Part shown: in pieces, positions 1-64,000 of the stretch | How the letters are laid out: every line of letters begins with the position of its first letter | How positions within the stretch are numbered: position 1 is the stretch's first letter | Sequence record: NC_047815.1 | Length of the DNA: 64,000 bases | Strand: one strand, 5' to 3' | Notes under the pieces: generated by a model | The model's input: only the letters and a program-made list of their open reading frames with translations | The model's database searches: none | Told to the model about the DNA's origin: nothing | Made by a program: the position numbers and the translations under genes

Positions 1-341
1 TAGTTGTCTGAACCAGGCAGGTCAGCGGTATCGTAATACTGCGGTGCCCACATCAGATTGATGTTTGTCACTGGTTCCCAAGTGTTCTGGAAAGGTGCTG
101 TCGCAGTCTTTGATTTACGTGCGAGGAATGTGCGATAGTAATCGCTGTTCTTGTCCATGCACAGCCAGATAACATTCATCGGCAGTACATAGTCGAACGG
201 TTCTGTTTCGCAGACGATCTGAGTGCAACTGATATTCAGTACGGGATTGATTTGACGAGTGGTCTGTGCCACAGTCGTATCATCCAAGAAACCAGTAATG
301 CTCAACAGGGCATCCGCAAGCTGATTAAGCGTAGGCGTCAT
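1..341 (-). CDS. Partial CDS running off the left edge; paralog of the 210-aa protein upstream; probable virion protein
   Basis: Hand translation, absent from the ORF track. ATG at 341 after AAGGA RBS, open to base 1: MTPTLNQLADALLSITG...VLPMNVIWLCMDKNSDYYRTFLARKSKTATAPFQNTW...QYYDTADL. Confidence 0.8.
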   Translation of the reverse strand, partial: MTPTLNQLADALLSITGFLDDTTVAQTTRQINPVLNISCTQIVCETEPFDYVLPMNVIWLCMDKNSDYYRTFLARKSKTATAPFQNTWEPVTNINLMWAPQYYDTADLPGSDN

Positions 342-351
342 GCTGTTTTCC

Positions 352-984
352 TTAGCTGTTGCTCAGTTCATCTTCACGAATATGTCGCCATTGAAGGCTG
401 TCATCTTCCAGCACAAGGACTTGATACAAGGCAGGCTTGTCTTGGTCTTTGATTGGAACGTGTTCTTCACCAGTCGTGCCGTTGATGCTTAACATCGTTG
501 CAGGCTTTTCTGGATGAGTGTGATCAAGAGGCTTACGATCATCAGTAAGTGTCTCATCACCTTCAAGAATAACACGCGAGCTGGACTCAGGATAGCTGAG
601 ATAACCAACACCGTGAGTCAAGCTGGTGGCAAGTGGAGGCAGTTCAGTATTGATAACACCAAGATCGCTTGGGTCATATGTCTGTTCGCCCATAGCGTCA
701 TCATAGAAATATAACGCTGTCCACACATCTTGATATGGGTCTGAGGCGTGCTTCGTTGTACGCTTGAACACTTGTTGGAAAGTGTCTGACTCTGGATTCA
801 TATCAATCCAGATAGCGTTGATTGGAAGCACGACGTAACGCGGACACGAATACGCGCAATAGAACAACAGACCCAACGTGCTGCCTTGCGCAGGCAAGCG
901 GAACATAATCGGGTTCTTGTTCTGATTGTGAATGTTCGTGAGAAGCTCGACGTTACTTACGAACTGGGTAAGTTTCAGTTCCAT
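352..984 (-). CDS. Hypothetical 210-aa protein, probable virion protein
   Basis: ORF with GGAG RBS, downstream of tail sheath and preceded by a CTAATTT motif. Confidence 0.75.
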   Translation of the reverse strand: MELKLTQFVSNVELLTNIHNQNKNPIMFRLPAQGSTLGLLFYCAYSCPRYVVLPINAIWIDMNPESDTFQQVFKRTTKHASDPYQDVWTALYFYDDAMGEQTYDPSDLGVINTELPPLATSLTHGVGYLSYPESSSRVILEGDETLTDDRKPLDHTHPEKPATMLSINGTTGEEHVPIKDQDKPALYQVLVLEDDSLQWRHIREDELSNS

Positions 985-1017
985 CGTTTTCTCCGTTTAT
1001 CCTAAATCAGGTAGTTA

Positions 1018-1024
1018 AAATTAG
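1018..1024 (-). promoter_or_regulatory. CTAATTT promoter-like motif
   Basis: Intergenic, 34 nt upstream of the start at 984. Confidence 0.5.
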
Positions 1025-1034
1025 CGAACATCGG

Positions 1035-1736
1035 TTATTCTACGCCAGAGCCGGGATTAGAAGAACCATAAACAATACTAAACACATAGTCCACGCTGTC
1101 AAACGGGAAGTCGTTACGATAGATAACGTAGTCGAAACCTTCTAGCGTTACTTCGGCTGGTCCAGCAAAGTTAAAGTCATCAAACTCTTGTGCACCGTCC
1201 CAGCTACCAGCAAAGCCATAACTGCCGCTTGTGTAGTCACGGAAATAACCGTAACCCAGCTCTTTAGGCCAAGCAACATAAAAGAACTTGCGATTGTCAC
1301 TGGTCGAAGCATCAGGAGGACATGTAATGAACTGTTCACCCTCTTTGCTGAGTTTGGTTGTGAGTGCTTTGAAGAATGCGCTGTTGTATTGGTCGATCGA
1401 GGTTACTTTATCCAAGATACCAAAGCGAGGACTGAACTGACCACCCTCAGGAACAGACACATGCACAGGTGAGGTGCGTAGTACCTCTTTCTCACCATTG
1501 TCCAGCACAACGGCAACCAAATCGTATTCACCGCTATCGACTGTGAGAGCAAAGCTCGTCACCAACTGTGCGTCAGCAGCGGCTACTGTTTTTAACGCAC
1601 GATTGCTTGCAGTGTCAAACAGTTGTAGGCTACCACCAGCAGGTACGGCTGTGTCTAGTGCGATGTGAAAAAGGCATTGACTGTTTAAGTTAACAAAGCA
1701 ATAGCTAAGATTGCCATTTGCGCTGAGACTTGCCAC
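1035..1736 (-). CDS. Hypothetical 233-aa beta-rich protein, probable tail-associated structural protein
   Basis: GTG start after AAGGAG; directly downstream of sheath; aromatic-rich C-domain (FFYVAWPKELGYG...GFAGSWDG). Confidence 0.7.
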   Translation of the reverse strand: MASLSANGNLSYCFVNLNSQCLFHIALDTAVPAGGSLQLFDTASNRALKTVAAADAQLVTSFALTVDSGEYDLVAVVLDNGEKEVLRTSPVHVSVPEGGQFSPRFGILDKVTSIDQYNSAFFKALTTKLSKEGEQFITCPPDASTSDNRKFFYVAWPKELGYGYFRDYTSGSYGFAGSWDGAQEFDDFNFAGPAEVTLEGFDYVIYRNDFPFDSVDYVFSIVYGSSNPGSGVE

Positions 1737-1757
1737 GAAAGGCTCCTTAAACGTGCA

Positions 1758-1781
1758 AGGGGAGAACCGTAGTCCTCCCCT
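1758..1781 (-). terminator. Stem-loop after the sheath gene (weak terminator or mRNA stabiliser)
   Basis: AGGGGAG...CTCCCCT inverted repeat with no clear U-tail. Confidence 0.35.
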
Positions 1782-1786
1782 GTTGA

Positions 1787-3472
1787 TTATGCAGCTTCAC
1801 CCAGAACTGTGGAGGTGCTACCTTTCGGGTTGATATTGAAGCGATAGATCAGACGCTTGGTAGTACGCGTCGGGTCAAGCACAATATCAAGAACCAGATC
1901 ACCGTTAGCGATTGTCGCATTGGTGTTGTTCGTACGGTCACACACAACCACATAACCCTGACTGCCGCTCTTGCCGCTACGCAGACCACGAGCAAGTTTA
2001 ATCTCTTCGAGGAACTTCTCTACGATGCCTTTCAGGTACTGACGCAGGATATCATCGTTGGGATCAAACAAGCCGACTTTACAGGACTTCTGACAGACTT
2101 CAAGTACGTAACCAACCATACGTTGAATCTGAATCTGTTGGAATGCGCTGGTGGTTGCAAGCAAGGTGTTCGCTTCCCACACAGCAAAACCGCCACCAGC
2201 TTGTTCTGGCAGTTTACGCACGTAGTTAAGCAGCTCACGAGTCATCGCATCTCGGTCATCCTGATCATATTTCTGAGTAAGACCCAGAATGTCCAGAACT
2301 TCTGACGCTTTGATACCAGCAGGTGCGAACCAGCTACCACGATTGTTATCGGTATAGCAGTACACAGCAGCAATCTGACCAGCACAAGGAACAGTCAAGT
2401 AGCGACCAGTATCTGTGTCGAAGATTTTAATATCTGGCGTATACAAGGACATGTTGCGTGCGCTGAGGTTCAGAGTCTGCTTGCGGTAACGAATCGCCTT
2501 AGCAACTGTCTGTTGATCAGTAGGTACACAGCCGATAACGTGACAGTTCAGGTGATTGTCCGCAGCAAGTTTCATACCGCGATGGATGATGTAATCTTCG
2601 ATACCACCAGATACCAGCAGAGTAACACGACATTCTTCTGGGTCACTGTAGTATGTCTGATAGGCAGTGGACAGATCATCACTGGTAACCTTATCGCCAT
2701 CACTGCCGCCTTTCAGGAACACAAAGTCAGTGGTCAGGAAGTCGATATCGGTAGTGAAGTATTCGTTCTGAATAAAGCGGAAGTTGCTTGATTCATCTTC
2801 GAACACGGTACCCACACGGTACTGCTTGTTGAAATCGTCTTTGTAGTCTTTCAGACAGCAGGTGTGAGTTGAAACAGCTACAGAACCAGGCACGTAGTTC
2901 TCGAACTCGTCGATATAAAACAGCTTGGTGTTGTACTTAGTGCGGTCATCAAACGCGTCCAGACCTTTCGGCACAGCAGGACGAATCTGGAGAGCCATGT
3001 TGTTGTTCCAGTCGCCAGGGTTTTCTGTGATGATATAACCAATGGTGTTTTCATTGAGAATATCACCAGGCAAGAAGCCCAGCTCGTCAGGACTGTTGAC
3101 GCCTAAGATGTTGCCATCGTCATCGGTCAAGTTGTTGAGACGCAGTACAGGCTTAACGGCTGTCGGGTCATCAACTGTCAACACAGCAACGGCATACTTG
3201 GCGTTTTTGACAAGTCGCACGTAATAAAGTTGATTTGTTTGCTGCGAAATAGGCAGAGCAACGTACAGACCTAAGCCATACTTTGGATCTTTCAGACCAA
3301 AGATATTTTTCAGATCATCTTCATCAGTGATTGCAACGCGCTGGTTGACAGGGCCACGACGCGCCTGTCCACACATGCCCACAACCGCTGTAGATAATGA
3401 CGTTGCACCGGCAGACAAATCCTTAACGCCAGCATACACGCCAGCGGAGGAATGCTCATTATAAACAGGCAT
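1787..3472 (-). CDS. Contractile tail sheath protein (561 aa)
   Basis: N-terminal AGVY..VKD..AVVG..GQARRGPVNQ, FLKGGSDG, WFAPAG and C-terminal IQIQRM..CDRTNNT..IANG.L motifs typical of the T4 gp18 family. Confidence 0.93.
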   Translation of the reverse strand: MPVYNEHSSAGVYAGVKDLSAGATSLSTAVVGMCGQARRGPVNQRVAITDEDDLKNIFGLKDPKYGLGLYVALPISQQTNQLYYVRLVKNAKYAVAVLTVDDPTAVKPVLRLNNLTDDDGNILGVNSPDELGFLPGDILNENTIGYIITENPGDWNNNMALQIRPAVPKGLDAFDDRTKYNTKLFYIDEFENYVPGSVAVSTHTCCLKDYKDDFNKQYRVGTVFEDESSNFRFIQNEYFTTDIDFLTTDFVFLKGGSDGDKVTSDDLSTAYQTYYSDPEECRVTLLVSGGIEDYIIHRGMKLAADNHLNCHVIGCVPTDQQTVAKAIRYRKQTLNLSARNMSLYTPDIKIFDTDTGRYLTVPCAGQIAAVYCYTDNNRGSWFAPAGIKASEVLDILGLTQKYDQDDRDAMTRELLNYVRKLPEQAGGGFAVWEANTLLATTSAFQQIQIQRMVGYVLEVCQKSCKVGLFDPNDDILRQYLKGIVEKFLEEIKLARGLRSGKSGSQGYVVVCDRTNNTNATIANGDLVLDIVLDPTRTTKRLIYRFNINPKGSTSTVLGEAA

Positions 3473-3499
3473 ATTCGGGTCTCCTTAATAGACTGCTAG

Positions 3500-3506
3500 A
3501 AATTAT
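3500..3506 (-). promoter_or_regulatory. ATAATTT variant of the CTAATTT motif upstream of sheath
   Basis: 28 nt upstream of the sheath start. Confidence 0.4.
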
Positions 3507-3521
3507 CGTTCAAGAGCCCAG

Positions 3522-3555
3522 AAAAGAGAAAAGGGCGCCGACAGGCACCCTTTTG
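3522..3555 (-). terminator. Intrinsic terminator
   Basis: AAGGGCGCC-GACA-GGCACCCTT hairpin with a U-rich tail on minus. Confidence 0.7.
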
Positions 3556-3556
3556 T

Positions 3557-4672
3557 TTAGCAGCAAACTACATCTTGTTCCTCATGCGCTAACCGCACTT
3601 GAGGGTACATCTGTTCAAACTGTTTGCGGCTCATCTGGAAGCCAGCAGCATTGCCGTGACCATTACCAGTGAACTGCATCGCTACCTGTTTAGCTGAGTG
3701 TGGCTCAGTACCGTTACAACCAATGCTGCGCACGCTAACAAATACAGTATCAGGCTGTTTGTCAGTGATGCGAGGCATGATAACAAGCTGGAAGTGTGGG
3801 TAGTTTTCAAAAACAAACTGTGCTGCTTCTGAACCTAAAGCACGAGGAGCAGGCAACACGACGTGATTAAACATCAGACCGCCTTCACCATTAGAGAAGT
3901 AGCTGTTGTGTTTGATCATCTGCGCAATCTTTTCGTTGCGCTTGACAATACGGTCACGTCCGATAGCACGCAATTCTTCAATGTCACCGTTCATGATTAG
4001 GAATCGCGCTTTAGCAACAGTCGAAGGCAGTGATTCAAAAATAATACCACCAGCTTCTGGATCGCTAAACAGTTCAGGCGCATAGCCTTCATAGAACTCA
4101 AACGCTTTGGTGATGTGACGCTGCCAAGTATCACGGTCACTGACCAACTGTGCCATGCGAATCAAGTTACCTAAATAACGAGCATAACGCGGGCTGTTGA
4201 AGCGACTGAGATTCTTCATGTAGGCAAGCAGCGCACCACTACCAGCAGCATTAAAGATCATCTCAGGATTAGCGTGAACACCGATAGCACGACACTCTGC
4301 ATCGTAACGTTGCTGAGTACGAACATTGTGGTGGTCGAGTACAACAAAGTTGGTACCGAAGCGTTGTGTCATCACCGCCATCTGACGTTCAGACAACGAG
4401 AAGTCAACAACAATCACTTTGTCGTACTGCACGCCTTCCTCGACGACTTCAACTTCAACGTCATCAACAATCTGTTTAACAACAGGGTTGGTTTGCATGA
4501 TGGCGGGCATTTGGTCGAGGCGCACACCGTTCACGTCAAGAATATCGCCGTCGTTTGGTACATAGTTGCTTGCCATGTAATGAACAATGTCATCTGCATG
4601 TGCAAGGCCAGATATTGCTGCGGCAAAGCTACCGTCAGCGCATTTGTGGTGATAGATAATTAGGACTTTCAC
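3557..4672 (-). CDS. DHH-family phosphoesterase (NrnB/oligoribonuclease-like), 371 aa
   Basis: YHHKCADG, VVDFS, VLDHH, SGA.LA, DRDTW and C-terminal GNGHGNAAGF (DHHA1 GGGH.AAG). Confidence 0.85.
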   Translation of the reverse strand: MKVLIIYHHKCADGSFAAAISGLAHADDIVHYMASNYVPNDGDILDVNGVRLDQMPAIMQTNPVVKQIVDDVEVEVVEEGVQYDKVIVVDFSLSERQMAVMTQRFGTNFVVLDHHNVRTQQRYDAECRAIGVHANPEMIFNAAGSGALLAYMKNLSRFNSPRYARYLGNLIRMAQLVSDRDTWQRHITKAFEFYEGYAPELFSDPEAGGIIFESLPSTVAKARFLIMNGDIEELRAIGRDRIVKRNEKIAQMIKHNSYFSNGEGGLMFNHVVLPAPRALGSEAAQFVFENYPHFQLVIMPRITDKQPDTVFVSVRSIGCNGTEPHSAKQVAMQFTGNGHGNAAGFQMSRKQFEQMYPQVRLAHEEQDVVCC

Positions 4673-5508
4673 ATCCAGTTCCTTTCTCGTTCTAAGGTTG
4701 ACAACTGCTCTCGCAGAGCGTGAATCTGCTGGTGCAGATTACTGCGCACGGTACTCAGTGCCGTGGTATAATCATACATCAGACTCACTTGTAGAATCTG
4801 CCAAGCACCCATACTTCTGATCTGTTCAATCTGCGCACGCAACACATCACGGCGTTGACGAGCTGCGATCAATTGATCAATTAGACTAACCTTTCCATAG
4901 TCATGACCATACACACGTTTGTACAGACGCTCTAACTTGCGTAAGTCCATGTCCATACGCGCGGTTGTTGCTTCACGGAAAACGTCTAATCTGCTAGTGT
5001 TGCCACACTTGTCTGGATGTGTCTTTAATACTATCTTGCGGTAAATCTGATCACACTTTCTTTTTGTTTCGATATAGTTGTTGTGCGCCTGACGGTCGGC
5101 TTCCGACATTTCTTCATCATCGTCGTGCGCCATATGGCTGCGCGATGCTTCGTCGTCTTCATCCTCACCGTATTCATCGTTTAGTGCTTTCTTGACGCGT
5201 TCGGCTGCTGCTTGTTGTTCAAGGTCATCGGACTCTGACATTTCTTTATGAAGGGCGCTGATCTGACTAAGCAGAGACATCACCTCCACGTTCTCTTCTC
5301 GGCAGTCGTCGTCTACACGTTTCATAAAATCATTGAGGCGCTCGGTGTCGAAGTTCAACATCGTTTCGAGACGGTCAATATCTTCTGCCAGTTCTTCAAG
5401 TTCACTTTGACCTGTTTCGCTGTCTAGATCAAGTTCCTCTGTCTGTGGTTCGTCTTCAATCACAGCAACAGATCGGCTGCCTTCGGGTACCATCAGTTGA
5501 GTAAGCAT
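4669..5508 (-). CDS. J-domain (DnaJ-like) protein with acidic coiled-coil N-terminus, 279 aa
   Basis: IYRKIVLKTHPDK (HPD motif) followed by F.EAT.A helix. Confidence 0.75.
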   Translation of the reverse strand: MLTQLMVPEGSRSVAVIEDEPQTEELDLDSETGQSELEELAEDIDRLETMLNFDTERLNDFMKRVDDDCREENVEVMSLLSQISALHKEMSESDDLEQQAAAERVKKALNDEYGEDEDDEASRSHMAHDDDEEMSEADRQAHNNYIETKRKCDQIYRKIVLKTHPDKCGNTSRLDVFREATTARMDMDLRKLERLYKRVYGHDYGKVSLIDQLIAARQRRDVLRAQIEQIRSMGAWQILQVSLMYDYTTALSTVRSNLHQQIHALREQLSTLERERNWM

Positions 5509-5702
5509 TATGGACGCGTAAGCTCCTGAATTGATTTCTGAACCAGCTCCTTGAGACGCTCTGGACAGGCAGTGTTACGAGGCATAGTCTTTTTCAACCA
5601 AGCTAGATTGTTGCCTGACGTTGAGACTTCTGCACGGAAGGAAGGCAGACCAAGAACATTGCTGTGCTTTTTGAGCAACTGATTCAATTCATTGAGTAAC
5701 AT
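5508..5702 (-). CDS. Hypothetical 64-aa protein
   Basis: ORF abutting the J-domain gene, with GGA RBS. Confidence 0.65.
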   Translation of the reverse strand: MLLNELNQLLKKHSNVLGLPSFRAEVSTSGNNLAWLKKTMPRNTACPERLKELVQKSIQELTRP

Positions 5703-5712
5703 CGTTTTCCTC

Positions 5713-6333
5713 TTACAAAGGTGAAGTCATTAGATCGAGAATATTTTTCACAACATGCTGTGGACCAATCGATACAGCACCTGCTACTGGAAGATGAATG
5801 CGTGAGGTGAACAGCTCAACGGGATCAATATTACCGCCTGTCACAACAACGCGAGGAACCTTCGGAAACATTTCAAGAATGTCTCTCAAGCGTTCTAACT
5901 TGTAGCTTGTGCTTTCCATCGTTATGTTGGTAATCACAAGGAATGAAGGTCGTGTTGCTCTCAGCTTGTCGTAATCAAAACGATCATTGTACAACGTAAC
6001 CCAGCGAGGTTTAGCTACACGGCCTTCGGTGTCTTGCACCGCGTTTGCAAACACATTCAACGCAGCGAGTTTAGCGCGATGGTCACTTGGAAAACTACTC
6101 AACACAGTGATACGCGGCTCTACTTCAAGCGGATGGTCCATAAGGTGAGCCAGATACTCAAGCTGCTCTGACTTCGGAACCATCTTGCCTTTGAAATAGT
6201 TTGAACGAGGTTTAAAGTCTTGTACGGCAGTGGTAATGTCGTACTCATCACGTTCGCCCCACAAAAGCTGCGGGTCAACACCAAGTGATTGCAAGTGCTT
6301 CGCTTCACCAGCATCAAACTGAAACTTTAACAT
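5713..6333 (-). CDS. Hypothetical 206-aa protein, possibly a degenerate DnaC/IstB-like P-loop protein
   Basis: Pattern ITVLSSFPSDHRAKLAA / PSFLVITNI / ERLRDILE / PRVVVTG follows the IstB/DnaC layout but has no intact Walker A or B. Confidence 0.4.
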   Translation of the reverse strand: MLKFQFDAGEAKHLQSLGVDPQLLWGERDEYDITTAVQDFKPRSNYFKGKMVPKSEQLEYLAHLMDHPLEVEPRITVLSSFPSDHRAKLAALNVFANAVQDTEGRVAKPRWVTLYNDRFDYDKLRATRPSFLVITNITMESTSYKLERLRDILEMFPKVPRVVVTGGNIDPVELFTSRIHLPVAGAVSIGPQHVVKNILDLMTSPL

Positions 6334-6364
6334 CTGCTTGTTCTCGGTTGCTTCTCATGCTTGT

Positions 6365-6373
6365 TATTTACAG
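6365..6373 (-). promoter_or_regulatory. CTGTAAATA promoter-like motif
   Basis: Intergenic, upstream of 6333. Confidence 0.55.
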
Positions 6374-6421
6374 ATTCTGTTGAGACTGAGAGGCCTAAGC
6401 AAGACCTCTCATGAAACAAGA

Positions 6422-6793
6422 TTACATCAGGGCTAGGTTTGGATCTACGTATGAAACGTTGTAGACAATAGACCAACCGCTGTCTGTGTTTGCGTTTGGA
6501 ACAATCTGATAATCACGCACAAGGAAGATGCCTTGAGAATCTTCTCCAAGACCGTCGTTGTAGTCTTTGAAGCTCGGACCGCCTTTGATAAGATCAGCAA
6601 TACCTTCAGGCCAGTCATAGTTGCTGTTAACATCAGGCACATCATAAACATGCTGATACATTGGATAGTGACTAAACTGATTGTCAGTATCTTTGGAAAC
6701 CCAATCAAGGTGTTTATAACCAAGACGGGTTGCAACGCTGTCACTGAGACCGTGCTGCTGAGCCAGACGTTGTACTTGATCGATGCGTAACAT
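6422..6793 (-). CDS. Hypothetical 123-aa protein
   Basis: ORF with GAGG RBS; ATAATTT motif at 6824-6830. Confidence 0.7.
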   Translation of the reverse strand: MLRIDQVQRLAQQHGLSDSVATRLGYKHLDWVSKDTDNQFSHYPMYQHVYDVPDVNSNYDWPEGIADLIKGGPSFKDYNDGLGEDSQGIFLVRDYQIVPNANTDSGWSIVYNVSYVDPNLALM

Positions 6794-6873
6794 GTGTTAC
6801 CTCTGTATCGGTGAGTGTTGATCAAATTATACGACACAAATGAAAAGAGCCGGCGTCTGCCAGCTCTATTTGG

Positions 6874-7314
6874 TTACATCTTCATTGTGAGACGCAGCGT
6901 GTTAAGTTGGGTTTCGAGGATACGGAGTTTAGCTTGACCTAGTTGTTCGTAAGCAACAAGGGTCGGGTCAGTCTTGCACAAGGCTTCATACACAACGCGC
7001 ACGCTGTCATCGACCAAGGAGTCAGCAAGCACACGAGGCTTGTCTTGCTCGATGTACTTAGCTACTCGAATGCGGACACAGTTACCGTCTGGTGTACCCA
7101 TCTCAACAACACGGAACTTGGTTCCGTAGTCCGCTAAGATTTCTGAGGCATCGACAACAATACGCACAGGCTCAAAGTGCTGGCGTTGTTTTTCAGCGTA
7201 AGTAAGCGTATACCACTCGCCCTCATCTTCCTCAGCTTGACCTTGCTGTATCTCAAAGTCAGCACGCCACAGTGCTTCAAATACAAGGCGTGGAATATCA
7301 CTTTGTTGAATCAT
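6874..7314 (-). CDS. Hypothetical 146-aa protein
   Basis: Start overlaps the helicase stop codon. Confidence 0.7.
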   Translation of the reverse strand: MIQQSDIPRLVFEALWRADFEIQQGQAEEDEGEWYTLTYAEKQRQHFEPVRIVVDASEILADYGTKFRVVEMGTPDGNCVRIRVAKYIEQDKPRVLADSLVDDSVRVVYEALCKTDPTLVAYEQLGQAKLRILETQLNTLRLTMKM

Positions 7315-8918
7315 TAGAATCTCCTCATACCCAGATTACTCGGTATACCTTTCTTCTGTGGTTCAGGTTCAAAGTAGTCAGGCAGCTCGCCATCAAGCAC
7401 ATCACCTCTCGACACTACACCCATCCAATCACGCAGCTTTTTCGGAGTGCGCTTGGCTTTAGCGTAGTTGAACTCCCAACACATCTTGAGAACTGAACGA
7501 GCAAAGCCCATCGATTTCTCCATACGAGGATCGATGAACATACGAATAACTGGCGTGCGCTTGTCTGCTGCTGGAGTTAAGATACGACATGACTCCTGCT
7601 TCCAGTTTGGCTTGTTGTTCATCGGCATGATATAATACAGCGTATCCCATGCTGGAACGTTCAGCCCGCGCTGCATCAAACGACGCATACCAACAACACA
7701 ACGAATACGACCTTCACGCGCTGCGTCAACAATCGGCTTACGCTTCTTGGCTTCACGCGCACCACCAAGGAACACGGCAGCAATCTCTTCACCATAATGC
7801 TCATTGATACGACGCACAAGATCACGCGCTTGTTCAGTGAACATGATTGGAATAACAAGACTGCGACCTGCATCGAGATCACGAATAATCCACTCAAATA
7901 TCTTGTCGTTGCGATCAGGATGATTAGCAAGGAACTTACAGAAACGCATCCAACCACTCTTGTTGTTGTAGTTCGCTTTGTTGAACACTTTGTTCGAGGT
8001 CTTGTGAATCGTAACCTTCGGACGCAGCTCTTTAACATATGCTTTAGCAACAACAGGTCCCATCACCGATTCAACAATCCAGTGCTTGCCGTCTTTACGT
8101 TTCGGAGTTGCTGTCAGACCATAACGAAACTTCATGGTAAGGTTGGCAAGCGTTCGGCTAAAACACGCGGCATTTGCAGCATGAACCTCATCTACGAATA
8201 TCGTACCGAAGTTATCATTCAACAGTTTCATGCGTTTGCGTGCTTGCTTGTTATCCCCAATCAACGATTGATACGTGATCAGGATGATCTGAAAGTTTTC
8301 GTAATCAACATCTTTCTTCGGAAAGCCAAACAGTTTCTTGCCTGTCTTTTCTTCAAGGTCAGGCAAGTTGGTCATCTGCTCAATCGTTTCATAGAAGCCA
8401 TCAAGAAAGTCTTTCTGGTCAGCCATGATGATTGTCTTGTAGCCTGTCTCAATAGCACCAGCAGTACCCATAACAGTCTTGCCGCTACGAGGCGGTGCTT
8501 GCAAGAGTCCACTCAGTTCGCCTAACAGATCGGCAAACGGTTCTTCCTGATAGTCACGAAGTTTGCTTGTGAACTTAACAGGGTAATCATATTTAACGCG
8601 ACTGGTGTTGTTGATGAACTTACAGTTCTTTGTCTTCAACCCTGTCGTTTCTTCAAAACGATGCAACTCACCATACGGAATTGAAACGCAACGCTGGCCT
8701 TTCTTGTCGGTCAACTTTGCAAGCACGGTGATATCCAGCAGACCGCCTTTGGAACATGATCGACATTCCTCACTCGGTCTGACAGACTTGAACTCACAGT
8801 TCTTACACACTGCATTTTCGAACTCGTACTTGGTCAGCTTTTTGATGATAGACGGCGCATCAACAACCTTGATAGGTATATGAATGCGGCTATCAACAAT
8901 TACCTTCGGCTTGGCCAC
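7314..8918 (-). CDS. SF2 DNA helicase, UvsW/Rad25-like (534 aa)
   Basis: LRDYQ Q-motif, PPRSGKT, VDEVH, LTATP, RGLNVP; N-terminal CxxC..CxxC. Confidence 0.9.
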   Translation of the reverse strand: MAKPKVIVDSRIHIPIKVVDAPSIIKKLTKYEFENAVCKNCEFKSVRPSEECRSCSKGGLLDITVLAKLTDKKGQRCVSIPYGELHRFEETTGLKTKNCKFINNTSRVKYDYPVKFTSKLRDYQEEPFADLLGELSGLLQAPPRSGKTVMGTAGAIETGYKTIIMADQKDFLDGFYETIEQMTNLPDLEEKTGKKLFGFPKKDVDYENFQIILITYQSLIGDNKQARKRMKLLNDNFGTIFVDEVHAANAACFSRTLANLTMKFRYGLTATPKRKDGKHWIVESVMGPVVAKAYVKELRPKVTIHKTSNKVFNKANYNNKSGWMRFCKFLANHPDRNDKIFEWIIRDLDAGRSLVIPIMFTEQARDLVRRINEHYGEEIAAVFLGGAREAKKRKPIVDAAREGRIRCVVGMRRLMQRGLNVPAWDTLYYIMPMNNKPNWKQESCRILTPAADKRTPVIRMFIDPRMEKSMGFARSVLKMCWEFNYAKAKRTPKKLRDWMGVVSRGDVLDGELPDYFEPEPQKKGIPSNLGMRRF

Positions 8919-8920
8919 TT

Positions 8921-9469
8921 TTATTTCCTTGAGTTCGGTATGTTAAACTCACGCTGGTTGATGATGTTCAAGGTGTCTACCATCGACTTGAAAGCAAACC
9001 CTGCTTTATCAATGTCTTTGATATACAGTTCAATCTCATCAATCAACAACGACAGGTCATCGCTGTACTTGTAGTAGGCGGACATAACGTTGCGGACAGC
9101 GCGTTCACGCTCTTTGGCTGCACCTAATGCTTTGAGATCACGCGCGTAAGTAACTGTGGCATAATCTTGAAAGCGGTCAAGCGTATCATCGAGGAGTTTC
9201 TTGGCTGTCTTTACAGTTGCCAGTATCTCTGTCATGCGACTACGATACGATTGATCCTGAACAATGGACTCAGCCAGTTTGTTCAGTGACTTAGGATTCG
9301 CATCAAGCGTCAGCGTTCTAACTTTGCGCATTGAAAACAAGTTGCGCGCCTCTGACTGATATTCAGCAACAGGCAGTTGGAACATGCTGTTTGTCTTAAA
9401 CAAATTACGAACGTTCTTGTAACGCTTGTCTTCCTTGATCTTGAGACGAATACGTTTCACGTCATCCAT
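8921..9469 (-). CDS. 182-aa helical protein, possible UvsY-like recombination mediator
   Basis: C-terminal DIDKAGFAFKSMVD resembles T4 UvsY DAIKSRGFAIKHIQD; adjacent to the UvsW-like helicase. Confidence 0.4.
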   Translation of the reverse strand: MDDVKRIRLKIKEDKRYKNVRNLFKTNSMFQLPVAEYQSEARNLFSMRKVRTLTLDANPKSLNKLAESIVQDQSYRSRMTEILATVKTAKKLLDDTLDRFQDYATVTYARDLKALGAAKERERAVRNVMSAYYKYSDDLSLLIDEIELYIKDIDKAGFAFKSMVDTLNIINQREFNIPNSRK

Positions 9470-9903
9470 TAATCACCTCTGTCCGAGATAAGCAATGGGC
9501 TGCTTGGCACTTTAGCTGGCGTGGCATAGAAGCAGCCATGCCCATCATTGTACACGAGTAAGCCACCAGACTGAGCTTCGGTCGGGCATACGAAAGTTGT
9601 TATCTTGTCTTGTGGTGGCATATAGCCTACACCAAGATTGCTAAACTTACACCAACGAGCACTGATATCCAGCAAGCTACCTACAACGTTATCAGCAAGA
9701 CGCAGATAGCTTTGATTAAAGTGATGGCTATGACTGATTGGTGCAACAGTATCAACACGAAGCTGGTGGCCGTAGATTGGTTTGTTTACAAGCACAAACA
9801 TGCGACGACCACGAGGAGCTTCTATCTCATGCAAAAAATCTTGCATAAGGTTAGAAAGGTCGCCCAAGAGCAACCCTTTCTTTACACGAAATGGATGAAT
9901 CAT
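9469..9903 (-). CDS. Hypothetical 144-aa protein
   Basis: ORF overlapping both neighbours. Confidence 0.65.
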   Translation of the reverse strand: MIHPFRVKKGLLLGDLSNLMQDFLHEIEAPRGRRMFVLVNKPIYGHQLRVDTVAPISHSHHFNQSYLRLADNVVGSLLDISARWCKFSNLGVGYMPPQDKITTFVCPTEAQSGGLLVYNDGHGCFYATPAKVPSSPLLISDRGD

Positions 9904-11078
9904 GCAGGCAGATATCCGAAGTACAACAGCGTGTCGCCGTCAAACTTATAGTTGAGACTGAACGCTTTCAGATTCTTGATGCTTGAACCATGAAAGCCCA
10001 TAGCATGACGTTCTTCACGTCCAATGTTCTTCAACATTTCACGGACGATACGCATGTCCATCATTGTTGCAATCTCTTTCTCGACGGGTTTACCCAGCGT
10101 CAAACTGTCTTGCACACTACCACTATCGTTACCGAACTTGATACGGAACTCTTTCTTCTTGATCAAGATATGCGCATTGGTACCGCCTTTCTTGTCAAGC
10201 AGAGTTGCAATGTTTGTGAATGGTGCTTGCAGGTCACCTTTAACAACAACACCCACCAGCGGATTACCGAGTTGCGCCAGCATGTTATCGATAAAGCGGT
10301 AGTCTTCGTCGTTCGCCTGAATCGGAGGCAAGGTAAGAACAAAGCTATCGGACTCTGCTGCAAACGAACTGCTGTCAACGTGAAAGTTAACACGCTCTTC
10401 CGCACAGAACTTGCTGACCAAATCAAACATTTCTGAGGTCAAGCTGAAACGGAACTTGTCGGTCTGCTTCTGCAACGGTGCGATGTAACGAGCCGACGTC
10501 CAGTTTCCAGGACTCTGCACGCGAATATCTTTGCCGGTACATTCAACACGACAGATAACAGTTGACGCTGTGATTGGGTCTTTCAGTCGAGCATAACGAA
10601 TGCCTGTGGTCATCTTGTCGATAACTTCACGCGACATTTCATGACCGCCTTTGATATGGTGACGCAGACCTTCTTCAACCATCGGAATCTGTTCTTCCGA
10701 AAGCTGGCGCACTTTAAAGTCAGACTTGTACTTGCCTGTCTTGGCAGTCATCTGAATCATCTTGCCATCAAACGCAAGGTCGAGTTGACCACGCTTGTTG
10801 ATCAGACCAGCAAGCTGAATAGGATCGATGTTGAATACGGTGTCGCGATCTGCTGTAGCACCAGCAACGTGATACGCTACAAACGTATCTGGAGTACGAC
10901 CCAGCACAAACACATCTGAATCATACGTTACCATAAGATGAATGTGAGTTAGCTTATCCGCGCTCTCACTAAATCGAGTAACACTATCTACACGTTTCAA
11001 AATGTCAGACAGAATATTGCCGTCTAACGAAATCGCACAACTAGGACTAATCTTTTTGGGAAGTCGGCATTTCTTCAT
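9900..11078 (-). CDS. dnaN: DNA polymerase sliding clamp, beta-subunit-like (392 aa)
   Basis: Size and three-domain alternating beta/alpha pattern resemble DnaN; located next to the polymerase; highly divergent. Confidence 0.6.
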   Translation of the reverse strand: MKKCRLPKKISPSCAISLDGNILSDILKRVDSVTRFSESADKLTHIHLMVTYDSDVFVLGRTPDTFVAYHVAGATADRDTVFNIDPIQLAGLINKRGQLDLAFDGKMIQMTAKTGKYKSDFKVRQLSEEQIPMVEEGLRHHIKGGHEMSREVIDKMTTGIRYARLKDPITASTVICRVECTGKDIRVQSPGNWTSARYIAPLQKQTDKFRFSLTSEMFDLVSKFCAEERVNFHVDSSSFAAESDSFVLTLPPIQANDEDYRFIDNMLAQLGNPLVGVVVKGDLQAPFTNIATLLDKKGGTNAHILIKKKEFRIKFGNDSGSVQDSLTLGKPVEKEIATMMDMRIVREMLKNIGREERHAMGFHGSSIKNLKAFSLNYKFDGDTLLYFGYLPA

Positions 11079-11340
11079 CTTTTTTCTCTGTTATGAATTG
11101 TAACTGACCTTCGATATTTACAGCTTTAATCGACTGTCCTGTGGAGGCGAATAGTCCATTCAACACTCCGAGAAAATCTGCAACGCAACAGCCTGATGAT
11201 GTGCTGAATACGTCAATGTCTGGCGGCACATCGCCTGGGTTAAGCTGCCAGCAAGTACGCAAGACAGCTAACACAAAGTCAGGACGATGCACCAAGTGCG
11301 TGTTGAGAAAGTCACACGCTTGCTCGGTGCTTATTGTCAA
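11047..11340 (-). CDS. Hypothetical 97-aa protein
   Basis: Overlaps the polymerase stop and the clamp start. Confidence 0.6.
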   Translation of the reverse strand: MTISTEQACDFLNTHLVHRPDFVLAVLRTCWQLNPGDVPPDIDVFSTSSGCCVADFLGVLNGLFASTGQSIKAVNIEGQLQFITEKKDEEMPTSQKD

Positions 11341-14300
11341 TTGAGATAACCTCTTACGGCTTTCTTAACAATACTTTTAGGAATCTTGATCTTCTTCTTG
11401 GCAGGCGCTGAGACTGCTGTTGCGGCTGCGGCTTTCTTGGCACGCTCTTCCGCTTCGAATGCCTCATACTTGGCCGTATTATCAGGAAGTTCACGATGCC
11501 ACTGCTTGATATTCTTCTGATCAAGTTTCGTCAGTGGATTCACTTTGTCCATGCTGCGAATCTTGATGTTGTTAGCCCACAGTTGCTTCTTCATCCAATC
11601 GGACATTAAGCTGTACTGGTTTTCCATGATGCTGTCAAGAACCTGCTCAACATCAAGGTCTTTCTCACCAAGCTCGTCACGCTTCTGCTCCAGACCTTTC
11701 TGAATCAGTTTACGCAGCTTCGCATACGAGAAGTCCCAGCCACCAACATCTTTCTCTGATGCACCGATTTCAAAATCAATCTCAGGCACAGAGGTAAACT
11801 CGAACCCATGACGCTCTTTAACTATCTGCACAACGGCTGAGGTCATCGCACGCTCAATCATATCAAGCGCAAGGAATATCCAGTCGTAAGCACAGTCTAC
11901 GGTTAAGGAGTCATGTACAGATACGTTAAGCGCAAAGTCAGGATATTTACCATTCGCTTTCCAGTATTCGTACTTCATACGGTCAAGAATACGAATAGCC
12001 GACATCATCAAGTCAGAACCAAATCCCTGCACTGGACTGTTTACTGCACGACGATCACAGGCTGCATGAACCATGTTTGCTTCACGATGCGACTCAGGCA
12101 CCATAAAGCCCCACAGATGACGACGACGACCAACTGGTGATTCTACGTAATAGTGTTCATGAGCAAAGCGTTTGATCTTCTCAAACCACTTCAAGCCGAT
12201 TGGGAAACGTTTAAGGAACTTCGCTTTAATGTCAGCTATCTCCTCAACTTCACGTCCCGTTGACTTCGCAAGACCTTTATCACCTTGCTGATAGATAAGA
12301 CCAAAGATTACCGTTTTAACCGCGTTACGAATCGGCTTGGTAACTTCCATGATCGGAACACCGAAGAAGTAACTAGCGTTAATCTTGTGAACGTCACCTT
12401 CAATATCAACAAGGTGGTGAATCCAAGGATCAGGCACAGTACGATAACGGTGGCGCAAGCGACGACCAACTTCAAACACTTCTGCAACTTCTGCGTCTCC
12501 ACTGATGATTGACCAACCACGAACTTCGTGTGCTGAGTAGTCGACCTTGATAAGCAAGCGTCCAGGACGCGCAATCAAGATACGTTTAATCAACTTGCCC
12601 AGTTCACTACGGCTAGGCACCTGCTGTAAATTTGGATCAGATGCAGATGTACGACCTGTCACAACTCCGAGATAACTATACGTCGGTCGGATTGAACGGT
12701 CATGCTTGAAGTCTTCTGACTCACCCCACAGTCTAAGCAAACTGTTTACGTAAGCATTCTTTAGCTTGTACGCTTTGCCCAGCTTGTTGTACAACGACAC
12801 CAGTGGAACATCTTTGTACGCCTCTTGGAAGTCTTTATCGAGCTTACCCGTCGGCTTACCGTTGTCGCGCTTCTTCTCACCTTCTTTCAGCGGCTTGAGC
12901 TTCATCACATCAAAGAACAGGACTTGTTTGTGCTCGTTCTTTGACATATCAAACTTGGTTACTTCGACTCTTCCCATCAGACCAAACTTAGGCACATCAT
13001 CATCTACCAAGATAGCTTTGTTTGCTGCTTTAACTTCTGGACTGTTCAGGAAGTCACGCTCAACGTTTTTGATTTCTTCGTTGATTGGACTGTTCGGCAG
13101 GTTCAGTTTAAACAGATAATCAATATCTGCCATCGCACCTGTCGTTTCCATAATTGAGAACGCATGAATCTGGTCTGAGATTTGTTCCGAGACCATACTG
13201 TTGTACTTGGCGTACTTGATATCCTTCGCACGTTTAACTTGCTGCTCGGCAATCAAGAACGGAACGATAACGTCAAGTCCAGCATATTCTTGAACTGATT
13301 CGTCAAGGTCAACGTCTGCGATTGTCGCACGTTTCTCTTTACCGAACGTCACGTCATAATAAACAGTCGTTCCATACTGCATCGCAAGGTTAGCCAAGTT
13401 ATAATAACCATGACCAAACAATGTCATCAAGTTCTTTGCATTCTCGTCAAACGCAAACTCACCTGCCTGAATATCCCACACGTTAGCAGCATAACTACGA
13501 ATACCAAAGTTAGATCGCAACACGTTCAGGTCGAACTTGGCGTTTACGTAGATCTGATACTTGTTCTGGTTTTCTTCAAAGTAATCACGCATCAGGTCAC
13601 TGATCTTGCGCAACTCCTTAGGACTGAACGGGCTATCACGATGATAGATAGGAATAACATAGGCTGTCTTGCCGTCTGAGGACAACTGAACGGTCATCAA
13701 TTTGTTCTTGATTCGGTTCAAGTTCTCTGTTTCTGTATCGACTGCGACCTTCTTCGCTTTCTTCATCATGCGCAGAACTTTCTCTACGCCTTTGATTGTC
13801 GTTACATACTTGAGATTCCAGTTACGGTTCTTGCCGCACGTTACTTGAGGAATACGGTACGGCATTCCTTTCTGAAACATAGGCAACATCCAGCGCGACA
13901 TATAACCCAGCGTGTAGCTTGTGCCTTTGATGTTACGTGGATTCAGCACTGCGTTGTAGCTCACGTTTGGAACATGAACAAACTTGTGCTTGCCGTTTTT
14001 GGTCTTGAGTGAGGTTGGAATCTCAACACCATACCAGTTATGCGCAAGTCCACCGCTGTAGTTGATCTTGTCAGCGTTGAGTGCCTTAAATGGTTCTGTG
14101 CCAAACGTCATTACATAATCAGGCTTATACTCAACGATCATATCACGAATGCGTTGGCTAAATGCTTCTGCCGCATCTGACTTGTACTGTTCAGACTTTT
14201 CATAGGTCTTGAACATGTTGTAGCTTACAACAAGGAAGTTCCAGTCATCAATCGTTGTCTTGAGTGGAAACACATCTTCAAGATACTGAATCTGATTGAG

Positions 14301-14498
14301 GAACACAGCACCAGTCGTGCCGCTGAATATCTTACCGTTTTCTAAATCTTCTGACGGCATGTGGTCAAGAATAAACAATGCCTTGCCGCCCTTATTCGTC
14401 TTGCTCGTGCCTTTAAGCACACGAACAAAATCGTAACTCTGCACGTCGGAAAATGACTTAGGCAGATCAAAGTCTAGTGCCAAATGTTTTGTCTTCAC
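11337..14498 (-). CDS. Family A DNA polymerase with N-terminal UDG-like domain and 3'-5' exonuclease (1053 aa)
   Basis: ExoI AVDTETE, ExoII NAKFD, ExoIII YAGLD; TGRTSASDPNLQQVP; motif A DYSAHEVR; motif B RNAVKTVIFGLIY; motif C VHDS; GTG start. Confidence 0.95.
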   Translation of the reverse strand: MKTKHLALDFDLPKSFSDVQSYDFVRVLKGTSKTNKGGKALFILDHMPSEDLENGKIFSGTTGAVFLNQIQYLEDVFPLKTTIDDWNFLVVSYNMFKTYEKSEQYKSDAAEAFSQRIRDMIVEYKPDYVMTFGTEPFKALNADKINYSGGLAHNWYGVEIPTSLKTKNGKHKFVHVPNVSYNAVLNPRNIKGTSYTLGYMSRWMLPMFQKGMPYRIPQVTCGKNRNWNLKYVTTIKGVEKVLRMMKKAKKVAVDTETENLNRIKNKLMTVQLSSDGKTAYVIPIYHRDSPFSPKELRKISDLMRDYFEENQNKYQIYVNAKFDLNVLRSNFGIRSYAANVWDIQAGEFAFDENAKNLMTLFGHGYYNLANLAMQYGTTVYYDVTFGKEKRATIADVDLDESVQEYAGLDVIVPFLIAEQQVKRAKDIKYAKYNSMVSEQISDQIHAFSIMETTGAMADIDYLFKLNLPNSPINEEIKNVERDFLNSPEVKAANKAILVDDDVPKFGLMGRVEVTKFDMSKNEHKQVLFFDVMKLKPLKEGEKKRDNGKPTGKLDKDFQEAYKDVPLVSLYNKLGKAYKLKNAYVNSLLRLWGESEDFKHDRSIRPTYSYLGVVTGRTSASDPNLQQVPSRSELGKLIKRILIARPGRLLIKVDYSAHEVRGWSIISGDAEVAEVFEVGRRLRHRYRTVPDPWIHHLVDIEGDVHKINASYFFGVPIMEVTKPIRNAVKTVIFGLIYQQGDKGLAKSTGREVEEIADIKAKFLKRFPIGLKWFEKIKRFAHEHYYVESPVGRRRHLWGFMVPESHREANMVHAACDRRAVNSPVQGFGSDLMMSAIRILDRMKYEYWKANGKYPDFALNVSVHDSLTVDCAYDWIFLALDMIERAMTSAVVQIVKERHGFEFTSVPEIDFEIGASEKDVGGWDFSYAKLRKLIQKGLEQKRDELGEKDLDVEQVLDSIMENQYSLMSDWMKKQLWANNIKIRSMDKVNPLTKLDQKNIKQWHRELPDNTAKYEAFEAEERAKKAAAATAVSAPAKKKIKIPKSIVKKAVRGYLN

Positions 14499-14541
14499 AC
14501 AGTAAGCCCTTATGTTCGGTGTGAGATATAAATCACATTTG

Positions 14542-14550
14542 TATTTACAG
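14542..14550 (-). promoter_or_regulatory. CTGTAAATA promoter-like motif upstream of the polymerase
   Basis: Intergenic exact copy. Confidence 0.55.
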
Positions 14551-14572
14551 TTTCCAAACTGTATGGGAATAG

Positions 14573-14601
14573 AAAAAGGGATAGCCTAAGCCATCCCTTT
14601 A
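14573..14601 (-). terminator. Intrinsic terminator with cUUAGg loop
   Basis: AAAAGGGAUGGC-UUAG-GCUAUCCCUUUU on minus. Confidence 0.75.
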
Positions 14602-14606
14602 GAGTG

Positions 14607-15755
14607 TTATTTACGCTTCTTGTTATGAATGAAAGCACGCATGCCGTCAAAGTCGTTGGCAGTGAAGGACTTGCTATCAGAGCCGTCGCCTGGTGTAATG
14701 ATCCACTTGCCTTTGTCTGTTCCGTTGTACGGATCATCAAAGCTAATGTGCAGACTGTTGGTGCCGACGTGACCATCGATTTCCCATTCTTCGCCTGGTT
14801 TAGACTTGAATGATTCGCCGCTGTTGTCGATGCCATACACCAAACTATCAGCACCAAGCACTTGAGCCAGCTTTTTGGTAAACGTGACACGCTGAGTATG
14901 CGTCATGTTGCGAAGTTCAGTGATCTTATATGTCTTAGGCATATCAACTGCTTTGACCTTATTGATCACAGAACTAGTCTTGCCTACAACCGCACGGACT
15001 TCTTTGGCGAGAGCAGCCGCAGTTGGTTTACGCATAGGGCTACCGAATGCAAACTTACCACCTTTCGTTTCAGCCGACACAGACCAATCAGAGGACGATG
15101 AATATTCGTTGAAGTGGAAAGGAGGATCGATTGATACGCTGACATAGCGACCGTTAGGGTTCAGCGCAACAAAGTGCCACGGACTTGATTGACCATTAGC
15201 ATTCTGTACAGGCAGACCAGCAAACTCCAGACCAGTAGCTTCTGAGATCTGTGCGGCGATGCTGTCAATCTGCGCCTGACTGACGGTATTCATGAACTTC
15301 GGACTAATGCTTGCGATGTTCACTTTAGGCAAGTCTTTCTGCGTGTTGGTGCGAGCAGCAACAACTGGTTTGCCTGGAGTCTTGGTACGCGCTGTAGGAG
15401 TGGCAGTACCTTTCAGACCAGTCTTTGAAGCACGCGGAGCTTTAATCTGACGCAGGGCGTTAACAATCTGCACCAGAGTTTTAGCCTGCACTAATGCACG
15501 CACACCAGTGATGGTAGACTTGCCACCAGCAGTTTTCTTGAATGCTGCAACCTGTGCGCTGTCAGTTTTCAACAGGTCAAGGACGGGCAGCACTTTGGTA
15601 TCGGTGTTGAGTTCTTTGATCTTGTGCAGGTCTTCGAGACGCTTGACGATAGCTTCACCCTTAGTACCAAACAGTTCTTTGGCTAAGGCTACCTGTGCTT
15701 TAGTTGCAGAGGTTGAAGCAACGCCCGTGTTGAGGTTGAGATTAATCAGAGGCAT
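14607..15755 (-). CDS. Hypothetical 382-aa protein with Lys/Ala/Thr-rich N-half and two C-terminal globular segments
   Basis: Long ORF with genome-typical codon usage. Confidence 0.75.
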   Translation of the reverse strand: MPLINLNLNTGVASTSATKAQVALAKELFGTKGEAIVKRLEDLHKIKELNTDTKVLPVLDLLKTDSAQVAAFKKTAGGKSTITGVRALVQAKTLVQIVNALRQIKAPRASKTGLKGTATPTARTKTPGKPVVAARTNTQKDLPKVNIASISPKFMNTVSQAQIDSIAAQISEATGLEFAGLPVQNANGQSSPWHFVALNPNGRYVSVSIDPPFHFNEYSSSSDWSVSAETKGGKFAFGSPMRKPTAAALAKEVRAVVGKTSSVINKVKAVDMPKTYKITELRNMTHTQRVTFTKKLAQVLGADSLVYGIDNSGESFKSKPGEEWEIDGHVGTNSLHISFDDPYNGTDKGKWIITPGDGSDSKSFTANDFDGMRAFIHNKKRK

Positions 15756-16384
15756 TATTTGCGTCCCTTATTACGATTTTTCAGCCAGTCATTTTGCTGC
15801 TGAGATTTATCTTCGGACGTAGAGTCTTCTTTGCCTTCTTGAAGGCTGTCTGCGTCCTCGTCCACTTCCTCTTCTGACTCCTGTGCCTGTTTCTCAGACT
15901 CATCAGAAGGCTCTGCTGTTTGCTCGCGGTTGGTATCGGCGTTCGCATCATACGGCTTGAGCGTATCTACTTTTACAGCTTCCGATTGATGCTGACCGCG
16001 TGCTGTGATCTGTGGCTGTTGTTCATCATGCACAGGCTCAACATTCTCTGCCTGCATAACGTGATTGTGAACATGCTCTGCGGTCAGCATCTGGCCTTTC
16101 TCTGACGCGAGAATTTCTTCGGCACGCGCTTGATCCCACTTGTCCCACAGAATATCAAGACCTTGATAGCTGTAGTTCATGCCTTTAGGCAGCTTGCCAC
16201 GACCAACAAACGGCAAACCATTAGAAGGCACGGCGGGTTCAAACGAATCGTCGAGTTCCCACTTCGCTTTAGCAGCAACACACTTCGGGCCCCAAGCACC
16301 ATCACACACGCCGTCATAGTAACCAAGCATGGTCATGATCAGTTGTTGCTTTTGATAGAATTTATTAAGCATGATCTTCTCCAC
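15755..16384 (-). CDS. 209-aa protein with peptidoglycan-binding-like N-terminus and acidic tail
   Basis: QLIMTMLGYYDGVCDGAWGPKC matches the PG_binding_1 pattern LGY..G..DG.FGP.T; C-terminal third is E/D/Q-rich. Confidence 0.55.
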   Translation of the reverse strand: MEKIMLNKFYQKQQLIMTMLGYYDGVCDGAWGPKCVAAKAKWELDDSFEPAVPSNGLPFVGRGKLPKGMNYSYQGLDILWDKWDQARAEEILASEKGQMLTAEHVHNHVMQAENVEPVHDEQQPQITARGQHQSEAVKVDTLKPYDANADTNREQTAEPSDESEKQAQESEEEVDEDADSLQEGKEDSTSEDKSQQQNDWLKNRNKGRK

Positions 16385-16407
16385 GAAGAAAGGGGCCGAA
16401 GCCCCTT
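16385..16407 (-). terminator. Intrinsic terminator with cUUCGg loop
   Basis: AAGGGGC-UUCG-GCCCCUU followed by UCUUC. Confidence 0.75.
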
Positions 16408-16410
16408 ATG

Positions 16411-19400
16411 TCACACGTCTGTTGATTTAGACTGAGTGAGTTTAAGTTTTTCAAGTGCAGCGATGCATCGTTTGAAATTAGTAACCTTGTAGCCTGCTTT
16501 CATGATCTTGGTCAAGCGTGCTTTAGCCGTAGCCACGTTCTTAACAAAGCCAATCCACATACCACTAGATTTCTCAAACGTACCGAACTTACGCATGTTC
16601 GGAATCTTCTGCCCTGCGATACGCGCCATCTTAGGGTTAGTGGCAAGGTCGAACATGATACGCATACGATCTTGCATAACCATTGGGTAGCATTTGACGT
16701 GTGCTTTGTCGTTTGCTGCCTTGTGGCGAATCAGGAAGAACTGTTTCAGGCTCGACTGCATGTGGGTTGCAATCTGAGTATCAAACGTCAAGCGTTTGCC
16801 TGTAAACATATCCTGAATGAACTCCAGACGCTTAGAACTCGGACCATCGAATTCCAATTTCTTGGTGATTTCGATATAGTCGAGGAAGCGTTCAAAGTCC
16901 TCGTAGTAATACAGGTCGATAAACACATAGTCACCGAACTCTACAAACTCAAACTGCTTCATCGATTTTGCATCGGCATCTGCGGAATCAGCATACAGCG
17001 CAACAAAGCCGTTGTACACAGTCGGAGTAATCTCCAGACTCATATCAGCGCCAGACAAGTCTTCGAGGCTAACAGCTTTGGTACCGACACGTACTGCCTT
17101 CGCAGCAGGCTTGATTGTGTTATTGAGTTCAGGCAGGGTTTCAACACGACGCACGCGTTTAGCCGCTTCCTTAACACCCTCATTAACAGGTTTCTTCTGC
17201 GCGACATTCTCAGCACGTTTCTTGGCGCGAGCCGTTTCACGTTCAACCTTGATGACTTTCTTGCGAGTCTCGGTCGTGTTAACAGTTGCTGTTTCGTCTT
17301 GAATGCTTTCTTCCACTTCAATACGATTGGCTTCTGCGTTAGCACGCTTACGATCCTGTTCAGTTGCCCAAGGCTTACGCACTTTGAAGAACGTATCAAG
17401 GTCGCGTTTGCCTACTTTCATTGCACAGTGAATTTTGGTTGCTGGGATAGTGACAAGTTCTTCACTGCCAGCAAGACGCACACGCACAGTTGAAATAGGG
17501 CTGTCTGATTTCAGCTTGCCATCAACGTTACGCACGTTAACACCAACGATGATACCGTTACCGAACTCAGTCACAACAGGCATACGATGCACACTGTTTT
17601 TCAGCGTCTCACCATCACCGAAGTTCTGACCACGTGCCCAATCAAGCAGACGCACAAGACCCCAGTTGTTACGGTCTGGAATCTTCTGGTTAGCAACGAT
17701 AGGGAACTGATCAAGCACACGGAAGTTACGCAGTGCAGGCTCTGGAGTCAGAGGCAGCATTGCAGCAACCGTAGTCTTACGCATTTCTGCGAACTCAGCG
17801 GTTTCGATTTCGTTGAGGTCACGCTTGGCAAGGAAGTAGTCGATGAAGTCTTCCATGGTGTTTGCGTTGATCAAGAGGTTTTTATTCATCTTGATTGGAG
17901 GCAGTTCATACTTATCGAGATCAGCATAACGCTCGTTGCCTTTCTCATCGAACTGAGTTTTCTCCAGCGTCTTCCACATGAGACGTGCAACTTTACCAAC
18001 TTCCAGCGTGCGGTTAGTCATGATCCAGTCGATGAATACCAGCTCACGTTTCATGTCACCAGCTTTGCCGTTCTCGTCAATCTGTGCCGCAGCAACATCA
18101 GGACGGAAGATACGTGCGGTTGACTGGTCATACACACCAGGAGACCAAGGCGTATCGACACGAATGATACGACTACCCATCTGCATGTTGTGGCCTTCTG
18201 AGATTGCCTGTTCGTTGGCAATCAGAATCTGCACATCAGGGTTGGTCTTGAACGCATCGAGGTTAGCAACTTTGTCTTGACCCAGCTTGCCGACTTCACC
18301 GTGGAACAACACAGCAACGCGCTTGTATTGCTCAGGTAAGGCATTGTAAACTGCGTTAGCACTACGAGTATAGCGCGTAAACACAATCAGCTTGCCCTGC
18401 ACCTCTTCTTTCCAGTATTCTGGATCTTCTGGAGGCGGAGTCATTGACGGCGGCAGCATGTTACGACGATAACCATCGGTCTGCTTACGGGCCATGAACT
18501 TACGGCCTTGGTAAACAGCAATGTCATACTCTTTCGGTACAACGCCTGGTGACCAATCGTAGGTCTGCTGTTCGTTGCCTGTCTCTGGATCGGTATCGCG
18601 TTCCTTCTGAACTTCAAAGTGCTTGCGAATACGTTCAACCACAGTCAGCACTTTAACAGAGGTGAACTCTTTGACGCCAGCCTGCTCGAAGGTCTCACGC
18701 GCAATGTCGTCGCCCATCGGGTCAGTCAACATCTGCTCCATACGCTGGAAGTACAGATTGAGGTCAGCGTTTGATGCAAGCAGTGCGCCCAACACATCGC
18801 CATCTTCTGACGTGTCTAAGTCGTTCGGGTCAATGCCGGATTCATCTTCTGACTCACCACCATCACCAGTACCTTCTTCATCATCCTCGTCACCGCCACC
18901 AGCTTTCTTCTTCGCGTCAGCAGCCGCTTGATCAAGAAGGTCTAACAGCTCTTGATACATCGCATCGTAGGTCTGTTTGTGCAGGTCAGAGTATGGAACC
19001 TTAGCCGAGTCAATGTCAACGTTCAGGAACGTATCGATTGGGTTAGGAAGCATAAACGCCCATGACTTACGCTTGTACGCAATGAAAGCTGTGTGATTCG
19101 ACAGACGACTGTGCGCACGACGAATCATGGCAAGCGTACCATCCCCTTGATCAGTAATATCAAGGTTGTCGCCAAAGATAGCAGGAGTTAACAGCGCAGC
19201 CTGACCAACAATGTCTGACACGCGGTCTGTTACCAGAGTACCAGTAGCGATACGCGCATAGCGAACACTTGGTGCGGTAAAGATTGCTTTGGCGTTGAAG
19301 TGTACCTGACTACCTGACTGACCGCCAGAGTAGTTCTTGACCTTGTGCGATTCATCGATAATCACGTAGCTAAAGTTGAAACGATTAACAAACTCAACAG

Positions 19401-22266
19401 CACCACGAATACGAACACGCACGCCGCCAATATCAACGTTGAGAACACCAGTCTGCAAGAAGCTGAGACCAGCAACGAAGATAGTATTCTGAGGCGCCTG
19501 ACTGATAACATCATAGAGACGTTCCTCACCCCAGGTGTTCACAGTGTCACTGGTGATTGGAATTGCGTTCCAGCCATCAGCAATCTTGTGCAGATCGTCA
19601 CACCAGTTAGCAACAAGGTTGGTAGGGCACACGATCAGAGGACGAATATTCGGCTCACCGAGTTCGTCAAGCTCTTTCATCATGGCCATGATATCGGTCA
19701 GACCGATAATCGTTTTACCACCACCAGGTGCGATAAAGATTGTTGCATAGCGTGGACGACGACGCAGCGTCTGGTGAGCACCCAGCTGGTGAGGCATCAG
19801 TGCAGCACCTTCTTTCAGACCAGGCACGCGAATGTCTTCGATGCTGATACCTTGATCTGGTTTCAAACGCTCAACTTCGTTCTCAGCCTGTTCAAACACT
19901 TCCATGCTGCTCGGAATCACATCGCTGTACATGGTAGCGAATGGAAGAATCATGTGAATCAAGCGGTCGGACGTAGGTGCTGCGGCATCTTCTGCAAGGC
20001 TGGAGAACAGCTTTTTGCGATCACCGTTTTTGAGTGCAGCACACATCTGACGGAACAAGGAACCACCGAAGTAGTTGTTCAGTCGAGCGAGGTCACTCAG
20101 TTTACCGTTCTTGCTCATCTGGAAGAAATGCGTATGGTCTTGCATCGCTTCTGTAGCAGCCGTGATACTGCCCATTTCCTGCATCAAGGTAGTGATGAGG
20201 TTTGAGCCGCGCAGACCACTAGCATCGTTGAGCACGCGAGTAATCGTGCGCAACAGCAACAGTTCAGGAGGCATCTGATCGTTAACATCAAAGTTGTTTT
20301 CAATCAGGCCCTGATACAAGTTGTTGTCATAGCTTGAATCAGTCAGAGAGGCATCATCACCAGTAAAGCCAAGTTCTTCACGCGCTTGCTGCACAAGAGT
20401 TTTAACGTCAGGTGCTTGCTTGGTTTTTACCATGTGTCCATAAGTAGCACACACGTGGGCGATGATAGAATACAGCTGGTCTGTACCTTCACCGTTAGCG
20501 TATTCAATCTGCTTGTCGTTTGCGCTGAGGATGAACTTACCGTTAGACGCTTCGGCGCGAGCAGCAGCCAGTTTCAAGTCTTCTGCGGCTTGGAACTTAG
20601 GGCTGTAGCTCTTAGCAATCGATTCGATCACAGTCGGCAAGTTACGGAAGTTAGGACTTTCACCAGGTTCAGCGAAGTCATAGCCCAACATGTCCGCAGT
20701 GTCGAGTGCGGTAGGAATCTTAGCACCAACAGTACGAGTAGCGTTAACGCTGATACCACCAGAGCTTGACGTTGACACAAGCACAGAGAAGTCTGGATCA
20801 ATACCGATACAGATGTTGCCGTATTTAGACAATGACTTGGCTTCTGTCTGCATCTTCTGGTCAATGTCCAGATCGTTCTCACGCGCAGCAAACACAGCGG
20901 TACGCAAGGTATCGTGGTCAGTGGACAGAGGAATACCACGAGCAAACAGCGTCTCAAGCACACGGTTCAGGTCATGCTCATACTTGGTTACTGTTGCTGG
21001 GTCAATATCATCACGCTTAGGCAAGCAGGCCATCGTACCGTTAGGCATGATAGTCAGACCACGATCGTCCGCCAGCGACTCATGCACGCTGTAGCCGAAC
21101 TTCTCACGCAGTGCTTTCATCTTAGGCAAGGTAGTTGCTGAGGTAACATAGCGTGGGATAGCAGCACGACGAGTAACGCTGCCACTAGCACGGCTTGTAC
21201 CTTGAACACGCAGATAGTATTCAGCCCAGCCTTGGAACCAGCGATAAACACACATAGCAGTCAAGTCAGTAGCACCTTGACAGATGTATTCAACAATCGG
21301 TTTTTCCAAGTTAACAATGATACCCGCTTCGGCACGCACGTCAACAGCGAGGTTGACAGGGTTAATCTCTACAGGCTGGTCTTTGCTAACACGCAGCGCC
21401 TGCATTTTACGATCAAGCAGGTTACGACCAGGAACACTACGCACACCAAGCTGCATGAACGGAGCAAGAACATCAGTGACTTTCTTGTCCATGTTCTGGA
21501 AGATGTTCAGATCTTGGCTTGACAGCGAAGGATGAATCGCGTACAGGATGTTGTTGAGTGCAGACCAATCAAAGTCGAGATTGACACGCACCATACGGCA
21601 ATAGAACAGGGCTTGTCCACCACGACGAGGTTCGCCGAAGATGGATTCATGCAGTTGGTTAGCAGCACGAATAGCGTTCTGTGCAATCTCTGCCTGATAC
21701 ACGCGGATGTTCTTGTCTTGGAACTGCTCGTCGTTGTCGAGACGAGGACGGTTACCACCTTGTTCGTTGAGTAAGTTGAAGTTACCCATCGCAGCAGCAG
21801 GCGTAGACGAAGCTGGCGTGCCGCTCATGATAATGTCATGACCTCCAGGGAAACGCTCTGAGCCTTCAATGATTGCGCTGTCACGGCTTGACATGTTAGA
21901 TGCCAGCAGCGTTTTAACATCACGAATCAGTTTAGGTGCATTGTACAGCGCATCGATCTTAGCAACTTCACCACCAACCATGGTTCCGATACGACGAGCG
22001 AACTCACCATCATCAGCTTCTAAGGCATCTTCAAATTCAGCAGCGTTCTCAACGATAAAGCCAATAACGTTGTAGGCCAGATAAATTCGAGCAACAGTAG
22101 CAGCAGCAAAGCGGCCTACCTGTTCGAACAGGGCACGGTTCTTACCGCCCTGATACATCTGGTCCATGCGCTGTGCGACATCGGGATCAATCGGATGTAC
22201 AGCAAGCGCATTCTCAACGCTTTCAGCAATCTGACTTGAGCCAGTTTTTGACGTACTAATAAGCAT
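16411..22266 (-). CDS. Giant SNF2-family ATPase/helicase (1951 aa)
   Basis: LMPHQ, APGGGKT, LIVCPTNLVANW, IIDESHKVKN, ATGT, LIVFTRY, SEGHNMQ, DTPWSP, QSTARIFRP. Confidence 0.9.
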   Translation of the reverse strand: MLISTSKTGSSQIAESVENALAVHPIDPDVAQRMDQMYQGGKNRALFEQVGRFAAATVARIYLAYNVIGFIVENAAEFEDALEADDGEFARRIGTMVGGEVAKIDALYNAPKLIRDVKTLLASNMSSRDSAIIEGSERFPGGHDIIMSGTPASSTPAAAMGNFNLLNEQGGNRPRLDNDEQFQDKNIRVYQAEIAQNAIRAANQLHESIFGEPRRGGQALFYCRMVRVNLDFDWSALNNILYAIHPSLSSQDLNIFQNMDKKVTDVLAPFMQLGVRSVPGRNLLDRKMQALRVSKDQPVEINPVNLAVDVRAEAGIIVNLEKPIVEYICQGATDLTAMCVYRWFQGWAEYYLRVQGTSRASGSVTRRAAIPRYVTSATTLPKMKALREKFGYSVHESLADDRGLTIMPNGTMACLPKRDDIDPATVTKYEHDLNRVLETLFARGIPLSTDHDTLRTAVFAARENDLDIDQKMQTEAKSLSKYGNICIGIDPDFSVLVSTSSSGGISVNATRTVGAKIPTALDTADMLGYDFAEPGESPNFRNLPTVIESIAKSYSPKFQAAEDLKLAAARAEASNGKFILSANDKQIEYANGEGTDQLYSIIAHVCATYGHMVKTKQAPDVKTLVQQAREELGFTGDDASLTDSSYDNNLYQGLIENNFDVNDQMPPELLLLRTITRVLNDASGLRGSNLITTLMQEMGSITAATEAMQDHTHFFQMSKNGKLSDLARLNNYFGGSLFRQMCAALKNGDRKKLFSSLAEDAAAPTSDRLIHMILPFATMYSDVIPSSMEVFEQAENEVERLKPDQGISIEDIRVPGLKEGAALMPHQLGAHQTLRRRPRYATIFIAPGGGKTIIGLTDIMAMMKELDELGEPNIRPLIVCPTNLVANWCDDLHKIADGWNAIPITSDTVNTWGEERLYDVISQAPQNTIFVAGLSFLQTGVLNVDIGGVRVRIRGAVEFVNRFNFSYVIIDESHKVKNYSGGQSGSQVHFNAKAIFTAPSVRYARIATGTLVTDRVSDIVGQAALLTPAIFGDNLDITDQGDGTLAMIRRAHSRLSNHTAFIAYKRKSWAFMLPNPIDTFLNVDIDSAKVPYSDLHKQTYDAMYQELLDLLDQAAADAKKKAGGGDEDDEEGTGDGGESEDESGIDPNDLDTSEDGDVLGALLASNADLNLYFQRMEQMLTDPMGDDIARETFEQAGVKEFTSVKVLTVVERIRKHFEVQKERDTDPETGNEQQTYDWSPGVVPKEYDIAVYQGRKFMARKQTDGYRRNMLPPSMTPPPEDPEYWKEEVQGKLIVFTRYTRSANAVYNALPEQYKRVAVLFHGEVGKLGQDKVANLDAFKTNPDVQILIANEQAISEGHNMQMGSRIIRVDTPWSPGVYDQSTARIFRPDVAAAQIDENGKAGDMKRELVFIDWIMTNRTLEVGKVARLMWKTLEKTQFDEKGNERYADLDKYELPPIKMNKNLLINANTMEDFIDYFLAKRDLNEIETAEFAEMRKTTVAAMLPLTPEPALRNFRVLDQFPIVANQKIPDRNNWGLVRLLDWARGQNFGDGETLKNSVHRMPVVTEFGNGIIVGVNVRNVDGKLKSDSPISTVRVRLAGSEELVTIPATKIHCAMKVGKRDLDTFFKVRKPWATEQDRKRANAEANRIEVEESIQDETATVNTTETRKKVIKVERETARAKKRAENVAQKKPVNEGVKEAAKRVRRVETLPELNNTIKPAAKAVRVGTKAVSLEDLSGADMSLEITPTVYNGFVALYADSADADAKSMKQFEFVEFGDYVFIDLYYYEDFERFLDYIEITKKLEFDGPSSKRLEFIQDMFTGKRLTFDTQIATHMQSSLKQFFLIRHKAANDKAHVKCYPMVMQDRMRIMFDLATNPKMARIAGQKIPNMRKFGTFEKSSGMWIGFVKNVATAKARLTKIMKAGYKVTNFKRCIAALEKLKLTQSKSTDV

Positions 22267-22766
22267 TATGCGCCACCCAGTTTTCCGTTGTTATCAATGA
22301 TTTTGCGCCACAGAGGACTTGCAGGAATCTTGCGATCTGTAGCGAGGTCAAGCAACGCACTTGCCAAAGCATAACGCTGCATCGGCTGTAAACGCTGGAA
22401 AGCATCCAGTGTATCGATAGATGCAATCACGTCGTTGGTACGCTGTTTGTAAATGTCGCGGTATTCAGCAATCATCTGCAACAGGTCAACGTGGTCATCA
22501 TCTTCATCAGCTTCGGCAGCACGTTGAGCAGCACGAATAGTCTGGGCTAGCACATCAACAAGACGAAGCAGGTCTTCCTGCGTGTATGCTACAAAGGTAG
22601 GCAGTCCGCCATTCTCCATAACATCAAGTACCGATTGAGGCAGGGTAATCGGCGTGCGGTCAGCACTGATAGATTGCAACAAGGCTTGTGCGCTCAACGC
22701 AGAGGTAGAATCACCTCGCGCTAGGTCAGCAAGTGTTGCTCTCAGCCTCTCGTTAGTTTCGGACAC
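22266..22766 (-). CDS. Hypothetical 166-aa helical protein
   Basis: GTG start after AGGAG; stop overlaps the SNF2 ATG. Confidence 0.75.
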   Translation of the reverse strand: MSETNERLRATLADLARGDSTSALSAQALLQSISADRTPITLPQSVLDVMENGGLPTFVAYTQEDLLRLVDVLAQTIRAAQRAAEADEDDDHVDLLQMIAEYRDIYKQRTNDVIASIDTLDAFQRLQPMQRYALASALLDLATDRKIPASPLWRKIIDNNGKLGGA

Positions 22767-22775
22767 ACTGTTCTC

Positions 22776-23558
22776 CTAAATAAAAATGCTGCGTGCTAAA
22801 CTGATCAGCTTTCTCTCCATTTCCTGCTTGCGATGACTTCCTAAAAAGCACAACATGCGAGGACTCGAAACATGTAATACAAAACTGTTGCCCTTACATC
22901 TGATACAACTGATGCCGAGTTTCTCGTTCCATTCGTGCCAAAGTCTAGGTTGAGCCATCGCTGTTTCAACAGGTGGATAAGTATCTGGCACGACAGGAAT
23001 TGGAGAGCGAGCAAGTTTCTTGGTCAAATTATCAGTTTTGAACAAAGCCTTCGGTTGTTTGCTCGAAAACCAGTAAGGAACCTTGCTGTGCAAGACCTCA
23101 CCTATCTTGGGTATCTTGCCCTTAACAGGCTTTGGTACATACACAAGATAGATCTCAAGGCTTGCGTTGATGCAGTTAGCAATGGGATTATATGTGCTGT
23201 TGACAACAACCTTAACGTCAGCAACGCGCAGCAGCTCGGCGAGACGAATACGGTCAGTCCAGAACTTGTAATCGTACTGAGTTGCCTTTAATGTGACACG
23301 GGCTTCTTTCACGCTGTCAGACATTACACCAGGCACGGCACGCACAAGGAACTGAGTGCTTTGCTTGCTGAGGCTAGACAAGAAGCCTTGAACAACACGC
23401 GTCATGCCTTGAGGTTGAGGTGAACTGTTGTAAAGATCTTGCGCTGTTTGTGTTGAGATATAGGCAGACCACGCTTCAAGATACTCAGGCGCAACGCAGT
23501 CAGGAAAGCCATGAATATCCATAGTAGGCTCTGAACCGTAATCACGAAGTCTACCCAC
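22776..23558 (-). CDS. Hypothetical 260-aa protein
   Basis: GTG start overlapping the HNH stop. Confidence 0.7.
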   Translation of the reverse strand: MGRLRDYGSEPTMDIHGFPDCVAPEYLEAWSAYISTQTAQDLYNSSPQPQGMTRVVQGFLSSLSKQSTQFLVRAVPGVMSDSVKEARVTLKATQYDYKFWTDRIRLAELLRVADVKVVVNSTYNPIANCINASLEIYLVYVPKPVKGKIPKIGEVLHSKVPYWFSSKQPKALFKTDNLTKKLARSPIPVVPDTYPPVETAMAQPRLWHEWNEKLGISCIRCKGNSFVLHVSSPRMLCFLGSHRKQEMERKLISLARSIFI

Positions 23559-23917
23559 TAGCGACCCCCATGAAGCAAGCGACTGCCTCGACGATTAGCA
23601 CGTCCTATCTTCTGGCTGTCACAGTCATGACACAACAGCTTGAGATTGTTCTTCATGTTGCTGCCGCCCTGTGAGTGCGTGACTGTGTGATCGAGGATAA
23701 GCTGAGAGGTAGCCTTACCACAACGTTGACAACGAGCACCACGCTCCTGAATGATCTGCGCTTTGAGTGAGGACCATTCACTACGATCCATTCGCTGGTG
23801 GGTACCAACACGATTGCGATCAAGCGATGTAACACCCGCAAGACGCTGTGATGTGCTTGGTTTGCCCCAACTGTTATTCTTTCTGGCAGCAATGCCACCA
23901 CGAGGTCTATATGTCAT
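23558..23917 (-). CDS. Small HNH endonuclease (119 aa)
   Basis: CQRCG...LDH...GGSN...NLKLLCHDCD. Confidence 0.85.
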   Translation of the reverse strand: MTYRPRGGIAARKNNSWGKPSTSQRLAGVTSLDRNRVGTHQRMDRSEWSSLKAQIIQERGARCQRCGKATSQLILDHTVTHSQGGSNMKNNLKLLCHDCDSQKIGRANRRGSRLLHGGR

Positions 23918-23946
23918 AACTGCCTCATCATTATCGTTAACACGGG

Positions 23947-23955
23947 TATTTACAG
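23947..23955 (-). promoter_or_regulatory. CTGTAAATA promoter-like motif upstream of HNH
   Basis: Intergenic exact copy. Confidence 0.55.
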
Positions 23956-23960
23956 TTTTG

Positions 23961-24779
23961 TTATGAACTTGAGCTAAATATCTGAACCGTCTTGTCCAAG
24001 CTGTTTAGATAAGCTGATTGCATATCCTGAGCATTACGACCAAGTATTTTATCAGAGGCAGCACGCATGTTTGCAATGGAATCAGGGTCAAGGTGACCGT
24101 TAGCCCAAGCCATCAGTTCTTGACTGTACTTGATCAGACTGTTGCCGCACGCTTCGGTGAGAGGTGTTATAACTTCTGCGTTGAGTATCTCACCCATCTG
24201 ACCAACATCACGCAGCGCACGAAGGTCAGCAATAACCTCACGCATCTGATTGTAGATCTGCATCAAGGCATAAACGTCACGGCTCTGCTTTGATTTAAAG
24301 TATTGCTGTTCACAGGTACGAGCCATATCACGCAGTTTGGTGAACATGATAAGGTATTCCGCTATCTGCTCATTTTCCTGTTTCATAACATCAGGAATCT
24401 CAGCCAACAGCTCACCAACTTGTGCCTCCATCGAGGATACTTCTGTGGTGCTGGGTAAACCTTTCTTCTTTTTCTTTTTCTGCGCTATCTCAGCCTCAGC
24501 AGCGTTCTTTTTCTTCTTGGGCTTTGCTGCTTTTTCTTCTTTGGTTTTCTTTTGCTTTGGAGGAGGTAGCTCAAGCAACGCAGAGGCATCAAAGCTGGTT
24601 GGAAGATCATCATCAAGAAGCGACTTGGTCTTCTTCTTTTTGATTTTGACGGAGCTAACAACTTTTGCTGTCTTAGCCTTTTTGGCAGTTGATTTGGCTT
24701 TAGTGCCAGTTTTCTTTTTCTTTGATGGTCGAGCCGATTGTCCGATAGCATCGAGATCATCAAGGCTGATTGCTGCCAT
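23961..24779 (-). CDS. Hypothetical 272-aa protein with poly-Lys N-half and helical C-domain
   Basis: ATG at 24779 after GAGGA is preferred to the track's TTG at 24794; several KKKK runs. Confidence 0.7.
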   Translation of the reverse strand: MAAISLDDLDAIGQSARPSKKKKTGTKAKSTAKKAKTAKVVSSVKIKKKKTKSLLDDDLPTSFDASALLELPPPKQKKTKEEKAAKPKKKKNAAEAEIAQKKKKKKGLPSTTEVSSMEAQVGELLAEIPDVMKQENEQIAEYLIMFTKLRDMARTCEQQYFKSKQSRDVYALMQIYNQMREVIADLRALRDVGQMGEILNAEVITPLTEACGNSLIKYSQELMAWANGHLDPDSIANMRAASDKILGRNAQDMQSAYLNSLDKTVQIFSSSS

Positions 24780-24802
24780 AGGAAAAATCCTCAATAGAAA
24801 CG

Positions 24803-24830
24803 AAAAAGGGAACCCCGCGAGGCTCCCTTT
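24803..24830 (-). terminator. Intrinsic terminator
   Basis: AAAGGGA.CC..GG.TCCCTTT hairpin with U-tail. Confidence 0.65.
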
Positions 24831-24835
24831 AGGGT

Positions 24836-25633
24836 TTAGAACGAATGGTTACGAATAATGTCAGCCATCTTTTCGTAATACTCTGGGCTGTAGCGGAACA
24901 CTTGCGCGTAGTAAGCAAGCAGCTTGTCTACGTCAACGCCACCAGCAGCACTCAGACTATCGATCTGTGGGAATTGCTTTTCGTCCAGCTCGTTGCCATC
25001 CAGCACAGCAACCATTGACAGTGAACTGATTTGCTCTTGCTCACCGCTTTTGTCAACAACAAGGAAGCTGTTGTCGTCAGTTACCTGTGCAGCAACAAAG
25101 CCAACACGCAGGTCACCAGACTCACTGACATAGCTAATCATGTCGCCGCCCTGAGCACCAGACAAATCAGCTTGATATGCATTCAGCATACGGCTGAGTT
25201 CTGGGTTCTGGCTGGCCAACTGAGCTGGAGTTGCACTTGACACACTACGCAGCATTTCCAGCAGGTCATCGTTGTCGCTGATATCCTGATTGCGCACCAG
25301 AACCTGCTCACCAGATTCAGATTTGCGCAAGGTCCACAGACGGTCTGACTTGTCCATGTACATGTTCTTGCTTACGCTGCGCATCTGGCCGATTTCAGCA
25401 ACGTCTTTAACGTCCTGCATACGAGTCAGAACACTGCGAACGAAGGTCTGAGTACGACCGCTGTTGATTTCAACGCTTGAACCAGGTACTACCATGTATT
25501 CACGATCGGTTGACTCAGACACAGCAGCACCGTAGTTATCGGCAATGCTTTCATCTGGTCCGTGTACGACCTGCATAAGAGCAACGGCTTGGTTGCCGCT
25601 GATGCTTTCGATCTGTTTGATATAAGCCTTCAT
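24836..25633 (-). CDS. Hypothetical 265-aa protein, probable virion protein
   Basis: AGGAG RBS; CTAATTT motif at 25660-25666. Confidence 0.75.
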   Translation of the reverse strand: MKAYIKQIESISGNQAVALMQVVHGPDESIADNYGAAVSESTDREYMVVPGSSVEINSGRTQTFVRSVLTRMQDVKDVAEIGQMRSVSKNMYMDKSDRLWTLRKSESGEQVLVRNQDISDNDDLLEMLRSVSSATPAQLASQNPELSRMLNAYQADLSGAQGGDMISYVSESGDLRVGFVAAQVTDDNSFLVVDKSGEQEQISSLSMVAVLDGNELDEKQFPQIDSLSAAGGVDVDKLLAYYAQVFRYSPEYYEKMADIIRNHSF

Positions 25634-25659
25634 GTCGGTCTCCTGAATATAGACGCTAC

Positions 25660-25666
25660 AAAATTA
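25660..25666 (-). promoter_or_regulatory. CTAATTT promoter-like motif
   Basis: 27 nt upstream of 25633. Confidence 0.5.
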
Positions 25667-25678
25667 GTAAATTGAGGT

Positions 25679-26842
25679 TTAGGTTGTCACGCGATAGCGA
25701 GTATTCACCCAAATGCTGCGATTGCCGAACGTTGCCCACTTGGTCGTTGGTGCGTTGATAACACCAAGACGACCCATAGCGCGAGCACCATCAATTGCTC
25801 CGCCACCCACGCTACCATCACCTTCATTGATTCCGGCTTTGGACAGCTTGTTCTTGAGATTGGTCACAGGACCTTGCATCTCAGTTTCAATACGTCCCAA
25901 CGCCGCTTCAATTGCAGGCGTGCGGTCCATATTCAAGTTTACTACCTGGCCAGTAAAGTCAAACGCAAGACTGCCTTCTGCCTGTAGCTGTGCAGCAAGC
26001 GCATAGTAACATGCACACACAACCCAAGCATTCAACAAGGTACCTTGCATGTTTGTGCCAGTAAAACCAGTCGCACGCGAGCCAAGCTGATTGAACAACG
26101 CAAGTCCACGATACAGATACATAACGAGGTCTGACTGAGTATACTCAAGTTCAGGGATAACGTTTTGCTGTCGTGCCTTGTTGATGTAGCCTTCAATCAT
26201 CGACACAGCCACGGTAACTTGTGGTGTGATTGCCCAGATGGTGTACGTGAAGAAACGCTGGGATTTGCGTCGTCCATCGTCGTGTCGCACAACAAGAGCC
26301 ATCGGTTCAAGTCTGCGGCTTGCTGCCCATAATGGAATACGGAACGAACAGGTATCACGACGATTAGCCAGCATCATCACACCACTGTCTTTAGCAGTAA
26401 CGCCATTGACAATCATTTGGTTATTGATACTAAGCTGGAAAGTAAGAGTATCGCGCTGCGTGTCAAAATGAAACGGTAAGGTAACATCAAACGTTGAGTC
26501 TTCACCCATCAGCGTTACGATATCCGATACACGAACATCCATTGCGGGATCAACGTAGATGCGTTCCTTACTGCGAACCGTACCTTCTTCTGATTCATAC
26601 GTCCAGATGAGGTCGAACTGCTTTTCATCGTAGAGACCTAACTCAGGTATAGCAATGTCTGCTACCCACTGACCAGGCGTTTCACCTGTAGTAGCAACAA
26701 CTTCTGCAATGATACCTCTGTCCGATGGATCAATCAGTTTAACGATAGGACCCATCGTGTCTTCACGAGGATATAGCGGTTCGTCGAATTCATCCAGAAA
26801 CGTTTCTTCAACCGAGATAATCTGCCCTTCGACTGTACGCAT
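25679..26842 (-). CDS. 387-aa protein, possible neck/head-completion protein
   Basis: Beta-rich N-domains plus a helical C-domain (YYALAAQLQAEG..FDFTGQVVNLNMDRT) reminiscent of head-tail adaptors; function is inference. Confidence 0.35.
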   Translation of the reverse strand: MRTVEGQIISVEETFLDEFDEPLYPREDTMGPIVKLIDPSDRGIIAEVVATTGETPGQWVADIAIPELGLYDEKQFDLIWTYESEEGTVRSKERIYVDPAMDVRVSDIVTLMGEDSTFDVTLPFHFDTQRDTLTFQLSINNQMIVNGVTAKDSGVMMLANRRDTCSFRIPLWAASRRLEPMALVVRHDDGRRKSQRFFTYTIWAITPQVTVAVSMIEGYINKARQQNVIPELEYTQSDLVMYLYRGLALFNQLGSRATGFTGTNMQGTLLNAWVVCACYYALAAQLQAEGSLAFDFTGQVVNLNMDRTPAIEAALGRIETEMQGPVTNLKNKLSKAGINEGDGSVGGGAIDGARAMGRLGVINAPTTKWATFGNRSIWVNTRYRVTT

Positions 26843-26844
26843 AA

Positions 26845-27948
26845 CTAGGCCTCGGTAAGTGCCATGTACTCGGCAAGAGTACGTAGCTGAACATTGTAAC
26901 TGCCGCTAAGTATCGCACGCGCCATAGCAAGATGGTTAGATGCAGCAGCAATCACCAGCTTTGATTGATACTCAGGCAAGCGTTGCATGTTTTGATTAAG
27001 ATTCTCAAAGTACATGCGAACAAAGTTGGTGCGATCAATCTGATTTGATTCCAGCGCAGAACAATCGATACGACCGTTAAGCAGTAGGTACAGTGCTGTC
27101 TGTATCTCAGGACCAACATCAGGAATACCTGAAGCCATTGCTGCGCTGATTTTCATCAGGCCTTTCGCAATGTAGTCTGCTACCTTAGTGTCGATATAGT
27201 TCGACATTGTGGTGCTGACGTCAGGCATATACAGACCGCTGAGAATGTACGTGCAGAAATACTGCGGGAAGTCACGATCAAACAGTTCAGGACTTAGGGC
27301 AACGCTGAATTGCTTCCACATGGCAGAACAATAGTGCCACTCTGTGTAGGGCAGATTGCGCATTGCCTGCTGCACGCTGAGGTTGTTGTCCTGACTGTCA
27401 AGCACACTGATATCCTGTGTGATATAACGAGCGGCATACTGAGGTTGCGGGTCAACTGTTAAGAAGTTACGCGACACAGTACCAACAACGTTGTGTAACA
27501 CAGTCAGGAACTCAAGCCCGTTACCGTTCAGCGCAAAAGAGAACGAGCGCGGAACACCGATAGTAACGTATTCGTTAATATTGTTCTCGCCCCAGAGACG
27601 GAAGTAACGACTGCGACCGTTGATTTGATTTGGGCGCGGCAAGATACGATTCTGTCGTGGCTTCATGCAAAACGTAAACACAAGACCACTATCAATCATA
27701 ATCACGCTGGGATCAGGCATGTTTGAATAACCCATGCTCATGTTCGCATCTGGTGCGTACACGTTTACCAGCGTAAAGTTCTGTGCCTTAGTGAAAGGCA
27801 TCTGCGCCGAAATCAAACCGAGGAGAACTTGCTTGAGAATCGCATCAACAACATAGGGAGTGGCCATGCGCATTTGGTTAGCGCGATACTGACCACTGTA
27901 TGTATTCTCTTTGAAGGTGCGATCTACTTTGAAGTGCTGTACAGCCAT
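26845..27948 (-). CDS. Hypothetical 367-aa protein
   Basis: Long ORF translationally coupled to its neighbours. Confidence 0.8.
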   Translation of the reverse strand: MAVQHFKVDRTFKENTYSGQYRANQMRMATPYVVDAILKQVLLGLISAQMPFTKAQNFTLVNVYAPDANMSMGYSNMPDPSVIMIDSGLVFTFCMKPRQNRILPRPNQINGRSRYFRLWGENNINEYVTIGVPRSFSFALNGNGLEFLTVLHNVVGTVSRNFLTVDPQPQYAARYITQDISVLDSQDNNLSVQQAMRNLPYTEWHYCSAMWKQFSVALSPELFDRDFPQYFCTYILSGLYMPDVSTTMSNYIDTKVADYIAKGLMKISAAMASGIPDVGPEIQTALYLLLNGRIDCSALESNQIDRTNFVRMYFENLNQNMQRLPEYQSKLVIAAASNHLAMARAILSGSYNVQLRTLAEYMALTEA

Positions 27949-29234
27949 TACTTCACAGACTGTTTCAGCACACGTTTCTGTTGAGCGTTCAGGCCCAGCA
28001 CATCAGCGAACTGATCAATCTTGGCCAAGGTCAACACACCCTTCGCAGTACCGCTGCTGGTGGTGATACTGACTTTAACGTATTCGCGACCATTACGCCC
28101 GTTGACGATTTGATGGATGATGCTGTTCTTGCCACTGCGTCCAGCACGGAACACGGTCGAGGCCATAGCAAGAATCTCTTGAATAGCTTCACGCTTCTCG
28201 TTGGCACTGAGGCCCTGAACAAGACGCACATACAGACTATCGTTCTGAACACGCACGTTGTCAAAGATCTCACGATCTTTACCGCGAATGTTGTGACGCT
28301 CAGAACCGAACATGGTGTTGTTACGCAGCTCACCAGTATCACGATTCAGAGGACGACGTTCACTGTAGTTCAGGAAGCCATCGATTGCCAGCAAGCTGTT
28401 GACCGCTTTCTTGAGAGAAGGAACGGTTTCAACTGTACGACCATACGGGAAGCTGCCAGGAACTTTCTCATCCACCAGCGTTGTAACATAGTTGGTGCTG
28501 AGACCGTTAGCTACCGCAACAGAAGTAGTCAACACAATAGCATAGTTCTGGTGATGGATATTGTCGCTGTTAACGAAGTCATCAACAAAGATATAGGTCT
28601 GGAACGTGATTGGGTCAGTGCCTTTAGCGATAAAGGTGCGAGTACGAATCTTGCTGTACTGCTCACGGTTCAGAATCTTTGACAGGTAGTTAGCAATGGT
28701 TGCGGCTAACTTGGTATGTTCTTTTGGAGTACCGTTTTTAACGTCGATACTCATCAGTTTAATCATACGGTTCTGAGTTTCTGTTGCGTCTTTGATAACG
28801 CTCAACAGGCTGTCAGCCGCTTTGTTCTGATCTTTGAAAGCAGTAAAGGTCTTGCTGCTAAGGATCTGATATGCAATACCCAGCTCGGTGATGGCTTGGT
28901 TGAGATTGCTTACCTGTTGATTGTACTTGGCCTTGTCTTGAATCTTGGTAATGTCGATTTTAGACAGGTCGATAACGGTGTTGAGGTCGATTGCTTTAGT
29001 TTGCTTCTGTGCCACAGTGCCTTTGAGATCACTGAGGTCTACGGCTCGGGCACTTAAACTTGCCAGAGTCTTTGGAATCTTGAAGGAGCTAACGCTAGCA
29101 ATCACACCGTCGAGAATGTTGCGGAACTCAGTCGCTGTACGAGCGTTACGCAAGCCGCGCATATTCTCTGAACTATAGTTAACGGAAGTGCTGATAGAGT
29201 TAATCACTTCCTTCTTTTTGGCAGTCTTAGCCAT
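27948..29234 (-). CDS. Hypothetical 428-aa protein
   Basis: GAGG RBS; both promoter motifs lie upstream (29273, 29318). Confidence 0.8.
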   Translation of the reverse strand: MAKTAKKKEVINSISTSVNYSSENMRGLRNARTATEFRNILDGVIASVSSFKIPKTLASLSARAVDLSDLKGTVAQKQTKAIDLNTVIDLSKIDITKIQDKAKYNQQVSNLNQAITELGIAYQILSSKTFTAFKDQNKAADSLLSVIKDATETQNRMIKLMSIDVKNGTPKEHTKLAATIANYLSKILNREQYSKIRTRTFIAKGTDPITFQTYIFVDDFVNSDNIHHQNYAIVLTTSVAVANGLSTNYVTTLVDEKVPGSFPYGRTVETVPSLKKAVNSLLAIDGFLNYSERRPLNRDTGELRNNTMFGSERHNIRGKDREIFDNVRVQNDSLYVRLVQGLSANEKREAIQEILAMASTVFRAGRSGKNSIIHQIVNGRNGREYVKVSITTSSGTAKGVLTLAKIDQFADVLGLNAQQKRVLKQSVK

Positions 29235-29272
29235 GGTAGTCCTCGTCAGTGTGAGAATATGAATACTCGATG

Positions 29273-29279
29273 AAATTAG
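29273..29279 (-). promoter_or_regulatory. CTAATTT promoter-like motif
   Basis: 39 nt upstream of 29234. Confidence 0.5.
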
Positions 29280-29317
29280 CGTTTAGGTCGGGATATTCAT
29301 GGATTATGTACTGTGTG

Positions 29318-29325
29318 TATTTACA
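29318..29325 (-). promoter_or_regulatory. TGTAAATA promoter-like motif
   Basis: Intergenic, in tandem with CTAATTT. Confidence 0.45.
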
Positions 29326-29345
29326 AATATTCTGACCTAAGACGT

Positions 29346-29378
29346 AAAAAAGGACAGCCGAAGCCGTCCTTTTTTTTT
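29346..29378 (-). terminator. Strong intrinsic terminator (cUUCGg) with U-runs on both sides
   Basis: AAAAAAAGGACAGCCGAAGCCGTCCTTTTTTTT. Confidence 0.85.
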
Positions 29379-29403
29379 GTTTCATGCTCGATCAGTCAGC
29401 GAC

Positions 29404-30090
29404 TTAAACTTCTACGCTGCCTTTCTTACGAGTACGAGCCGCTTTTTTAGCGCCAGCTTTCTGAGCTGCGGTACCTTTATGCTCGGTCACTTTAGCAGTA
29501 GTCTGACGACCACCTTTCAGACGCGGCATTGGTTTCAGCTTAGGCTTTTTCAGAGCTACTTTAGCCGGTGCTACTTTCGGAGTTACCAGTTTGCCGTTCT
29601 TGATAGAAGGCTTACGGGCGATACGCGCTTTCAGACGAGCTTTCTGTTTAGCCAGCAGGTTAGAGTAACCAGCTTTCTGTTTTGCGGCCAGGTTAGAACG
29701 CGCAACAGACTGACGGCTCAGCAGCAGCTTACGAACAGCAGCCTGAGATTTCTTGGTCGCTGAAACGCCAGTTTTATATTTCTTCAGGCGTTCTGCCAGG
29801 CGAGCCTGAACAGTTTTGGTTTTCGCTTTAGCACGCTGACCTTTCAGGTGAGAAGCACGAGCGTTGTCGAACTTTTTCTCAGAAGCAGTACGCTTGGTAG
29901 CAGTACCGCCTTTACGACCGGCAGCAGCTTTCTTCGCAGTGGTAGAAGCAGCTTTGGCAGCGCGTGGTTTACGAGTGGTAGTTTTCTTAGCAGTAGCAGT
30001 ACCGCCTTTTTTACCAGCCGCAGCTTTCTTAGCTTTGGTACCGCCCTTAACTGGATCTTGAGGGCTAGTCAGTTTACGTTTAACAGCCAT
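29404..30090 (-). CDS. Histone H1/Hc2-like Lys/Ala-rich basic protein (228 aa)
   Basis: Dominated by K, A, R and T; AKKAAAG(K/R)KGGTAT repeated twice; GAGGATATAACC RBS; codons typical of highly expressed genes (CGT, CTG, GCT, AAA). Confidence 0.8.
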   Translation of the reverse strand: MAVKRKLTSPQDPVKGGTKAKKAAAGKKGGTATAKKTTTRKPRAAKAASTTAKKAAAGRKGGTATKRTASEKKFDNARASHLKGQRAKAKTKTVQARLAERLKKYKTGVSATKKSQAAVRKLLLSRQSVARSNLAAKQKAGYSNLLAKQKARLKARIARKPSIKNGKLVTPKVAPAKVALKKPKLKPMPRLKGGRQTTAKVTEHKGTAAQKAGAKKAARTRKKGSVEV

Positions 30091-30172
30091 GGTTATATCC
30101 TCTTTTCAGGTTGGCGCCGCGTCCGCTTTGTTCGGAGCGACACGAGAAACAATTTCTCAAATTTGCATACGA

Positions 30173-30179
30173 AAATTAG
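30173..30179 (-). promoter_or_regulatory. CTAATTT promoter-like motif upstream of the histone-like gene
   Basis: 83 nt upstream of 30090. Confidence 0.5.
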
Positions 30180-30221
30180 CATAATACCCAAACTTTTTCC
30201 GAGTATTATTCCAAATTTATT

Positions 30222-31271
30222 TTATGCAGACGTGTACCCGATTTCTGACAGCACACTGTCTATTTCCAACTTCGCACGCTTGCGCAAAGGTTTACTAATA
30301 CCTGACTCCTTAAGATAAGCTGTTAGGCCATCCTTAGGATTAATCTCGGAGAGTTCCAATTCTGAAACATCTATGGTATCTATATTATTGAGATCTACCG
30401 ATTTATTCGAGGTATTTATTTGGGAAATATTAGGAATGCGAATGCGTATGTCAGCAGGAATAGATATACCATCACGGACGATTAAACGATAACGGATAGC
30501 TGGGTTAGCTTCCAACTGCGACCATTTGCGTTGATCGTCAATCAGCACGGTTTCGAGTCTGAACCCAGGCTTGCTGTCGATGAACTTGTGTTTTACTATC
30601 AGACGATTCTTAACGTACTTGGCTTGGATGTGAACGTAACCTTTAGGCAATGCTTCACCGAAAGTCTTTTGATAAGGACTGCCGCAATACAAGAAACGTT
30701 TTTCTTCCAAGTGTTGATACAGATGAATGTGACCACTGATTGTGTAGTCGCGTTCGTCTACTGCAATATCTTTCTTGGCATGAAGCGGACGACCGTTATC
30801 ACCAAGAGCACCAACAGCTTCAACGTGACAAAAGTTAAGACACGGTTTCTTGTGGCGAATGCTTTCCTTAGCAGGATGCGGAAGAAAGTTAACAACAATG
30901 TCTTCCAGCTTGAGTTGCTTAGGTCGGAGATAGATGTGCAACGACTTGAGGAAAGACCACTCGGTAAACTGTTGAATAAGGTCCATTGAGGTCTGAGTTG
31001 AGTCAGCCCAATCGTGGTTGCCACCTGAATAGTAAGTTTCAATAACACCTTCGTATTTCAGGAAGTGTTGCAACAACAAACGTTTAGTATCATCAGACAT
31101 GCGATACTTGTCGGTAATATCGCCAGGAACAATCATGTACTTGATGCCGTGCTCTACAGCATATTGATACACACGGTCGATGGTCTCAAGTTGACGCTCA
31201 ACGTGATCTTGAGGAAAGTGTTTGGCTAATCCTTCTAAGTGCCAGTCGCTGCATACAATGGCTTCTAACAT
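30222..31271 (-). CDS. sbcD: SbcD/Mre11-like metallophosphoesterase nuclease (349 aa)
   Basis: SDWH, PGDITD, GGNHD, SGHIH, YCGSP. Confidence 0.9.
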   Translation of the reverse strand: MLEAIVCSDWHLEGLAKHFPQDHVERQLETIDRVYQYAVEHGIKYMIVPGDITDKYRMSDDTKRLLLQHFLKYEGVIETYYSGGNHDWADSTQTSMDLIQQFTEWSFLKSLHIYLRPKQLKLEDIVVNFLPHPAKESIRHKKPCLNFCHVEAVGALGDNGRPLHAKKDIAVDERDYTISGHIHLYQHLEEKRFLYCGSPYQKTFGEALPKGYVHIQAKYVKNRLIVKHKFIDSKPGFRLETVLIDDQRKWSQLEANPAIRYRLIVRDGISIPADIRIRIPNISQINTSNKSVDLNNIDTIDVSELELSEINPKDGLTAYLKESGISKPLRKRAKLEIDSVLSEIGYTSA

Positions 31272-31301
31272 AACAGTGCTCTTGTTGTTTCTGATGGTCG
31301 T

Positions 31302-31310
31302 TATTTACAG
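31302..31310 (-). promoter_or_regulatory. CTGTAAATA promoter-like motif upstream of sbcD
   Basis: Intergenic exact copy directly after a terminator. Confidence 0.55.
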
Positions 31311-31336
31311 AAAAGGGCAGCCTAAGCCACCCTTTT
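31311..31336 (-). terminator. Intrinsic terminator with cUUAGg loop
   Basis: AAAAGGGUGGC-UUAG-GCUGCCCUUUU. Confidence 0.75.
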
Positions 31337-31338
31337 AT

Positions 31339-33492
31339 TTATCGATTGTCTCTGGCCTGACGTGCAAGGAATTGAGCTAGTTCTGCTTCTTCACTAAGCT
31401 CATCGTTGTCACTCATGTCGGGAGCGCCGATGTCGGCATCATCCATCCAACTGTCGTCCCACTCACCTACGTCGTCATCGTCCTCATCTTCGTCATCAAA
31501 CAAGATGTTGTTAGCACGAGCTGGTGTTGGCGCAGGTTCATCTTCGTCATCATCGCCCTCTTCTGGATCTTCAAACGCGTCATCCCAATCATCATCGTCG
31601 TCACTCATGTCTGGAATGTCATCATCCTCACCATCTTCCATCTCCGCTTTTACATCAAGAATGATGTCGGCGCGATACTCAGCCAGTGCTGTTTCGAATA
31701 CCTTGTCAGCAATCGTTGAGGCAGAGTCGTCGGATTTAACCATCGCGGTAGAGGTTCTGGATTCAGGATCGATTATACCATACACTGGATAGAGATCATC
31801 AAGCGCATTGAAACGGTAGCGACTGAAATTATGGTTTTCTACAACGTAGCTAACAGTGAACTCTTTAGCACCTGTCTCCTCAGCTATGGAAGATACAAGA
31901 TTGAGATAATCACCGCCACGCAGAGCGTCCATATGTACAGGTTTGTAACCCTTAAACACTTCGCTAGCATACTTGAAATATTCAGGCAGCACATGTTCTC
32001 GATTGCGCTCAAGGCTTTCAAGAGACGCAGGAGATTCACCAACACGATTTGCCAAAGAGATAACAGCAGGAGCAATGCACTCGGTCTGCATTTCGTCCTC
32101 ATCATCATACTCTTCTTCAATATCAGCAGGTACAACGTTGTCGTTGTTTATGCGACTTGCCGTATACCAGAAGTTACGTTCAGCATCAGCAGTATCTTTA
32201 ACCAAAGTCCAGATCTCGGAAAGTGCTTTAGGATAACCGCCTTTAATATGGTCTTCACGACTGTAGCTATACGGAATGATGTTGAACAGATGTTTGTTAA
32301 AGAAATTCTCACGATCTGAATCAGGCAAGATTTGCAAGAACATGTCCATAGCTTTAACAGAGCGGCTTGACTTGCGCCACATGTCCAGAACGTATTTAGA
32401 ATCAGAGCCAGTTGTTGTGACTAAGGCACGACTGAGATCTTGAAACTCTTGCAGCTTGTCTGTGCGAATCATGTCATCTGCCAGCAGAGACCAACGGGCT
32501 GTCTTCCAACCAGCAAGAGCAAGCATTGCTGGAATTTTCGGGTAACGTTGAGAGGCACGTCGCGCAATGTCGAACTCTTCTGTGTTAACACCGTCAAGAA
32601 GTCTGTCTCGGTGGTTAACAAACTGATCAACAAAGGTCTTGAGATCACCTTTAGCTAGTGGCTGTTCTAGGTCATACACATACTCAGCACCACGCTTGTC
32701 GTCATACAGCTTAGGCGCCAGTTCATATACACCTTGACGAGGTGATGCGGCAATCTTAGGATTGATGTGCTCATCCAGCCACGCCTGCAACGTGTGAACA
32801 AAAGGCATGGTAGAATCTGGATAAGCGTACTCTACCAGATACATCGCATTAACCTTACCCCCAATCTTGAGCTGACTGTTTTTAACGCCTTTAGTACGTT
32901 CATAGAAAGGCTTGGCAAGACAGCGAGCAATAGGTTTGTTGATGTTGCGATCTTTGGGTTCAATTAAATACGCGATCAACGTGCCTTGATTAATATCGTG
33001 ACCAACATACTTACGGTTGCTGCCATCAACAAGATGCATACAGCTAGTCCAGCCTCGATCTGTAGACATGCCTGCAATATCGTAAGGATGCATCGAGATA
33101 CAGATAAGCTGGTGGTTGCGTGTTGCATTGGTCAGAGATTTACGTTGAGGGTCAGAGTCGAATGCTTTCTTGGCTTCGGCGGATTTAAGAGCGCGACCTA
33201 TACGCACGACACGACCATGACGATCTTTGCCTGTACCAGCAACGTAATCAACAATCTCAATATCTTTCAAGCGGAGTTCGTCTTCAACCAGCTTAGGAGG
33301 CTTGACGTTATCCACTATGTTTTTGATAACGTTGTCTGTCTTGGCGTCAATATAGATGCGCATGGCTTTACGGCCACGCTTGCCGCTGATCTGTTCAAAC
33401 AATTTCAACAGCGTAGGATTAGGCTTCCACCCTTTAACAAACTTTCTGTACAGTGATGGAGGCAAAGCACTGAGGCTAACAACGATTTCCAT
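31339..33492 (-). CDS. Hypothetical 717-aa protein with N-terminal MEIVVSLSA motif and very acidic C-tail
   Basis: Central ISMHPYDIAGMSTDRGWTSCM segment; last ~100 aa largely D/E. Confidence 0.85.
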   Translation of the reverse strand: MEIVVSLSALPPSLYRKFVKGWKPNPTLLKLFEQISGKRGRKAMRIYIDAKTDNVIKNIVDNVKPPKLVEDELRLKDIEIVDYVAGTGKDRHGRVVRIGRALKSAEAKKAFDSDPQRKSLTNATRNHQLICISMHPYDIAGMSTDRGWTSCMHLVDGSNRKYVGHDINQGTLIAYLIEPKDRNINKPIARCLAKPFYERTKGVKNSQLKIGGKVNAMYLVEYAYPDSTMPFVHTLQAWLDEHINPKIAASPRQGVYELAPKLYDDKRGAEYVYDLEQPLAKGDLKTFVDQFVNHRDRLLDGVNTEEFDIARRASQRYPKIPAMLALAGWKTARWSLLADDMIRTDKLQEFQDLSRALVTTTGSDSKYVLDMWRKSSRSVKAMDMFLQILPDSDRENFFNKHLFNIIPYSYSREDHIKGGYPKALSEIWTLVKDTADAERNFWYTASRINNDNVVPADIEEEYDDEDEMQTECIAPAVISLANRVGESPASLESLERNREHVLPEYFKYASEVFKGYKPVHMDALRGGDYLNLVSSIAEETGAKEFTVSYVVENHNFSRYRFNALDDLYPVYGIIDPESRTSTAMVKSDDSASTIADKVFETALAEYRADIILDVKAEMEDGEDDDIPDMSDDDDDWDDAFEDPEEGDDDEDEPAPTPARANNILFDDEDEDDDDVGEWDDSWMDDADIGAPDMSDNDELSEEAELAQFLARQARDNR

Positions 33493-33510
33493 AATGTTCT
33501 CTTGCGTGAC

Positions 33511-34020
33511 TTATCGATGTTTAAAATTAGTTTGAAACTTTAACCAATCACGCCATAAATGCTTTACTGGTTTGTTTTTTCTCTCTGCATAGTCTACACA
33601 ATTCTGTGTACCTGAAGGGGCGCCGCAAGCCATTGCATACAACTGACTGGTGTTGTCAACTATAAAGTTGTTGCGTTGGTTCAGCGCAATTGGGGCATGT
33701 TCCTTGGCCCACTCTTGTTCCGACACGACTATTATCACTTCATTGCTGCGGTTTAGTATCGTGTCGAGTTCCAACACACTTGACAAAGGCCAACGTGCGT
33801 TAAAGCCCAGAAAAGGAATACAGCTAACTACCCGATGACCCTGATCAAGGGCAGCGGTTGCAACAGCCATATCAAAACCCAAAGCACAGCCGTGATAGAC
33901 TGTGTGTTCATCCTCAATCCTCAACATCTGATTGTGAACAAACTTATACAAGCGTTGACGCGCTTGATCATTAAAGCCACCGAGGCGGTTTGGTCTGTGG
34001 CCTGTAAATCCGATATTCAT
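33511..34020 (-). CDS. YspA/DUF1273 SLOG-family protein (169 aa)
   Basis: IGFTGHRP..LGG, HGCALGFD, RNNFIVD, SGTQNCV.YA. Confidence 0.8.
   Translation of the reverse strand: MNIGFTGHRPNRLGGFNDQARQRLYKFVHNQMLRIEDEHTVYHGCALGFDMAVATAALDQGHRVVSCIPFLGFNARWPLSSVLELDTILNRSNEVIIVVSEQEWAKEHAPIALNQRNNFIVDNTSQLYAMACGAPSGTQNCVDYAERKNKPVKHLWRDWLKFQTNFKHR
33524..33530 (-). promoter_or_regulatory. CTAATTT promoter-like motif at the end of the YspA gene
   Basis: 32 nt upstream of 33492. Confidence 0.4.
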
Positions 34021-34027
34021 CTATCAG

Positions 34028-34036
34028 TATTTACAG
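34028..34036 (-). promoter_or_regulatory. CTGTAAATA motif overlapping the stop codon of the upstream gene
   Basis: Exact copy just upstream of 34020. Confidence 0.45.
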
Positions 34037-34915
34037 AGTTACCTTCTGTTGGGCTGTGAGGAACGTTATGGACTGCCTGGTGCCTGGATCAACACTGGCT
34101 GCAACGTTAAAGTCTGTGCCGCGTGCTAACCTAATATAAATGTTCTTACTCGAAACATAACCCAGAGCAAACTGTAGTGTTACTTTCTCAGCAGTCCTAG
34201 ATGTTGCCAGTTTAGCAGTGTACTTGCCAGGCACAGCTACGGTGCTGTCCGAAACAAAGTTTGATGGACCAACTGTTGGTGAGTAAGGAGCAGCAACATA
34301 ATCTACTTTCTTAGTATTCATAACAGTCAAGACAGGATTGACCGTCACTGTACTCAGCAGGGCACTGAGGCCAGGCCAAGACTTTGAGTAGGTTTGCTTT
34401 GTACTGAATGTTCCGTCAGCGAATGCTTGCCAACCAACATACGTCATCGTGATAGCAGGAAGTATGCCCAAAAGAGGCACTGTATTCTTGATACCAAATG
34501 AAGGCGCTGTTAGTTCCTGACTACTGACCGTGTCCAAAGCACTAGGCCACAGCACAGCAGTAGGTCCAGCAGTTGAGTCGTAAGCATAGTTTGATAGAAC
34601 ACTTGCAAACGGACTTTTACCCCAAGCAACACTGTTGTGAAATATATCCACCAGCTTTGAATATGTCTCACTTCCTTGTGCGTATCGCAACTGTGTTAGG
34701 TAATAAGTTGTTCGCGTTGAGTCTACACCTCTTACAGGATTTGTTGTGCCACTAAAACCTAATGCAGCACGACTATCCCTCAAGATGGAACTCAGGTTGT
34801 TGAGAAGAACATCAGTCTTTTTATTAACGGAGGTGTCAAGCGTTGGGTCAAAGAACAAAAGTTCTCGACACTGATCCGATAAGTCAGACGGTGAGAAGTT
34901 GGTGACAAACTGCAT
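34031..34915 (-). CDS. 294-aa S/T/aromatic-rich protein, paralog of 35012-35893
   Basis: MQFV...ELLFFDPTLD N-terminus and DF.V...PGT C-terminus shared with its neighbour. Confidence 0.8.
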   Translation of the reverse strand: MQFVTNFSPSDLSDQCRELLFFDPTLDTSVNKKTDVLLNNLSSILRDSRAALGFSGTTNPVRGVDSTRTTYYLTQLRYAQGSETYSKLVDIFHNSVAWGKSPFASVLSNYAYDSTAGPTAVLWPSALDTVSSQELTAPSFGIKNTVPLLGILPAITMTYVGWQAFADGTFSTKQTYSKSWPGLSALLSTVTVNPVLTVMNTKKVDYVAAPYSPTVGPSNFVSDSTVAVPGKYTAKLATSRTAEKVTLQFALGYVSSKNIYIRLARGTDFNVAASVDPGTRQSITFLTAQQKVTL

Positions 34916-35011
34916 ATCTGTCTCCTTTTAGTTTTTTGTCGATGGCATTCCTCTTTAGTTAGCTGCTTGACGTCCTAAGCAGGTTGATGAAACCTATCTT
35001 CCATGAGAGGT

Positions 35012-35893
35012 TTAAACCTCAATAACATCTTTACGAATAAAGCGCATTGGAGGTTTAGTTCCAGGCACAGCACTATTATCTGTACCTACAAGAAAATCGC
35101 TTTGATCAAACTTAAACATACTACCAAGTGATGCGTAGTATGTCAGGCCACAATCAAATACAACCGTTTCATCAGAGGCGGCCAGTTGTCCCTGAATGTA
35201 GCACAGCAAGTTATCATCAATAGGTTGCGAATCCCACAATATCTGATTTGTACCCGAAGCATAGCTTATACTGTAAGCATATCGAACACGACCATAGTTA
35301 CTTAACTTGGCTGTGGCTCGTACCTCAACTGTTTGATAAGGTTGTCTCTCACTTCCGTTAGCTCCGGCAGATCCGCTTGTGTAGGAATTACTACTTCCGT
35401 AGTAGTAACCATAAGCAAAGCTGATATTCCACGAGTAACCGCCATAACTACCAGCATTGTATGTGTTTTGATACGACAAACGACTAAACGCAACAGTACG
35501 GCTGCCCTCACCGTATAGGCGTGTCATCATAAAATCTTTCGCACCAGCAGCTATGCTTTGGAAAGTTCCTGTATACAGTTCTTTATCAGCTCCCTTAGAT
35601 AGGGCTGTTCGATTCTGCTGGGTCATACCTACAGTAAAACCACGAACAGCACCTTCGGGATCTTGATATTTAAAGTTAGATAGCCAGAACTTGTCTTGTT
35701 GTTGACCAACCACACCGTTAACTAAACCCTCACCAACAATACCGCGAGAATATGCAGATGTGTTAATGTAATCGCTTACGCTGTTTATCTGGTTTAGATC
35801 GTATTGACTGTCATCTAACACGGTATCAAACAGAACGATCTCAGGAGTTCCACGCTGAGTATTAAGATGCCAGTTACCCATTACAAGTTGCAT
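35012..35893 (-). CDS. 293-aa G/S/Y-rich protein, paralog of 34031-34915
   Basis: MQLV...EIVLFDTVLD and DFLV...PGT. Confidence 0.8.
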   Translation of the reverse strand: MQLVMGNWHLNTQRGTPEIVLFDTVLDDSQYDLNQINSVSDYINTSAYSRGIVGEGLVNGVVGQQQDKFWLSNFKYQDPEGAVRGFTVGMTQQNRTALSKGADKELYTGTFQSIAAGAKDFMMTRLYGEGSRTVAFSRLSYQNTYNAGSYGGYSWNISFAYGYYYGSSNSYTSGSAGANGSERQPYQTVEVRATAKLSNYGRVRYAYSISYASGTNQILWDSQPIDDNLLCYIQGQLAASDETVVFDCGLTYYASLGSMFKFDQSDFLVGTDNSAVPGTKPPMRFIRKDVIEV

Positions 35894-35933
35894 ATCTCTA
35901 ACCTCTAACCTTCACCTTTGTAGGTGCATACAG

Positions 35934-36299
35934 TCAAGCAATGACCTCAATACGATGATCACGACTAGCCCACACTGCTTCACGAATGGTGCGAGGCATG
36001 ATGATGCAGCCACTTGAAGCCGAACCGGGATTACGCAAGCTATCACCGTGCATCTGAAAAGCACTGCGACCAAACATTTCGTTTGAACTGTCTGGAACTA
36101 AGTCCATAGCATAAGGACCTGTCTTAAGGCTTGTGTGCGGCGGATTCAGCGTGTAGCAACCAACAGGCACAGGTCCCATGTTAGGAACTGTCTGACACTC
36201 ATGACGATTCTTGTACTCGCCTTTACCAGCATAGCCTTTAGCAACTAGCTTGCCGCTTGCATCACGCAGTTCACCCGTAGATTGTTTGTATTGCCACAT
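35934..36299 (-). CDS. Tlde1/DUF2778-like L,D-transpeptidase-fold protein (121 aa)
   Basis: Start reassigned to MWQYKQSTG after AAGGAG; GYAG, GPVPVG.Y, GRSAFQMHGDS..GSASSGCI (HxxxS.GC catalytic motif). Confidence 0.85.
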   Translation of the reverse strand: MWQYKQSTGELRDASGKLVAKGYAGKGEYKNRHECQTVPNMGPVPVGCYTLNPPHTSLKTGPYAMDLVPDSSNEMFGRSAFQMHGDSLRNPGSASSGCIIMPRTIREAVWASRDHRIEVIA

Positions 36300-36323
36300 A
36301 GGAAATCTCCTTCGGAAACGACA

Positions 36324-36343
36324 AAGCCCCAATTAAGGGGCTT
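36324..36343 (-). terminator. Hairpin terminator
   Basis: AAGCCCC-AATTAA-GGGGCTT. Confidence 0.55.
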
Positions 36344-36412
36344 ATAGGACTAGTTTGCTGATTTGATTCCAAGATCACGCGCTTTAGCAGATTTAGAAAC
36401 AGCGCCGATGCT

Positions 36413-38050
36413 CTATTTAGTAGAACCTTTACGGCCAACACTAACAATTGCTGCACGCTGACGCGCACCAGCAGTTTCAAGCATATCTTGGATATGGTCA
36501 CTGTCAATGCCGTGCTTTTTCATATCCGCAGCAGAAATATCGTAACGCACATCATCTTTCGTTACGATGGTAATACTGCCATCTTTTTTAGTCGCGTAGT
36601 TGGACTTTTTGAAATCAGACTTTTTGATAGGCGTACCAAGTGCTGAACGAAGGGCCTTCATCTGTGCGCGATCTTCTAATGCAAAGCCTTTCATCATATC
36701 TGCAACACGTTCAGCATGACCAGCACGAGGTACTTTCTGATAGCGAGGCTTCTTGCCCATCAGACCTTGAGCACGCGCTTGTTTTTCTTTCGCTGCGCTG
36801 TGTCCGCCAGTAGCACCAGCCATACCTTTCTTAGGTGCTACAGTTTTAGCAGGGGCACGTTGGGCAGCAGCGGTAACTTTACCTGCACCAAGTGCTTCAA
36901 ACTTAGAGTCTGGGGCAAACTTAGGTTTGAAAGTACCGCGCTTACCGTCAGCACCAAACACGTCAGTTTTAACGGCAGCCAGTTTCTTAGCACTAGCCAA
37001 GATGTCCGCATTTACAGGCATCTTCAATCCACCAAGACCGTGACTACGCGCTGACTTGTTTGCAGCACTCAGAGCAGCTTTAGCAGTTTTGTTCAGTGCG
37101 CTAGCCTGACCTTTCAGCGTTTTAGCCTTAGCCTTTAGTGCTTTCTTGCGCTCAGGTGTTGAAGCCTTCTCGGCAGCGGCAGCGGTTTTCTCGTGCTGTG
37201 CTGCAACGCGTAACGCTTTGGTACGATCTGACTTAGCTTGCTTGAGGTGAGTTTTAATCTCGGTCAAGGCAGCACGCTTACTGCTAGGCAGAACCAATTC
37301 TGCTTTACCACTAACGCGAGCAAATTTATAGCTAGGTGCTTTTGCAGATTCTGACACTAATTCCTGACCGGGAATGGTGAGACGGATAAGCGACATATCA
37401 TGGTTCCTTAAATTTTCATATCGTCGAGAGTAACGACCGCTACGTGCTGTCGCCGGATCCGGCTGTGCAACGTTGACGTCATCAAAGTTTTTATGAAGTT
37501 CACTGGCAATAGCTTCTCGCAGCTCAGCCACATGTTCTTCGTCGTTGTCCGCAGAAGGATCTGCAAGACTGATTTCAATTTCACCACGAGGTTGATTGTA
37601 TACAGCGTAGCGAATTGGTGCAATGGTTTGAGTCTGACGCCATTCTTCCAGCACTGTGTCAATCAGCGGACTTGCTTCAATGCCAAAGTCATCAAGACTG
37701 AACTTGATACTAGACAATGGTGGAGGTCCGCTGTGACTGACAACCGCACTGTGTTTAATGTTTTCAATAGCGCGTGTTGCATCATACATCGTTTGCAGAC
37801 CACGTTCATGCAACATGATCTTGCTGCCGATAGTATAATCACTTGCCATCATGCCGACTTGAATAAGGTCTACACTCAACACAGAATAATCACCATCAGG
37901 CGTTGCGATAACAAACGCATAGCGTGGGTTACGCATTGTGCCACCAAGCTTTTGACAAGCTAAGATGCGAGCAGCAGGGTTGGTGCGCTGGAAGATTTTC
38001 TGTAGTTGTAAGTTAGTAAGATCAGCACTCAGAGAAACAACCTTCTCCAT
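36413..38050 (-). CDS. Hypothetical 545-aa protein with MEKVVSLSA N-terminus and Lys/Ala-rich C-half
   Basis: Long ORF coupled to the endolysin stop. Confidence 0.85.
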   Translation of the reverse strand: MEKVVSLSADLTNLQLQKIFQRTNPAARILACQKLGGTMRNPRYAFVIATPDGDYSVLSVDLIQVGMMASDYTIGSKIMLHERGLQTMYDATRAIENIKHSAVVSHSGPPPLSSIKFSLDDFGIEASPLIDTVLEEWRQTQTIAPIRYAVYNQPRGEIEISLADPSADNDEEHVAELREAIASELHKNFDDVNVAQPDPATARSGRYSRRYENLRNHDMSLIRLTIPGQELVSESAKAPSYKFARVSGKAELVLPSSKRAALTEIKTHLKQAKSDRTKALRVAAQHEKTAAAAEKASTPERKKALKAKAKTLKGQASALNKTAKAALSAANKSARSHGLGGLKMPVNADILASAKKLAAVKTDVFGADGKRGTFKPKFAPDSKFEALGAGKVTAAAQRAPAKTVAPKKGMAGATGGHSAAKEKQARAQGLMGKKPRYQKVPRAGHAERVADMMKGFALEDRAQMKALRSALGTPIKKSDFKKSNYATKKDGSITIVTKDDVRYDISAADMKKHGIDSDHIQDMLETAGARQRAAIVSVGRKGSTK

Positions 38051-38051
38051 A

Positions 38052-38624
38052 TTATGCTCCCACTTGTTTGGTGATATTGATCACGCGAGTAACCCAACCC
38101 CAGAAGTTTTCTTCCTGGGTCTTATCAGCATAAGCCAGATTGTACAGCTTGCCGATACGCAGACCATTATAGACATAGCTGAAAATCTTGATGCCATCAG
38201 CACCACGAGCTTGACTCAAGCTACCTAATGCATTCAGTGTACCAGGACCAATAGCGCCATCTTCGGCAATATCTTTCCACAGCTTCTGCTGGTTGTTTGA
38301 AGTGTTGAGCAGACCTTGTAAGACTTTTGCAGCAGCACCAGCACCTGAGTTAACAGCATAGTCAAATACCCAAACTGCGAGAGATGGGCTGTACTTCTCA
38401 AGCTCACTGCAACGACATTTGTCCCAATAGTTCGCGCTGTAGATAGCGTAAGCGATCTCATAAGGCAGATCTTGCATCTGACCTTTATATCCGTAAGCAC
38501 GCGCTGTTTTCTCAGTCACGCCCCAACGAGTAGGACCGCCACGGTCAGCAGCACGATTGGTATACTTTGAACCGCCTTCACGGTCAATGACTTCTTTGAT
38601 TGAATTATCTTTGAACACGGTCAT
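38052..38624 (-). CDS. Glycoside hydrolase family 108 endolysin with C-terminal PG-binding domain (190 aa)
   Basis: EGG.KYTN.AADRGGPTRWGVT; FDYAVNSG; EDGAIGPGTL.AL; FWGWV.R; start reassigned to MTVFK after GAGG. Confidence 0.9.
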   Translation of the reverse strand: MTVFKDNSIKEVIDREGGSKYTNRAADRGGPTRWGVTEKTARAYGYKGQMQDLPYEIAYAIYSANYWDKCRCSELEKYSPSLAVWVFDYAVNSGAGAAAKVLQGLLNTSNNQQKLWKDIAEDGAIGPGTLNALGSLSQARGADGIKIFSYVYNGLRIGKLYNLAYADKTQEENFWGWVTRVINITKQVGA

Positions 38625-38653
38625 GATAGAATTCCTCTGTAGATCACAAAGGA

Positions 38654-38660
38654 AAATTAG
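38654..38660 (-). promoter_or_regulatory. CTAATTT promoter-like motif upstream of endolysin
   Basis: 30 nt upstream of 38624. Confidence 0.5.
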
Positions 38661-38664
38661 CATA

Positions 38665-38695
38665 GAAACAAGAAAGGGCGCCCGAAGGCACCCTG
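38665..38695 (-). terminator. Intrinsic terminator with cUUCGg loop
   Basis: AGGGUGCC-UUCG-GGCGCCCUUUCUUGUUU. Confidence 0.7.
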
Positions 38696-38815
38696 TTAGT
38701 TACGCTTGCTGTCGAGCCATACAAAAATCGCAAAAGCAATACCAACTACAACCAACACGATACCGCTCACGATCAATTCTGACTGATAGGCTGTTAAACT
38801 CTGATTATTGCCCAC
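38696..38815 (-). CDS. 39-aa single-TM mini-protein (below the ORF-track cutoff)
   Basis: GTG..TAA: MGNNQSLTAYQSELIVSGIVLVVVGIAFAIFVWLDSKRN; fills the gap up to the terminator. Confidence 0.55.
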   Translation of the reverse strand: MGNNQSLTAYQSELIVSGIVLVVVGIAFAIFVWLDSKRN

Positions 38816-39126
38816 AGGATTATTCCGTTCAAGATACCAACATCTACGACATACAACTTAGGCCAGAAGCCAAACCCATGAGTGTGCTGCACAAGTTCCG
38901 TGTAGACAACACTCATCAACGCTGATAAGCAACAGAACACGAGAACACATATGGCTGCGCGTATCATATCTACTTCAACAAAACAAACGAGGCTGGTCAC
39001 TAACAAGACGCTTACGGAAGCAACATTGAAGCCCACTCGATCTGGTCCTTTAAGAATAGCAGGACTGGTAAGGAGGGCTGCAATGATGCACAGCCAACCA
39101 ACAGCACTAGCATCTACGGACAGCAT
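38794..39126 (-). CDS. 110-aa multi-TM membrane protein, holin candidate
   Basis: Three to four hydrophobic segments; upstream of endolysin; TGATG overlap start. Confidence 0.5.
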   Translation of the reverse strand: MLSVDASAVGWLCIIAALLTSPAILKGPDRVGFNVASVSVLLVTSLVCFVEVDMIRAAICVLVFCCLSALMSVVYTELVQHTHGFGFWPKLYVVDVGILNGIILWAIIRV

Positions 39127-39842
39127 CACTCTACCCCTTGATTACCAACGCGAGCGTCAACGATGTTGTCTACCTTGTTGACGTTGCCTTGAATATAACC
39201 CAGCTCAAAGATCTGCACGTCATGCTTGAGGACAGCTTCACCAAGAGTCTGACAACGACCGCTGTTAATATCACGGAACGCTGCACACAGTCGGCTTGTT
39301 ACAGGCTGTGCGAGAATCTTGATCAAACGATGACGATTGATAGGACTCAGGGTGATTGGAATACCGTCCACCAGCTTAGCGATAGTGCCACCTCCACCAT
39401 TGTAAATCCACGTACAGATAGCGGCAGTAACTGGCTTCTGATGTGTCTTTGATGGTAAGGTGTAGATGAACGTCATCATGCTGTGGAACAAGCTGTTTGC
39501 AATAGCACGGCGTTTCAGATCTTCGAGATAGCTGCCAACTGGAACGAGCTTGGCTTTGCTTGGTTGTTTGTCCTCAATAGAAGTTGAGACGTCGAGACCG
39601 TAACGTGACAACAGTTCACGATGACCAAACACCCAAACAATGTGAGTATGCAGATCACGAATGCTTGATGCATTACGATCATACTCACGCGTACCAACAA
39701 CAAAGATATGCTTGTGATATTTGCCTGCAGGATCAAGGAAGCCTGACTGAGGAACAAATGTCACACGCTTTGCTTGACCAGTTTTCAACAAGTGACCAAA
39801 CACCTGCTCTGGACTATGATCAGTAACGGCGATTACAGGCAT
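39126..39842 (-). CDS. Hypothetical 238-aa protein
   Basis: Coupled ORF. Confidence 0.7.
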   Translation of the reverse strand: MPVIAVTDHSPEQVFGHLLKTGQAKRVTFVPQSGFLDPAGKYHKHIFVVGTREYDRNASSIRDLHTHIVWVFGHRELLSRYGLDVSTSIEDKQPSKAKLVPVGSYLEDLKRRAIANSLFHSMMTFIYTLPSKTHQKPVTAAICTWIYNGGGGTIAKLVDGIPITLSPINRHRLIKILAQPVTSRLCAAFRDINSGRCQTLGEAVLKHDVQIFELGYIQGNVNKVDNIVDARVGNQGVE

Positions 39843-40138
39843 GGTGTCGAATCATCCTTGCTTTTTCCCCAAACACGATCTATGATGCGCTCACGAATGG
39901 CTTTAGCCACAACTGGATGAGCATAGATAGTGTCACTGGCGATGCGTACCTGACAACTGTGTTGAATACGTTCTTCCATTTCAACAGGTTCAAAGTTCCA
40001 CGTTACAAGTCGTTCGACAAAGCTACGACGACGAGGAACACGAACAACTGCGGTCATGCGTGAATCTTCTACAATACGATAGTTGTGGTACTTAAAGAGA
40101 TTCTGGAAAATCTCATCGTAGTTTTTATAGTTCAGCAT
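39833..40138 (-). CDS. Hypothetical 101-aa protein, paralog of 40125-40427
   Basis: VEDSRM...ERL...DTIYAHP. Confidence 0.7.
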   Translation of the reverse strand: MLNYKNYDEIFQNLFKYHNYRIVEDSRMTAVVRVPRRRSFVERLVTWNFEPVEMEERIQHSCQVRIASDTIYAHPVVAKAIRERIIDRVWGKSKDDSTPCL

Positions 40139-40427
40139 CGGCTTTCCTTACATACTGTTCGAGGGCCCGCTTGACCTCTTGCGCATAATGCGGATGCACG
40201 TTGATCGTGTCATTAGTAATATGCGCACAGTCATCTGGTTCAGTGTGTGAGACAATGCGAGTACGGCTGCTGCCGAACAGACGTCGAATGATATTGTTCG
40301 GTATTTCTTCACGAACTGTTTTAATCAATCGGCTATCAACAACAACTTTGTAACGCGCAAACACACAGGGATTTGCCACGATGTTTTGTACAGAATAAAC
40401 AAGCGTGGTAGTTGGCTTTGTGATCAT
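40125..40427 (-). CDS. Hypothetical 100-aa protein, paralog of 39833-40138
   Basis: VVDSRL...RRL...DTINVHP. Confidence 0.7.
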   Translation of the reverse strand: MITKPTTTLVYSVQNIVANPCVFARYKVVVDSRLIKTVREEIPNNIIRRLFGSSRTRIVSHTEPDDCAHITNDTINVHPHYAQEVKRALEQYVRKADAEL

Positions 40428-42733
40428 GCTGCAACCTTCTCTAGCGTACTGCGTCCTTCACGCTTTGTAATCTTCCATCTGTTATCAGAAAACTCATCAT
40501 CCAGAGGCGTAATCCAGAAGATGTTCGGAACGATTTGCTTCAACACAGGCAAGAAGTTTTCTACCAAGTGATGAATAACGCTTTCGCTGCAATGAGATTC
40601 AGGCTCATCAAGCACTATGAAATTAGTACGACGGTTCTGAGGAATGAACGGCATGATTGCAATTGCATACAACAGACGGAAACAGTTTTGCTCTGCACCA
40701 CTCATGATACTGATATCGGTTGTCTGCTTTGATGCAACACGGGTGATTGATGCAACAACACCTTGCTTGTTAGTGCTGAGAGTAAAACGCATAGGCTCAG
40801 GAAACACGAGAGGACTGTATTCGTTGAGCTTGTCTTCAATCTGTTTCAAGCGACCTTCAACAGCACGCAGTTTAAGCGCGTTGTTTGAGTATGCCTTATA
40901 CAGGACTTCCAACACTTCACGACGATCAATCATCGGCTGGAGACGTTTCAGCTTCTGTCTGATTTCAGTCAAGGTTTCTTCGTAGTGGTCATGTTCCTGA
41001 ATACGTGACTGGAGTGCCTGTGCCTTACGCTCACGTTCAGCAATGTCAGAGGTCAGGGTTTTGATTTCCTGATCAGCAACAGTGTATTGCTTATCGATCT
41101 CTTTGAACGATTTCTCTGGACGATTAAACGCTTTCAAAGTCTGCTGGAGTTCTTGCAGAGTCTCAAGTTGCTCAATCTGGTTTTCAATATCACGCTGCTT
41201 GCCTTTAGGCTTCTCAACCTTTTTAGGACGACGCAATGATTCCAACTGAGTTGTCAGCTTGTCGAAACGTTTAGCCTTACCGTGTTGACGCACTACCTCT
41301 TCAATCTCGTCTTCAACAGACTTGAGTTTCTTTTCAAGGTCTTTGCGACGAAGTTTAGGACGCTTGACCTTGTTTTGTTTTAGGTCATCAAGCTCCGAAC
41401 GAAACGTGTGATACGCAATAGCATCATCACACTCACCGATAGTCTTCTCAGCACGACGGGCAGCTTTAGCCATGCTTTTAAGATCGACGTCTTGACTACA
41501 GGTAGGACAGGTTGTGCCATCATCAAGATGTTCATGCAGACGGTGATAAGCCTTTATGATTGCTCTGGCTTCTGCTCTTTCTTCTTGCGCCTCTTCAAGA
41601 GTTCGGCTAGGACTTTTGAGCTTAGCGAGGTCGTCACCCAACTCTTGGACTCTTCCACAGTAGGCGTCGTAGGCTTGTTCTTGTTCATCTAACTTTTCCA
41701 GGTCAGATTCAAGTTCCTCGCTTTGTTTAACGAGGGCGGTGTGCTGCTTGATAAGTTTCTTGGTATCAACAGTCTTTTTCAGACCAATCTTCTTGACAGC
41801 CTGTTCAAGTTCTGTGCGCTGCTGCTTGTACTCATCAAGTTCTTCGGCATACTCAGCATAAGCATCAAACAAGTTAAGCTGTTTGCGTAGGTGCTTGAGT
41901 TCCGCTTTAGCATCTTTGGAAGCAACACCAAGTTCTCGTATCTGTCGCAGGGTTTGTTCATACTGCTTGGCATTGTTGCGGACTGTGCTGAGGTTTACGA
42001 AAGCCTCATACAATTCGTTGCGCTGCTCTTTAAGCTGGTCACACTTACGGATAATCTTTTTCAGACGCTTGCGATCTTCGTCTGTTATCTTGGTCTGGTT
42101 CTGCTTGCGCTGGGTAACGTCCAGCATATCAGCTAAACCTTTCGATTCAGTTTCAGCATCACGCGCTGCATCAAGTCTTTTCTTGAGACTTGCCCGAATC
42201 TGATCATACACATCAAGGTTAAACAGCGAGGTCAGATACTGGAGACGCTCAGCAGGCTTTGCACGTTGAAACGGATGCGGTATCTGCGTTTGAATATAGC
42301 AGTAGCTGTAGAACTCATCGCTGTTCAGTGGAAAGTTACGACCAATCCAATCCCGCGCTACATCTTGACGGTCAACTTTCTGATCATCACCATCAAGAAA
42401 TATCTTGTACTTCTTTGCTGTCTGAATAACAGTAAGGTCTTTGCCTTGAGGCGTGCCCCACGTTAATTCGATTTCACTTTCTTTGTGACCCAGCATGTTA
42501 GTCTTGGCTTTCTTTGCCAAGGCTAGTGGGTCAGCTTCGAACAACAGGGTTGGGATAGCACCGAACATCAAGCTCTTGCCAACACCGTTCTTGTTGTTGC
42601 GAACATCTGGACTGTCAAGGTTCTCACCGCTGATAGTCGCAAATCCTTCAGTATCGAGACCGGTAAGTTCCAGTTCCTCGTAAGTGCCTACACGCTTTAA
42701 ACGAATAGACTTCAAGCGAATTCCATGCTGCAT
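40424..42733 (-). CDS. sbcC: SbcC/Rad50-like SMC ATPase (~769 aa)
   Basis: Walker A with insert (GEN..NGVGKS), coiled coils, CPTC zinc hook, MSGAE signature, FIVLDEPESH Walker B/D-loop. Confidence 0.92.
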   Translation of the reverse strand: MQHGIRLKSIRLKRVGTYEELELTGLDTEGFATISGENLDSPDVRNNKNGVGKSLMFGAIPTLLFEADPLALAKKAKTNMLGHKESEIELTWGTPQGKDLTVIQTAKKYKIFLDGDDQKVDRQDVARDWIGRNFPLNSDEFYSYCYIQTQIPHPFQRAKPAERLQYLTSLFNLDVYDQIRASLKKRLDAARDAETESKGLADMLDVTQRKQNQTKITDEDRKRLKKIIRKCDQLKEQRNELYEAFVNLSTVRNNAKQYEQTLRQIRELGVASKDAKAELKHLRKQLNLFDAYAEYAEELDEYKQQRTELEQAVKKIGLKKTVDTKKLIKQHTALVKQSEELESDLEKLDEQEQAYDAYCGRVQELGDDLAKLKSPSRTLEEAQEERAEARAIIKAYHRLHEHLDDGTTCPTCSQDVDLKSMAKAARRAEKTIGECDDAIAYHTFRSELDDLKQNKVKRPKLRRKDLEKKLKSVEDEIEEVVRQHGKAKRFDKLTTQLESLRRPKKVEKPKGKQRDIENQIEQLETLQELQQTLKAFNRPEKSFKEIDKQYTVADQEIKTLTSDIAERERKAQALQSRIQEHDHYEETLTEIRQKLKRLQPMIDRREVLEVLYKAYSNNALKLRAVEGRLKQIEDKLNEYSPLVFPEPMRFTLSTNKQGVVASITRVASKQTTDISIMSGAEQNCFRLLYAIAIMPFIPQNRRTNFIVLDEPESHCSESVIHHLVENFLPVLKQIVPNIFWITPLDDEFSDNRWKITKREGRSTLEKVAA

Positions 42734-42921
42734 CAAATATACTCTGAGATCTCTTCAACAAGAATGTTAGTTACGCCATGCTGCTTGGCCAGTTGATCAA
42801 GTTCACGCTCAGTAAAATCACGAGCGGATTCAGCCACAATAACCTGAGTTTGCGTGTCGTGTTTGTCGTTGTTTTCTTGGTTGTAGAAAGCGCGATAGGT
42901 AATAACTGGATGACGTTGCAT
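42733..42921 (-). CDS. Hypothetical 62-aa protein
   Basis: ATG at 42921 after GGAG. Confidence 0.6.
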   Translation of the reverse strand: MQRHPVITYRAFYNQENNDKHDTQTQVIVAESARDFTERELDQLAKQHGVTNILVEEISEYI

Positions 42922-42923
42922 AG

Positions 42924-43124
42924 CTATCTCCAACTACAAGTTGGTTGAACAAAGATATCCGAGCCGCGATACTGTGCTTTGATTGCATTCAGTTCTTGAG
43001 CTGGTGGGTTGTACGGAACTTCTTTGATGATTTCGAGTTCCGTTACAGGCTGATTAGTGTATGGATCAATATCAACAACGTGACGACAAATCTGGAATGC
43101 TGGGTGTGTTTTTAAACCGTACAT
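42924..43124 (-). CDS. Hypothetical 66-aa protein
   Basis: First gene after the CTGTAAATA motif at 43168. Confidence 0.6.
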   Translation of the reverse strand: MYGLKTHPAFQICRHVVDIDPYTNQPVTELEIIKEVPYNPPAQELNAIKAQYRGSDIFVQPTCSWR

Positions 43125-43167
43125 ATGTATACCTAATTCTGTTTAGTTGAGCAAGTTCTATACTGGT

Positions 43168-43176
43168 TATTTACAG
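43168..43176 (-). promoter_or_regulatory. CTGTAAATA promoter-like motif heading the sbcC operon
   Basis: Intergenic exact copy. Confidence 0.55.
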
Positions 43177-43191
43177 AATTTTCTCAGCCAG

Positions 43192-43223
43192 AAACAGAAA
43201 AGGGCGGCCCGTTAAGGCTGCCC
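43192..43223 (-). terminator. Intrinsic terminator
   Basis: GGGCGGCC-CGTTAA-GGCTGCCC hairpin with U-tail on minus. Confidence 0.65.
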
Positions 43224-43472
43224 AGAGAATTTGTGACGCTTGCCGCTATTCATGTAGTGGTCTGAGTAGAAAGGACCGCTAACGCCTTTCAGACCTAACT
43301 TGCGTTTGATCTTGTTCTTGCGTGCAAACTGAAACTTTAGGTGCTTGTTGCGTTCACGCTTGCGACTCATAGGCCAGTCACGCATCTGATTCTCAATACG
43401 ACGAAGACTCTGGTCTACTTTAACAAGTGCTTGGTAACTCTCATCAGCGGAGAAACTTATTACGATTTCCAT
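43212..43472 (-). CDS. Small basic 86-aa protein with MEIVISFSA N-terminus
   Basis: TGATG overlap start after AAGGAG; K/R-rich. Confidence 0.75.
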   Translation of the reverse strand: MEIVISFSADESYQALVKVDQSLRRIENQMRDWPMSRKRERNKHLKFQFARKNKIKRKLGLKGVSGPFYSDHYMNSGKRHKFSGQP

Positions 43473-43912
43473 CAACGTCTCCTTAAAGTCTTACGCTTGT
43501 CAGGATTAGTGCGTTTAGGTCGCTTGATCATGTGGTACGCTTTTCTGGATTGAGCGATCAAACGACGGAGTTCTTTGCGACGATCACGCTTGGCGTCGGT
43601 GTCTTTATCAGTGCCCTCATCGTTCTTCAAACGGTCGAGTTCCGCACTGAGTCTATCAATCTGTTGAGCACGGCCTAGCTTTTGTTGCTGCACACGGACA
43701 ATGTCCTGTTGTGTCTGACGACTACGCTGGGCGTGTTGCATCTTTTTACGAGCACCTTCAACAGGCTTACCTGCTGTTTGTGTCTCGGTTACATGACGTC
43801 GAGCTTTGGTCTCATTACGTCTCGCATTCTGCAATTCATTCTGACTGTTCTCAAGACTGACTCGTTGATTCTCAGTCATCTTGGATTGACTTAAACTGAT
43901 AAGGATTTCCAT
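43472..43912 (-). CDS. Basic coiled-coil 146-aa protein with MEILISLSQ N-terminus
   Basis: Start reassigned to the ATG after GGAG; R/K/Q-rich. Confidence 0.75.
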   Translation of the reverse strand: MEILISLSQSKMTENQRVSLENSQNELQNARRNETKARRHVTETQTAGKPVEGARKKMQHAQRSRQTQQDIVRVQQQKLGRAQQIDRLSAELDRLKNDEGTDKDTDAKRDRRKELRRLIAQSRKAYHMIKRPKRTNPDKRKTLRRR

Positions 43913-43925
43913 ACGTGCTCCAAAT

Positions 43926-43965
43926 AAAAAGGGGCTGACCACCGTGAAGATGAGTCAACCCCTTT
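43926..43965 (-). terminator. Intrinsic terminator
   Basis: AAAAGGGG.TGAC...GTCA.CCCCTTT. Confidence 0.55.
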
Positions 43966-44062
43966 CTGGTCAAGACGCGCTATGCGTCCGGCCTTCTGGC
44001 CTACCATACTTTTATTACCCTGTGTTGGTAACAGGGAGATAGGGATCACCTCCACGCAGGCA

Positions 44063-44530
44063 CTACTTAGCAAATTCATACGAACCTAACAACGAACTTG
44101 GTTTAAGTTGCATCTGCTCAACAGCAGGTTCAATGTCGCGTGTTTTGTAGTAGCTGATCAATTCCTGTTCTGTTCTGAACCATAGTAGTTCATCGCTTTT
44201 GAAAGGAACAATCAGAAACTGACGCTGACCAAGAACGTTAAGCGGCATATAAACATCACCGGTAAACGGTTGATTGCGTACTGGCAGCGTTTGCATCACA
44301 GTACGGAAATCATCTGCTGTGCGCATTTGGCGATCACCAATAATCCACACTGCGCCTTGTCCGCTGGTGGTCGCAACAACTGGACCATACACAGACATAA
44401 AGCGGCCGAACTCATCTGCATTGAATCGTGAACTACCAAACACAAAGCGGGATAGATTCTTCAAATCACTTGCGCTGAACGGCGGGCGCAAACGGCAGTG
44501 ATTCTTGTTCTTGACAATGAGACCAGACAT
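44063..44530 (-). CDS. Hypothetical 155-aa protein
   Basis: GAGGG RBS; CTAATTT motif at 44571-44577. Confidence 0.7.
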   Translation of the reverse strand: MSGLIVKNKNHCRLRPPFSASDLKNLSRFVFGSSRFNADEFGRFMSVYGPVVATTSGQGAVWIIGDRQMRTADDFRTVMQTLPVRNQPFTGDVYMPLNVLGQRQFLIVPFKSDELLWFRTEQELISYYKTRDIEPAVEQMQLKPSSLLGSYEFAK

Positions 44531-44570
44531 GGCAACGCCCTCATGGCTTGCAGTCTCTTGCTATAGACAT

Positions 44571-44577
44571 AAATTAG
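44571..44577 (-). promoter_or_regulatory. CTAATTT promoter-like motif
   Basis: 41 nt upstream of 44530. Confidence 0.5.
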
Positions 44578-44604
44578 CATTGAGGCTGAGTATTTGTGGA
44601 AGGA

Positions 44605-44635
44605 AAAAGTGAAAGGGAGACCGCAATGATCTCCC
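44605..44635 (-). terminator. Intrinsic terminator after dnaX
   Basis: GGGAGA...TCTCCC hairpin with U-rich tail on minus. Confidence 0.55.
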
Positions 44636-44642
44636 ACGTAAA

Positions 44643-45935
44643 TTAGTCCTTAGACCGCTTCTTTTTCTTCTTCACTTTCTTTTCAGACTTATCTGCATCA
44701 GTGTCAAACGGTACTACTTCCACACTCATCTTGCCGCTGTAGAGATCTGCCATAAGAGTTGTGACTAAACTCTCCAACATAATATCTGCTGGCACACTGG
44801 TATTGTTGAATGCTACTTCGGCGTCGGCAAGTGCTCGCTGCAAATAGATCAATCGAACGGGATTAACTTCAATCTTGTTCTGCTTGGCCATCGCAAGAAA
44901 CATCTTGAGTCCTGCTGTTTGCCACTTGTTCGTTTCGGCCATGTGACCGATGATGCCATGAATAACCCAACGTGCTTTCATCACAATCGCACGAGGATTA
45001 TTTGCTTCACGAAGGAACTGGATAACAGCTATCAAGTCCATATCCAGATAAGCACCAATCATGGAAACTGCTTTCGCTTCCATTTCGATTTCTGGATCGG
45101 CTGACGCAAGCTCGTTGACAAGTTCCTTATCAAACTTCTCACCACCAACAACTGACGAGTAGATTGTCTGCAACATGCCGATAGCACCACGCATCTGACC
45201 ACCAGCATACTCTGCTACTTGCTGAATAGCATCAGTGGCGCGATCAAGTGCTTTGTCTTTCTTAGGCAAGATGCCTTCTGTGTCTGCAATCTCTGTCAGA
45301 CGCTTGGCAATCACGTCTACTTTGATTGGCTGAATCGGAAGATTAGTAGCACGACTAACAATGGTCGGCTTCATCTTCTCTGGGTTCGTTGTAACAAAGA
45401 TCCACACAGTATGTTCTGGCGGTTCTTCTGTTGTCACAAGAAACTTGGATTCAGCTTGAGGACTCATGAGGTGTGCTTCGTCAAGAATAAACACACGACG
45501 CTTAAACATCGGACTGAGTGTTGCGCTGTCAATGATCTTTTGACTGCCATCAACTTTACCGTGGTCGCCACCCATATCATACTGCATGATATCAGGATGT
45601 GCATCTTTACCCATGTCCGCCATACGACATGACTGACACTTACCACAAGCACTAAACGAATCGCAGTTGATGTACTTGGCAATCAGACGAGCAAACGTTG
45701 TCTTGCCTGATCCATAATGACCAGTAACAAGAATGGTTGCAGGCACGATGCCGCTCTTTGTCCAACCACGAAAGATCTTAACGATGTGATCTTGACCCAC
45801 GTAATCAGCAATAACACGCGGACGATATTTCGCTGCGAAGTTTACTGTGGTCAGTTTAACAACTTCGGTAGATTCACCTTTCTTCTTCTTTTTAGGTTCA
45901 TCATCACCGAAACTGCGTTTTTTAACTTTTGCCAT
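44643..45935 (-). CDS. dnaX: Clamp loader ATPase, DNA pol III gamma/tau-like (430 aa)
   Basis: AAKYRP..DYVGQ.H, GHYGSGKTT.ARL.AK..NC, CGKCQSC zinc module, VFILDEAH, EEPP.H, SRA arginine finger. Confidence 0.92.
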   Translation of the reverse strand: MAKVKKRSFGDDEPKKKKKGESTEVVKLTTVNFAAKYRPRVIADYVGQDHIVKIFRGWTKSGIVPATILVTGHYGSGKTTFARLIAKYINCDSFSACGKCQSCRMADMGKDAHPDIMQYDMGGDHGKVDGSQKIIDSATLSPMFKRRVFILDEAHLMSPQAESKFLVTTEEPPEHTVWIFVTTNPEKMKPTIVSRATNLPIQPIKVDVIAKRLTEIADTEGILPKKDKALDRATDAIQQVAEYAGGQMRGAIGMLQTIYSSVVGGEKFDKELVNELASADPEIEMEAKAVSMIGAYLDMDLIAVIQFLREANNPRAIVMKARWVIHGIIGHMAETNKWQTAGLKMFLAMAKQNKIEVNPVRLIYLQRALADAEVAFNNTSVPADIMLESLVTTLMADLYSGKMSVEVVPFDTDADKSEKKVKKKKKRSKD

Positions 45936-45968
45936 TGTATGCCCTATTTAGTATATGCTCTCGTATGA

Positions 45969-45977
45969 TATTTACAG
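45969..45977 (-). promoter_or_regulatory. CTGTAAATA promoter-like motif upstream of dnaX
   Basis: Intergenic exact copy. Confidence 0.55.
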
Positions 45978-45995
45978 ATTTTAAGTCCTCAGACG

Positions 45996-46029
45996 AAAAA
46001 ATGGGACAGACCAAATCCATGGCTGTCCC
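45996..46029 (-). terminator. Intrinsic terminator
   Basis: GGGACAG...CTGTCCC with U-run on minus. Confidence 0.6.
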
Positions 46030-46112
46030 TGTATAAAATGTTTACATTCAATGAGCAATAAAGACACAATCCTAGGAAAATCCTAGAGGGCATTCACAGT
46101 GGCAACAGTGAA

Positions 46113-46316
46113 TTAGGCTACAAGCGAAAGTGAAGGTTCTACTCTTGCACTCACACTCGAAAACAGGTTAAACTCTGGTGGCGGGTTCTTGTCGATTCCG
46201 CTAATCAATTTTTCTACTTCTGTATAACTGCGAATGTCAGAACGAACAACGCGAGTTTCAAAGGTTCCATCTGGCCGGATTAAGTCGACCACTACACGGT
46301 AACAACTTCTCAGCAT
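46113..46316 (-). CDS. Hypothetical 67-aa protein
   Basis: GGGAG RBS; CTGTAAATA at 46375-46383. Confidence 0.65.
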   Translation of the reverse strand: MLRSCYRVVVDLIRPDGTFETRVVRSDIRSYTEVEKLISGIDKNPPPEFNLFSSVSARVEPSLSLVA

Positions 46317-46374
46317 TTTAATCTCCCACAGAAGGGACCAACATTGATCCCTGCTTTTTAACTTTGCTGCTCTA

Positions 46375-46383
46375 TATTTACAG
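46375..46383 (-). promoter_or_regulatory. CTGTAAATA promoter-like motif
   Basis: Intergenic exact copy. Confidence 0.55.
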
Positions 46384-46414
46384 AAACAACAAACTTCTGG
46401 GCGTGAGACTATTC

Positions 46415-46738
46415 TTATTTTTTCTCAATCTCTGAAATCTTGGCTTCAAGGCGATTGGTCAGCGAATCAATCACAGACTTGACACCATTAACGATTGAGA
46501 CTATCTCGGTGTGTTGTTGCTGTATCGAGGCAACAGCAGCACCAACAGTTTGTGCCTGTTCTGTGATAGTTTCAGCGCCATTACGAATCTTGGTAACGTG
46601 CTGATCGAGTTCTGAATTGACCTGATCAACATAACGTTGCGATTCGTTTGGATGACGCTTAGTCCACCACACGCCAAATGCAAAGCACAAGGCACCAAAC
46701 ACAATCATAGCAATTAACCAAAGGAAGTTGTTTCCCAT
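46415..46738 (-). CDS. 107-aa protein with N-terminal membrane anchor and coiled coil
   Basis: Start reassigned to MGNNFLWLIAMIVFGALCFAFGVWW after GGAG; heptad-like C-part. Confidence 0.75.
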   Translation of the reverse strand: MGNNFLWLIAMIVFGALCFAFGVWWTKRHPNESQRYVDQVNSELDQHVTKIRNGAETITEQAQTVGAAVASIQQQHTEIVSIVNGVKSVIDSLTNRLEAKISEIEKK

Positions 46739-46766
46739 ACCATATCTCCAAAAATAGTGTTGATTG

Positions 46767-47243
46767 GAGCGTACCGCAACTAGAACTCGGTAAGCACCGT
46801 ATGTCCTGTTGTAGTTTGTACAGGACTCCAATACACACTTGCGAGAATATGTATTGGAGTCCACTCGGCGAGCAACGCGAGAAGCAACCGAGTGTTCTCC
46901 CCCTCAGATTAAGGCGCGTAGAGGGATTCGCGCCCGAGAGAGTCTTACACCTAAATGTTGTATCGCAGACGACGGCACAGGTAGCGTCTGTTGGCATCTG
47001 CATACAACGAGGTTGCTCTGCTCTTGTCCGCATGACGGTGCGGACGCGGCAGCAGGCAGTTGACCTGAAGAGACAGTTCGAGGAAACCAACTGCCTGCTG
47101 CAAACTCTCACTCATAAGCCCTTTAACAACGCGAACCGTGAGAGTATGAATTGGTTGCGGTGTACAGTTGCTCGTAAAAAGGAGAGAGACCAGAGGGAAA
47201 TCCAGTCTCTCTCAAACGTGCAGAAGCAAACTCCCTATGCTTC
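46767..47243 (-). ncRNA. Putative large structured non-coding RNA or highly structured leader, family unknown
   Basis: About ten helices of 6-17 bp, a long-range closing helix (46767-46780 with 47154-47173), an H-type pseudoknot at 46901-46934, and G-U wobbles that favour the minus strand. Confidence 0.6.
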
Positions 47244-47258
47244 ACTTGTTACGCTATT

Positions 47259-47265
47259 TAATTAG
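47259..47265 (-). promoter_or_regulatory. CTAATT(A) variant motif upstream of the structured element
   Basis: Shares the 10-mer CTCACTAATT with the motif at 56040. Confidence 0.4.
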
Positions 47266-47306
47266 TGAGTTTTGATGGATCTACTAAGAAAATTCTTATG
47301 AATTTT

Positions 47307-47885
47307 TTAGGCCATCTTGAGAAACAGTTGCATTGCGTTTAAAGTCCTAAAGAACTCATCACGTTCAAAACTACTGATACGGAAGGGGTGGTCGATGTGC
47401 GTGTTCCAGAACTGAGTGCGCAACAAGACGTTAGACGCAAGGGGTTCAGCACTGTCGAACACTGGCTTATCATCTACCAGAATAAATTTATCGTGACCGA
47501 ACTGTTCACGAAGGTAGGTCAGCTTGTTGTTGTGTGTCTTGGGATCAATAACATGAATGGTTTCGAAGTGGTGACGAATACGATGATGCTCTAAACTGAT
47601 CAACGTTTCCTTGCGACCATCAGCATGATAACCACGATGGGTGCAAATGGTTAGACGATAACCTCTGTCACGCAGCAAGTCCAACGTGTTTGCTACAAAA
47701 GGCATCAAGTTCAATTGACGCATAAACTTGGCGTCGTCCAACAACTCAAGGAAGTGTGGACCGCCGTTGACTGTTGTAATATAATGACCTTGACAATCAA
47801 TGCCACGACTTTTTAATTGCTGATCAAAATAATGATAAGTCGCAAACGCTGTATCGTCAAGGTCAATCACTATATCTTGTATCAT
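47307..47885 (-). CDS. HAD-superfamily 5'(3')-deoxyribonucleotidase-like hydrolase (192 aa)
   Basis: IVIDLDDT motif I, ICTHRG motif II, LVDDKP motif IV. Confidence 0.8.
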   Translation of the reverse strand: MIQDIVIDLDDTAFATYHYFDQQLKSRGIDCQGHYITTVNGGPHFLELLDDAKFMRQLNLMPFVANTLDLLRDRGYRLTICTHRGYHADGRKETLISLEHHRIRHHFETIHVIDPKTHNNKLTYLREQFGHDKFILVDDKPVFDSAEPLASNVLLRTQFWNTHIDHPFRISSFERDEFFRTLNAMQLFLKMA

Positions 47886-48262
47886 TAGTGTTCTACGCTC
47901 TTGAAAAGGACTGGCGTGTTTGAAATGAATGCCAAGTTGAGATTGAATTCCGATTTCTCACGAACAAAGTTGTCGTGGTCATGGACTTCAAACACAGGAC
48001 ACCCATCAACAATGAAACTTTCCTGACTGACAAGATCAATATCATCCTGTCTGCCTGGAACCATTTCCAGCGGACTGATCATCCACCGTCGCCCTTCCGA
48101 ATCACTTACAATATAGCCAACATAATCACGGCTGCCACGATGGACTACAAACAGTTTCTGGCCTACGGTTTCAATTGGCTGTTCATCGAAATCATCAACA
48201 ACATCGTTGAGGTTTTCGTCGTCTCTGAAATCTAAATCGAAATCATGGTCCACGTTCGACAT
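47885..48262 (-). CDS. Hypothetical 125-aa acidic protein
   Basis: GGAG RBS; coupled to the next gene. Confidence 0.7.
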   Translation of the reverse strand: MSNVDHDFDLDFRDDENLNDVVDDFDEQPIETVGQKLFVVHRGSRDYVGYIVSDSEGRRWMISPLEMVPGRQDDIDLVSQESFIVDGCPVFEVHDHDNFVREKSEFNLNLAFISNTPVLFKSVEH

Positions 48263-48845
48263 TGGTTGATACTCCTTTGAGACCGCGTATCACATAGTCG
48301 CTCAATCCGATCAACATGGAACGACCGACAGACGTATGCATACGTTGATTAACTGCGACGTTTACAAGGTTGTTCACAGCTTCTTCGATATGTTGTCCCG
48401 TTCTTGCACAAACGTGCCCGATCATAACTTCAGGAGATTGAGCAAAGAACGTTAAGATCTCAGCGTCATGCAGAATCTTTCCTTTATCTGTCATGGGCGC
48501 TAGTGGTGTTTCTTGGTCTCTGATAAAACTAGTTACAGATGAGCCATCTATTTTATGAGACGTATTGCCAAATACCTTAACGAGACTCAGGGCAGCAGGC
48601 ATTGAGTACAGGTTGTCAACTGCCACAATGCGCAAAAACAAACTTGCTGCCAATAGGTTGTGATCGATGTGCAGACGTTCAGAGGTCAGAGTTAAAATGT
48701 CGTGCGAAAGACCAACAACGTTTAGCGAAAAGTCTCGGGTATACACAGGGTGATGTTTGTTGTGAGTGTCAAAGAAACTCAGTGCGGAACTAAGTCCGCT
48801 TCGTTGCAACAAAACCTCACCCTTGATGCTGTTGATGCGGTACAT
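48243..48845 (-). CDS. Hypothetical 200-aa protein
   Basis: Coupled ORF. Confidence 0.7.
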   Translation of the reverse strand: MYRINSIKGEVLLQRSGLSSALSFFDTHNKHHPVYTRDFSLNVVGLSHDILTLTSERLHIDHNLLAASLFLRIVAVDNLYSMPAALSLVKVFGNTSHKIDGSSVTSFIRDQETPLAPMTDKGKILHDAEILTFFAQSPEVMIGHVCARTGQHIEEAVNNLVNVAVNQRMHTSVGRSMLIGLSDYVIRGLKGVSTNVERGP

Positions 48846-49813
48846 CAGTCAGCACGTATTTCTTTAAGGCTGTTCTTGATAGCCTTACGCAAGGTCTTGC
48901 CAACATCAATTCCAGTAACGTGACGAGCAAAGGTGTAGGCAAACAGTGACTGTGCGTTTTTCATTGCAGCCTTCTCAAGGTCAGGACGACCCTCGGCAAC
49001 TTCAATTTCACCAGGCCACAGTTCAGCAACAGCAGCCGAGTCCTGTTGAGCAATCAGTTCCAGTTCTCTGACAGAAATAGAACGTTGACGCGCAATAGAG
49101 CGGAATACCAGATCAACAAATGGCAGCAGGTCTTCGGACACAACGTTCTTGACGTCTTTAGCGTCACCAGCATTGAGGAAGTCTTCAAGCAGGGTAGCTA
49201 AGGTTGCTTTGTCCAGACGGTGAACGTTGCGCAGTTTGTTGAAGGTCATCAACCAGCGAACTTTACGCTTTGACGTCAGCAGGTGAGTCCACACACTTTC
49301 CCCCAGCGCGTACAACAAGCGATTATAAACATCTTCGCCAACTGCGGTGCTGTCTAAGAAAATGGTAATCTCATCCTGCCACTCTTCCTTGCGGAACTTT
49401 GACTTGAAGCTGTGCGTCTTTGATCCAGACTGCTGCACAAAGTTGATAGCGCCAAGACGACGCAGCGCCTCATGCAGACGATATTTGTCGATGATCTTAG
49501 GCAAACGCTTGACACCGATACGCGCTGATTTGCGAATCTCGTCTGGTCGGCCATACAGATGCATCTTTGGAAGTGGGCTAATGTCAGGCAAGCTGTGGTA
49601 AGGTCTAACAGTAACGCCAAACGCGCTGGCACCTGGTTCAGGGTCAGCACCAAGAACGCAGAGTAAATCTACGCTCGGACTAAATTTGATTGTCTCTACT
49701 TCCGGCAGGTGCATGGTGTTTGCGAGAATGCCTACAGTCTTGCCTGTTGCAAGTACCAACACATTCTTGTTACCCGACCGAACGACGAGATAATCGTTTT
49801 CTTTATGTTTCAT
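48845..49813 (-). CDS. Hypothetical 322-aa protein
   Basis: Long ORF downstream of the CTGTAAACA variant at 49864-49872. Confidence 0.8.
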   Translation of the reverse strand: MKHKENDYLVVRSGNKNVLVLATGKTVGILANTMHLPEVETIKFSPSVDLLCVLGADPEPGASAFGVTVRPYHSLPDISPLPKMHLYGRPDEIRKSARIGVKRLPKIIDKYRLHEALRRLGAINFVQQSGSKTHSFKSKFRKEEWQDEITIFLDSTAVGEDVYNRLLYALGESVWTHLLTSKRKVRWLMTFNKLRNVHRLDKATLATLLEDFLNAGDAKDVKNVVSEDLLPFVDLVFRSIARQRSISVRELELIAQQDSAAVAELWPGEIEVAEGRPDLEKAAMKNAQSLFAYTFARHVTGIDVGKTLRKAIKNSLKEIRAD

Positions 49814-49840
49814 TTTAAATCCCGAAATTCTATCGTGCAG

Positions 49841-49999
49841 TTAAATTACGACTGTGTAGGAATTGTTTACAGAAACCAGCAAGCGATTCTGGCTGAGACT
49901 TTTCTTAATCTGCTCATAGGCTTCGACCTGATGAGGAAGAAGCATAGGACGGATGTTCTGCAATTGTGGTTGTGTGCGACGACGGCCAGTTGCAGTCAA
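49841..49999 (-). CDS. Possible 52-aa mini-ORF
   Basis: TTG..TAA fills the gap: MTATGRRR...MLLPHQVEAYEQIKKSL...; weak RBS. Confidence 0.35.
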   Translation of the reverse strand: MTATGRRRTQPQLQNIRPMLLPHQVEAYEQIKKSLSQNRLLVSVNNSYTVVI

Positions 50000-50000
50000 C

Positions 50001-50531
50001 TCACTTTTCTTTACGGACATCGGCTGTTACCTCACGCGGTAAGTGGCAGGAAGAAACGCAGCTAGCACACCAACTTCCTGAAGTGCAGGACAGACTGGAA
50101 ACTATTGGTTGATGATGATCGTCAAGAACAATAATCAACTGTTCGAACCAATGGTCAGTATCATGCATTGCCAACTCAAGCGCGGCAATGTCATAGCTGG
50201 TGGCTATCTGTCGATCTATAACAACGTATTGTGGGCGACTGCTTGATGCAATATCACCAGCAATCTGACCCACACCCAAACCTTTAGGAACAATGTATCG
50301 TTCAATCTCTGCCGTGACTTCGCGTTCGTCTCGGGTGATCATTGTTAGTTCAAAACCAAATGCTTGCATACGTTCAACGAACACGTGGTCGAAGATTCTA
50401 AAAACAGAACGGTCAACGGACACGTCTACTACAGATATACCAAGTGGGCGATCTACGCGGACTGTTGCGCGAAAGCCTTCTACTTGGGAGAAACTCGAAA
50501 TCAGAGCATTAACGATATGGGCTTTATACAA
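50001..50531 (-). CDS. Hypothetical 176-aa protein
   Basis: TTG start; Cys-rich C-end. Confidence 0.6.
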   Translation of the reverse strand: MYKAHIVNALISSFSQVEGFRATVRVDRPLGISVVDVSVDRSVFRIFDHVFVERMQAFGFELTMITRDEREVTAEIERYIVPKGLGVGQIAGDIASSSRPQYVVIDRQIATSYDIAALELAMHDTDHWFEQLIIVLDDHHQPIVSSLSCTSGSWCASCVSSCHLPREVTADVRKEK

Positions 50532-50580
50532 GGTGTTGTTGTCTCACTAAGAGGAAAAATGAATCAATATATTATTGGTA

Positions 50581-50727
50581 TTATTCGTCGTCGGGATCAA
50601 CGCCGACTTTGCGGCAGAACTCGTCGAACTCTTCTTCGGACATTGTTTCCATAGCTTTGTTACGAACAATGTCCCAATGCTCTTCGGTTAATGAACGAAG
50701 AAACATCAACTCATCTTCATTAAACAT
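50581..50727 (-). CDS. 48-aa acidic mini-protein (below the track cutoff)
   Basis: GGAG + ATG: MFNEDELMFLRSLTEEHWDIVRNKAMETMSEEEFDEFCRKVGVDPDDE. Confidence 0.7.
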   Translation of the reverse strand: MFNEDELMFLRSLTEEHWDIVRNKAMETMSEEEFDEFCRKVGVDPDDE

Positions 50728-50729
50728 AG

Positions 50730-51068
50730 TTACTCCTTATCAGGGTCTCGTTGAATGAACGCATCGGATTTACCTAACTCGATTTCCAACATGCGTTCAA
50801 GGTCAAAGCCGTGTAGAGGATGTTGTGCAGGAAACTGCTGATCAACCTCTGACTTTTTCTTGTAGTAAACGAAAGCAGGCGTGACGAACTCTGACTTTTT
50901 GTTGAAGTCAAAGTTTTCAGCATTGCGCAACACCTTCTGCCTAGCCCGCTGTTTATTGCTGCGGTGTCGGTCAAGACAACTCTTAGTATCAAGGTCGTCA
51001 AAGATACCAGTACGACGCACGTACCTAAAGTTCGGATGAACACTGATATGTTTTACGATTGCAGTCAT
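50730..51068 (-). CDS. Hypothetical 112-aa protein
   Basis: Overlaps the stop of the upstream gene. Confidence 0.65.
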   Translation of the reverse strand: MTAIVKHISVHPNFRYVRRTGIFDDLDTKSCLDRHRSNKQRARQKVLRNAENFDFNKKSEFVTPAFVYYKKKSEVDQQFPAQHPLHGFDLERMLEIELGKSDAFIQRDPDKE

Positions 51069-52042
51069 CTGGAATATTTCCCATAGACGCGATATATCAA
51101 ACCTTCCGTACGTTCGATAATCGCATATTTAATACTGCGACTTGGATTATATTCACCAGAAATCATTTCTGAAACATGAATATTCTTAGCACTACCAACA
51201 TCAATAGAGGCAGCGCGAAGTTTAAACCCAGTACCAATTGAGAAGTTTTGATTGGACTCAGCACCAACAAGCGCAGTTGGCATAGGTCCTTTCTTTCCTT
51301 TGAAAATCCATTTATCCCAAATAGCGTTACATGCTTTTGTACCGCGAGTAACAATCGATCGAGGTACATCGCCACCAATCTTTTTCCTTAGAGCAGTTAT
51401 ATATTGAGAAGAAGGCTCGGGTAAGGTTTTCTTGATTGAAGTTTTACGCAGCTTCTCATTCCAAGAATCGTAAGCTATGACTTTTGCTTTACGATAATGG
51501 TCTAATATCACTGCCTGTTCAATGTTAGCCTCAATCAAGAAACAGAAAATATTGGGATCATTCTCACGGCGCTCATTGTGTTGCTTGCGCAAGCGAGTGT
51601 TTATTTCGTATTTAATATACGAAGCCCAATTATAGATACAAACCAAATGCAGCAGGTCTGTGTCGCGTCCTTTTCCCACAGCCCAAAACACAAGCGGGAT
51701 TGCATAAGCTAATATGCAATCCTTATCAAACATAGCCTTCTTCAATTTTTCAATATCAATCGCATTCTCATCTTGAGGCGAAAGAAGAATCTCACATTTT
51801 CTGTGACTTGTTGCCAGTGAACTATTACCCTCATACATTTCATCAATGGTTGTTTCACCAATAAGATCAAGTGCCTGCTGCGGAGTAACTTTTGGCCAAG
51901 TATCAAGATTCAGCAGAGGTGCCTGCCGCATTTTGAATTCGTACAAAAAGAGAAAATCGTTAACTGTCAGACGAGCAGGCAACTCAAATTCTTTTTGGTC
52001 AGACACCGACGCGGTCGACGCCGGGCGCTTTGCCTTAACCAT
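51065..52042 (-). CDS. Hypothetical 325-aa protein, AT-rich
   Basis: GAGG RBS; follows the PolA-like gene. Confidence 0.75.
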   Translation of the reverse strand: MVKAKRPASTASVSDQKEFELPARLTVNDFLFLYEFKMRQAPLLNLDTWPKVTPQQALDLIGETTIDEMYEGNSSLATSHRKCEILLSPQDENAIDIEKLKKAMFDKDCILAYAIPLVFWAVGKGRDTDLLHLVCIYNWASYIKYEINTRLRKQHNERRENDPNIFCFLIEANIEQAVILDHYRKAKVIAYDSWNEKLRKTSIKKTLPEPSSQYITALRKKIGGDVPRSIVTRGTKACNAIWDKWIFKGKKGPMPTALVGAESNQNFSIGTGFKLRAASIDVGSAKNIHVSEMISGEYNPSRSIKYAIIERTEGLIYRVYGKYSR

Positions 52043-52051
52043 TACATGTCC

Positions 52052-53710
52052 TCATTCTTTTTCGTAATATTTCGCATATGCTCTATTTACAGTATTCTCT
52101 TGATTGCCAGACACCGTTTTAGACATAATGCATCGTTTGTCGTTCTTGAAGGTGTGGCCATTTTCCCAAACCTTGTCAAACAATCGAATTGCGTCAGTGG
52201 TTGTGCAGAATGGCTTTTCCTCCATATCGATACAATTGTTGTAAGTACCACAAACGATAGCTCCATCAAACTCAGCACTGCACCAAAGATTTTGAGCAAG
52301 CACCTCAAGAAGTTTTTGGCTCTCTCGACCTTGAATGTAATGACTCAAAATCGAATAACGTTCCTTCTTGATTTTAGTGAAGGGTATTTGATACGAACAT
52401 TCAACATCGTTGACAAATGAATAAACCGCATTACGATTGTAGGCTTTTTCGATCAATCGATCAATCAATTGAGATACAATATCCGCCGCAGGTTTATAAA
52501 TACTTTTCCATTTCTGCCATATGCCCAACACATAGGCATTTTGCGCGAGTTCAGTTTGTTTTGGAGAATCAGGTACGATAAGAGATTCGAGAACTTTAAG
52601 AACTTTAGAATCCTTCCACAAGGCTTTGGCCAAAGGTGTTAACACTGATCTGCGGTTGTCACCAATAGACACAGTTATTTTATACTGATTCTGCCAGCCC
52701 TTGTAGATTCCACCAAAGTTTAACGTCTTGGCAGTGTCGCGCGTTACACCTAACGTTTTAGCCAAGTAACCATGATCGATATGAATAGTATCTGGTATTT
52801 CCAGATCGTTTTCTTCAAGAAGTTCTTTGAGAATGGTTATATGAGCCTGACTCATATCATAGTTGGTACCATATGTATGATCAAAACACAAACGCTTAAC
52901 AGGTTTAAGAAATGCCTGACTGATACCAAACATACGACTGCCGACATCGTTGATGTAATACTGGTCATAGAACTCAACGATGCGATCTTTTTCCGTGCCA
53001 CCAACAACTTTGAAGCCAAGCCTAGACGCTCGTTCCAACACAGCCCATAGTTTGGAGTACGCGCTGTGCTTTCCGTGATAGTCGAGGTTTCTCAGACAAT
53101 CTAAGGCTCTATCAAGATAAAATCTGTAAGGACGTTGATTATCAATAGCCCTCTCGATAAGATCTGAAATTTCAGCCTTTCCTCGTCTAAGATTTGCTGG
53201 ACGCACTATACGGTGTTTGATAATCTCAGGCACTATGGAACGTTCAATCAGGTCAGACTTTGATTTAGCCTTAGGTCTACGTCGAAGCCTGACGGTTATA
53301 TCGTATAGAGGTTCATCTACGGTATTAGCCTTACGGAATTTCCGCTCAAATGATGGTTTAAACTGCCATTCTCGACAACGCCCTTTTATATAGTCGAAAG
53401 GCGTTACAATTAATACGGACTCCAGCCAAGCCTGAATTTCAGGATTTTTACGATAAACCAAGGCATATCTAGCAGGATTTCTACTGTCTCGAAACCAATT
53501 GTACGGTACAGGCACTTGATGCTTCATTTTACGTCCAGTAAGACCTGTGCGTTCTGCGATGTGCAGGAACAAGAAGGACAAACTGTCGTAAAATCTATTT
53601 ACATCTGCCCCAATAGGAACAGGGCAGCTTTGAATCGTATCCCAAAATACTTTATGGGCAGACATGGGAACTAAACGCGTCCCACGATAGGCAAAGTTGC
53701 TTTTCTTCAT
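52052..53710 (-). CDS. Divergent family-A-like (PolA/T7-RNAP superfamily) palm-domain protein, ~552 aa, no exonuclease
   Basis: Motif A NYDMSQAH, motif B RDTAKTLNFGGIYKG and motif C AEFDGAIV, in the correct order. Confidence 0.65.
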   Translation of the reverse strand: MKKSNFAYRGTRLVPMSAHKVFWDTIQSCPVPIGADVNRFYDSLSFLFLHIAERTGLTGRKMKHQVPVPYNWFRDSRNPARYALVYRKNPEIQAWLESVLIVTPFDYIKGRCREWQFKPSFERKFRKANTVDEPLYDITVRLRRRPKAKSKSDLIERSIVPEIIKHRIVRPANLRRGKAEISDLIERAIDNQRPYRFYLDRALDCLRNLDYHGKHSAYSKLWAVLERASRLGFKVVGGTEKDRIVEFYDQYYINDVGSRMFGISQAFLKPVKRLCFDHTYGTNYDMSQAHITILKELLEENDLEIPDTIHIDHGYLAKTLGVTRDTAKTLNFGGIYKGWQNQYKITVSIGDNRRSVLTPLAKALWKDSKVLKVLESLIVPDSPKQTELAQNAYVLGIWQKWKSIYKPAADIVSQLIDRLIEKAYNRNAVYSFVNDVECSYQIPFTKIKKERYSILSHYIQGRESQKLLEVLAQNLWCSAEFDGAIVCGTYNNCIDMEEKPFCTTTDAIRLFDKVWENGHTFKNDKRCIMSKTVSGNQENTVNRAYAKYYEKE

Positions 53711-53740
53711 CAATACTCGCTTTTGCTCTTTCTTGTTGGT

Positions 53741-53748
53741 TATTTACA
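53741..53748 (-). promoter_or_regulatory. TGTAAATA promoter-like motif
   Basis: Upstream of 53710. Confidence 0.5.
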
Positions 53749-54210
53749 CTTTCCTTGCAGATAACCAACTATAGGGAGTATCAATACGGTATAAGTCTCT
53801 ACTTCTAGCTCTCTCAACCATCATCATATCAGGCATATATCAGTCAGATCAGCGTGAGCATGAGCCACTTTGGGTCACAATAAATAGCAAAATCAGACCG
53901 AGTAGAATCGCACGCTGGTAGCTTCTAACATAGCCGATAGGTGCATAGAATTCAAATCCATGCAAAAAATGAATTATATAGCAAATCGTGTCCGCAATAA
54001 GGTATTTCGATCCGCGCTATACCTGTGGAGCGTATAGGGACACCGCTGGTCGATAATCGTAAGGTTGAGAATTGCTAAAAACAGCTAAAAATCGACGATT
54101 TCTCAGGGATTGCAATTCTAATCGCCTGACGGGCGCCTACAAGCATGTCCTGCGGGCGCCTAAAATCCATGATTTTCAGACAAATCTCACCGTATTTTCA
54201 ACGGCGAAGA
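53749..54210. other. Long non-coding region with direct and inverted repeats (origin or packaging-site candidate)
   Basis: AAATCG-A-CGATTT palindrome 54089-54101; CGGGCGCCTA at 54130 and 54153; GCTAAAAA twice (54074, 54084); AGAATTGC/GCAATTCT inverted pair. Confidence 0.35.
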
Positions 54211-54903
54211 CTATTTTTTACGGCTAACAACCTGATTCAGCTTTTTGCCTATCTGATTAAAGATACGCTGAACCGTTTCACCGTCGTGATTTTTAATCGC
54301 CAGTGCAAGCTGTTCACCCTGTTCACGGCTCAATTCTGGCATAACCAGCTTCAACATCTGACTGCGCATCTTAGCTGATGGGCTTTTACCACGCGATTCG
54401 CTGGCCATCATAGTTGTAGCAGGCACACCGGCACGCTGTTGGTCTTCCACAGGAGTAGCTTCTGCGCCGGAAGGACGATTCACAATGCGACTAGGGTAAT
54501 CACCGCGTAGGATAGCAGCCAAACGCTCGCCCAGAGGTGCAAACAGCCGTTCAAATTCAGTTTTAGGCTGCCAGCTCTCGTCGCTGCTGTAGGTAAACAC
54601 ATCTTCGGTCATGATACGACCCTGTTTGCCTTCAACAGCCTTAACAGCCTGCTCACGACCTACCTGCTGCTCATCGTCAGTCTTTTTCAACTGGACAACA
54701 GCACGAGAACGCTTAGGTGCCACATAGCTGCGATTGTCTTCTCCCAGAACCTTGCCTGTCAAGCGGCTTTCATCGCCCATACCACGTACAGGAATATCTT
54801 CAACCGGCTCAGCCTCGTTTGTATGATCCACTGTTGCCTTTGTGAAATTGCCGCGCTGCACACGATATTCGCGGCTTTCGCTCAAGTTAATTTTTAGCTT
54901 CAT
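54211..54903 (-). CDS. Hypothetical 230-aa protein (MKLKINLSESR...)
   Basis: Start reassigned to the ATG after GAGGG, just downstream of the upstream gene's stop. Confidence 0.75.
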   Translation of the reverse strand: MKLKINLSESREYRVQRGNFTKATVDHTNEAEPVEDIPVRGMGDESRLTGKVLGEDNRSYVAPKRSRAVVQLKKTDDEQQVGREQAVKAVEGKQGRIMTEDVFTYSSDESWQPKTEFERLFAPLGERLAAILRGDYPSRIVNRPSGAEATPVEDQQRAGVPATTMMASESRGKSPSAKMRSQMLKLVMPELSREQGEQLALAIKNHDGETVQRIFNQIGKKLNQVVSRKK

Positions 54904-54911
54904 GTTGCCCT

Positions 54912-56018
54912 CTATCGGATTAAGTAGCCTTTTTCGATGTTGTATTGCAATTCCTTGCGCTGAACAGGACGAGTGGTACACACCCATTCCCAAGCCTGTT
55001 GATGCGCTGTGCGCTTCTTCGGCACCTCAGTTACTTTCAACACATAACGACGATCCGGCAGCACCAGTAAATCTTCTGGTTCAATCAAACCTACTTTGGC
55101 TGGCAGCACAACCGTGATGTTACCGATTGTGAGTTCCTGATCGTAGTTCAAGGTGTTGGCTTCTTCGCTGATGTTGCAGTTAACGCCGCTAACACCTAGA
55201 TCAAAGATAAACACGCAATGCGTAAAGATCTCAACATTGCAGACACGAATAATAATATTCTGTCCACGATGCTTGTCTAGGATGTCCATAGTCAGTTCAG
55301 TTGTCTGTCCGTTGATAACTGCCATAGGACGTGTGCCTGCACCAAACACTTTATCGTTGCTGCGCACGCTGTAGGTTGCTGAACGGAAGAACTTAGGCAC
55401 TGTCACATCAAAGTCAACAAAGCCCTTTTTGACCACCTGCCTGAACGCCGCTGGTGCCACAGATTGGTCCAGCGTGTAGCCCTCAATGCCTCGAACGTGG
55501 TGATGTGACATAACTACATACTGAAAGCCAACGGCAGCAAATCCTGGCTGAACACCTTGACGATAGCAGATACCACAGTTGACAACGTTGCCTCCATCCC
55601 AGCGTGTATCAAACTCCTCGCCAGTTGTCATTGCATCTGCCGCATCGATCAATGCCTTGCCTGCTGGATTAATTTCATCGAGCGGCACAGCGGTAGGACG
55701 TCCACCACCAAACATTGTACGTGCGGAAGGCGCGATACTGACACCAGCAGATTGTGCATCGGATTCACGGGCTACCGATTTCATTGCACCGATCTGATCA
55801 TCAAACGCCGTGTTGTCAACGCGGTTGCAGCTACACACAAGACCAAACTTGGCTCGCTTGTAAATGATGCAGCGCGTGGCGTCAACTGCCAAAGCCTGTT
55901 CCACTTTGGACTGAACTACCTCGATAACACTGTCCAAACGTTTTTGTACTCGCTCACCCTCATAAGTCTTGTAGGTCTTGTAGGGCGTGCGTGGTTTTCC
56001 TCGATTTACCCAGCTCAT
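54912..56018 (-). CDS. 368-aa protein with CSC/CxxC motifs, possible head-closure or neck protein
   Basis: GAGGAG RBS; CTAATTT motif at 56040; function is inference. Confidence 0.35.
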   Translation of the reverse strand: MSWVNRGKPRTPYKTYKTYEGERVQKRLDSVIEVVQSKVEQALAVDATRCIIYKRAKFGLVCSCNRVDNTAFDDQIGAMKSVARESDAQSAGVSIAPSARTMFGGGRPTAVPLDEINPAGKALIDAADAMTTGEEFDTRWDGGNVVNCGICYRQGVQPGFAAVGFQYVVMSHHHVRGIEGYTLDQSVAPAAFRQVVKKGFVDFDVTVPKFFRSATYSVRSNDKVFGAGTRPMAVINGQTTELTMDILDKHRGQNIIIRVCNVEIFTHCVFIFDLGVSGVNCNISEEANTLNYDQELTIGNITVVLPAKVGLIEPEDLLVLPDRRYVLKVTEVPKKRTAHQQAWEWVCTTRPVQRKELQYNIEKGYLIR

Positions 56019-56039
56019 ACAGTTCTCCTCTAGTGTTCA

Positions 56040-56046
56040 AAATTAG
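56040..56046 (-). promoter_or_regulatory. CTAATTT promoter-like motif
   Basis: 22 nt upstream of 56018. Confidence 0.5.
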
Positions 56047-56136
56047 TGAGTATATTTTCGCATTCGCACCTCACAATAGTTATTTATCTGAGTCAAAACT
56101 ATTACGCCCAAAAAGCCAATACAGTGGAGTGTTTTT

Positions 56137-56685
56137 ATGCGCATTTTAGCGGGCGACCCTGGAAAAGTTAATTTCGCACTCTCGGTAATTGAAGTTAACG
56201 GACGCAATCTGGATGTGTTAGGAACGCGCATGTTCAAGCGTCCTATCCAGAATCTGCATTATGATATGCGTCAGCCCACGCGAGAGTTTTTAAAAGAGAT
56301 ACGCGAGATCAACAAGTTGTACGGACCGTTTGATGCCATGTGCTTTGAACGCTTTCAGTCTCGTGGTCTCGGTGGTAACACGATTGAAGCAATCAGTTTG
56401 ATGCTGGGTGTGCTGTCGGCTTTTGCCTTGCAGCAAAACATTCCGCTTGATCTGATAACCGCATCGCAGTGGAAGAATGCTTTCAATCGTCACATGGATC
56501 TTAAAGGCTATTATGCTGAATACAACCTTACGTCCAAAAAGAGTCGCAAGGCAATCCATGAATTTGATGCATCACTGATTGGCGTGTATACCTTTTATCG
56601 CCACAGCAACATCAAACCTTTTGGCGGCTTCAACAAAGTCATTGAGCCTTTTGTTGAACGCTTTCTCTCAAGCCCAATACTGTAG
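56137..56685 (+). CDS. ruvC: RuvC-like Holliday junction resolvase (182 aa)
   Basis: ILAGDPG..NFA.S.I, CFERFQ, HEFDASLIG. Confidence 0.8.
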   Translation: MRILAGDPGKVNFALSVIEVNGRNLDVLGTRMFKRPIQNLHYDMRQPTREFLKEIREINKLYGPFDAMCFERFQSRGLGGNTIEAISLMLGVLSAFALQQNIPLDLITASQWKNAFNRHMDLKGYYAEYNLTSKKSRKAIHEFDASLIGVYTFYRHSNIKPFGGFNKVIEPFVERFLSSPIL

Positions 56686-56694
56686 GGAAACCGT

Positions 56695-56994
56695 ATGGTC
56701 AACGACGCACGCATCGCTGAGTTTTTATCAGAGTATGCAAAACAAACGGTCATGCTACAACACGGTAACATGCCTTCCCAGCCTGTAACAGAGACTGAGA
56801 TCAAGTTTGTGTCGAACAGGACTGAGCATGATTTTGAACGTAAGTTTTTATCAGAGCTAGCTCGTCAATGTGAAATGCGAGGTATTACAGGCAAGATTGA
56901 AAAAATCTATCATCGCCCGGTGTCAAGCGTTCCTATCGACGACACACGTAGCCTGACCCAAATCATGATCGGTTTTTCTTACGGTCTAGCCTGA
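56695..56994 (+). CDS. Hypothetical 99-aa protein
   Basis: AGGGA RBS; follows ruvC. Confidence 0.65.
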   Translation: MVNDARIAEFLSEYAKQTVMLQHGNMPSQPVTETEIKFVSNRTEHDFERKFLSELARQCEMRGITGKIEKIYHRPVSSVPIDDTRSLTQIMIGFSYGLA

Positions 56995-56998
56995 AATT

Positions 56999-57007
56999 CT
57001 GTAAATA
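56999..57007 (+). promoter_or_regulatory. CTGTAAATA promoter-like motif (plus strand)
   Basis: Orientation flips with gene direction; upstream of 57048. Confidence 0.6.
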
Positions 57008-57047
57008 GGCCATAGATAAACTTATCTGTAAATCACAGGATTTATTT

Positions 57048-57674
57048 ATGGTTGCTACAAAACAGCGTCAACAGAAAATACAAGTTACGGTCTTACAGGA
57101 TAACAGGCCGATTAACATCTGTCCTGAGCTGGAAAACAGTTCGGAACCCTTTCGCTTTCGTGGTCAGTGTCCTGTAACGCGTTGTCAGTATTGCACGCGT
57201 GCTACGGAGACTGGTTGTATGTCGCTTGATCGTCGTGAGTCGGCAGACAAGACAATTAGCCACAAAGAGATTGCGTACTACAAGAAAGGTCTGTTTCCCG
57301 AACTGCGTGAGTGTGACAACAAGCAATTGGACACCATGATCCGCCAAGCACAGACTCGTGCTAAGGCCGCTGTTGCACTAAGCAGTTACCTCACATCACT
57401 TGATGACAGTGACTGTGACAAATCTTTTGTTTATGTGGTTGGCAAACATCCAATGGTAGATCAGGTCCATAACTACTTGAGCCAGACCTTAGATGGGTAT
57501 CGCGTTTGGATGCTTGCTTATCTTGACGACACACAGCTCTTTCGTCAAACCGTACGTCGCATCGCCGACATTGAAATCCAATTAGGATCAACGCTGCGTC
57601 TCACTCCCAAGAAGTATTTGGGATTCTGTGCTGCGCTGAAAAAACTTAAACAATCTGGAGATAAAAATGGCTGA
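57048..57674 (+). CDS. Hypothetical 208-aa protein with Cys-rich N-domain
   Basis: CPE...CPVTRCQYC...C. Confidence 0.75.
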   Translation: MVATKQRQQKIQVTVLQDNRPINICPELENSSEPFRFRGQCPVTRCQYCTRATETGCMSLDRRESADKTISHKEIAYYKKGLFPELRECDNKQLDTMIRQAQTRAKAAVALSSYLTSLDDSDCDKSFVYVVGKHPMVDQVHNYLSQTLDGYRVWMLAYLDDTQLFRQTVRRIADIEIQLGSTLRLTPKKYLGFCAALKKLKQSGDKNG

Positions 57675-59397
57675 GATTACGCTGGAGCAATATAAGGAGT
57701 TGCTGTCGCGCAACGTTCTTAATGAGCCTGCATTCATCGTATCTAATCGCACCGTTCCGCAAGGCGATATCGGATTTCAAGTGTTGGGTGAAAACCTGAA
57801 AATGAAATCTGTCATCATTCCTGCTGGTGTTGGTAACTTTGATCTGACTCACCTTGCACCACTTGCTCATCTGCTTGCGTCAAGCGATATTAAAGCACTG
57901 CTGGACAAGCGCATGATCGCACTGATGAATCCTGGTGATATGCCTGAGCCATCAAAGACAATCGATCAGCCAACAATCGATCCAGCAGTAGAAGGCTCGA
58001 CTGTGGTTACTGGTACAACTGTGCCAAACGCCACTGTGTTTGTTATCCAAGGCGACAACACCTGGCGCTCAACTTCAGATTCATCAGGTCGCTTCTCAGT
58101 TCCTGTAAGTGGTCTGGTCGAAGGTGAATATCGTGTGCTGGTAAATGCTGATGGTTACGCTGGTCGTGAGTTCACGTTTACTGCTGGCGCACGCCCGAAT
58201 CAAGATTATCCATTAGTTACTAACGTTCAGGGTGAATATCGTGGCACGCATATTACGGGCACCACAGTTCCTAACGCCGATGTTTCTGCTACTTTTGACG
58301 GCAAGTCCTTTGACGATACTGCCGACAGCAACGGCGCGTTTGACATTACGACCGACCCATTACCATTCCAGCCTGTCACTCTGACTTTTGCTGCGGATGG
58401 CTACAACACGCATGAACAGCAATTCACTCCTGCTCAGATCAGCATGGCCAATTTAAGCATTGATACTCCTGCTTACTTTGACACAGAGATCTCAGGCAGT
58501 GCAGAACCTGAATCCGTTGTTACTGTAGCTCCAGACGGTCAGCAAGAAGTCACTGCCGATGTTGCAGACAACGGTGACTACACCGCCACCATTCAGCCTC
58601 TGCGTGGTGCTGTTAAAGTCTATGCTAACGCTGCTGGTTTCCGTCAGACAGAAACTACTGCACAGCCTAATCGTCAAGTGCTGGGCAACATCACTGTCAA
58701 CAGCGTTGCAGATACCGACACAGAAGTATCTGGTAACGTTGCTGACGTTAATCCTGCCGCCAACGATCTGACCATTGAAGTCGTAACTCAGAACGGCCAA
58801 GTGAATGGTACTGTTGCTGCCGATGGTTCGTTCATCGTTCAGGGTGTTGACCTGACCAAAGGTACAACTGGTACTGTGACTATCAAGTCTGCGGAATACG
58901 AAGACAAACAGCAGCAGTTCTCTATCCTGCAATCGTTTGATACCTTCACCGTAAATCAGCTTGACGAAGGTCAGCCTGTAACGGGTAACACTGTTGCGAA
59001 TACTAATATCACATTGACACAGGGTGAAAACACCGCTAGTGGTTCAAGCAACGCACAAGGTGCATTCAGCATCAATCTGACCAACGCGCACAGCGGTCCA
59101 GTAGATGTAGCTCTGAGCCGTAACGGTTACGTGCCTGAAAACTTGCAGGCCCAGCTTGTGGTTACTGTGTTGCTTGACGTTGACGCGTTTGCTATCGGTG
59201 CTACATCAGTCACTGGTAACGCAACGCCAAACGCCACTGTTGAGTTTGTTCAAGATCAGAACACGGCTCAGGCAGTTGCAGACACTGACGGTGAGTTCAC
59301 TATCACCCTAACCGATCCGACTGTTGCGGGTAACTATACCGTTACTGCTACTCTCGAAAACTTTGAAGCACGTTCTGCTTCTGGCACTTTGGCTTAA
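57667..59397 (+). CDS. Ig-like repeat virion decoration protein (576 aa, about six repeats)
   Basis: Repeats (V/I)(T/S)G(T/N)(T/A).P(N/E)..V of about 75 aa with DS.G.F.I motifs; N-domain shared with the next gene. Confidence 0.8.
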   Translation: MAEITLEQYKELLSRNVLNEPAFIVSNRTVPQGDIGFQVLGENLKMKSVIIPAGVGNFDLTHLAPLAHLLASSDIKALLDKRMIALMNPGDMPEPSKTIDQPTIDPAVEGSTVVTGTTVPNATVFVIQGDNTWRSTSDSSGRFSVPVSGLVEGEYRVLVNADGYAGREFTFTAGARPNQDYPLVTNVQGEYRGTHITGTTVPNADVSATFDGKSFDDTADSNGAFDITTDPLPFQPVTLTFAADGYNTHEQQFTPAQISMANLSIDTPAYFDTEISGSAEPESVVTVAPDGQQEVTADVADNGDYTATIQPLRGAVKVYANAAGFRQTETTAQPNRQVLGNITVNSVADTDTEVSGNVADVNPAANDLTIEVVTQNGQVNGTVAADGSFIVQGVDLTKGTTGTVTIKSAEYEDKQQQFSILQSFDTFTVNQLDEGQPVTGNTVANTNITLTQGENTASGSSNAQGAFSINLTNAHSGPVDVALSRNGYVPENLQAQLVVTVLLDVDAFAIGATSVTGNATPNATVEFVQDQNTAQAVADTDGEFTITLTDPTVAGNYTVTATLENFEARSASGTLA

Positions 59398-59412
59398 TCA
59401 GTTTAAACTCTC

Positions 59413-59431
59413 AAGGGCTGTCATGGCCCTT
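59413..59431 (+). terminator. Short hairpin terminator
   Basis: AAGGGC-TGTCATG-GCCCTT. Confidence 0.45.
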
Positions 59432-59458
59432 TAAAACTAAATATTCTGGAGAATTACC

Positions 59459-60109
59459 ATGGGCGTTAAAGTAAAACCGATTACGTTAAACACGTACATT
59501 GACAGCTACGACATTTCAAAGGCACCGAGCCTGTTCGTTGTTAACCGCACCAACCCTCTGGGCGACATTGCGTTTAACTGTATCAATGACATGGGACAGC
59601 AGACTGCCGTTATCATTCCGGCAACTACTATCCCAATCGATCTGACCACTCAGGTCCCTGCTGATCTGTTGATTCGCAGCAGCTACTTCAAGCGTGTGTT
59701 GGAAAAATCGCGTGCGCGTATCATTACTACTGAATCCGCAGAGGCGTATATTGCAGACAGCCCGCGCTATCAGGAAGAATACAATCGCGTTAACAAGATT
59801 GATCAGGACGCGCGTGCTGGTGTGGGCGATCTGGAGAACGATGAAGAGATCGATCTGGATATGGGCAGCCGTGGCAAGCGTAGCATCAAACATGAAAACG
59901 AAGACGTATCTTCCAACATGTTTGTTAACGCATTCATTGAGCGTTGCAACGGCGATGACTACGATGACCATGCGCTGGAAGCTGAGTTCCTGAACAAAGG
60001 TCTCAACCTGCCAGTTAAAGAACTGCGTACCTTGTTGAAGTATGTTAACCGTCAAATCATTCGTGATCTGATTGTTGAAGCTATCAACGACGCAGAAGAA
60101 CCAGTTTAA
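59459..60109 (+). CDS. 216-aa protein, N-domain paralogous to the Ig-repeat protein
   Basis: NRTNPLGDIAF...VIIPA...DLT...SS.FK..LEK. Confidence 0.8.
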   Translation: MGVKVKPITLNTYIDSYDISKAPSLFVVNRTNPLGDIAFNCINDMGQQTAVIIPATTIPIDLTTQVPADLLIRSSYFKRVLEKSRARIITTESAEAYIADSPRYQEEYNRVNKIDQDARAGVGDLENDEEIDLDMGSRGKRSIKHENEDVSSNMFVNAFIERCNGDDYDDHALEAEFLNKGLNLPVKELRTLLKYVNRQIIRDLIVEAINDAEEPV

Positions 60110-60111
60110 AT

Positions 60112-60150
60112 AAAAAAGGGAGGCCCCGTAATGAGGTCTCCCTTTTGTTT
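60112..60150. terminator. Bidirectional terminator between convergent genes
   Basis: AAAAAAGGGAGGCC...GGTCTCCCTTTTG. Confidence 0.8.
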
Positions 60151-61222
60151 ATGCCGCACGCCTTTTCTTTTTACTAACTGCTTTCTCAGCAGGCTTTCTG
60201 TTCCAGCCTAAACGTTTAGCAGGAATCAAACAACCTTTACCATATTTGTCACGCAGCACTGATTTCACTTCACGTATGATTTCAATCGGACAGTTATCTG
60301 GGTCTAGTTTGATCAACTTACCTTTATCATCTTTCTCACGAGGAAGTTTGAAGTGCTTTGATTTAAGACCGCTTGCACGAAACGCTTCATCAATCTTGCC
60401 GCGCAACAGTTTACCACCACCATCGTTATCAGTCATGGTATACACAGTACCGATATCAAGCATTTCAATTGAGCGAACTTTTGTTGAACCGAACTGCTCT
60501 GCACCCAACACAGCAAGAGCTGGAATGCCATACGACAACAAAGCAAGCGCATCACGAGGACCTTCAACAAGCACAACATAACGCAGCTTGTATTTGCGAA
60601 TCATCTTGCGTGTCAACTCAATCGGGAACAAGCCTTTATCTTTTGCCCAATCACCTTGTGAGTTTATATAGCTGGAGCCGTTCATCTGTTTAGACAGATA
60701 AGCAGCGACACCACCTATATATTTTGAACCATGCTTGCACGGAAAGAAACATACGTTTGAACCGGTACGCTGTGCATTCAACAGGCCACCAGCATCTTGC
60801 ACAAGTCTGCCTGGATAACCGCGCCACTCAACATCTTCTGGCCACTGCATGTAACTTGAACGACCGAGTGCTTTCATCAACAACGCTACTGATGCATAGG
60901 TACCAACTCGATTGCCAATCTTTTCATATGTCTGACGCAGCGCAGACAGCGAGTTTGTTCCAGCATCTTTTAACTTCCAGCCTTTGATGACTGCAAGACC
61001 TGCGTGCTCTGCAAGCTGATTCCAGTTGCCTCGAACACCACAACCAAAACAGTGATAAAACCCTAAAGGTATTTCCATACCAACTGATGTATAGATACCA
61101 CAGCTTGGTGTTTTATCGTGGTGAAACGGACAGCAGACCATCACTGTGTCACCATTATACTTCTTATCACCAGGCAGTTTGCCGATCTCTTCTATGATCG
61201 TCTGGTGAACGTCTTCGGACAT
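60149..61222 (-). CDS. dnaG: DNA primase (CHC2 zinc finger + TOPRIM), 357 aa
   Basis: CCPFHHDKTPS...HCFGCG; LVEGPRDAL; TDNDGGG. Confidence 0.9.
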   Translation of the reverse strand: MSEDVHQTIIEEIGKLPGDKKYNGDTVMVCCPFHHDKTPSCGIYTSVGMEIPLGFYHCFGCGVRGNWNQLAEHAGLAVIKGWKLKDAGTNSLSALRQTYEKIGNRVGTYASVALLMKALGRSSYMQWPEDVEWRGYPGRLVQDAGGLLNAQRTGSNVCFFPCKHGSKYIGGVAAYLSKQMNGSSYINSQGDWAKDKGLFPIELTRKMIRKYKLRYVVLVEGPRDALALLSYGIPALAVLGAEQFGSTKVRSIEMLDIGTVYTMTDNDGGGKLLRGKIDEAFRASGLKSKHFKLPREKDDKGKLIKLDPDNCPIEIIREVKSVLRDKYGKGCLIPAKRLGWNRKPAEKAVSKKKRRAA

Positions 61223-61238
61223 ATTGTCACCCGTTTGT

Positions 61239-61245
61239 CTAATTT
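61239..61245 (+). promoter_or_regulatory. CTAATTT motif (plus strand)
   Basis: 46 nt upstream of 61292. Confidence 0.5.
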
Positions 61246-61265
61246 AAACATGTACACTTAGGCGA

Positions 61266-61274
61266 TATTTACAG
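61266..61274 (-). promoter_or_regulatory. CTGTAAATA motif upstream of primase
   Basis: Exact copy in the divergent intergenic region. Confidence 0.55.
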
Positions 61275-61291
61275 TATTAGGAGCTGACACT

Positions 61292-61603
61292 ATGGCCGTC
61301 TACGCTACAAACACAACACGCCGTTTTTATCACGCTCACTGGTGCCGTCTTGCTCGTCATATTGGTCTGGATATTCAGCGTTACGCCGCATTTAACGGCG
61401 AAGATATGATTGGCCTGAAACTGCCGCGTGAGGGTTTCACTGCCGAGCAGTTGTTCACAAAGATGAACACCCTGAATAAAATTTCACAGACGGTAGAGAA
61501 CAAAGTACCTATGCGGGTTTACCTGTTTGGTGCTCGTCGCTATCGCTTTGTGCTTTTCGAGCAGTTTATCTCAGTAACAGAGGTATCTAATGAGGACGTT
61601 TGA
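61292..61603 (+). CDS. Hypothetical 103-aa protein
   Basis: AGGAG RBS. Confidence 0.7.
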   Translation: MAVYATNTTRRFYHAHWCRLARHIGLDIQRYAAFNGEDMIGLKLPREGFTAEQLFTKMNTLNKISQTVENKVPMRVYLFGARRYRFVLFEQFISVTEVSNEDV

Positions 61604-62666
61604 TGCCGTACCTAAGTTTATCGATCACAGGAAGTTGTCGCGTATCGGTAAAATGATTGATGCAGCCCTTGACCACACGGTTAAGGAGCGTCGTGAATAC
61701 GTAAAAAAGCGCGTTAGTCCCAGCATGTTTCCTATTTGCAGTGTGCAAGAGTATGCCAAGCAACTGTACTCAAAACACAACCGTGCAATGACGGGTGAAT
61801 CAGGAACCATGCTGAACATCTTTGCTAAAGCTGGTACAGGCATGCATGAATCAGTACAGAATGCTTTAGGCTTTAGCGGTCAGATGGTTGGTCACTGGAA
61901 GTGTCAGAACAGGAAATGTGCTGAACACCACAAGACCAAAGACGTGTGGAAAGATGGGCGCCGTGTCAAGAAGGGTAAGTACACGCGTACAAACTCGACT
62001 GACAACATGTGCCCCAACTGCAAGCAGCCTATGGCTTACAGTGAACTCAAGGTTCTCTATAAATCTCTTAAAGGATTTGTTGATGGGTTAATCGACAACC
62101 TTGATGGAACATACAGCATCATCGATCTGAAATCAACTATGGTCAGTAAAGCACAGGACGGTTCGTTCTTTGTCAAGTACCATCGCTATCAGATCGCTAC
62201 CTACGCCTACATCTTGTCAAAGCGTTATGGCTACAACATTGTGGACTACACGCTTGTGTATGTACCTCGTGATAATCCCAAGAAGTTTGTGGAGAAGTCA
62301 TTTGTCTACGACGAGAAAGAGGCACGAGCAGCGCGTGACTTTATGATGAAGCAGATCAATGCATGGGATGCAACGATCAAGTCTCTGCGCAAGGGTGATG
62401 CCAAGTACGCAATCAAACACAAGCCATGCCGTTCTGAGAAATATTATTGGGATGAGTTTCATGGCTATGATGAATGCCCTTTTTTGAACTACTGCTTTAT
62501 TGAATCTCGCCTTACGGAATTCCTTGAGCGTCTTGAACAGACAATCATGGCAAATCCTGACATGACCTACGCTGAGGTTGTTCGCCCACAAGCTGAACCG
62601 CAACAGGGTCTTGTCAAAAAGAAATTTCGAGAGAAGACCAAAGTCGTCAAGCAGTTTGAACTATGA
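61590..62666 (+). CDS. Cas4-like PD-(D/E)xK exonuclease with zinc-ribbon insert (358 aa)
   Basis: SPSMFPIC, GTGMHE, GFVDGL, IIDLKS, YQIATYA, C-terminal C...CPFLNYC; insert CQNRKC..CPNC. Confidence 0.85.
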   Translation: MRTFDAVPKFIDHRKLSRIGKMIDAALDHTVKERREYVKKRVSPSMFPICSVQEYAKQLYSKHNRAMTGESGTMLNIFAKAGTGMHESVQNALGFSGQMVGHWKCQNRKCAEHHKTKDVWKDGRRVKKGKYTRTNSTDNMCPNCKQPMAYSELKVLYKSLKGFVDGLIDNLDGTYSIIDLKSTMVSKAQDGSFFVKYHRYQIATYAYILSKRYGYNIVDYTLVYVPRDNPKKFVEKSFVYDEKEARAARDFMMKQINAWDATIKSLRKGDAKYAIKHKPCRSEKYYWDEFHGYDECPFLNYCFIESRLTEFLERLEQTIMANPDMTYAEVVRPQAEPQQGLVKKKFREKTKVVKQFEL

Positions 62667-63076
62667 AACGAGACTTTCAACGATCAGTTATGAGGATTCA
62701 AGAGGCTGTCAACATCTTGGAGTATGTCGGTCACGACTACGAACAACTCCAAACGGTGTCAGACAGCCTTGTTGATCCCCGTCTCATTCAGGACAAGAGC
62801 TATTGCCTGAGTGTTATGCTGTTGAGCCAAACGGCTATCACCGTTGCTCGCTATTTCGAAAGTATCAACCAGCTTGATATAAAGCGGCAGATGCTTGAAA
62901 ACAAATTGTACACGCCAGAGATAGGCAACAAGATCAAACGCATGGCAGAAGCGCGTCGTACCATAGAGCGTAACGTTGCGTGCTATCAAGGTCTGTTATC
63001 TTATCGCAGCAATCTAGTGCTGAACATCGTTCGTGGCGTTCCATTCGAAAACAGATATTTCAGACAGGAGCCTTAA
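62663..63076 (+). CDS. Hypothetical 137-aa protein
   Basis: Overlaps the stop of the upstream gene. Confidence 0.7.
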   Translation: MKRDFQRSVMRIQEAVNILEYVGHDYEQLQTVSDSLVDPRLIQDKSYCLSVMLLSQTAITVARYFESINQLDIKRQMLENKLYTPEIGNKIKRMAEARRTIERNVACYQGLLSYRSNLVLNIVRGVPFENRYFRQEP

Positions 63077-63077
63077 A

Positions 63078-63569
63078 TTGGAAATCATTGTCAGCATTAG
63101 TGCCACAGGCGCTGAAAAGAGTCGCAATCGTGTGGACAGCCAAGAGTCCACCACTGGTCGTGTAGACCTCAGCGAATACACAAACCTTGAAAAGAAGATT
63201 CGTCAAACAGAGGAAGCAAAAGAGAAGCAAGATCTTGCTAAAAAGGCGAGTGGCGAAAATTCTGTAAAGAAAAAGAAAGCTACTAAACCTGATGCAGATG
63301 ATGCTGGTGGAGACGACGATGATGATTCAGCAGATAATGCCTCATTTGGATTCGACGACGACTCCTCAGATGACTCTGGATCTGATGATGGAGACGACTC
63401 CGATGATTCCTCAGATAGCAAGCCCAAGAAAGGTAAAGGAAAGAAACCAGCGTCCGATGATGAAGATGGATCTGACGAATCCGAAGGTGACGACGGGTCT
63501 GACTCTGATGAAGACGATTCAGGATCAGATGACGAAGAGGAACTTGACGAAGCAGACTTGGAAGAGTGA
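63078..63569 (+). CDS. 163-aa D/E/S/G-rich low-complexity protein with MEIIVSISA N-terminus
   Basis: TTG at 63078, 7 nt after CAGGAG; acidic tail with a KPKKGKGKK insert. Confidence 0.75.
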   Translation: MEIIVSISATGAEKSRNRVDSQESTTGRVDLSEYTNLEKKIRQTEEAKEKQDLAKKASGENSVKKKKATKPDADDAGGDDDDDSADNASFGFDDDSSDDSGSDDGDDSDDSSDSKPKKGKGKKPASDDEDGSDESEGDDGSDSDEDDSGSDDEEELDEADLEE

Positions 63570-64000
63570 CGTTGAGAAGTATGAGGCACTGCGTGATGTG
63601 ATGATAGCGATCAGCTATTCACTGAAAGTTATGCAGTATCCCTCGCTTCAGGCTTCTCTTGTGCAGCACAACAACCTGCTTGTGTTGAGTCACATTTGGT
63701 TCTGGGGAAAACCCAGTGACCAGTGGAGCTACTTTAAAAACCCTGTAGGTCAAACGAATCTTGTGTGGCTGGTGATGCAGCTTACGGGTGTTGCCTGTTA
63801 CTTCGGACTGACCCCTGTTGTTCACAGCTTTCACAGTTCTGGTTCTAATCCTCGTATGCTCGACACTATTCAACAGGTCAATCGACAGATTAGTGATCGC
63901 GCTCAGTATCAACGAGACAGACAGTTTGAACGCTGTGTAAGTCAAGAACTCGGTCTGCCTCCAACAGCCTTCTATGTATTACGGGAATTAAATTCCAATG
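63529..64000 (+). CDS. Partial hypothetical CDS running off the right edge
   Basis: Hand translation from ATG 63529: MTKRNLTKQTWKSDVEKYEALRD..., open to the end of the window. Confidence 0.65.
   Translation, partial: MTKRNLTKQTWKSDVEKYEALRDVMIAISYSLKVMQYPSLQASLVQHNNLLVLSHIWFWGKPSDQWSYFKNPVGQTNLVWLVMQLTGVACYFGLTPVVHSFHSSGSNPRMLDTIQQVNRQISDRAQYQRDRQFERCVSQELGLPPTAFYVLRELNSN

Follow-up and report, generated by a model that had tools for sequence, protein, structure and literature searches.

The 64,000-nt stretch of DNA analysed here (the window, bases 124001–188000 of the 259.7 kb genome of Erwinia phage vB_EamM_Yoloswag) carries a short A/T-rich motif that recurs in front of replication and recombination genes. 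Its placement raises the question of whether the motif is the promoter of these genes and, if so, which factor reads it. The evidence makes it very probable that CTGTAAATA is a promoter made of a single box and that it activates the DNA-replication genes of Yoloswag. The broader reading that we favour, with a probability of about 0.68, is that this box forms the core of a phage-specific, single-box 'middle' class, part of a three-class programme that extends over the whole Lu11/PaBG clade and uses a host core polymerase redirected by a phage factor.

The box and its distribution

The full box, of the CTGTAAATA type and termed class A here, reads aAAA(t/a)CTGTAAATA. A logo built on 31 sites gives the core as CTGTAAAT(A), preceded by A-rich sequence, and the G at box position 2 is invariant in functional-looking sites. 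The same logo bears out the earlier impression that the sites share no −35 element, information content being at most 0.25 bit at each position from −45 to −7. At 26 of the 31 sites a purine lies 7 nt after the box, as expected of a transcription start site.

The window contains 15 exact copies of TGTAAATA, compared with 1.80 ± 1.19 in its dinucleotide shuffles, none of which (0 of 100) reaches 15; a chance origin of the motif is rejected on these numbers. Fourteen copies lie on the minus strand and one on the plus strand (57000), and every one agrees with the local gene direction. According to the CDS table of the record, 11 are intergenic, one lies across a stop codon and three are coding, two of these three being the last bases of the upstream gene, 36–41 nt before the next start. 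The whole genome holds 34 copies against 6.5 expected under a third-order Markov model. All but one (33/34) are co-oriented with genes (P = 2e-9), and 30 of the 34 are found within ∼100 nt upstream of a start codon (P = 3e-32), a zone that takes in 6.3% of strand-positions. The 13 positions listed in the first-pass annotation were all recovered by sequence search as described, and its statements that most copies are intergenic and that they are oriented with the downstream gene hold as well.

The median distance from box to start codon is ∼35 nt, and the medians are 35–50 nt across all seven phages compared. Such a fairly fixed spacing would suit a leader element, and the box might on that account not be a promoter but work in the RNA, as a 5′-UTR element or a site of processing. 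We consider this very improbable. Several copies directly follow terminators, as had been noted before: terminator-like hairpins with a T run lie 5′ of the copies at 14542, 29318, 31302 and 43168, and an imperfect hairpin of this kind precedes that at 45969. Another copy, in a 69-bp divergent spacer, is beyond the reach of any upstream transcript. No conserved RNA structure is associated with the box, and a search for Rfam families and tRNAs gave no match either in the window or in the gene-free DNA that follows some of the boxes.

Sites in the window

Unless marked as plus, the sites described here are on the minus strand. The class A box AGAATCTGTAAATA (6365–6378; PWM 21.7) lies 31 nt before the start of gp161 (206 aa, annotated 'DNA polymerase'), with a related box before the gp161 orthologue in SNU5, Y3 and JA11. 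TAAAGCTGTAAATA (11115–11128) is located in the 3′ end of the small gene gp168, 36 nt before gp167 (392 aa, annotated 'DNA polymerase III'), and has an identical copy in SNU5 at an equal distance to the start. GGAAACTGTAAATA (14542–14555), which follows its terminator hairpin and stands out as a conserved island in a four-phage alignment, is 43 nt before the DNA polymerase gene gp169, and CAAAACTGTAAATA (23947–23960) is 29 nt before the gene for the HNH endonuclease gp175. Further along, CTTTTCTGTAAATA (31302–31315) abuts a terminator 30 nt before gp182, a Metallophos/SbcD-like nuclease, and TAACTCTGTAAATA (34028–34041) is only 7 nt before gp184 (SLOG/DprA-like). After another terminator, AAATTCTGTAAATA (43168–43181) stands 43 nt before gp197, the head of an operon in which the SbcC gene gp195 lies two genes downstream of the box. 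The top PWM score belongs to AAAATCTGTAAATA (45969–45982), 33 nt before the clamp loader gene gp202 (DNA_pol3_delta2). Close to it, within a 480-nt stretch without an annotated gene, TGTTTCTGTAAATA (46375–46388) is 58 nt before an unannotated 67-aa ORF (46113–46316). GAATACTGTAAATA (52084–52097) lies in the 3′ end of gp214, 41 nt before gp213. The sole plus-strand copy in the window, again AAATTCTGTAAATA (56994–57007), is 40 nt before gp219 in a short plus-strand gene block.

Three sites are variants. At 29318–29331, after a terminator and 83 nt before gp180, AATATTTGTAAATA has a core that reads TTGTAAATA, without the C, and between this site and gp180 there is a TAATTT box (class B, the (G)CTAATTT/TAATTT type) at 29273. 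Similarly, the weak variant GGTTTCTGTAAACA (49864–49877; PWM 10.4; core TGTAAACA) is 50 nt before the start of the peptidase gene gp208, and a class B TAATTT at 49843 is nearer to that gene. The third, GGAAAGTGTAAATA (53741–53754), whose core GTGTAAATA also lacks the C, is 27 nt before gp214 (552 aa). A TGTAAATA copy at 53596–53603, inside gp214, has no A-rich/C flank and is 1.5 kb from the next start; it is probably a chance occurrence. This copy and those at 11115 (before gp167) and 52084 (before gp213) were absent from the earlier list.

The clearest arrangement is that of the primase gene. TAATACTGTAAATA (61266–61279) is 43 nt before primase gp222, in the divergent intergenic region 61223–61291 that separates it from gp223. 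Being divergent, this 69-bp spacer must hold two promoters, and it contains exactly one CTGTAAATA and one CTAATTT, on opposite strands and each directed towards its own gene.

Downstream of the box lie the genes for polymerase, clamp loader, primase, ligase, SbcCD, SSB, methylase and ParB. The gene names proposed at first pass stand for polymerase gp169, HNH gp175, SbcD-like gp182, SbcC gp195, clamp loader gp202 and primase gp222. The name 'PolA-like' for gp214 finds no support: this protein has no Pfam hit, and the record of a relative calls it a helicase.

Conservation in related phages

Comparison with pEa_SNUABM_5, Y3 and JA11 shows the box kept before orthologous genes while the flanks diverge (34 sites tabulated). 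At the polymerase, clamp loader, primase, ligase and SbcD genes it is the only conserved island in the diverged intergenic DNA of these three relatives, whose genomes hold 31, 31 and 16 copies against 1–2 for the reversed control. The core is also enriched in NCTB, Lu11, PaBG, PhiXhv-15 and Lauda; none of the relatives tested lacks this enrichment, even where sigma identity falls to 24%. The box stays the same whether the phage infects Erwinia, Dickeya, Pseudomonas, Xanthomonas or an unknown marine host.

Position, strand, conservation at orthologues and the 69-bp divergent region together support a promoter role for the box, as read from the genomes. Promoter activity and timing are inferred, namely a start ∼7 nt downstream of the box, firing at middle times and reading by a phage factor. 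The public sequencing runs that contain Yoloswag are DNA metagenomes in which it has a small share, with no RNA run among them.

Three proposed promoter classes

Two further kinds of putative promoter accompany the box. Early promoters are of the sigma70 type and combine −35 and −10 boxes with an upstream box, GGTCAAAA, and a second conserved box, (G)CTAATTT, heads virion genes; head, sheath and portal genes have TAATTT in place of CTGTAAATA. In the programme that we envisage, an early class would use the sigma70-type promoters with their GGTCAAAA box, a middle class headed by CTGTAAATA would serve replication, recombination and nucleotide-metabolism genes, and a late class headed by (G)CTAATTT would serve virion genes. 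Host core RNA polymerase would be redirected to the middle box by a phage-encoded specificity factor, for which gp237 and gp333 are candidates. We invoke the host core enzyme because no phage RNA polymerase is detectable: a genome scan with Pfam RNA_pol_Rpb1_2 found none, at a limited sensitivity that a very divergent polymerase could escape, and the same kind of scan also missed a weak Sigma70_r2 signal.

The box does not conform to a host sigma70 promoter, which would have a TTGACA-like −35 placed 16–18 nt before a TAnnnT −10: it has no −35, its hexamer TAAATA ends in A, and the sigma70-type promoters of the phage are elsewhere. Matches to the sigma70-type consensus number 21 in the region, where 27.2 are expected, and so show no enrichment. 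A subtler role for sigma70 is conceivable, in which the host holoenzyme reads the box with the help of a non-sigma phage activator. T4 middle promoters, where MotA and AsiA remodel sigma70, offer a precedent for this; the box does have a TG followed by TAAATA, loosely resembling an extended −10, and many early genes have no assigned function. We nevertheless think it unlikely. TAAATA has no T at −7, a base usually required by a sigma70-type domain 2, and its TG is displaced by one base from the proper register; the sigma70-type early promoters of Yoloswag are wholly unlike the box, and no activator was identified. Moreover, the box is constant across hosts whereas the early box differs even between close relatives.

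Candidate specificity factors

gp237 (344 aa) matches phrog_17569 (E = 8e-169), a sigma family with homologues in 81 phage records, and matches no other sigma PHROG. Its profile aligns with RpoD in the PDB (E = 8e-6), Y..WW included, and its AF2 model (pLDDT 83) superimposes on sigma70 regions 1.2–2 with a Z score of 15.4 and an rmsd of 3.3 Å over 222 residues (VIA). The Y..WW melting residues are retained, and the −12 contact residues are altered (Q437 to N, R441 to C). A disordered segment (residues 236–289) is followed by three helices (residues 291–341), for which a whole-protein search listed no structural match. We conclude that gp237 is a sigma factor with a sigma70-like domain 2 and without a detectable domain 4. 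Its neighbours (gp240–gp245 and gp236) have no Pfam or PHROG support as a second sigma.

The gp237 gene is itself preceded by the box, as a variant in Yoloswag and as exact copies in three relatives. If gp237 reads the box, it would also activate its own gene, a positive autoregulation of the kind common among alternative sigmas. The absence of a recognisable domain 4 suits a box without a −35, the changed −12-reading residues suit an altered upstream half of the −10, and motif and gp237 family co-occur down to 24% identity. However, gp333 co-occurs with the box just as well, TAATTT is a better match than TAAATA to the A-11/T-7 geometry of a sigma70-like domain 2, and the strand block of the gp237 gene has no early-type promoter upstream of it. 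In the cascades of T4 and SPO1 a sigma is made one phase before the phase that it controls, a precedent that points gp237 towards the late TAATTT box. We therefore regard reading of the box by gp237 as a tentative possibility. The box upstream of gp237 is equally compatible with autoregulation and with a cascade from box to sigma to late box, and the late box, which follows the A-11/T-7 rule better, could be the true target of gp237.

In such a two-step cascade an early factor, with gp333 as the leading candidate, would read CTGTAAATA and thereby activate the replication genes together with gp237, which would then read TAATTT; both promoters would be of the one-box type with no −35, throughout the clade. 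We take gp333 to be a second, weaker, ECF-like sigma candidate, judging from its predicted structure. Residues 157–236 form a sigma2-like part and residues 290–379 a sigma4-like part, and for its PaBG orthologue an HHpred probability of 97% for a sigma is reported (PMC7412058). In both Yoloswag and pEa_SNUABM_5 the gene lies ∼7 kb downstream of the last early-type promoter and co-oriented with it, and in Y3 and PaBG a TGnTAyAAT site heads its operon. In every relative tested, a pair of conserved boxes unlike those of the host is accompanied by a pair of conserved sigma-like proteins. Against this, the structural scores (Z 7.5 for residues 157–234 on sigma70 domain 2 and Z 6.3 for residues 290–379 on SigA domain 4) are in the range of chance matches between helical bundles, the top Foldseek match, ECF SigH, has E = 0.3, there is no Pfam match, and profile comparison with the gp237 family gives a probability of only 26%. 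A domain 4 would also predict use of a −35, which the box lacks. Finally, a class A box is present upstream of the gp333 operon too. With both the gp237 gene and the gp333 operon downstream of the box, neither factor is cleanly 'before' it in a cascade, and we view the two-sigma scheme as speculative and rather doubtful.

Co-occurrence does not discriminate between gp237 and gp333: both sigma-like families and both boxes (class A and class B), unlike the early box, are present in every relative tested, PhiXhv-15 and Lauda included. The favoured reading, a single-box middle class read through a phage factor, encompasses either protein. The original proposal of a phage-sigma-dependent middle or replication promoter survives as a one-element, phage-specific promoter for replication and recombination genes; a sigma, gp237, is encoded, and virion genes carry another box.

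These results provide a likely transcription-unit map for a fire-blight phage whose record has no regulatory annotation. One short box is kept over a large jumbo-phage clade with different hosts, alongside two sigma-like proteins, making the clade a good system for studying how polymerase-less jumbo phages time their genes. Being short and sharply defined, the box is easy to test by reporters and in vitro transcription. The two-sigma cascade, if true, would represent T4-like logic built from unrelated parts and kept across Erwinia, Pseudomonas, Xanthomonas and marine phages.

Comparison with known systems

The idea is not new for this phage group: one-box promoters that work with a phage sigma are well known, and this motif had already been predicted in Lu11. 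The regulatory features of the Lu11 record (GenBank JQ768459.1), on which our comparison is based, mark the box as "putative middle/late promoter" and read CTGTAAATA or CTGTAAATG after AAAA. Lu11 belongs to the same clade, has the same sigma family (34% identity), and shares with Yoloswag the core CTGTAAAT(A/G), the AAAA 5′ flank and the placement before genes that include the SSB gene beside the sigma gene. The Lu11 features are predictions without a mapped start and the Yoloswag record has no promoter features; in the virion-gene stretch examined, the Lu11 record leaves the TAATTT class unmarked. Full-text literature searches for the motif in a phage context yielded no relevant paper.

In T4, the late promoter TATAAATA is recognised by gp55 together with gp33 and the sliding clamp gp45 (PMC1524935). 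Like the Yoloswag box it is a single 8-bp, A/T-rich, −10-like element without a −35, from which the box differs at one of eight positions, and the T4 arrangement of host core polymerase plus a phage sigma-family protein without a recognisable domain 4 is presumed for Yoloswag as well. As in gp55, only domain 2 is recognisable in gp237, but gp237 matches sigma70 regions 1.2–2 and no other sigma PHROG. The likeness to the T4 late consensus, previously put at one base with use for a different gene class, is real, and the genes concerned are those of DNA metabolism; membership of the T4 late class is not supported. The Yoloswag box has its invariant G at position 2 and a conserved C and A-tract on the 5′ side, and it heads replication and not virion genes. 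TATAAATA occurs three times in the Yoloswag genome, never upstream of a gene, and the virion genes carry TAATTT, so that a T4-type late promoter is rejected.

More generally, jumbo phages that have no RNA polymerase of their own carry conserved homologues of sigma, which are presumed to recognise promoters specific to the phage (PMC13282480). That review sets out the principle only, and no promoter-to-sigma assignment is known for the present clade. Another parallel is offered by the single-element promoters of other phage-encoded sigmas, for example in phiEco32.

In that phage the host core polymerase is redirected by gp36, an ECF-type sigma, to promoters that consist of a single −10-like box, one sigma serving both middle and late genes. 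The Yoloswag box resembles this system as a probable one-box, −10-like promoter for middle or late genes with a putative sigma link. It differs in that the box sequence is another and the sigma unrelated, and in that Yoloswag has two boxes and two candidates to read them.

Distribution and shape of the class A box

The window matches bases 124001–188000 of Erwinia phage vB_EamM_Yoloswag (NC_047815.1, 259,700 bp) with 100% identity. This phage, a jumbo myovirus, belongs to the Lu11/PaBG ('Lupandier') group (PMC7412058; PMC6143709). Its record holds 333 CDS and, over its whole length, no regulatory features. The element that we call the class A box, of the type CTGTAAATA, has 15 window copies of the form TGTAAATA, where shuffled sequence leads one to expect 1.8; 14 of these copies are on the minus strand, matching the genes there, and one is on the plus strand in a short plus-strand block. 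The genome as a whole contains 34 copies, all but one of which share the direction of the local genes, and 30 of the 34 end within ∼100 nt 5' of a start codon, the majority at 13–83 nt. The chance share of qualifying strand-positions is 6.3%, which gives P ∼3e-32. Copies in coding sequence lie mostly at the final bases of the upstream gene, and several class A boxes have a terminator hairpin before them. The recurrence reported in the first-pass annotation is confirmed, far above chance.

Alignment of 31 sites widens the box to aAAA(t/a)CTGTAAATA, with the C present in 29. These sites share no conserved position from −45 to −7, so that the class A box has no −35 element, as had been judged by eye. 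A purine is found 7 nt past the box in 26 of the 31, which would put TAAATA at −12 to −7. Single-base variants show that TGTAAA is strict and the final two bases looser; TGTAAACA, TGTAAAGA and TGTAAATT are likewise found upstream of genes in the genome-wide count, and a position-weight scan of the genome gives ∼40 class A sites.

Genes headed by the class A box

The association with replication and recombination genes holds: the genes 3' of the box include those for DNA polymerase, clamp loader, primase, NAD ligase and SbcD, and the SbcC operon, together with an HNH endonuclease, a DprA/SLOG-like protein, SSB, Dam methylase, ParB and many small unknowns. The box is nearly absent from virion genes.

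Some boxes border stretches that lack annotated genes. Tandem class A boxes at 45969 and 46375 lie in a 480-nt stretch of this kind (window 45936–46414), for which no tRNA or Rfam matches were found; an unannotated ORF of 67 residues (46113–46316) lies 3' of the box at 46375. A 500-nt stretch between gp214 and gp215 (window 53711–54210), upstream of the box at 53741, also has no annotated gene, and a similar gap is present in relatives. Outside the window, two top-scoring boxes at genome 79367 (minus strand) and 255244 (plus strand) are followed by ∼650 nt without genes up to gp112 and ∼250 nt up to gp330, respectively. These last two stretches, in which an Rfam search found nothing, could hold unannotated small genes or non-coding RNA.

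Conservation among related phages

Counts of CTGTAAATA are 31 in pEa_SNUABM_5, 31 in Y3 and 16 in JA11, compared with 1–2 for a reversed control, and the strand pattern is alike. For 34 Yoloswag sites the orthologous gene was checked in these three phages; the box is kept at a similar distance before the genes for polymerase, clamp loader, primase, ligase, SbcD, HNH endonuclease, methylase, SSB and the sigma factor. In the aligned spacers of these orthologues it is the sole conserved island besides the ribosome site. The core is also enriched in NCTB (20 versus 0), Lu11 (25 versus 2) and PaBG (7 versus 2) and, farther away, in Xanthomonas phage PhiXhv-15 (18 versus 4) and Pseudomonas putida phage Lauda (8 versus 2). 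In the majority of these genomes, the class A box and the class B box described below lead the list of upstream words.

Other promoter-like classes

The class B box, (G)CTAATTT or GTAATTT, lies ∼30 nt before the starts of the major head gene, both tail sheath genes, the portal operon and other virion and morphogenesis genes. The genome holds 60 copies of TAATTT, 35 of them upstream and in sense, and this box too has no −35 element. Window copies are at 1018, 3500, 25661, 29273, 33524, 44571, 49843 and 56040 on the minus strand and at 61240 on the plus strand. All seven related phages show enrichment of the motif, which we consider a candidate late promoter.

A third class comprises ∼10 copies, every one on the plus strand, at genome 207928–250983, outside the window. 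Its layout is GGTCAAAA, 29 nt, then (TG)nTAyaaT, with a TwGcAA box at the proper −35 distance. The class resembles a host sigma70 promoter with a phage-specific upstream element, and is likely to be the early class; among the relatives tested, its box is common only to pEa_SNUABM_5, the closest. Sigma70-type sites show no enrichment in the window, and reading of the class A box by a remodelled sigma70 seems improbable.

The divergent spacer between the primase gene and gp223 (window 61223–61291, 69 bp) must hold two promoters. It contains exactly one class A box, directed toward primase, and one CTAATTT, directed toward gp223, back to back and 12 bp apart. The presence of one box per strand argues strongly against a role of the class A box at the RNA level, and the spacer offers a compact natural template for both classes. 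Before some genes the two classes stand in tandem or overlap (CTGTAAATACTAATTT), as at genome 13830–13850 and window 29273–29331, an arrangement that suggests middle-phase plus late-phase expression of these genes.

Candidate readers of the box

We conclude that the class A box is very likely a phage-specific middle promoter (probability ∼0.9), and that a phage-encoded factor probably reads it. The earlier proposal of a phage-sigma-dependent promoter is thereby supported in part; gp237 as that reader is less likely than not. No RNA polymerase gene is annotated among the CDS, and none was detected in a Pfam domain scan of the genome.

gp237 (genome 191891–192925, outside the window) is a sigma factor as judged from its family profile and predicted fold. 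The profile matches RpoD regions 1.2–2.4 (E = 8e-6); in this match the residues that contact −12 are altered, and the Y..WW melting residues are retained. The AF2 model (pLDDT 83) fits domain 2 of sigma70 together with its region 1.2 and non-conserved region (Z 15.4); residues 236–289 form a disordered stretch, and the final three helices have no counterpart among the matches listed. As in T4 gp55, domain 2 alone is recognisable, which would suit gp237 to one-box promoters. A class A box stands before the gp237 gene itself, as the TGTAAAGA variant in Yoloswag and as exact copies in three relatives, and the gene has no early-type promoter upstream.

gp333 (genome 258097–259236, outside the window), annotated as hypothetical (phrog_19229), may be a second sigma factor. 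It is orthologous to PaBG gene 112, for which HHpred similarity to sigma factors has been reported (PMC7412058). Its model, a confident one (pLDDT 92), matches sigma domains 2 (Z 7.5) and 4 (Z 6.3), and Foldseek returns ECF sigmas (E = 0.3), all of these scores being middling. In metagenomes the family is represented by 139 representative clusters. The gp333 gene lies 3' of the last early promoter, yet also 3' of a class A box. A two-step cascade, with gp333 reading the class A box and gp237 the late box, is rated as unlikely. Every relative tested carries both families, so that co-occurrence cannot separate the two proteins.

Comparison with known systems

The T4 late word TATAAATA, to which the box had been likened, occurs three times in the Yoloswag genome, never upstream of a gene, and membership of the T4 late class is rejected. 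A literature search found no paper with experimental data. In the Lu11 GenBank record, regulatory features 16 nt long bear the label 'putative middle/late promoter', so that the motif had already been predicted for the clade; the TAATTT class is unmarked in the virion-gene stretch examined in that record. The 16-nt features read CTGTAAATA after AAAA, and one of them stands before the SSB gene. The Yoloswag box is a further member of this Lu11-type class, itself a predicted one.

Follow-up and report, generated by a model that had tools for sequence, protein, structure and literature searches.

Several proteins of the Erwinia phage vB_EamM_Yoloswag that are unrelated to one another begin with nearly the same short peptide, which raises the question of what such a common N-terminus is for. 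The window, i.e., the whole stretch of DNA that was analysed, comprises 64,000 nucleotides and corresponds to positions 124001-188000 of the record NC_047815.1 (genome of 259.7 kb); coordinates below are those of the window. Five such N-termini had been pointed out in a sequence-only reading, and all five are present at their positions, at residue 1 of the respective protein and in agreement with the RefSeq-annotated starts. The protein gp183 (31339-33492, minus strand; 717 aa) has an acidic C-terminal tail and starts with the tag MEIVVSLS/A, encoded by 33466-33492 (a slash follows the second Ser here and below). The tag MEKVVSLS/A (38024-38050) is carried by gp188 (36413-38050, minus strand; 545 aa, pI 9.9), which contains an Ala/Lys-rich histone-like stretch. 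The small protein gp198 (43212-43472, minus strand; 86 aa, pI 10.5) starts with MEIVISFS/A (43446-43472), and its ATG overlaps the stop codon of gp199 (43472-43912, minus strand; 146 aa, pI 11.3, PHROG 28362) with the tag MEILISLS/Q (43886-43912). The fifth carrier, gp226 (63078-63569, plus strand; 163 aa, PHROG 30142), consists of 35% Asp+Glu and has a TTG start followed by the remainder of the tag (M)EIIVSIS/A (63078-63104). Three more carriers lie outside the window: gp117, a Nudix hydrolase whose true ATG is found four codons upstream of the RefSeq GTG, gp236 (MQIVFSLSN), and gp243 (MEIIVSLSF). The Nudix match is the single domain assignment among Yoloswag's own carriers. The carriers had been described as strongly basic or strongly acidic low-complexity proteins, which is true for five of them, but not for gp117 and gp243. 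The carrier genes sit among replication and recombination genes, away from the head module.

The tag is real and conserved, and it is confirmed as the common N-terminus of at least eight unrelated Yoloswag proteins. Its consensus is Met-Glu-Ile-x-Val-Ser-Leu-Ser, thus eight residues, with the wider form M-[E/Q/K]-[I/V/L]-x-[V/I]-S-[L/I/F]-S. The proposed scan of the full genome with E-x-[VIL][VIL]-S-[LIFVM]-S gave seven matches in all six frames, every one of which begins at residue 2 of a gene, directly after the start codon. With a PSSM, eight start-adjacent matches scoring at least 17.8 were found in the genome, and none of 354,236 non-start positions of the whole genome reached a score of 14. 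In the fetched parts of relatives, scores of at least 14 are found at 35 starts vs. four other positions, and one of these four is a start displaced by one residue. A pattern scan across IMG/VR yielded 13 matches, eight of which mark the N-terminus of a long ORF on contigs from the Yoloswag lineage (seven on contigs of 253-267 kb, one on a contig of 38.8 kb), and the remaining five, located in short ORFs or ORF interiors, are read as chance matches. As had been claimed, the codons differ and the conservation is at the peptide level: Ser6 and Ser8 are each encoded by AGY as well as TCN codons, just 41% of the same-residue codon pairs of the carriers are identical, and nucleotide identity averages 62% across the 27 nt of the tag region. 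Compared with one another, the carriers show no significant similarity past residue 9. An RBS of the GGAG type precedes four of the five carriers in the window; upstream of gp183 only a weak AAGAG was read by eye, the scan behind it being one that does not score RBSs. Upstream in-frame stops are located at 7-19 codons for the window carriers.

Conservation in orthologues, on which the sequence-only reading had made its proposal depend, was found in phages of four genera as well as in contigs of uncultivated jumbo phages, with codons, start codons (ATG, GTG, or TTG among orthologues) and downstream sequence varying and with conservative residue swaps (I/V/L, E/Q/K). At position 2, Glu or Gln predominates in Yoloswag and the phages closest to it, and many distant relatives have Lys there. 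Orthologues of gp199 start with MEIVISLSD (pEa_SNUABM_5), MEIMVSLSV (AD1), MQVLISLSK (JA11), and MKILISLSA (an IMG/VR contig), and the gp226 orthologue of JA11 with MHVLISLGA. Homologues of gp188 were found in 57 phage records; the pEa_SNUABM_5 orthologue begins with MTQIVVSVSA and the JA11 counterpart with MEILVSISA. Separate ORFs are located in JA11 and AD1 where gp188 sits, several of which bear their own tag or a tag-like leader. For gp183, the widespread N-terminal domain AL-P-S-x-YRK-x-VKGW begins directly after the tag. Among the best 120 of its 264 homologues, about 85 have the tag at the start, and 32 lack it and begin with M-x(3-10)-EALKPSQYR. Two gp183-like genes are arranged in tandem in JA11, likewise in a 265-kb contig. 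In Nudix orthologues the tag is followed by a variable linker and then by the conserved domain. A conserved DNA ligase, the NAD-ligase, has the extension MKVQLSLS/A or MTDFKSIS/A in some lineages, whereas in others it begins directly at the conserved ISLKRL. Lineages have thus gained or lost the tag on this enzyme, which suggests that it is portable. Sequence comparison thus supports that the tag behaves as a portable signal, which occurs at position 1 only and on non-homologous proteins across genera. The 265-kb contig also has a tandem run of seven genes whose products start with the tag or a near-tag; Pfam domains were assigned on these once as SprT-like and twice as ART-PolyVal, and JA11 gp190 (MELLISLSK) is an ART-PolyVal homologue (7e-20). 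ART-PolyVal and SprT-type domain families are predicted to be packaged into the capsid and injected (PMC5512222).

Looser S-x-S versions had been noted near other N-termini as well, and these fared differently. They are kept in orthologues for gp172, gp170, and gp215, but IESISG of gp177 (25633) is not kept in orthologues and is therefore probably due to chance. The giant helicase gp172 (16411-22266, minus strand; 1951 aa) has the shorter tag-like N-terminus MLISTS/K, and the pattern h-h-S-x-S-[AK] is kept at the N-termini of its orthologues in pEa_SNUABM_5, AD1, JA11, and PaBG. The PaBG orthologue, a protein of 221 kDa, is band 1 of the PaBG virion proteome (PMC7412058 Table 1), and gp172 is probably a packaged protein, too. 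The protein gp170 (14607-15755, minus strand; 382 aa) has a longer leader with an S-x-S/A end (MPLINLNLNTGVASTS/ATKAQ). Its paralogue gp244 outside the window (BLASTP E-value 6e-14) starts with MSIISLS/ATAAQ, and orthologues of gp170 contain VVSVS/AANKKQ (AD1) and MLIKVNLSTS/ASKKQ (a 222-kb contig). The weaker N-terminus MKLKINLSES of gp215 (54211-54903, minus strand; 230 aa), with MKLRLSLSRE and MARIKISLSGE in orthologues and no such pattern in JA11, is only tentatively regarded as tag-like. The tail-tube protein (GTG start at 1736) begins with MASLSA.

The same S-x-S is found in proteins of the phage head. The N-terminal region of the major capsid protein contains two such sites, LALS[ESQ]S/TGE and V[HQ]S[ETHVQ]S. 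Every relative fetched from the Erwinia/Dickeya group has both S-x-S unchanged apart from the middle residue, which is free. Cleavage at the second one would remove 18% of the protein, and the PaBG capsid protein loses approximately 20%. Orthologues of the scaffold-like protein gp140 contain 21-31 S-x-S compared to 7-13 in shuffled sequences (z 4.4-6.3; 0 of 500 shuffles reach the observed number), whereas the spacing controls SS, SxxS, and SxxxS are well under the S-x-S count and close to the shuffle expectation for S-x-S. In the alignment of gp140, 15 columns have S-x-S in at least 80% of the 18 sequences. The neighboring protein gp142, whose gene adjoins the scaffold and capsid genes, has S-x-S/F-D near its disordered N-terminus; 13 close relatives show this element without change, and the majority of 39 homologues retain it. 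The AF2 model of gp142 (pLDDT 85.4) matched "prohead serine protease", "COG3740", and XkdF entries in BFVD (1e-8 to 1e-5), and His122 and Ser179 are invariant in the 39 homologues; against solved structures the model gave no significant match. Judged by the modelled fold, the conserved His/Ser and the gene position, gp142 can be assigned as an HK97-type (COG3740/S78-like) prohead serine protease. The tag and an S-x-S-rich scaffold are both present in the Erwinia/Dickeya group. The scaffolds of PaBG, Lu11, and phiRSL1 have seven, two, and two S-x-S, respectively, and no tags were seen in the genome parts read, so that the two features go together. Regarding annotation, the Nudix gene has been given the wrong start codon, what is called "ATPase" is a scaffold-like protein, and one source names the protease "putative endolysin".

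We consider it rather probable that the tag is a portable N-terminal capsid-targeting propeptide that is cut after S-x-S and is thereby analogous, not homologous, to the capsid-targeting sequence (CTS) of T4. The tag may form a short beta-strand with a hydrophobic face (I3-V5-L7) and a polar face (E2-S6-S8), which would dock the new protein into the assembling prohead core, either on the scaffold-like gp140 or on the inner face of the shell. The HK97-type protease gp142 would then cleave after the second Ser of the tag, as it would cleave S-x-S in the N-terminal region of the capsid protein, in the scaffold, and in gp142 itself, and the mature cargo would stay in the head with the DNA, ready for ejection into the host. 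Likely cargo of Yoloswag would be the small, very basic or very acidic proteins, the Nudix hydrolase, gp183, gp188, and, via a shorter version of the tag, the giant helicase; in relatives it would include ADP-ribosyltransferases, the SprT-like peptidase, and the NAD-ligase. For the carriers we infer docking, cleavage after S8, presence in the virion, and ejection. A head-routing signal had already been proposed from the five N-termini, and this is partly supported by the portability of the tag, its S-x-S end matching a conserved motif of head proteins, the cargo families, and the helicase in the PaBG virion, whereas the accompanying comparison to T4 and phiKZ is an analogy only. That the tagged proteins condense DNA, as had been suggested, is speculative. 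Some points count against a targeting propeptide. In PaBG, the helicase and a histone-like protein, whose Yoloswag orthologue is gp181, are packaged without the full tag, so that internal proteins do not all depend on it. A single protease subsite pattern does not obviously fit both kinds of sites, as the hydrophobic residue is mostly at P5 in the internal scaffold sites (F-[AD]-S-x-S), but at P6/P4/P2 in the tag. We also count against it that the carrier genes are outside the head module, among replication and recombination genes, and that the gp142 model has no significant match among solved structures.

The tag could instead be a removable propeptide only, a maturation or inactivation cap cut at S-x-S, with any head entry mediated by other parts of the protein. 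The S-x-S link to head proteins indeed favours cleavage more directly than targeting, the two PaBG proteins are packaged without the full tag, and packaging of P1 DarB requires more than nine N-terminal residues (PMC9024508). However, positions 2-5 (E-I-x-V) are as strongly conserved as S-x-S, yet they are dispensable at the internal scaffold and capsid sites. Moreover, nothing else common to the unrelated cargo could target it, and a prohead protease reaches just those substrates that are already inside the prohead, which makes a mere propeptide unlikely. Somewhat less likely still is a docking or degradation signal unrelated to the capsid that times the life of early proteins, e.g., a degron at the N-terminus that a host AAA+ protease recognises, or a handle by which a phage chaperone or another hub protein binds. 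The ClpX N-motif is Met-basic-hydrophobic, and distant tag variants of the type MK-I-L-I resemble it. The Lys at position 2 in many distant relatives fits such a role, as do the location of the carrier genes among early or middle-type replication genes and the small size and high charge of several carriers, which is typical for early host-takeover products. But Glu or Gln predominates at this position in Yoloswag and its near relatives, and degrons of this kind give the invariant Ser-x-Ser no role. They would also leave unexplained the same S-x-S in the capsid protein, scaffold, and protease, and the ART-PolyVal and SprT-like Pfam domains, of the polyvalent kind predicted to be packaged, on tagged proteins of relatives.

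It is very improbable that the conservation acts on expression, as a favourable translation-initiation region or a nascent-peptide effect. GAA ATC are the first two codons after the start in six of the eight carriers, but the mixed Ser6 and Ser8 codons and the low codon and nucleotide identity given above contradict this, as do the conservative residue changes and start codon changes among orthologues and the lack of the motif in most genes of the phage. We regard it as just as hard to believe that the tag is a remnant without own function, left from paralogues that diverged past recognition or from recombination at gene starts. Real paralogues exist among the tagged genes (gp170/gp244 and the tandem gp183-like pairs of JA11 and the 265-kb contig), and tagged genes cluster in tandem. 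However, one would not expect a functionless relic to be conserved across genera better than the rest of each protein. Moreover, the tag is found on enzymes that arose independently (Nudix, NAD-ligase, ART, SprT-like), and the same ligase has it or lacks it depending on the lineage. A Sec, Tat, or lipoprotein signal peptide was rejected in view of the acidic position 2, the just three alternating hydrophobic residues, and the charged or polar sequence right after.

Returning to capsid targeting, short conserved terminal peptides tied to HK97-fold shells are known from other systems. In Staphylococcus phage 80alpha, a leader of about 13 residues of the capsid and scaffold proteins is cut at a fixed motif by Prp, a host cysteine protease of Firmicutes that is not known from Enterobacterales. 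Encapsulin cargo-loading peptides, which are usually C-terminal and not cleaved, dock cargo on the shell interior. A close comparison is the CTS that T4 has on its internal proteins, IPI-III and Alt (Mullaney and Black, 1996; summarised in PMC5694885, PMC9024508). Like the CTS (10-20 residues), the tag of eight residues is conserved and stands at the very N-terminus of several proteins that are otherwise unrelated. The CTS ends in the cleavage motif of the prohead protease, and the tag ends in the S-x-S that recurs in capsid, scaffold, and protease. The T4 cargo includes small charged proteins and an ADP-ribosyltransferase, as would the cargo of the Yoloswag group, and in both cases the genes are located outside the head module. 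In contrast, gp21 of T4 cuts after Glu (L/I-x-E), whereas the putative Yoloswag site is S-x-S and the protease HK97/COG3740-type. Since Ser would be at P1 and the protease is of this other type, the tag is an analogue of the T4 CTS and not a member of its family; with no sequence relation either, common descent with the CTS and gp21 was rejected. Packaging, cleavage, and sufficiency were shown by experiment in T4, whereas for Yoloswag we infer them.

DarB of phage P1 is, similar to the PaBG virion helicase with its conserved h-h-S-x-S N-terminus, a giant helicase-type protein (about 220-250 kDa) with an N-terminal head signal (PMC9024508). However, the Dar proteins share no N-terminal consensus, and the signal of DarB exceeds nine residues, whereas Yoloswag has one short consensus on many proteins. 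In the jumbo phages phiKZ, 201phi2-1, and SPN3US, capsid, portal, and ejection proteins are cut at numerous sites that share one three-residue motif, S/A/G-x-E, as S-x-S may do in Yoloswag, and the SPN3US paralogues gp53 and gp54 have an identical N-terminus of 15 residues that was likened to the T4 CTS by the authors (PMC5694885, PMC7411985, PMC10052503). In that group the P1 residue is Glu, most propeptides exceed 100 residues, and only paralogues have an N-terminus in common, unlike the tag on non-homologous proteins; the Yoloswag clade also lacks the phiKZ-type virion RNA polymerase set. Polyvalent proteins, which occur in phages and conjugative elements, comprise the same effector families, ART-PolyVal, SprT/zincin peptidase, and SNF2 helicase, and are predicted to be packaged and injected (PMC5512222). 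Their domains are fused in one giant polypeptide, whereas the Yoloswag group has separate small proteins, each with its own tag.

Gain and loss of the tag, together with the S-x-S protease, may even constitute a programmable delivery, although we put this forward tentatively and as less probable than not. Any gene product would then be switched between being made after infection and being pre-packaged and injected just by acquiring or losing the tag, a switch of the kind that the NAD-ligase shows, with ADP-ribosyltransferases, peptidases, the Nudix hydrolase, DNA-binding proteins, and the giant helicase as the fast-changing set. Should the tag be a capsid address, the injected proteins of a whole jumbo-phage group (Yoloswagvirus, Rivsvirus, Alexandravirus, Salmondvirus, and uncultivated relatives) could be listed with one regular expression; nearly all of these proteins are annotated as "hypothetical". 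The peptide could then also serve as a very short tag with which to load foreign proteins into large capsids. Moreover, capsid targeting on the T4 principle would have a second, independent instance, in which the protease is HK97-type and the site is Ser-x-Ser rather than Glu, and this pairing would therefore bear on how often such signals arise.

Sequence comparison assigns the window, at 100% identity, to Erwinia phage vB_EamM_Yoloswag (NC_047815.1, 259,700 bp); adding 124,000 to a window position gives the position in the record. This jumbo myovirus belongs to a group with Alexandra, AD1, the JA phages, Y3, PaBG, and Lu11, with phiRSL1 more distant (PMC6143709, PMC7412058). The five N-termini for which the sequence-only reading had noticed a shared peptide, those of gp183, gp188, gp198, gp199, and gp226, are all present and match the RefSeq starts. 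Beyond the window, three carriers are added, gp243, gp236, and the Nudix hydrolase gp117. A six-frame regex scan of the entire 259,700-bp genome finds E-x-[VIL][VIL]-S-[LIFVM]-S seven times, in all seven cases directly after a start codon. With a position matrix derived from the known tag instances, eight candidate starts score ≥17.8, and the 354,236 non-start positions all stay below 14. A chance origin is ruled out by these regex and matrix statistics, and a secretion signal was dismissed as well, as the tag has no hydrophobic core. The view that the carriers are otherwise dissimilar and conserved at the peptide level only proved correct: without their first nine residues the eight carriers have no significant mutual similarity, both serines are drawn from the AGY and the TCN codon boxes, and same-residue codon pairs are identical in only 41%, so that selection acts on the peptide. 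No description of the motif was found in the searchable literature.

The tag is not confined to Yoloswag. When orthologs from pEa_SNUABM_5, AD1, JA11, other Alexandra-like phages, and IMG/VR contigs were compared, M-[EQK]-h-x-h-S-h-S was kept; variation affects positions 4 and 9, the start codon, which is ATG, GTG, or TTG, and the remaining protein. Within 50 kb of JA11 ten genes are tagged or near-tag, eight of them scoring ≥14, and at the place of gp188 JA11 and AD1 have separate ORFs, several with their own tag or a tag-like leader. Among the best 120 homologs of gp183 about 85 carry the tag at the N-terminus, and 32, from small metagenome contigs, have an unrelated leader ahead of the same domain. 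When all of IMG/VR was scanned for the tag in one codon version, 13 matches resulted. In eight of these the tag begins a long ORF on a contig of the Yoloswag lineage (seven of 253-267 kb, one of 38.8 kb); the other five, in short ORFs or ORF-internal, are read as chance matches. A search for related loci with gp199 returned Yoloswag alone. The tag is absent from the 66 kb of PaBG and the 16 kb each of Lu11 and phiRSL1 that were read, and the idea that PaBG shares the same tag was given up on this ground. This distribution is that of a portable module.

Among the carriers in Yoloswag, gp198 and gp199 are very basic small proteins, gp226 is very acidic, gp183 has an acidic tail, and gp188 is basic with a histone-like Ala/Lys stretch; the others are the Nudix hydrolase, gp236, and gp243. 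Searches of PHROGs, NCBIfam, PADLOC, and PDB returned no function for any carrier except Nudix for gp117 (NC_047815.1 82791-83249, in the fetched locus L004 32791-33249, minus strand, outside the window). The RefSeq start of gp117, a GTG at 83237, lies four codons inside the tag, and the upstream ATG at 83249, which shares bases with the stop codon of the gene before it (TAATG), gives MEIIVSLSA. As the annotations of the orthologs in AD1, pEa_SNUABM_3, and Yersinia phage fHe-Yen9-02 begin with the Met of the tag, the RefSeq start is, by sequence comparison, four codons too short. In the Nudix hydrolases the tag is followed by a variable linker of 6-8 residues and then by the conserved domain; the JA29 protein has a decayed tag.

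Related leaders occur in further proteins. The tandem pair gp185 and gp186 (window 34031-35893, minus strand), of about 293 residues each, begins with MQFVTNFSPSD and MQLVMGNWHL, and these starts are conserved in pEa_SNUABM_5; the former looks like a decayed tag. The paralogs gp170 (window 14607-15755, minus strand) and gp244 (locus L006, 11805-13262, outside the window; E = 6e-14) have leaders of 16 and 7 residues, which both end with S-x-S-A immediately ahead of the conserved ATxAQ...LFG-x-KG domain, as would be expected if the leader is removed at this point. The annotated start of gp144 (NC_047815.1 105552-106556; locus L018, 6566-7570; minus strand, outside the window) is a TTG giving 244 aa. 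A longer frame, with the N-terminus (V)KMLISLSQNQDWW, shares about 190 nt with the 3' end of the glycosyltransferase gene and is conserved at the protein level in pEa_SNUABM_5 (MLLSLSNNPDWWKK), so that a longer, tagged form of gp144 is possible. In the family of gp148 (L018, 657-2603, and orthologs; outside the window), which adjoins the ligase gene and whose members read from relatives measure about 620-650 aa, the N-terminus M-[HVI]-L-S-x-S-A of the Yoloswag- and Alexandra-like members read is shorter still and has the same S-x-S-A end. Two stretches of the window of about 480-500 bp each, 45936-46414 and 53711-54210, contain no annotated gene; the latter lies where the G+C of the window is lowest (0.41-0.42), in the 2-kb bins spanning 50001-54000.

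The S-x-S end of the tag recurs in proteins of the head. In all fetched relatives of the Erwinia/Dickeya group S-x-S occurs twice in the N-terminal region of the capsid protein, each time with the middle residue free: at residues 34-36, in LALS[ESQ]S-TGE, and at residues 66-68, in V[HQ]S[ETHVQ]S. A cut at the second one would take off 18% of the protein, and the capsid protein of PaBG reportedly loses about 20% during maturation (PMC7412058). Between the genes for prohead protease and capsid protein lies gp140 (NC_047815.1 101141-103183; L010, 2141-4183, and L018, 9939-11981; minus strand, outside the window), 680 residues long, with 26% Asp+Glu and extended D/E repeats. We take it for a scaffold-like protein and its annotation as "ATPase" (PHROG 20988) for a probable error. 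The gp140 orthologs contain 21-31 S-x-S where 7-13 are expected (z 4.4-6.3; 0 of 500 shuffles), and SS, SxxS, and SxxxS are well below this count. In an alignment of 18 sequences fifteen columns have S-x-S in ≥80%; the middle residue often varies, and the one following the site is often small. The scaffolds of PaBG, Lu11, and phiRSL1 have 7, 2, and 2 S-x-S, respectively; since no tag was present in the parts read of these phages, tag and S-x-S-rich scaffolds co-occur. A role as O-glycosylation site for the glycosyltransferase adjoining the head module was considered and dropped, because it leaves the restriction to position 1 and the conserved E-I-x-V unexplained.

The prohead protease gp142 itself has S-x-S-F-D within a low-confidence N-terminal segment of its model that is probably disordered; this motif is unchanged throughout 13 close relatives, and most of 39 homologs retain it. 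A model from the 39-sequence alignment reached pLDDT 85, whereas one from 13 sequences (70-84% identical) was unusable (pLDDT 44). The former matches predicted structures of the type "prohead serine protease / COG3740 / XkdF" (1e-8 to 1e-5) as well as the counterparts from PaBG, phiRSL1, and phage G, and His122 and Ser179 are invariant. Against solved structures, the fold search gave nothing below E = 0.8, and sequence searches gave zinc-finger noise alone, on the conserved C-x-x-C...C-x-H cluster. One source names this protein (P0121) "putative endolysin"; the model supports the name head maturation protease used in RefSeq and PHROGs.

The tag is proposed to be a capsid-targeting propeptide. 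Its alternation of I3, V5, and L7 with E2, S6, and S8 fits a β-strand docking by strand addition, which would bind to the prohead core or the shell interior; the protease would then cut after Ser8, as at the S-x-S of capsid protein, scaffold, and itself, and we infer that the trimmed cargo stays with the DNA in the virion and is finally ejected. One weak point is the hydrophobic residue, which is mostly P5 at the internal scaffold sites compared with P6, P4, and P2 in the tag. The tag may alternatively be a cleavable cap alone, other parts of each protein being responsible for targeting. It may also be a handle for another partner, e.g., a degron or chaperone site, which would leave the S-x-S parallels unexplained, and an effect on expression or a remnant of common descent may be considered too, although both fit poorly with the codon data and the diversity of the enzymes. 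In its proposed function the tag comes closest to the capsid targeting sequence of T4 (PMC5694885), the analogy suggested by the sequence-only reading; it is not a member of the T4 family, because its sequence differs, the putative P1 residue is Ser and not Glu, and the protease is of HK97 type. With phiKZ and SPN3US it would have in common that one three-residue site marks many head proteins, but their sites are x-E and their propeptides long.

Several observations bear on what may enter the particle. A 265-kb uncultivated contig has seven tandem genes with tagged or near-tag N-termini, among which Pfam recognizes one SprT-like and two ART-PolyVal domains, and JA11 gp190 is tagged and an ART-PolyVal homolog. 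Both are "polyvalent protein" domain families, for which T4 Alt is the prototype and packaging in the capsid followed by injection is predicted (PMC5512222). No virion proteome of Yoloswag or Alexandra and no N-terminal sequencing of phiRSL1 proteins was found in the searchable literature, and the Matilda preprint holds no processing data. In the virion proteome of PaBG the 221-kDa giant helicase is band 1 (PMC7412058); its N-terminus h-h-S-x-S-[AK] is conserved in PaBG, Yoloswag, pEa_SNUABM_5, AD1, and JA11, and P1 DarB is its nearest parallel (PMC9024508). The PaBG virion also includes a histone-like protein, gp191 of the paper, detected in several gel bands (PMC7412058), which was assigned to its RefSeq gene by size and gene order. 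Its Yoloswag ortholog is gp181 (window 29404-30090, minus strand), which is Ala/Lys-rich and histone-like (MAVKRKLTSPQDP..KAKKAAAGKK), conserved in pEa_SNUABM_5, AD1, and JA11, and likely an internal DNA-binding head protein. As gp181 is untagged, the tag is therefore not the sole route into the particle. The NAD-dependent DNA ligase (L018-L042, about 2600-4600, plus strand, outside the window) has the N-terminus MKVQLSLS-A or MTDFKSIS-A in certain lineages; Alexandra-like phages lack this extension and begin right at the conserved ISLKRL, and in Yoloswag the start is MAVQLSLKRL, where the second Ser is missing. Going by these N-termini, some members of the group may carry a replication enzyme pre-packaged.

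Follow-up and report, generated by a model that had tools for sequence, protein, structure and literature searches.

Does the 568-bp gap at 46739-47306, between a HAD gene and a gene for a 107-aa membrane/coiled-coil protein of the jumbo phage Erwinia phage vB_EamM_Yoloswag, encode a structured RNA and, if so, is that RNA a gene in its own right or the leader of the genes which follow it? An earlier sequence-only reading of the 64-kb stretch analysed here (the window) placed a new RNA, large and structured, at 46767-47243 of the minus strand, with a leader or attenuator as the alternative. The core of this proposal is supported by folding, by covariation and by the lack of a match in Rfam 15, and the strand is retained; the limits, however, shift, and the conserved RNA runs from approximately 47253 to 46823. 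It is ~430 nt long in Yoloswag and 230-345 nt in relatives, and comprises a 5' three-way junction, a variable central domain and a universal 3' domain of ~125 nt (Table 1). What separates the RNA from the start codon of the 107-aa gene is a spacer that is wholly diverged in SNUABM_5 and L007 and has no counterpart in the other lineages.

Table 1. Coordinates of the RNA, its parts and its surroundings in the window
Feature	Position	Strand	Remark
HAD gene	47307-47885	minus	5' neighbour of gap
Promoter-like "B box" CACTAATTAAAT	47256-47267	minus	identical in 3/3 Yoloswag-type sequences
5' domain	47173-47253	minus	three-way junction of P0, P1 and PT; covariation
P0	47245-53/47173-81	minus	sequence differs between lineages, complementarity kept
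P1, loop UAGGGAGUU	47238-43/47223-28	minus	compensatory changes
PT, then C + U5	47201-13/47182-94	minus	compensatory changes; terminator-like
Central domain	46956-47159	minus	covariation in P3, P4 and variable hairpin
Invariant junction CGCAACCAAUUCAU	47146-59	minus	central domain
P2	47138-45/47104-11	minus	central domain
Perfect 14-bp hairpin	47088-101/47049-62	minus	central domain; lineage-specific
P3, loop CCGUCA	47039-45/47026-32	minus	central domain
Junction GAGCAGAGCAACCU	47010-23	minus	central domain
P4, invariant apical GCUACCUG	46995-47009/46956-71	minus	central domain
CDS YOLOSWAG_203 / gp204, 54 aa	46951-47115	minus	annotated inside RNA
Universal 3' domain	46823-46948	minus	covariance model, covariation
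GUAAGAC bulge	46942-48	minus	3' domain
P5	46929-35/46912-18	minus	hairpin of H-type pseudoknot
Pseudoknot helix	loop UCCCUC 46921-26 with GAGGGG 46900-05	minus	covariation
Single-stranded GGAGAA	about 46894-46901	minus	3' domain
P6	46888-94/46862-68	minus	3' domain; hairpin with conserved loop
P7, 17 bp	46846-62/46823-39	minus	3' domain; base ACUCCAA/UUGGAGU invariant
Spacer, RNA to ATG of 107-aa gene	46739-46822	minus	not conserved; diverged in relatives
Shine-Dalgarno GGAG of 107-aa gene	46746-49	minus	inside spacer
107-aa membrane/coiled-coil gene	46415-46738	minus	3' neighbour of gap

The gap folds far better than expected from its composition. On the minus strand its minimum free energy is -213.6 kcal/mol, against -161.6±6.8 kcal/mol for dinucleotide shuffles (z -7.6), while the plus strand reaches z -7.1; a second, independent folding calculation returned -9.2 and -8.0. 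Comparison with shuffled sequence, suggested earlier as a check, places the gap well past chance (z -7.6 to -9.2), and nearly all of the helices said to tile the gap were found where they had been described. Eight other ORF-poor gaps of the window score between +1.1 and -3.2, and the relatives SNUABM_5 and JA13 score -8.7 and -5.0, respectively. On the strength of wobble pairs and consensus energy, the predicted transcribed strand is the minus, or gene, strand. That the wobbles work as G-U on this strand only had been noted for Yoloswag and extends to the relatives, in which 160 wobble cells read as G-U and 17 as A-C, and the consensus (alifold) energy of the gene strand is more favourable than that of its complement (-89.3 versus -44.3 and -40.0 versus -19.3 kcal/mol).

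The element keeps to one site, with the deoxyribonucleotidase-like HAD gene before it and the clamp-loader gene downstream, in ~55 jumbo phages of Erwinia, Dickeya and Yersinia, which fall into four sub-lineages: Yoloswag/Rivsvirus, Alexandravirus/Y3/AD1, Yersinia fHe-Yen9-02 and the Dickeya JA-type. By blastn, 46 Alexandravirus/Y3/AD1-type records carry it at the syntenic site, together with four Yoloswag/SNUABM_5 records; it is also present in Yersinia fHe-Yen9-02, in Dickeya JA11, JA13 and JA29, and in two metagenomic contigs. The Alexandra-type homologues were missed by blastn with the Yoloswag sequence and were found through synteny and gap alignment only. Nucleotide identity within the element is at least that of the flanking protein genes. 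At the syntenic locus of the relatives Lu11, PaBG and HRDY3 the element is absent despite their common replication genes. Long exact patterns from conserved blocks, run on IMG/VR and JGI metagenomes, returned the same genomes and contig L035 only; the match on this GC-rich bacterial contig falls within the 5' UTR of an HlyD-like gene, and we judged it to be due to chance. Among 185,579 genomes of bacteria and archaea, a pattern scan gave no match. A looser IMG/VR pattern yielded 14 new loci, three of which the covariance model confirmed (JA11, JA29 and one new JA-like contig).

Covariation in the syntenic relatives, the check proposed with the original claim, proved abundant. Among 19 Alexandra-type sequences, compensatory changes affect 31 of 101 pairs, and 94.5% of cells are paired; shuffles gave 16.3±2.3 such pairs (0/500 reached 31) and slid partners gave 3-10. 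Helix tops in this set covary and vary in length with pairing kept. Across 22 sequences of the universal 3' domain, compensatory changes occur in 20 of 35 pairs (covariation score 0.332 versus 0.155). The generic mark of a structured ncRNA, compensatory change beyond controls, is present in these alignments, and the element, conserved and unmatched by any known RNA family, is a real and apparently undescribed structured ncRNA.

The 3' domain is the part shared by all lineages. A covariance model, which covers this domain rather than the full-length RNA, was built from Alexandra-type sequences only and matches Yoloswag at exactly 46823-46948 on the minus strand (54.1 bits, E 4.8e-13). Its centre is an H-type pseudoknot, which had been described from Yoloswag (loop of 46913-34 with 46901-05) and is maintained through eight different complementary pairs. 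The eight are UCCCUC/GAGGGG, CCGUGU/ACACGG, CCGUGC/GCACGG, CCUGCA/UGCAGG, CCGCAC/GUGCGG, CCUCU/AGAGG, CCCGC/GCGGG and CCCAC/GUGGG. All six pairs hold in all 20 sequences of a set with five strand variants, and Yersinia, JA13 and L063 add another three. Pairs of this helix changed on both sides number four of six in the 19 Alexandra-type sequences and five of six in the 22-sequence set. An RNAalifold helix, CUCUCUC/GAGGGGG, is absent outside the Yoloswag type and was rejected; it is the pseudoknot that is conserved. The single strand directly after it, GGGGAG, is invariant; as either 5 or 6 bp can be assigned to the pseudoknot, GGAGAA overlaps the pseudoknot strand at its 3' end. Towards the 3' end, the 11-bp base of P7 forms an invariant inverted repeat.

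Large size and many invariant unpaired nucleotides beside covarying helices and a pseudoknot are typical of ribozymes, and small self-cleaving ribozymes are common in phages. The pseudoknotted 3' domain might accordingly be imagined as a catalytic, for example self-cleaving, element which sets transcript ends in the operon, and cleavage could supply the 3' end in most lineages, where a 3' terminator is missing. Permissive covariance searches, however, found no match to hammerhead, twister, pistol, hatchet, HDV-like, glmS, group I/II or RNase P models, the simple H-type pseudoknot differs from the double, nested ones seen in HDV and glmS, and the sequence gives no sign of a cleavage site. A ribozyme or RNA-processing element is, in our estimation, quite improbable.

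The central domain is less uniform. Three Yoloswag-type sequences carry compensatory changes in the variable hairpin as well as in P3 and P4; the counterparts of these two helices covary in the 19 Alexandra-type sequences, and in JA-type phages the domain is shortened. A candidate pairing between the loop at 46870-76 and the junction at 47012-18 (GUUGCUC/GAGCAAC) exists and is invariant within its sub-lineage. The protein-coding annotation in this region, gp204, is probably spurious: in SNUABM_5 and L007 its frame has ATT at the start codon and is broken by 5-nt and 7-nt indels. No conserved ORF spans the element; other records annotate different ORFs or none, and ORFs over it vary in strand, frame and presence between genomes, with none of at least 25 aa in JA-type copies. 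A small ORF following GGGGAG (TTG start, 35 aa, 46780-46887) was likewise discarded, as it is frame-shifted in relatives.

Could the gap hold no RNA feature at all, but DNA-level structure (cruciforms or a protein-binding inverted repeat), a decayed gene or chance palindromes? Both strands do fold well, the inverted repeat at the base of P7 is operator-like, and small ORFs are annotated here in GenBank. Against this stand the marked strand asymmetry of the wobble cells and a consensus energy twice as good on the gene strand, a pseudoknot whose eight covarying variants would be meaningless in duplex DNA, helix tops which change sequence and length while pairing is retained, and the lack of conservation of the annotated ORFs. 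Such a reading is scarcely credible.

The 5' end of the element raises the question of how the RNA might be made. A CTAATT motif at 47259 had been called promoter-like; it belongs to a recurrent intergenic box, C-TAATT(T/A), of which the window holds 19 gene-strand copies, 11-12 of them in intergenic spacers and several right after terminator hairpins. This distribution makes it a plausible, putative promoter. The TAATTA hexamer of the B box sits 5 nt upstream of the first paired base of the RNA, and an equivalent, TTTCTAATTT, is kept in 19 Alexandra-type sequences, JA13 and L063. Behind the box, the arms of P0 share no sequence between lineages, yet stay complementary (CGUAACAAG/CUUUUUACG in Yoloswag, GUACAAAA/UUUUGUAC in the Alexandra type, CAUUG/CAGUG in Yersinia). 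P0 is the closing helix of the 5' domain. The long-range closing helix originally proposed (46767-80 with 47154-73) is present in Yoloswag but conserved in none of the relatives; similarly, of the "switch" between overlapping helices at 46803-26 and 46823-62, the hairpin 46803-09/46820-26 is found in Yoloswag but is lineage-specific. Both the helix and the hairpin lie wholly or partly outside the conserved RNA, the non-conserved spacer holding this hairpin and the 3' arm of the helix.

The remaining arm, PT, is a stem of 13 pairs, six of them G-C, with a loop of 6 nt and CTTTTT directly behind it. Ranked first among the terminator-like sites of our scan, it has, by sequence, the GC-rich hairpin and U-run of an intrinsic terminator. 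The U-run spans U6-12 in Alexandra-type copies, and a hairpin of this kind lies ~50-130 nt past the presumed start in Yoloswag-, Alexandra- and Yersinia-type copies. At such a hairpin, part of host-polymerase transcription would be expected to stop before the conserved core. In three lineages P0 encloses PT, pairing its U-run with upstream sequence, and an upstream A-tract has two possible partners, a U-rich linker that precedes PT and the U-run that follows it. The P1 loop reads A-N-GGA-G with a variable N, and JA-type P1 is without the GGAG loop. Three candidate interactions were set aside: pairing of the P1 loop (GGAGU) with the 5' strand of P7 (ACUCC) shows no covariation; competition of the PT loop (UCCCUCU) for GAGGGG is confined to Yoloswag- and Yersinia-type copies; and a 9-nt match of the RNA 5' end (CGUAACAAG) to 16S rRNA is at chance level and missing in other lineages.

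A promoter-like box with a terminator-like hairpin close behind it, in three lineage types, is the arrangement expected of a cis-acting leader or attenuator. The RNA would then be the long 5' UTR of the downstream replication genes (a small protein, the clamp loader and an SbcC-like nuclease), and would govern read-through of PT or of the JA-type 3' terminator, or translation, in the manner of a riboswitch or of processive antitermination. The alternative partners of the A-tract are in keeping with this, as is the order in JA13 and L063, where box, structured RNA, a spacer of ~45 nt, an intrinsic terminator and genes follow one another in a classic riboswitch layout. The 3' hairpins of these two differ in sequence but share their position, with U9 in JA13 and U7 in L063, and are by sequence intrinsic terminators. 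Outside the JA-type phages no clear terminator was seen after P7; transcription may well run on into the next gene, which would allow a role in cis.

Several observations nevertheless weaken this alternative. Riboswitches and attenuators place a sensor before the platform and precede a constant class of gene; neither arrangement was found here, since in three lineages the large conserved domain lies 3' of PT, where it cannot sense before the termination decision, the gene 3' of the RNA varies by lineage (107-aa membrane protein, 65-67-aa protein or clamp loader), and in two lineages a promoter box intervenes. This box, CTGTAAAT, is annotated as a middle/late promoter in the Lu11 record and separates the RNA from the next gene in Alexandra- and JA-type phages; in JA13 and L063 it stands between the terminator and the clamp-loader gene. 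The terminator lies 5' of the core in three lineages but 3' of it in the JA-type, GGGGAG has no conserved start codon after it, and no alternative pairing of the core is backed by covariation. A cis leader is therefore, in our assessment, unlikely, even if it is the likeliest of the rivals to an RNA gene.

Known families offer no ready identity. Rfam 15 (4227 models, including tmRNA, RNase P, group I/II introns, riboswitches, GOLLD, ROOL, OLE, HEARO, raiA, CsrB/Rsm and self-cleaving ribozymes) gave no match at gathering score on the whole window or on the loci of three relatives, and ARAGORN found no tRNA or tmRNA gene in the window. The cmscan check and the earlier judgement, made by eye, that the element lacks the hallmarks of tmRNA, RNase P, tRNA and group I introns agree. 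Permissive Rfam scans of the Yoloswag, AD1 and JA13 elements returned unrelated matches only (E≥0.047, far below gathering), among them a likeness of the 5' domain to ctRNA_pT181 (25.6 bits against a gathering score of 56, E 0.33), which probably reflects two generic hairpins plus a terminator. GGA motifs are not enriched (~6 in 431 nt, with ~6.7 expected; 2-3 exposed), so a CsrB-type sponge is not indicated. Guide RNAs of the retron, DRT, IscB or TnpB type were rejected, with no reverse transcriptase or nuclease gene nearby, and no partner gene for the RNA was found. The upstream HAD gene falls in PHROG 415, labelled "polynucleotide kinase", but a link to RNA repair was dropped: its AlphaFold model (pLDDT 93) shows a HAD fold with a cap, most similar to that of 5'(3')-deoxyribonucleotidases, with no visible connection to RNA. 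No transcriptome of these phages was found in the literature.

The element belongs to a replication/recombination cluster, in which the clamp-loader gene lies a short way downstream of it. This setting admits a further reading as a replication-origin transcript, i.e. a structured primer or R-loop RNA like ColE1 RNA II or the T4 oriF/oriG transcripts. A G-rich segment anchors ColE1 RNA II to its template, and the promoter-like box and invariant GGGGAG recall this RNA; the sub-threshold ctRNA_pT181 likeness, though probably generic, points the same way. Also in favour, the clade uses a Pol I-type polymerase (PMC7412058). However, the locus shows no GC-skew inflection, an AT-rich unwinding element and iterons are absent, the G-run is partly paired in the pseudoknot, and Lu11, PaBG and HRDY3 share the replication genes without the element at the locus. 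We regard an origin transcript as very unlikely.

The explanation we favour, with a probability of roughly 0.55, is a stand-alone structured ncRNA gene, most likely acting in trans. That it would be its own gene is suggested by the promoter-like box directly upstream, the terminator in JA13 and L063 and the varying downstream gene; promoter, 5' end and 3' end are all inferred from sequence. Host RNA polymerase would transcribe it from the phage C-TAATT box, in a clade which encodes sigma factors and no polymerase of its own. The RNA would probably act as RNA, rather than as the leader of the next gene, and its invariant loops and Shine-Dalgarno-like GGGGAG and ANGGAG motifs may be presented to a protein or ribonucleoprotein partner, with the RNA serving as a scaffold or decoy during infection. 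Action in trans and protein binding are suggested by the architecture and the invariant loops. More tentatively, and with appreciably less confidence than for an RNA gene as such, we suggest a new class of large tertiary-structured phage RNA, of a standing like that of ROOL, GOLLD or OLE, with a 3' domain that is catalytic or a ribonucleoprotein core. In one version, a rigid scaffold displaying GGGGAG and ANGGAG may capture a host factor involved in translation or RNA regulation, with the 30S subunit, S1, RsmA/CsrA and a defence nuclease as candidates, and so reprogram the infected cell.

Bacterial and phage RNAs of more than ~300 nt with so much conserved, tertiary-looking structure are rare, and most of those solved are ribozymes, ribonucleoprotein cores or self-assembling particles. 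The ~55 deposited jumbo-phage genomes, several from phages in development for fire-blight biocontrol, leave the RNA unannotated or label it as small hypothetical proteins. The comparative data provide a testable model with boundaries, a strand and eight natural pseudoknot variants, and the Dickeya JA-type copies represent a minimal natural version of ~230 nt. Should it act on a host factor, the RNA would represent a novel type of takeover tool for jumbo phages; were it a cis element instead, it would be an unusually elaborate one.

The element was compared with the known systems closest to it. The PT arm (47182-47213 with C + U5) has all the sequence features of an intrinsic terminator, preceded by a promoter-like box, and JA-type copies finish at a canonical one; unlike attenuator leaders, however, ~300 nt of conserved structure comes after PT and not before it, which matches no known attenuator. 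As in T4 gene 32 translational operators, an H-type pseudoknot directly precedes a purine-rich, Shine-Dalgarno-like single strand, although here no conserved start codon or ORF follows, the downstream gene is distant and lineage-variable, and the pseudoknot lies within a far larger RNA. ColE1 RNA II and countertranscripts share with it a several-hundred-nt structured transcript next to replication functions and a G-run, but the ctRNA_pT181 score is far under gathering, and origin features, a skew inflection and an antisense partner are lacking. The hosts Erwinia, Dickeya and Yersinia use RsmA/CsrA, and the A-N-GGA-G loop of P1 and GGGGAG resemble CsrA sites as well as Shine-Dalgarno sequences; relative to CsrB, RsmB, RsmY and RsmZ, however, there is no Rfam match, the 2-3 exposed GGA fall well short of the roughly 18-22 of CsrB, and sponge RNAs have nothing like the elaborate pseudoknotted core. 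GOLLD (RF01998) and ROOL (RF03087) differ in sequence and structure, in length (about 580-800 nt, against 230-430 nt here), in lying beside tRNA genes, of which the window has none, and in not being limited, as this element is, to one clade of enterobacterial jumbo phages. GOLLD and ROOL are known to form multimeric cages. Like these two RNAs, the element is phage-encoded, has a sequence from which no function can be read, is hundreds of nucleotides long, rich in helices and pseudoknotted, sets invariant loops beside covarying stems, and is apparently its own gene.

The gap between the HAD gene and the 107-aa gene is a clear outlier in folding among the window's ORF-poor gaps. Its minus-strand RNA has a minimum free energy of -213.6 kcal/mol, against -161.6±6.8 for dinucleotide shuffles (z -7.6), while the plus strand gives z -7.1; independent recomputation gave -9.2 and -8.0, respectively. 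Eight other ORF-poor gaps of the same window lie between +1.1 and -3.2. Four stretches of 360-800 bp free of ATG-ORFs of at least 60 aa (see table) have z of +1.1 to -2.6 and therefore do not look like further structured RNAs. The sequence-only reading, nearly all of whose helices were found where it had placed them, had held that a structured RNA should fold better than shuffled sequence, as this one does.

All genes around the element lie on the minus strand (the window belongs to Erwinia phage vB_EamM_Yoloswag, and its positions are those of record KY448244 minus 124000). A HAD-like gene is directly upstream in every RNA-bearing genome examined. The 192-aa Yoloswag product has no match in Pfam at its thresholds; its AlphaFold model (pLDDT 93) is that of a capped HAD-fold phosphatase, with 5'(3')-deoxyribonucleotidases (3bwv, 1q92) as the nearest solved structures, which agrees with the label given at first sight. 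The PHROG 415 label of 'polynucleotide kinase' is not borne out by this fold. Since the 107-aa gene downstream occurs only in Yoloswag, pEa_SNUABM_5 and metagenomic contig L007 (30-32% amino-acid identity), and Alexandra-, Y3-, JA- and Yersinia-type relatives lack it, it is an insertion specific to that lineage, directly downstream of the RNA. It is followed by a 67-aa protein gene and the clamp-loader gene. Both ends of the clamp-loader protein are marked by runs of lysine, KKKKK around residue 15 and KKVKKKKKRSKD at the C-terminus; the N-terminal run is also found in the JA-like contig L063.

Queried against GenBank phages by blastn, the Yoloswag element matched only Erwinia phage pEa_SNUABM_5 (73% identity, syntenic, z -8.7); IMG/VR added one Yoloswag-type copy, on L007. 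Fourteen further jumbo phages, with clamp loaders ~70% identical, gave no blastn match to the Yoloswag element and lack the 107-aa gene; at the syntenic place, from the HAD gene to a 65-67-aa gene, they have a ~470-bp ORF-free gap. Alignment of these gaps revealed a shorter homologue, with elements in the same order as in Yoloswag, which as a blastn query recovered 46 GenBank records (Alexandravirus, Sasquatchvirus Y3, the pEa_SNUABM_7 group and Dickeya phage AD1), none of them annotated over the element. Clamp-loader synteny led to more distant copies in Yersinia phage fHe-Yen9-02 and Dickeya phages JA11, JA13 and JA29, and L063, a JA-like metagenomic contig, came from a pattern scan whose candidates were screened with a covariance model. 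At this locus the Pseudomonas relatives Lu11, PaBG and HRDY3 are densely coding and gave no match, nor did a pattern search across 185,579 prokaryotic genomes. As far as these searches reach, the RNA family appears confined to the enterobacterial branch of its jumbo-phage group. In three within-lineage pairs nucleotide identity is 70-73% for the RNA versus 55-67% for the HAD gene, which indicates conservation equal to or above that of neighbouring protein genes.

Outside the family, the pattern GTAAGACTCTCTC..ATCCCTC was matched only once, in the 5' UTR of a gene for an HlyD-like efflux adaptor from a GC-rich bacterium (metagenomic contig L035). The likeness reaches past the searched pattern, as CTTAA and GGGGAGA also stand there, similarly spaced and immediately ahead of the ATG; some 13 random matches were expected, and this one is probably due to chance.

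The element is a conserved, strand-specific, pseudoknotted RNA structure without coding capacity. Its structure was curated on 19 distinct Alexandra-type sequences, in whose MAFFT alignment standard pairs occupy 94.5% of cells. Changes on both sides affect 31 of 101 pairs, against 16.3±2.3 in column shuffles (0 of 500 reach 31) and only 3-10 when the 3' partner is slid by 1-3 columns; the covariation score is 0.216 versus 0.128. The element is single-copy. With a 3'-domain covariance model trained on Alexandra-type sequences alone, each genome gave exactly one match, always on the gene strand. In a 22-sequence alignment of this domain, which is model-fitted and leans towards structure, 20 of 35 pairs are compensatory (covariation 0.332 versus 0.155). 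Even the nearly invariant P7 base covaries in distant members (AAUA/UAUU becoming AAUG/CAUU in Yersinia and AAAG/CUUU in JA13), and P0 stays complementary in each of three lineages despite wholly different sequence (CGUAACAAG/CUUUUUACG, GUACAAAA/UUUUGUAC, CAUUG/CAGUG). The H-type pseudoknot drawn in the sequence-only reading proved the best-supported single feature: in every genome its loop is fully complementary to its 3' strand, with eight different pairs of sequences among them. Compensatory change in relatives, the check which that reading had proposed, is thus present in both alignments, and two of its helices were dropped as not conserved. Erwinia phage pEp_SNUABM_52 (L049, within 175-547) has a 10-nt tandem duplication, GTAACACCGC GTAACACCGC, exactly in the invariant P3 loop; its close relative Y3 has one copy.

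Curated pairs hold 160 G-U cells versus 17 A-C, which extends to the relatives the wobbles first seen to work only on the minus strand of the window; the count is somewhat biased by the structure having been derived on this strand. Consensus folding of two alignments, an unbiased check, agrees, at -89.3 (gene strand) versus -44.3 kcal/mol (complement) for A3 and -40.0 versus -19.3 for A8. A DNA-level feature or an artefact, ranked last of the rival explanations, is barely credible; features of duplex DNA offer no explanation for a pseudoknot or for wobbles specific to one strand. No ORF within the element is conserved across the genomes compared, and JA-type copies hold none of at least 25 aa. 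Annotated gp204 of Yoloswag meets an ATT start and frame-breaking indels in the nearest relatives. The small 'hypothetical protein' CDSs that three GenBank records place within the RNA differ from one record to the next and are mutually incompatible; all three are probably spurious.

Boundaries and transcription signals are predicted from sequence. Conservation runs from the box CACTAATTAAAT to the P7 foot (46823), and 46739-46822 is lineage-specific. The structured RNA first proposed at this locus stands; its limits of 46767-47243 do not, and would now be ~47253 to 46823, with the promoter box reaching to 47267. Two boxes recur on the gene strand in the window's intergenic spacers. Box A (CTGTAAATA) is identical to a 'putative middle/late promoter' (CTGTAAATAG) annotated in the Lu11 record, is similar to the late promoter of T4 (TATAAATA) and probably acts as middle/late promoter in the phage group. 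Box B, C-TAATT(T/A), is often found directly after a terminator hairpin, and some copies read TGC-TAATTT and look like an extended -10. Box B probably represents a further class of promoter. It is also the box ahead of the RNA, 5 nt upstream of P0's first base in every lineage having it.

Host core polymerase obeys intrinsic terminators. Since the phage group reportedly encodes sigma factors but lacks an RNA polymerase (PMC7412058), the host enzyme is expected to transcribe the RNA. The order in JA13 and L063 is box B, a ~215-nt RNA (P1, a short P4-like region with GUAAGAC, pseudoknot, P6, P7), a spacer of ~45 nt, a strong intrinsic terminator, box A and the clamp-loader gene. The terminator differs in sequence between the two and keeps its place, and this predicted layout is the anatomy of a self-contained RNA gene. 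The other three lineages have a terminator-like arm, PT, inside the 5' domain, its U-run drawn into P0; PT would be an integral arm, and may also end part of the transcripts.

We infer that the RNA would be independently transcribed and act in trans, because the downstream gene differs between lineages and because a separate promoter box, with a terminator in JA-type copies, would insulate the RNA from that gene. The same two features count against the first-ranked rival, a cis leader or attenuator, which we consider unlikely. Action in trans is further suggested because the universal part is a compact 3' domain with invariant unpaired nucleotides and drifting helices. GUAAGAC, GGGGAG and a CCGUCA-type loop, all unpaired, are invariant, as is the P7 base, a pattern to be expected of a binding surface or an active site; the latter would suit a ribozyme or processing element, the second-ranked rival, though an improbable one. 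An origin or primer transcript, ranked third, is more improbable still, there being no skew inflection at the locus. For the trans-acting RNA, the Shine-Dalgarno-like GGGGAG and the P1 loop A-N-GGA-G offer only a lead, towards a partner that might come from translation or the RsmA/CsrA world; GGA motifs are not enriched in the element, and JA-type P1 has no A-N-GGA-G. That this is a real structured RNA of a family absent from Rfam we hold to be very probable; to the full statement, including the stand-alone, trans-acting reading, we assign a probability of roughly 0.55.

Features of the RNA locus, its predicted signals and its relatives (window positions unless a contig is named)
Feature	Position	Strand	Remark
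RNA-bearing gap	46739-47306		568 bp
HAD gene	47307-47885	minus	192 aa; upstream of gap
107-aa gene	46415-46738	minus	downstream of gap; N-terminal membrane helix, coiled coil; no promoter box of its own
Clamp-loader gene	44643-45935	minus	Pfam DNA_pol3_delta2, E 2e-28
Conserved box	47256-47267		putative promoter
Box A, (C)TGTAAATA(A/T)C	6334-6421, 11079-11336, 14361-14606, 29235-29403, 31272-31338	minus	intergenic, upstream of many genes
Box A, further sites	43125-43211, 45936-46112, 46317-46414, 53711-54144, 61223-61291	minus	
Box B, TAATTT hexamer starts	56046, 49849, 44577, 38660, 30179, 29279, 6830, 4663, 3506, 1024	minus	
P0 (Alexandra-type)			closes three-way junction
P1 (Alexandra-type)			loop UA-N-GGAGUU
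PT (Alexandra-type)			GC-rich hairpin, then C + U6-12
P2 (Alexandra-type)			short hairpin
P3 (Alexandra-type)			loop UAACACCGCGUUA
P4 (Alexandra-type)			long hairpin, apical GCUACCUG, 3' bulge GUAAGA
P5 (Alexandra-type)			H-type pseudoknot
Single strand after pseudoknot (Alexandra-type)			GGGGAGAA
P6 (Alexandra-type)			loop GACCGUCAUC
P7 (Alexandra-type)			18-bp hairpin
3'-domain match, Yoloswag	46823-46948	minus	54.1 bits, E 4.8e-13
3'-domain match, SNUABM_5			60.5 bits
3'-domain match, L007			51.7 bits
3'-domain match, JA13			44 bits
3'-domain match, Yersinia			32.1 bits
3'-domain match, L063			32.9 bits
Small CDS, Yoloswag gp204	46951-47115	minus	
Small CDS, L002 (relative)	L002 4131-4256	plus	
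Small CDS, L055 (relative)	L055 1833-2039		
Stretches free of ATG-ORFs of at least 60 aa	985-1786, 50370-50729, 53711-54144, 54379-54911		
Pattern match, L035	L035 810-895		Ga0335397_10000069

No Rfam 15 family matches the window or its relatives at gathering score, in permissive scans three versions of the element matched only unrelated families, all below threshold, and shared none of them, and ARAGORN found no tRNA or tmRNA. The covariance search suggested earlier thus agrees with the impression that hallmarks of tmRNA, tRNA, RNase P and group I introns are missing and, together with the covariation in relatives, supports the main interpretation of a new structured RNA. Full-text literature on these phages and on jumbo-phage structured RNAs yielded no description of the element. 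The element could be listed anonymously in PMC10690425, a large catalogue from 2023 of candidate structured RNAs of viruses, in whose main text neither Erwinia nor jumbo phages are mentioned. The model of the RNA is now precise enough for direct testing. Among large structured phage ncRNAs, a loosely known category, the element forms a new RNA family: it is like GOLLD and ROOL in kind, an orphan large phage RNA, but is a member of neither, being smaller, without a link to tRNA genes and narrow in distribution.
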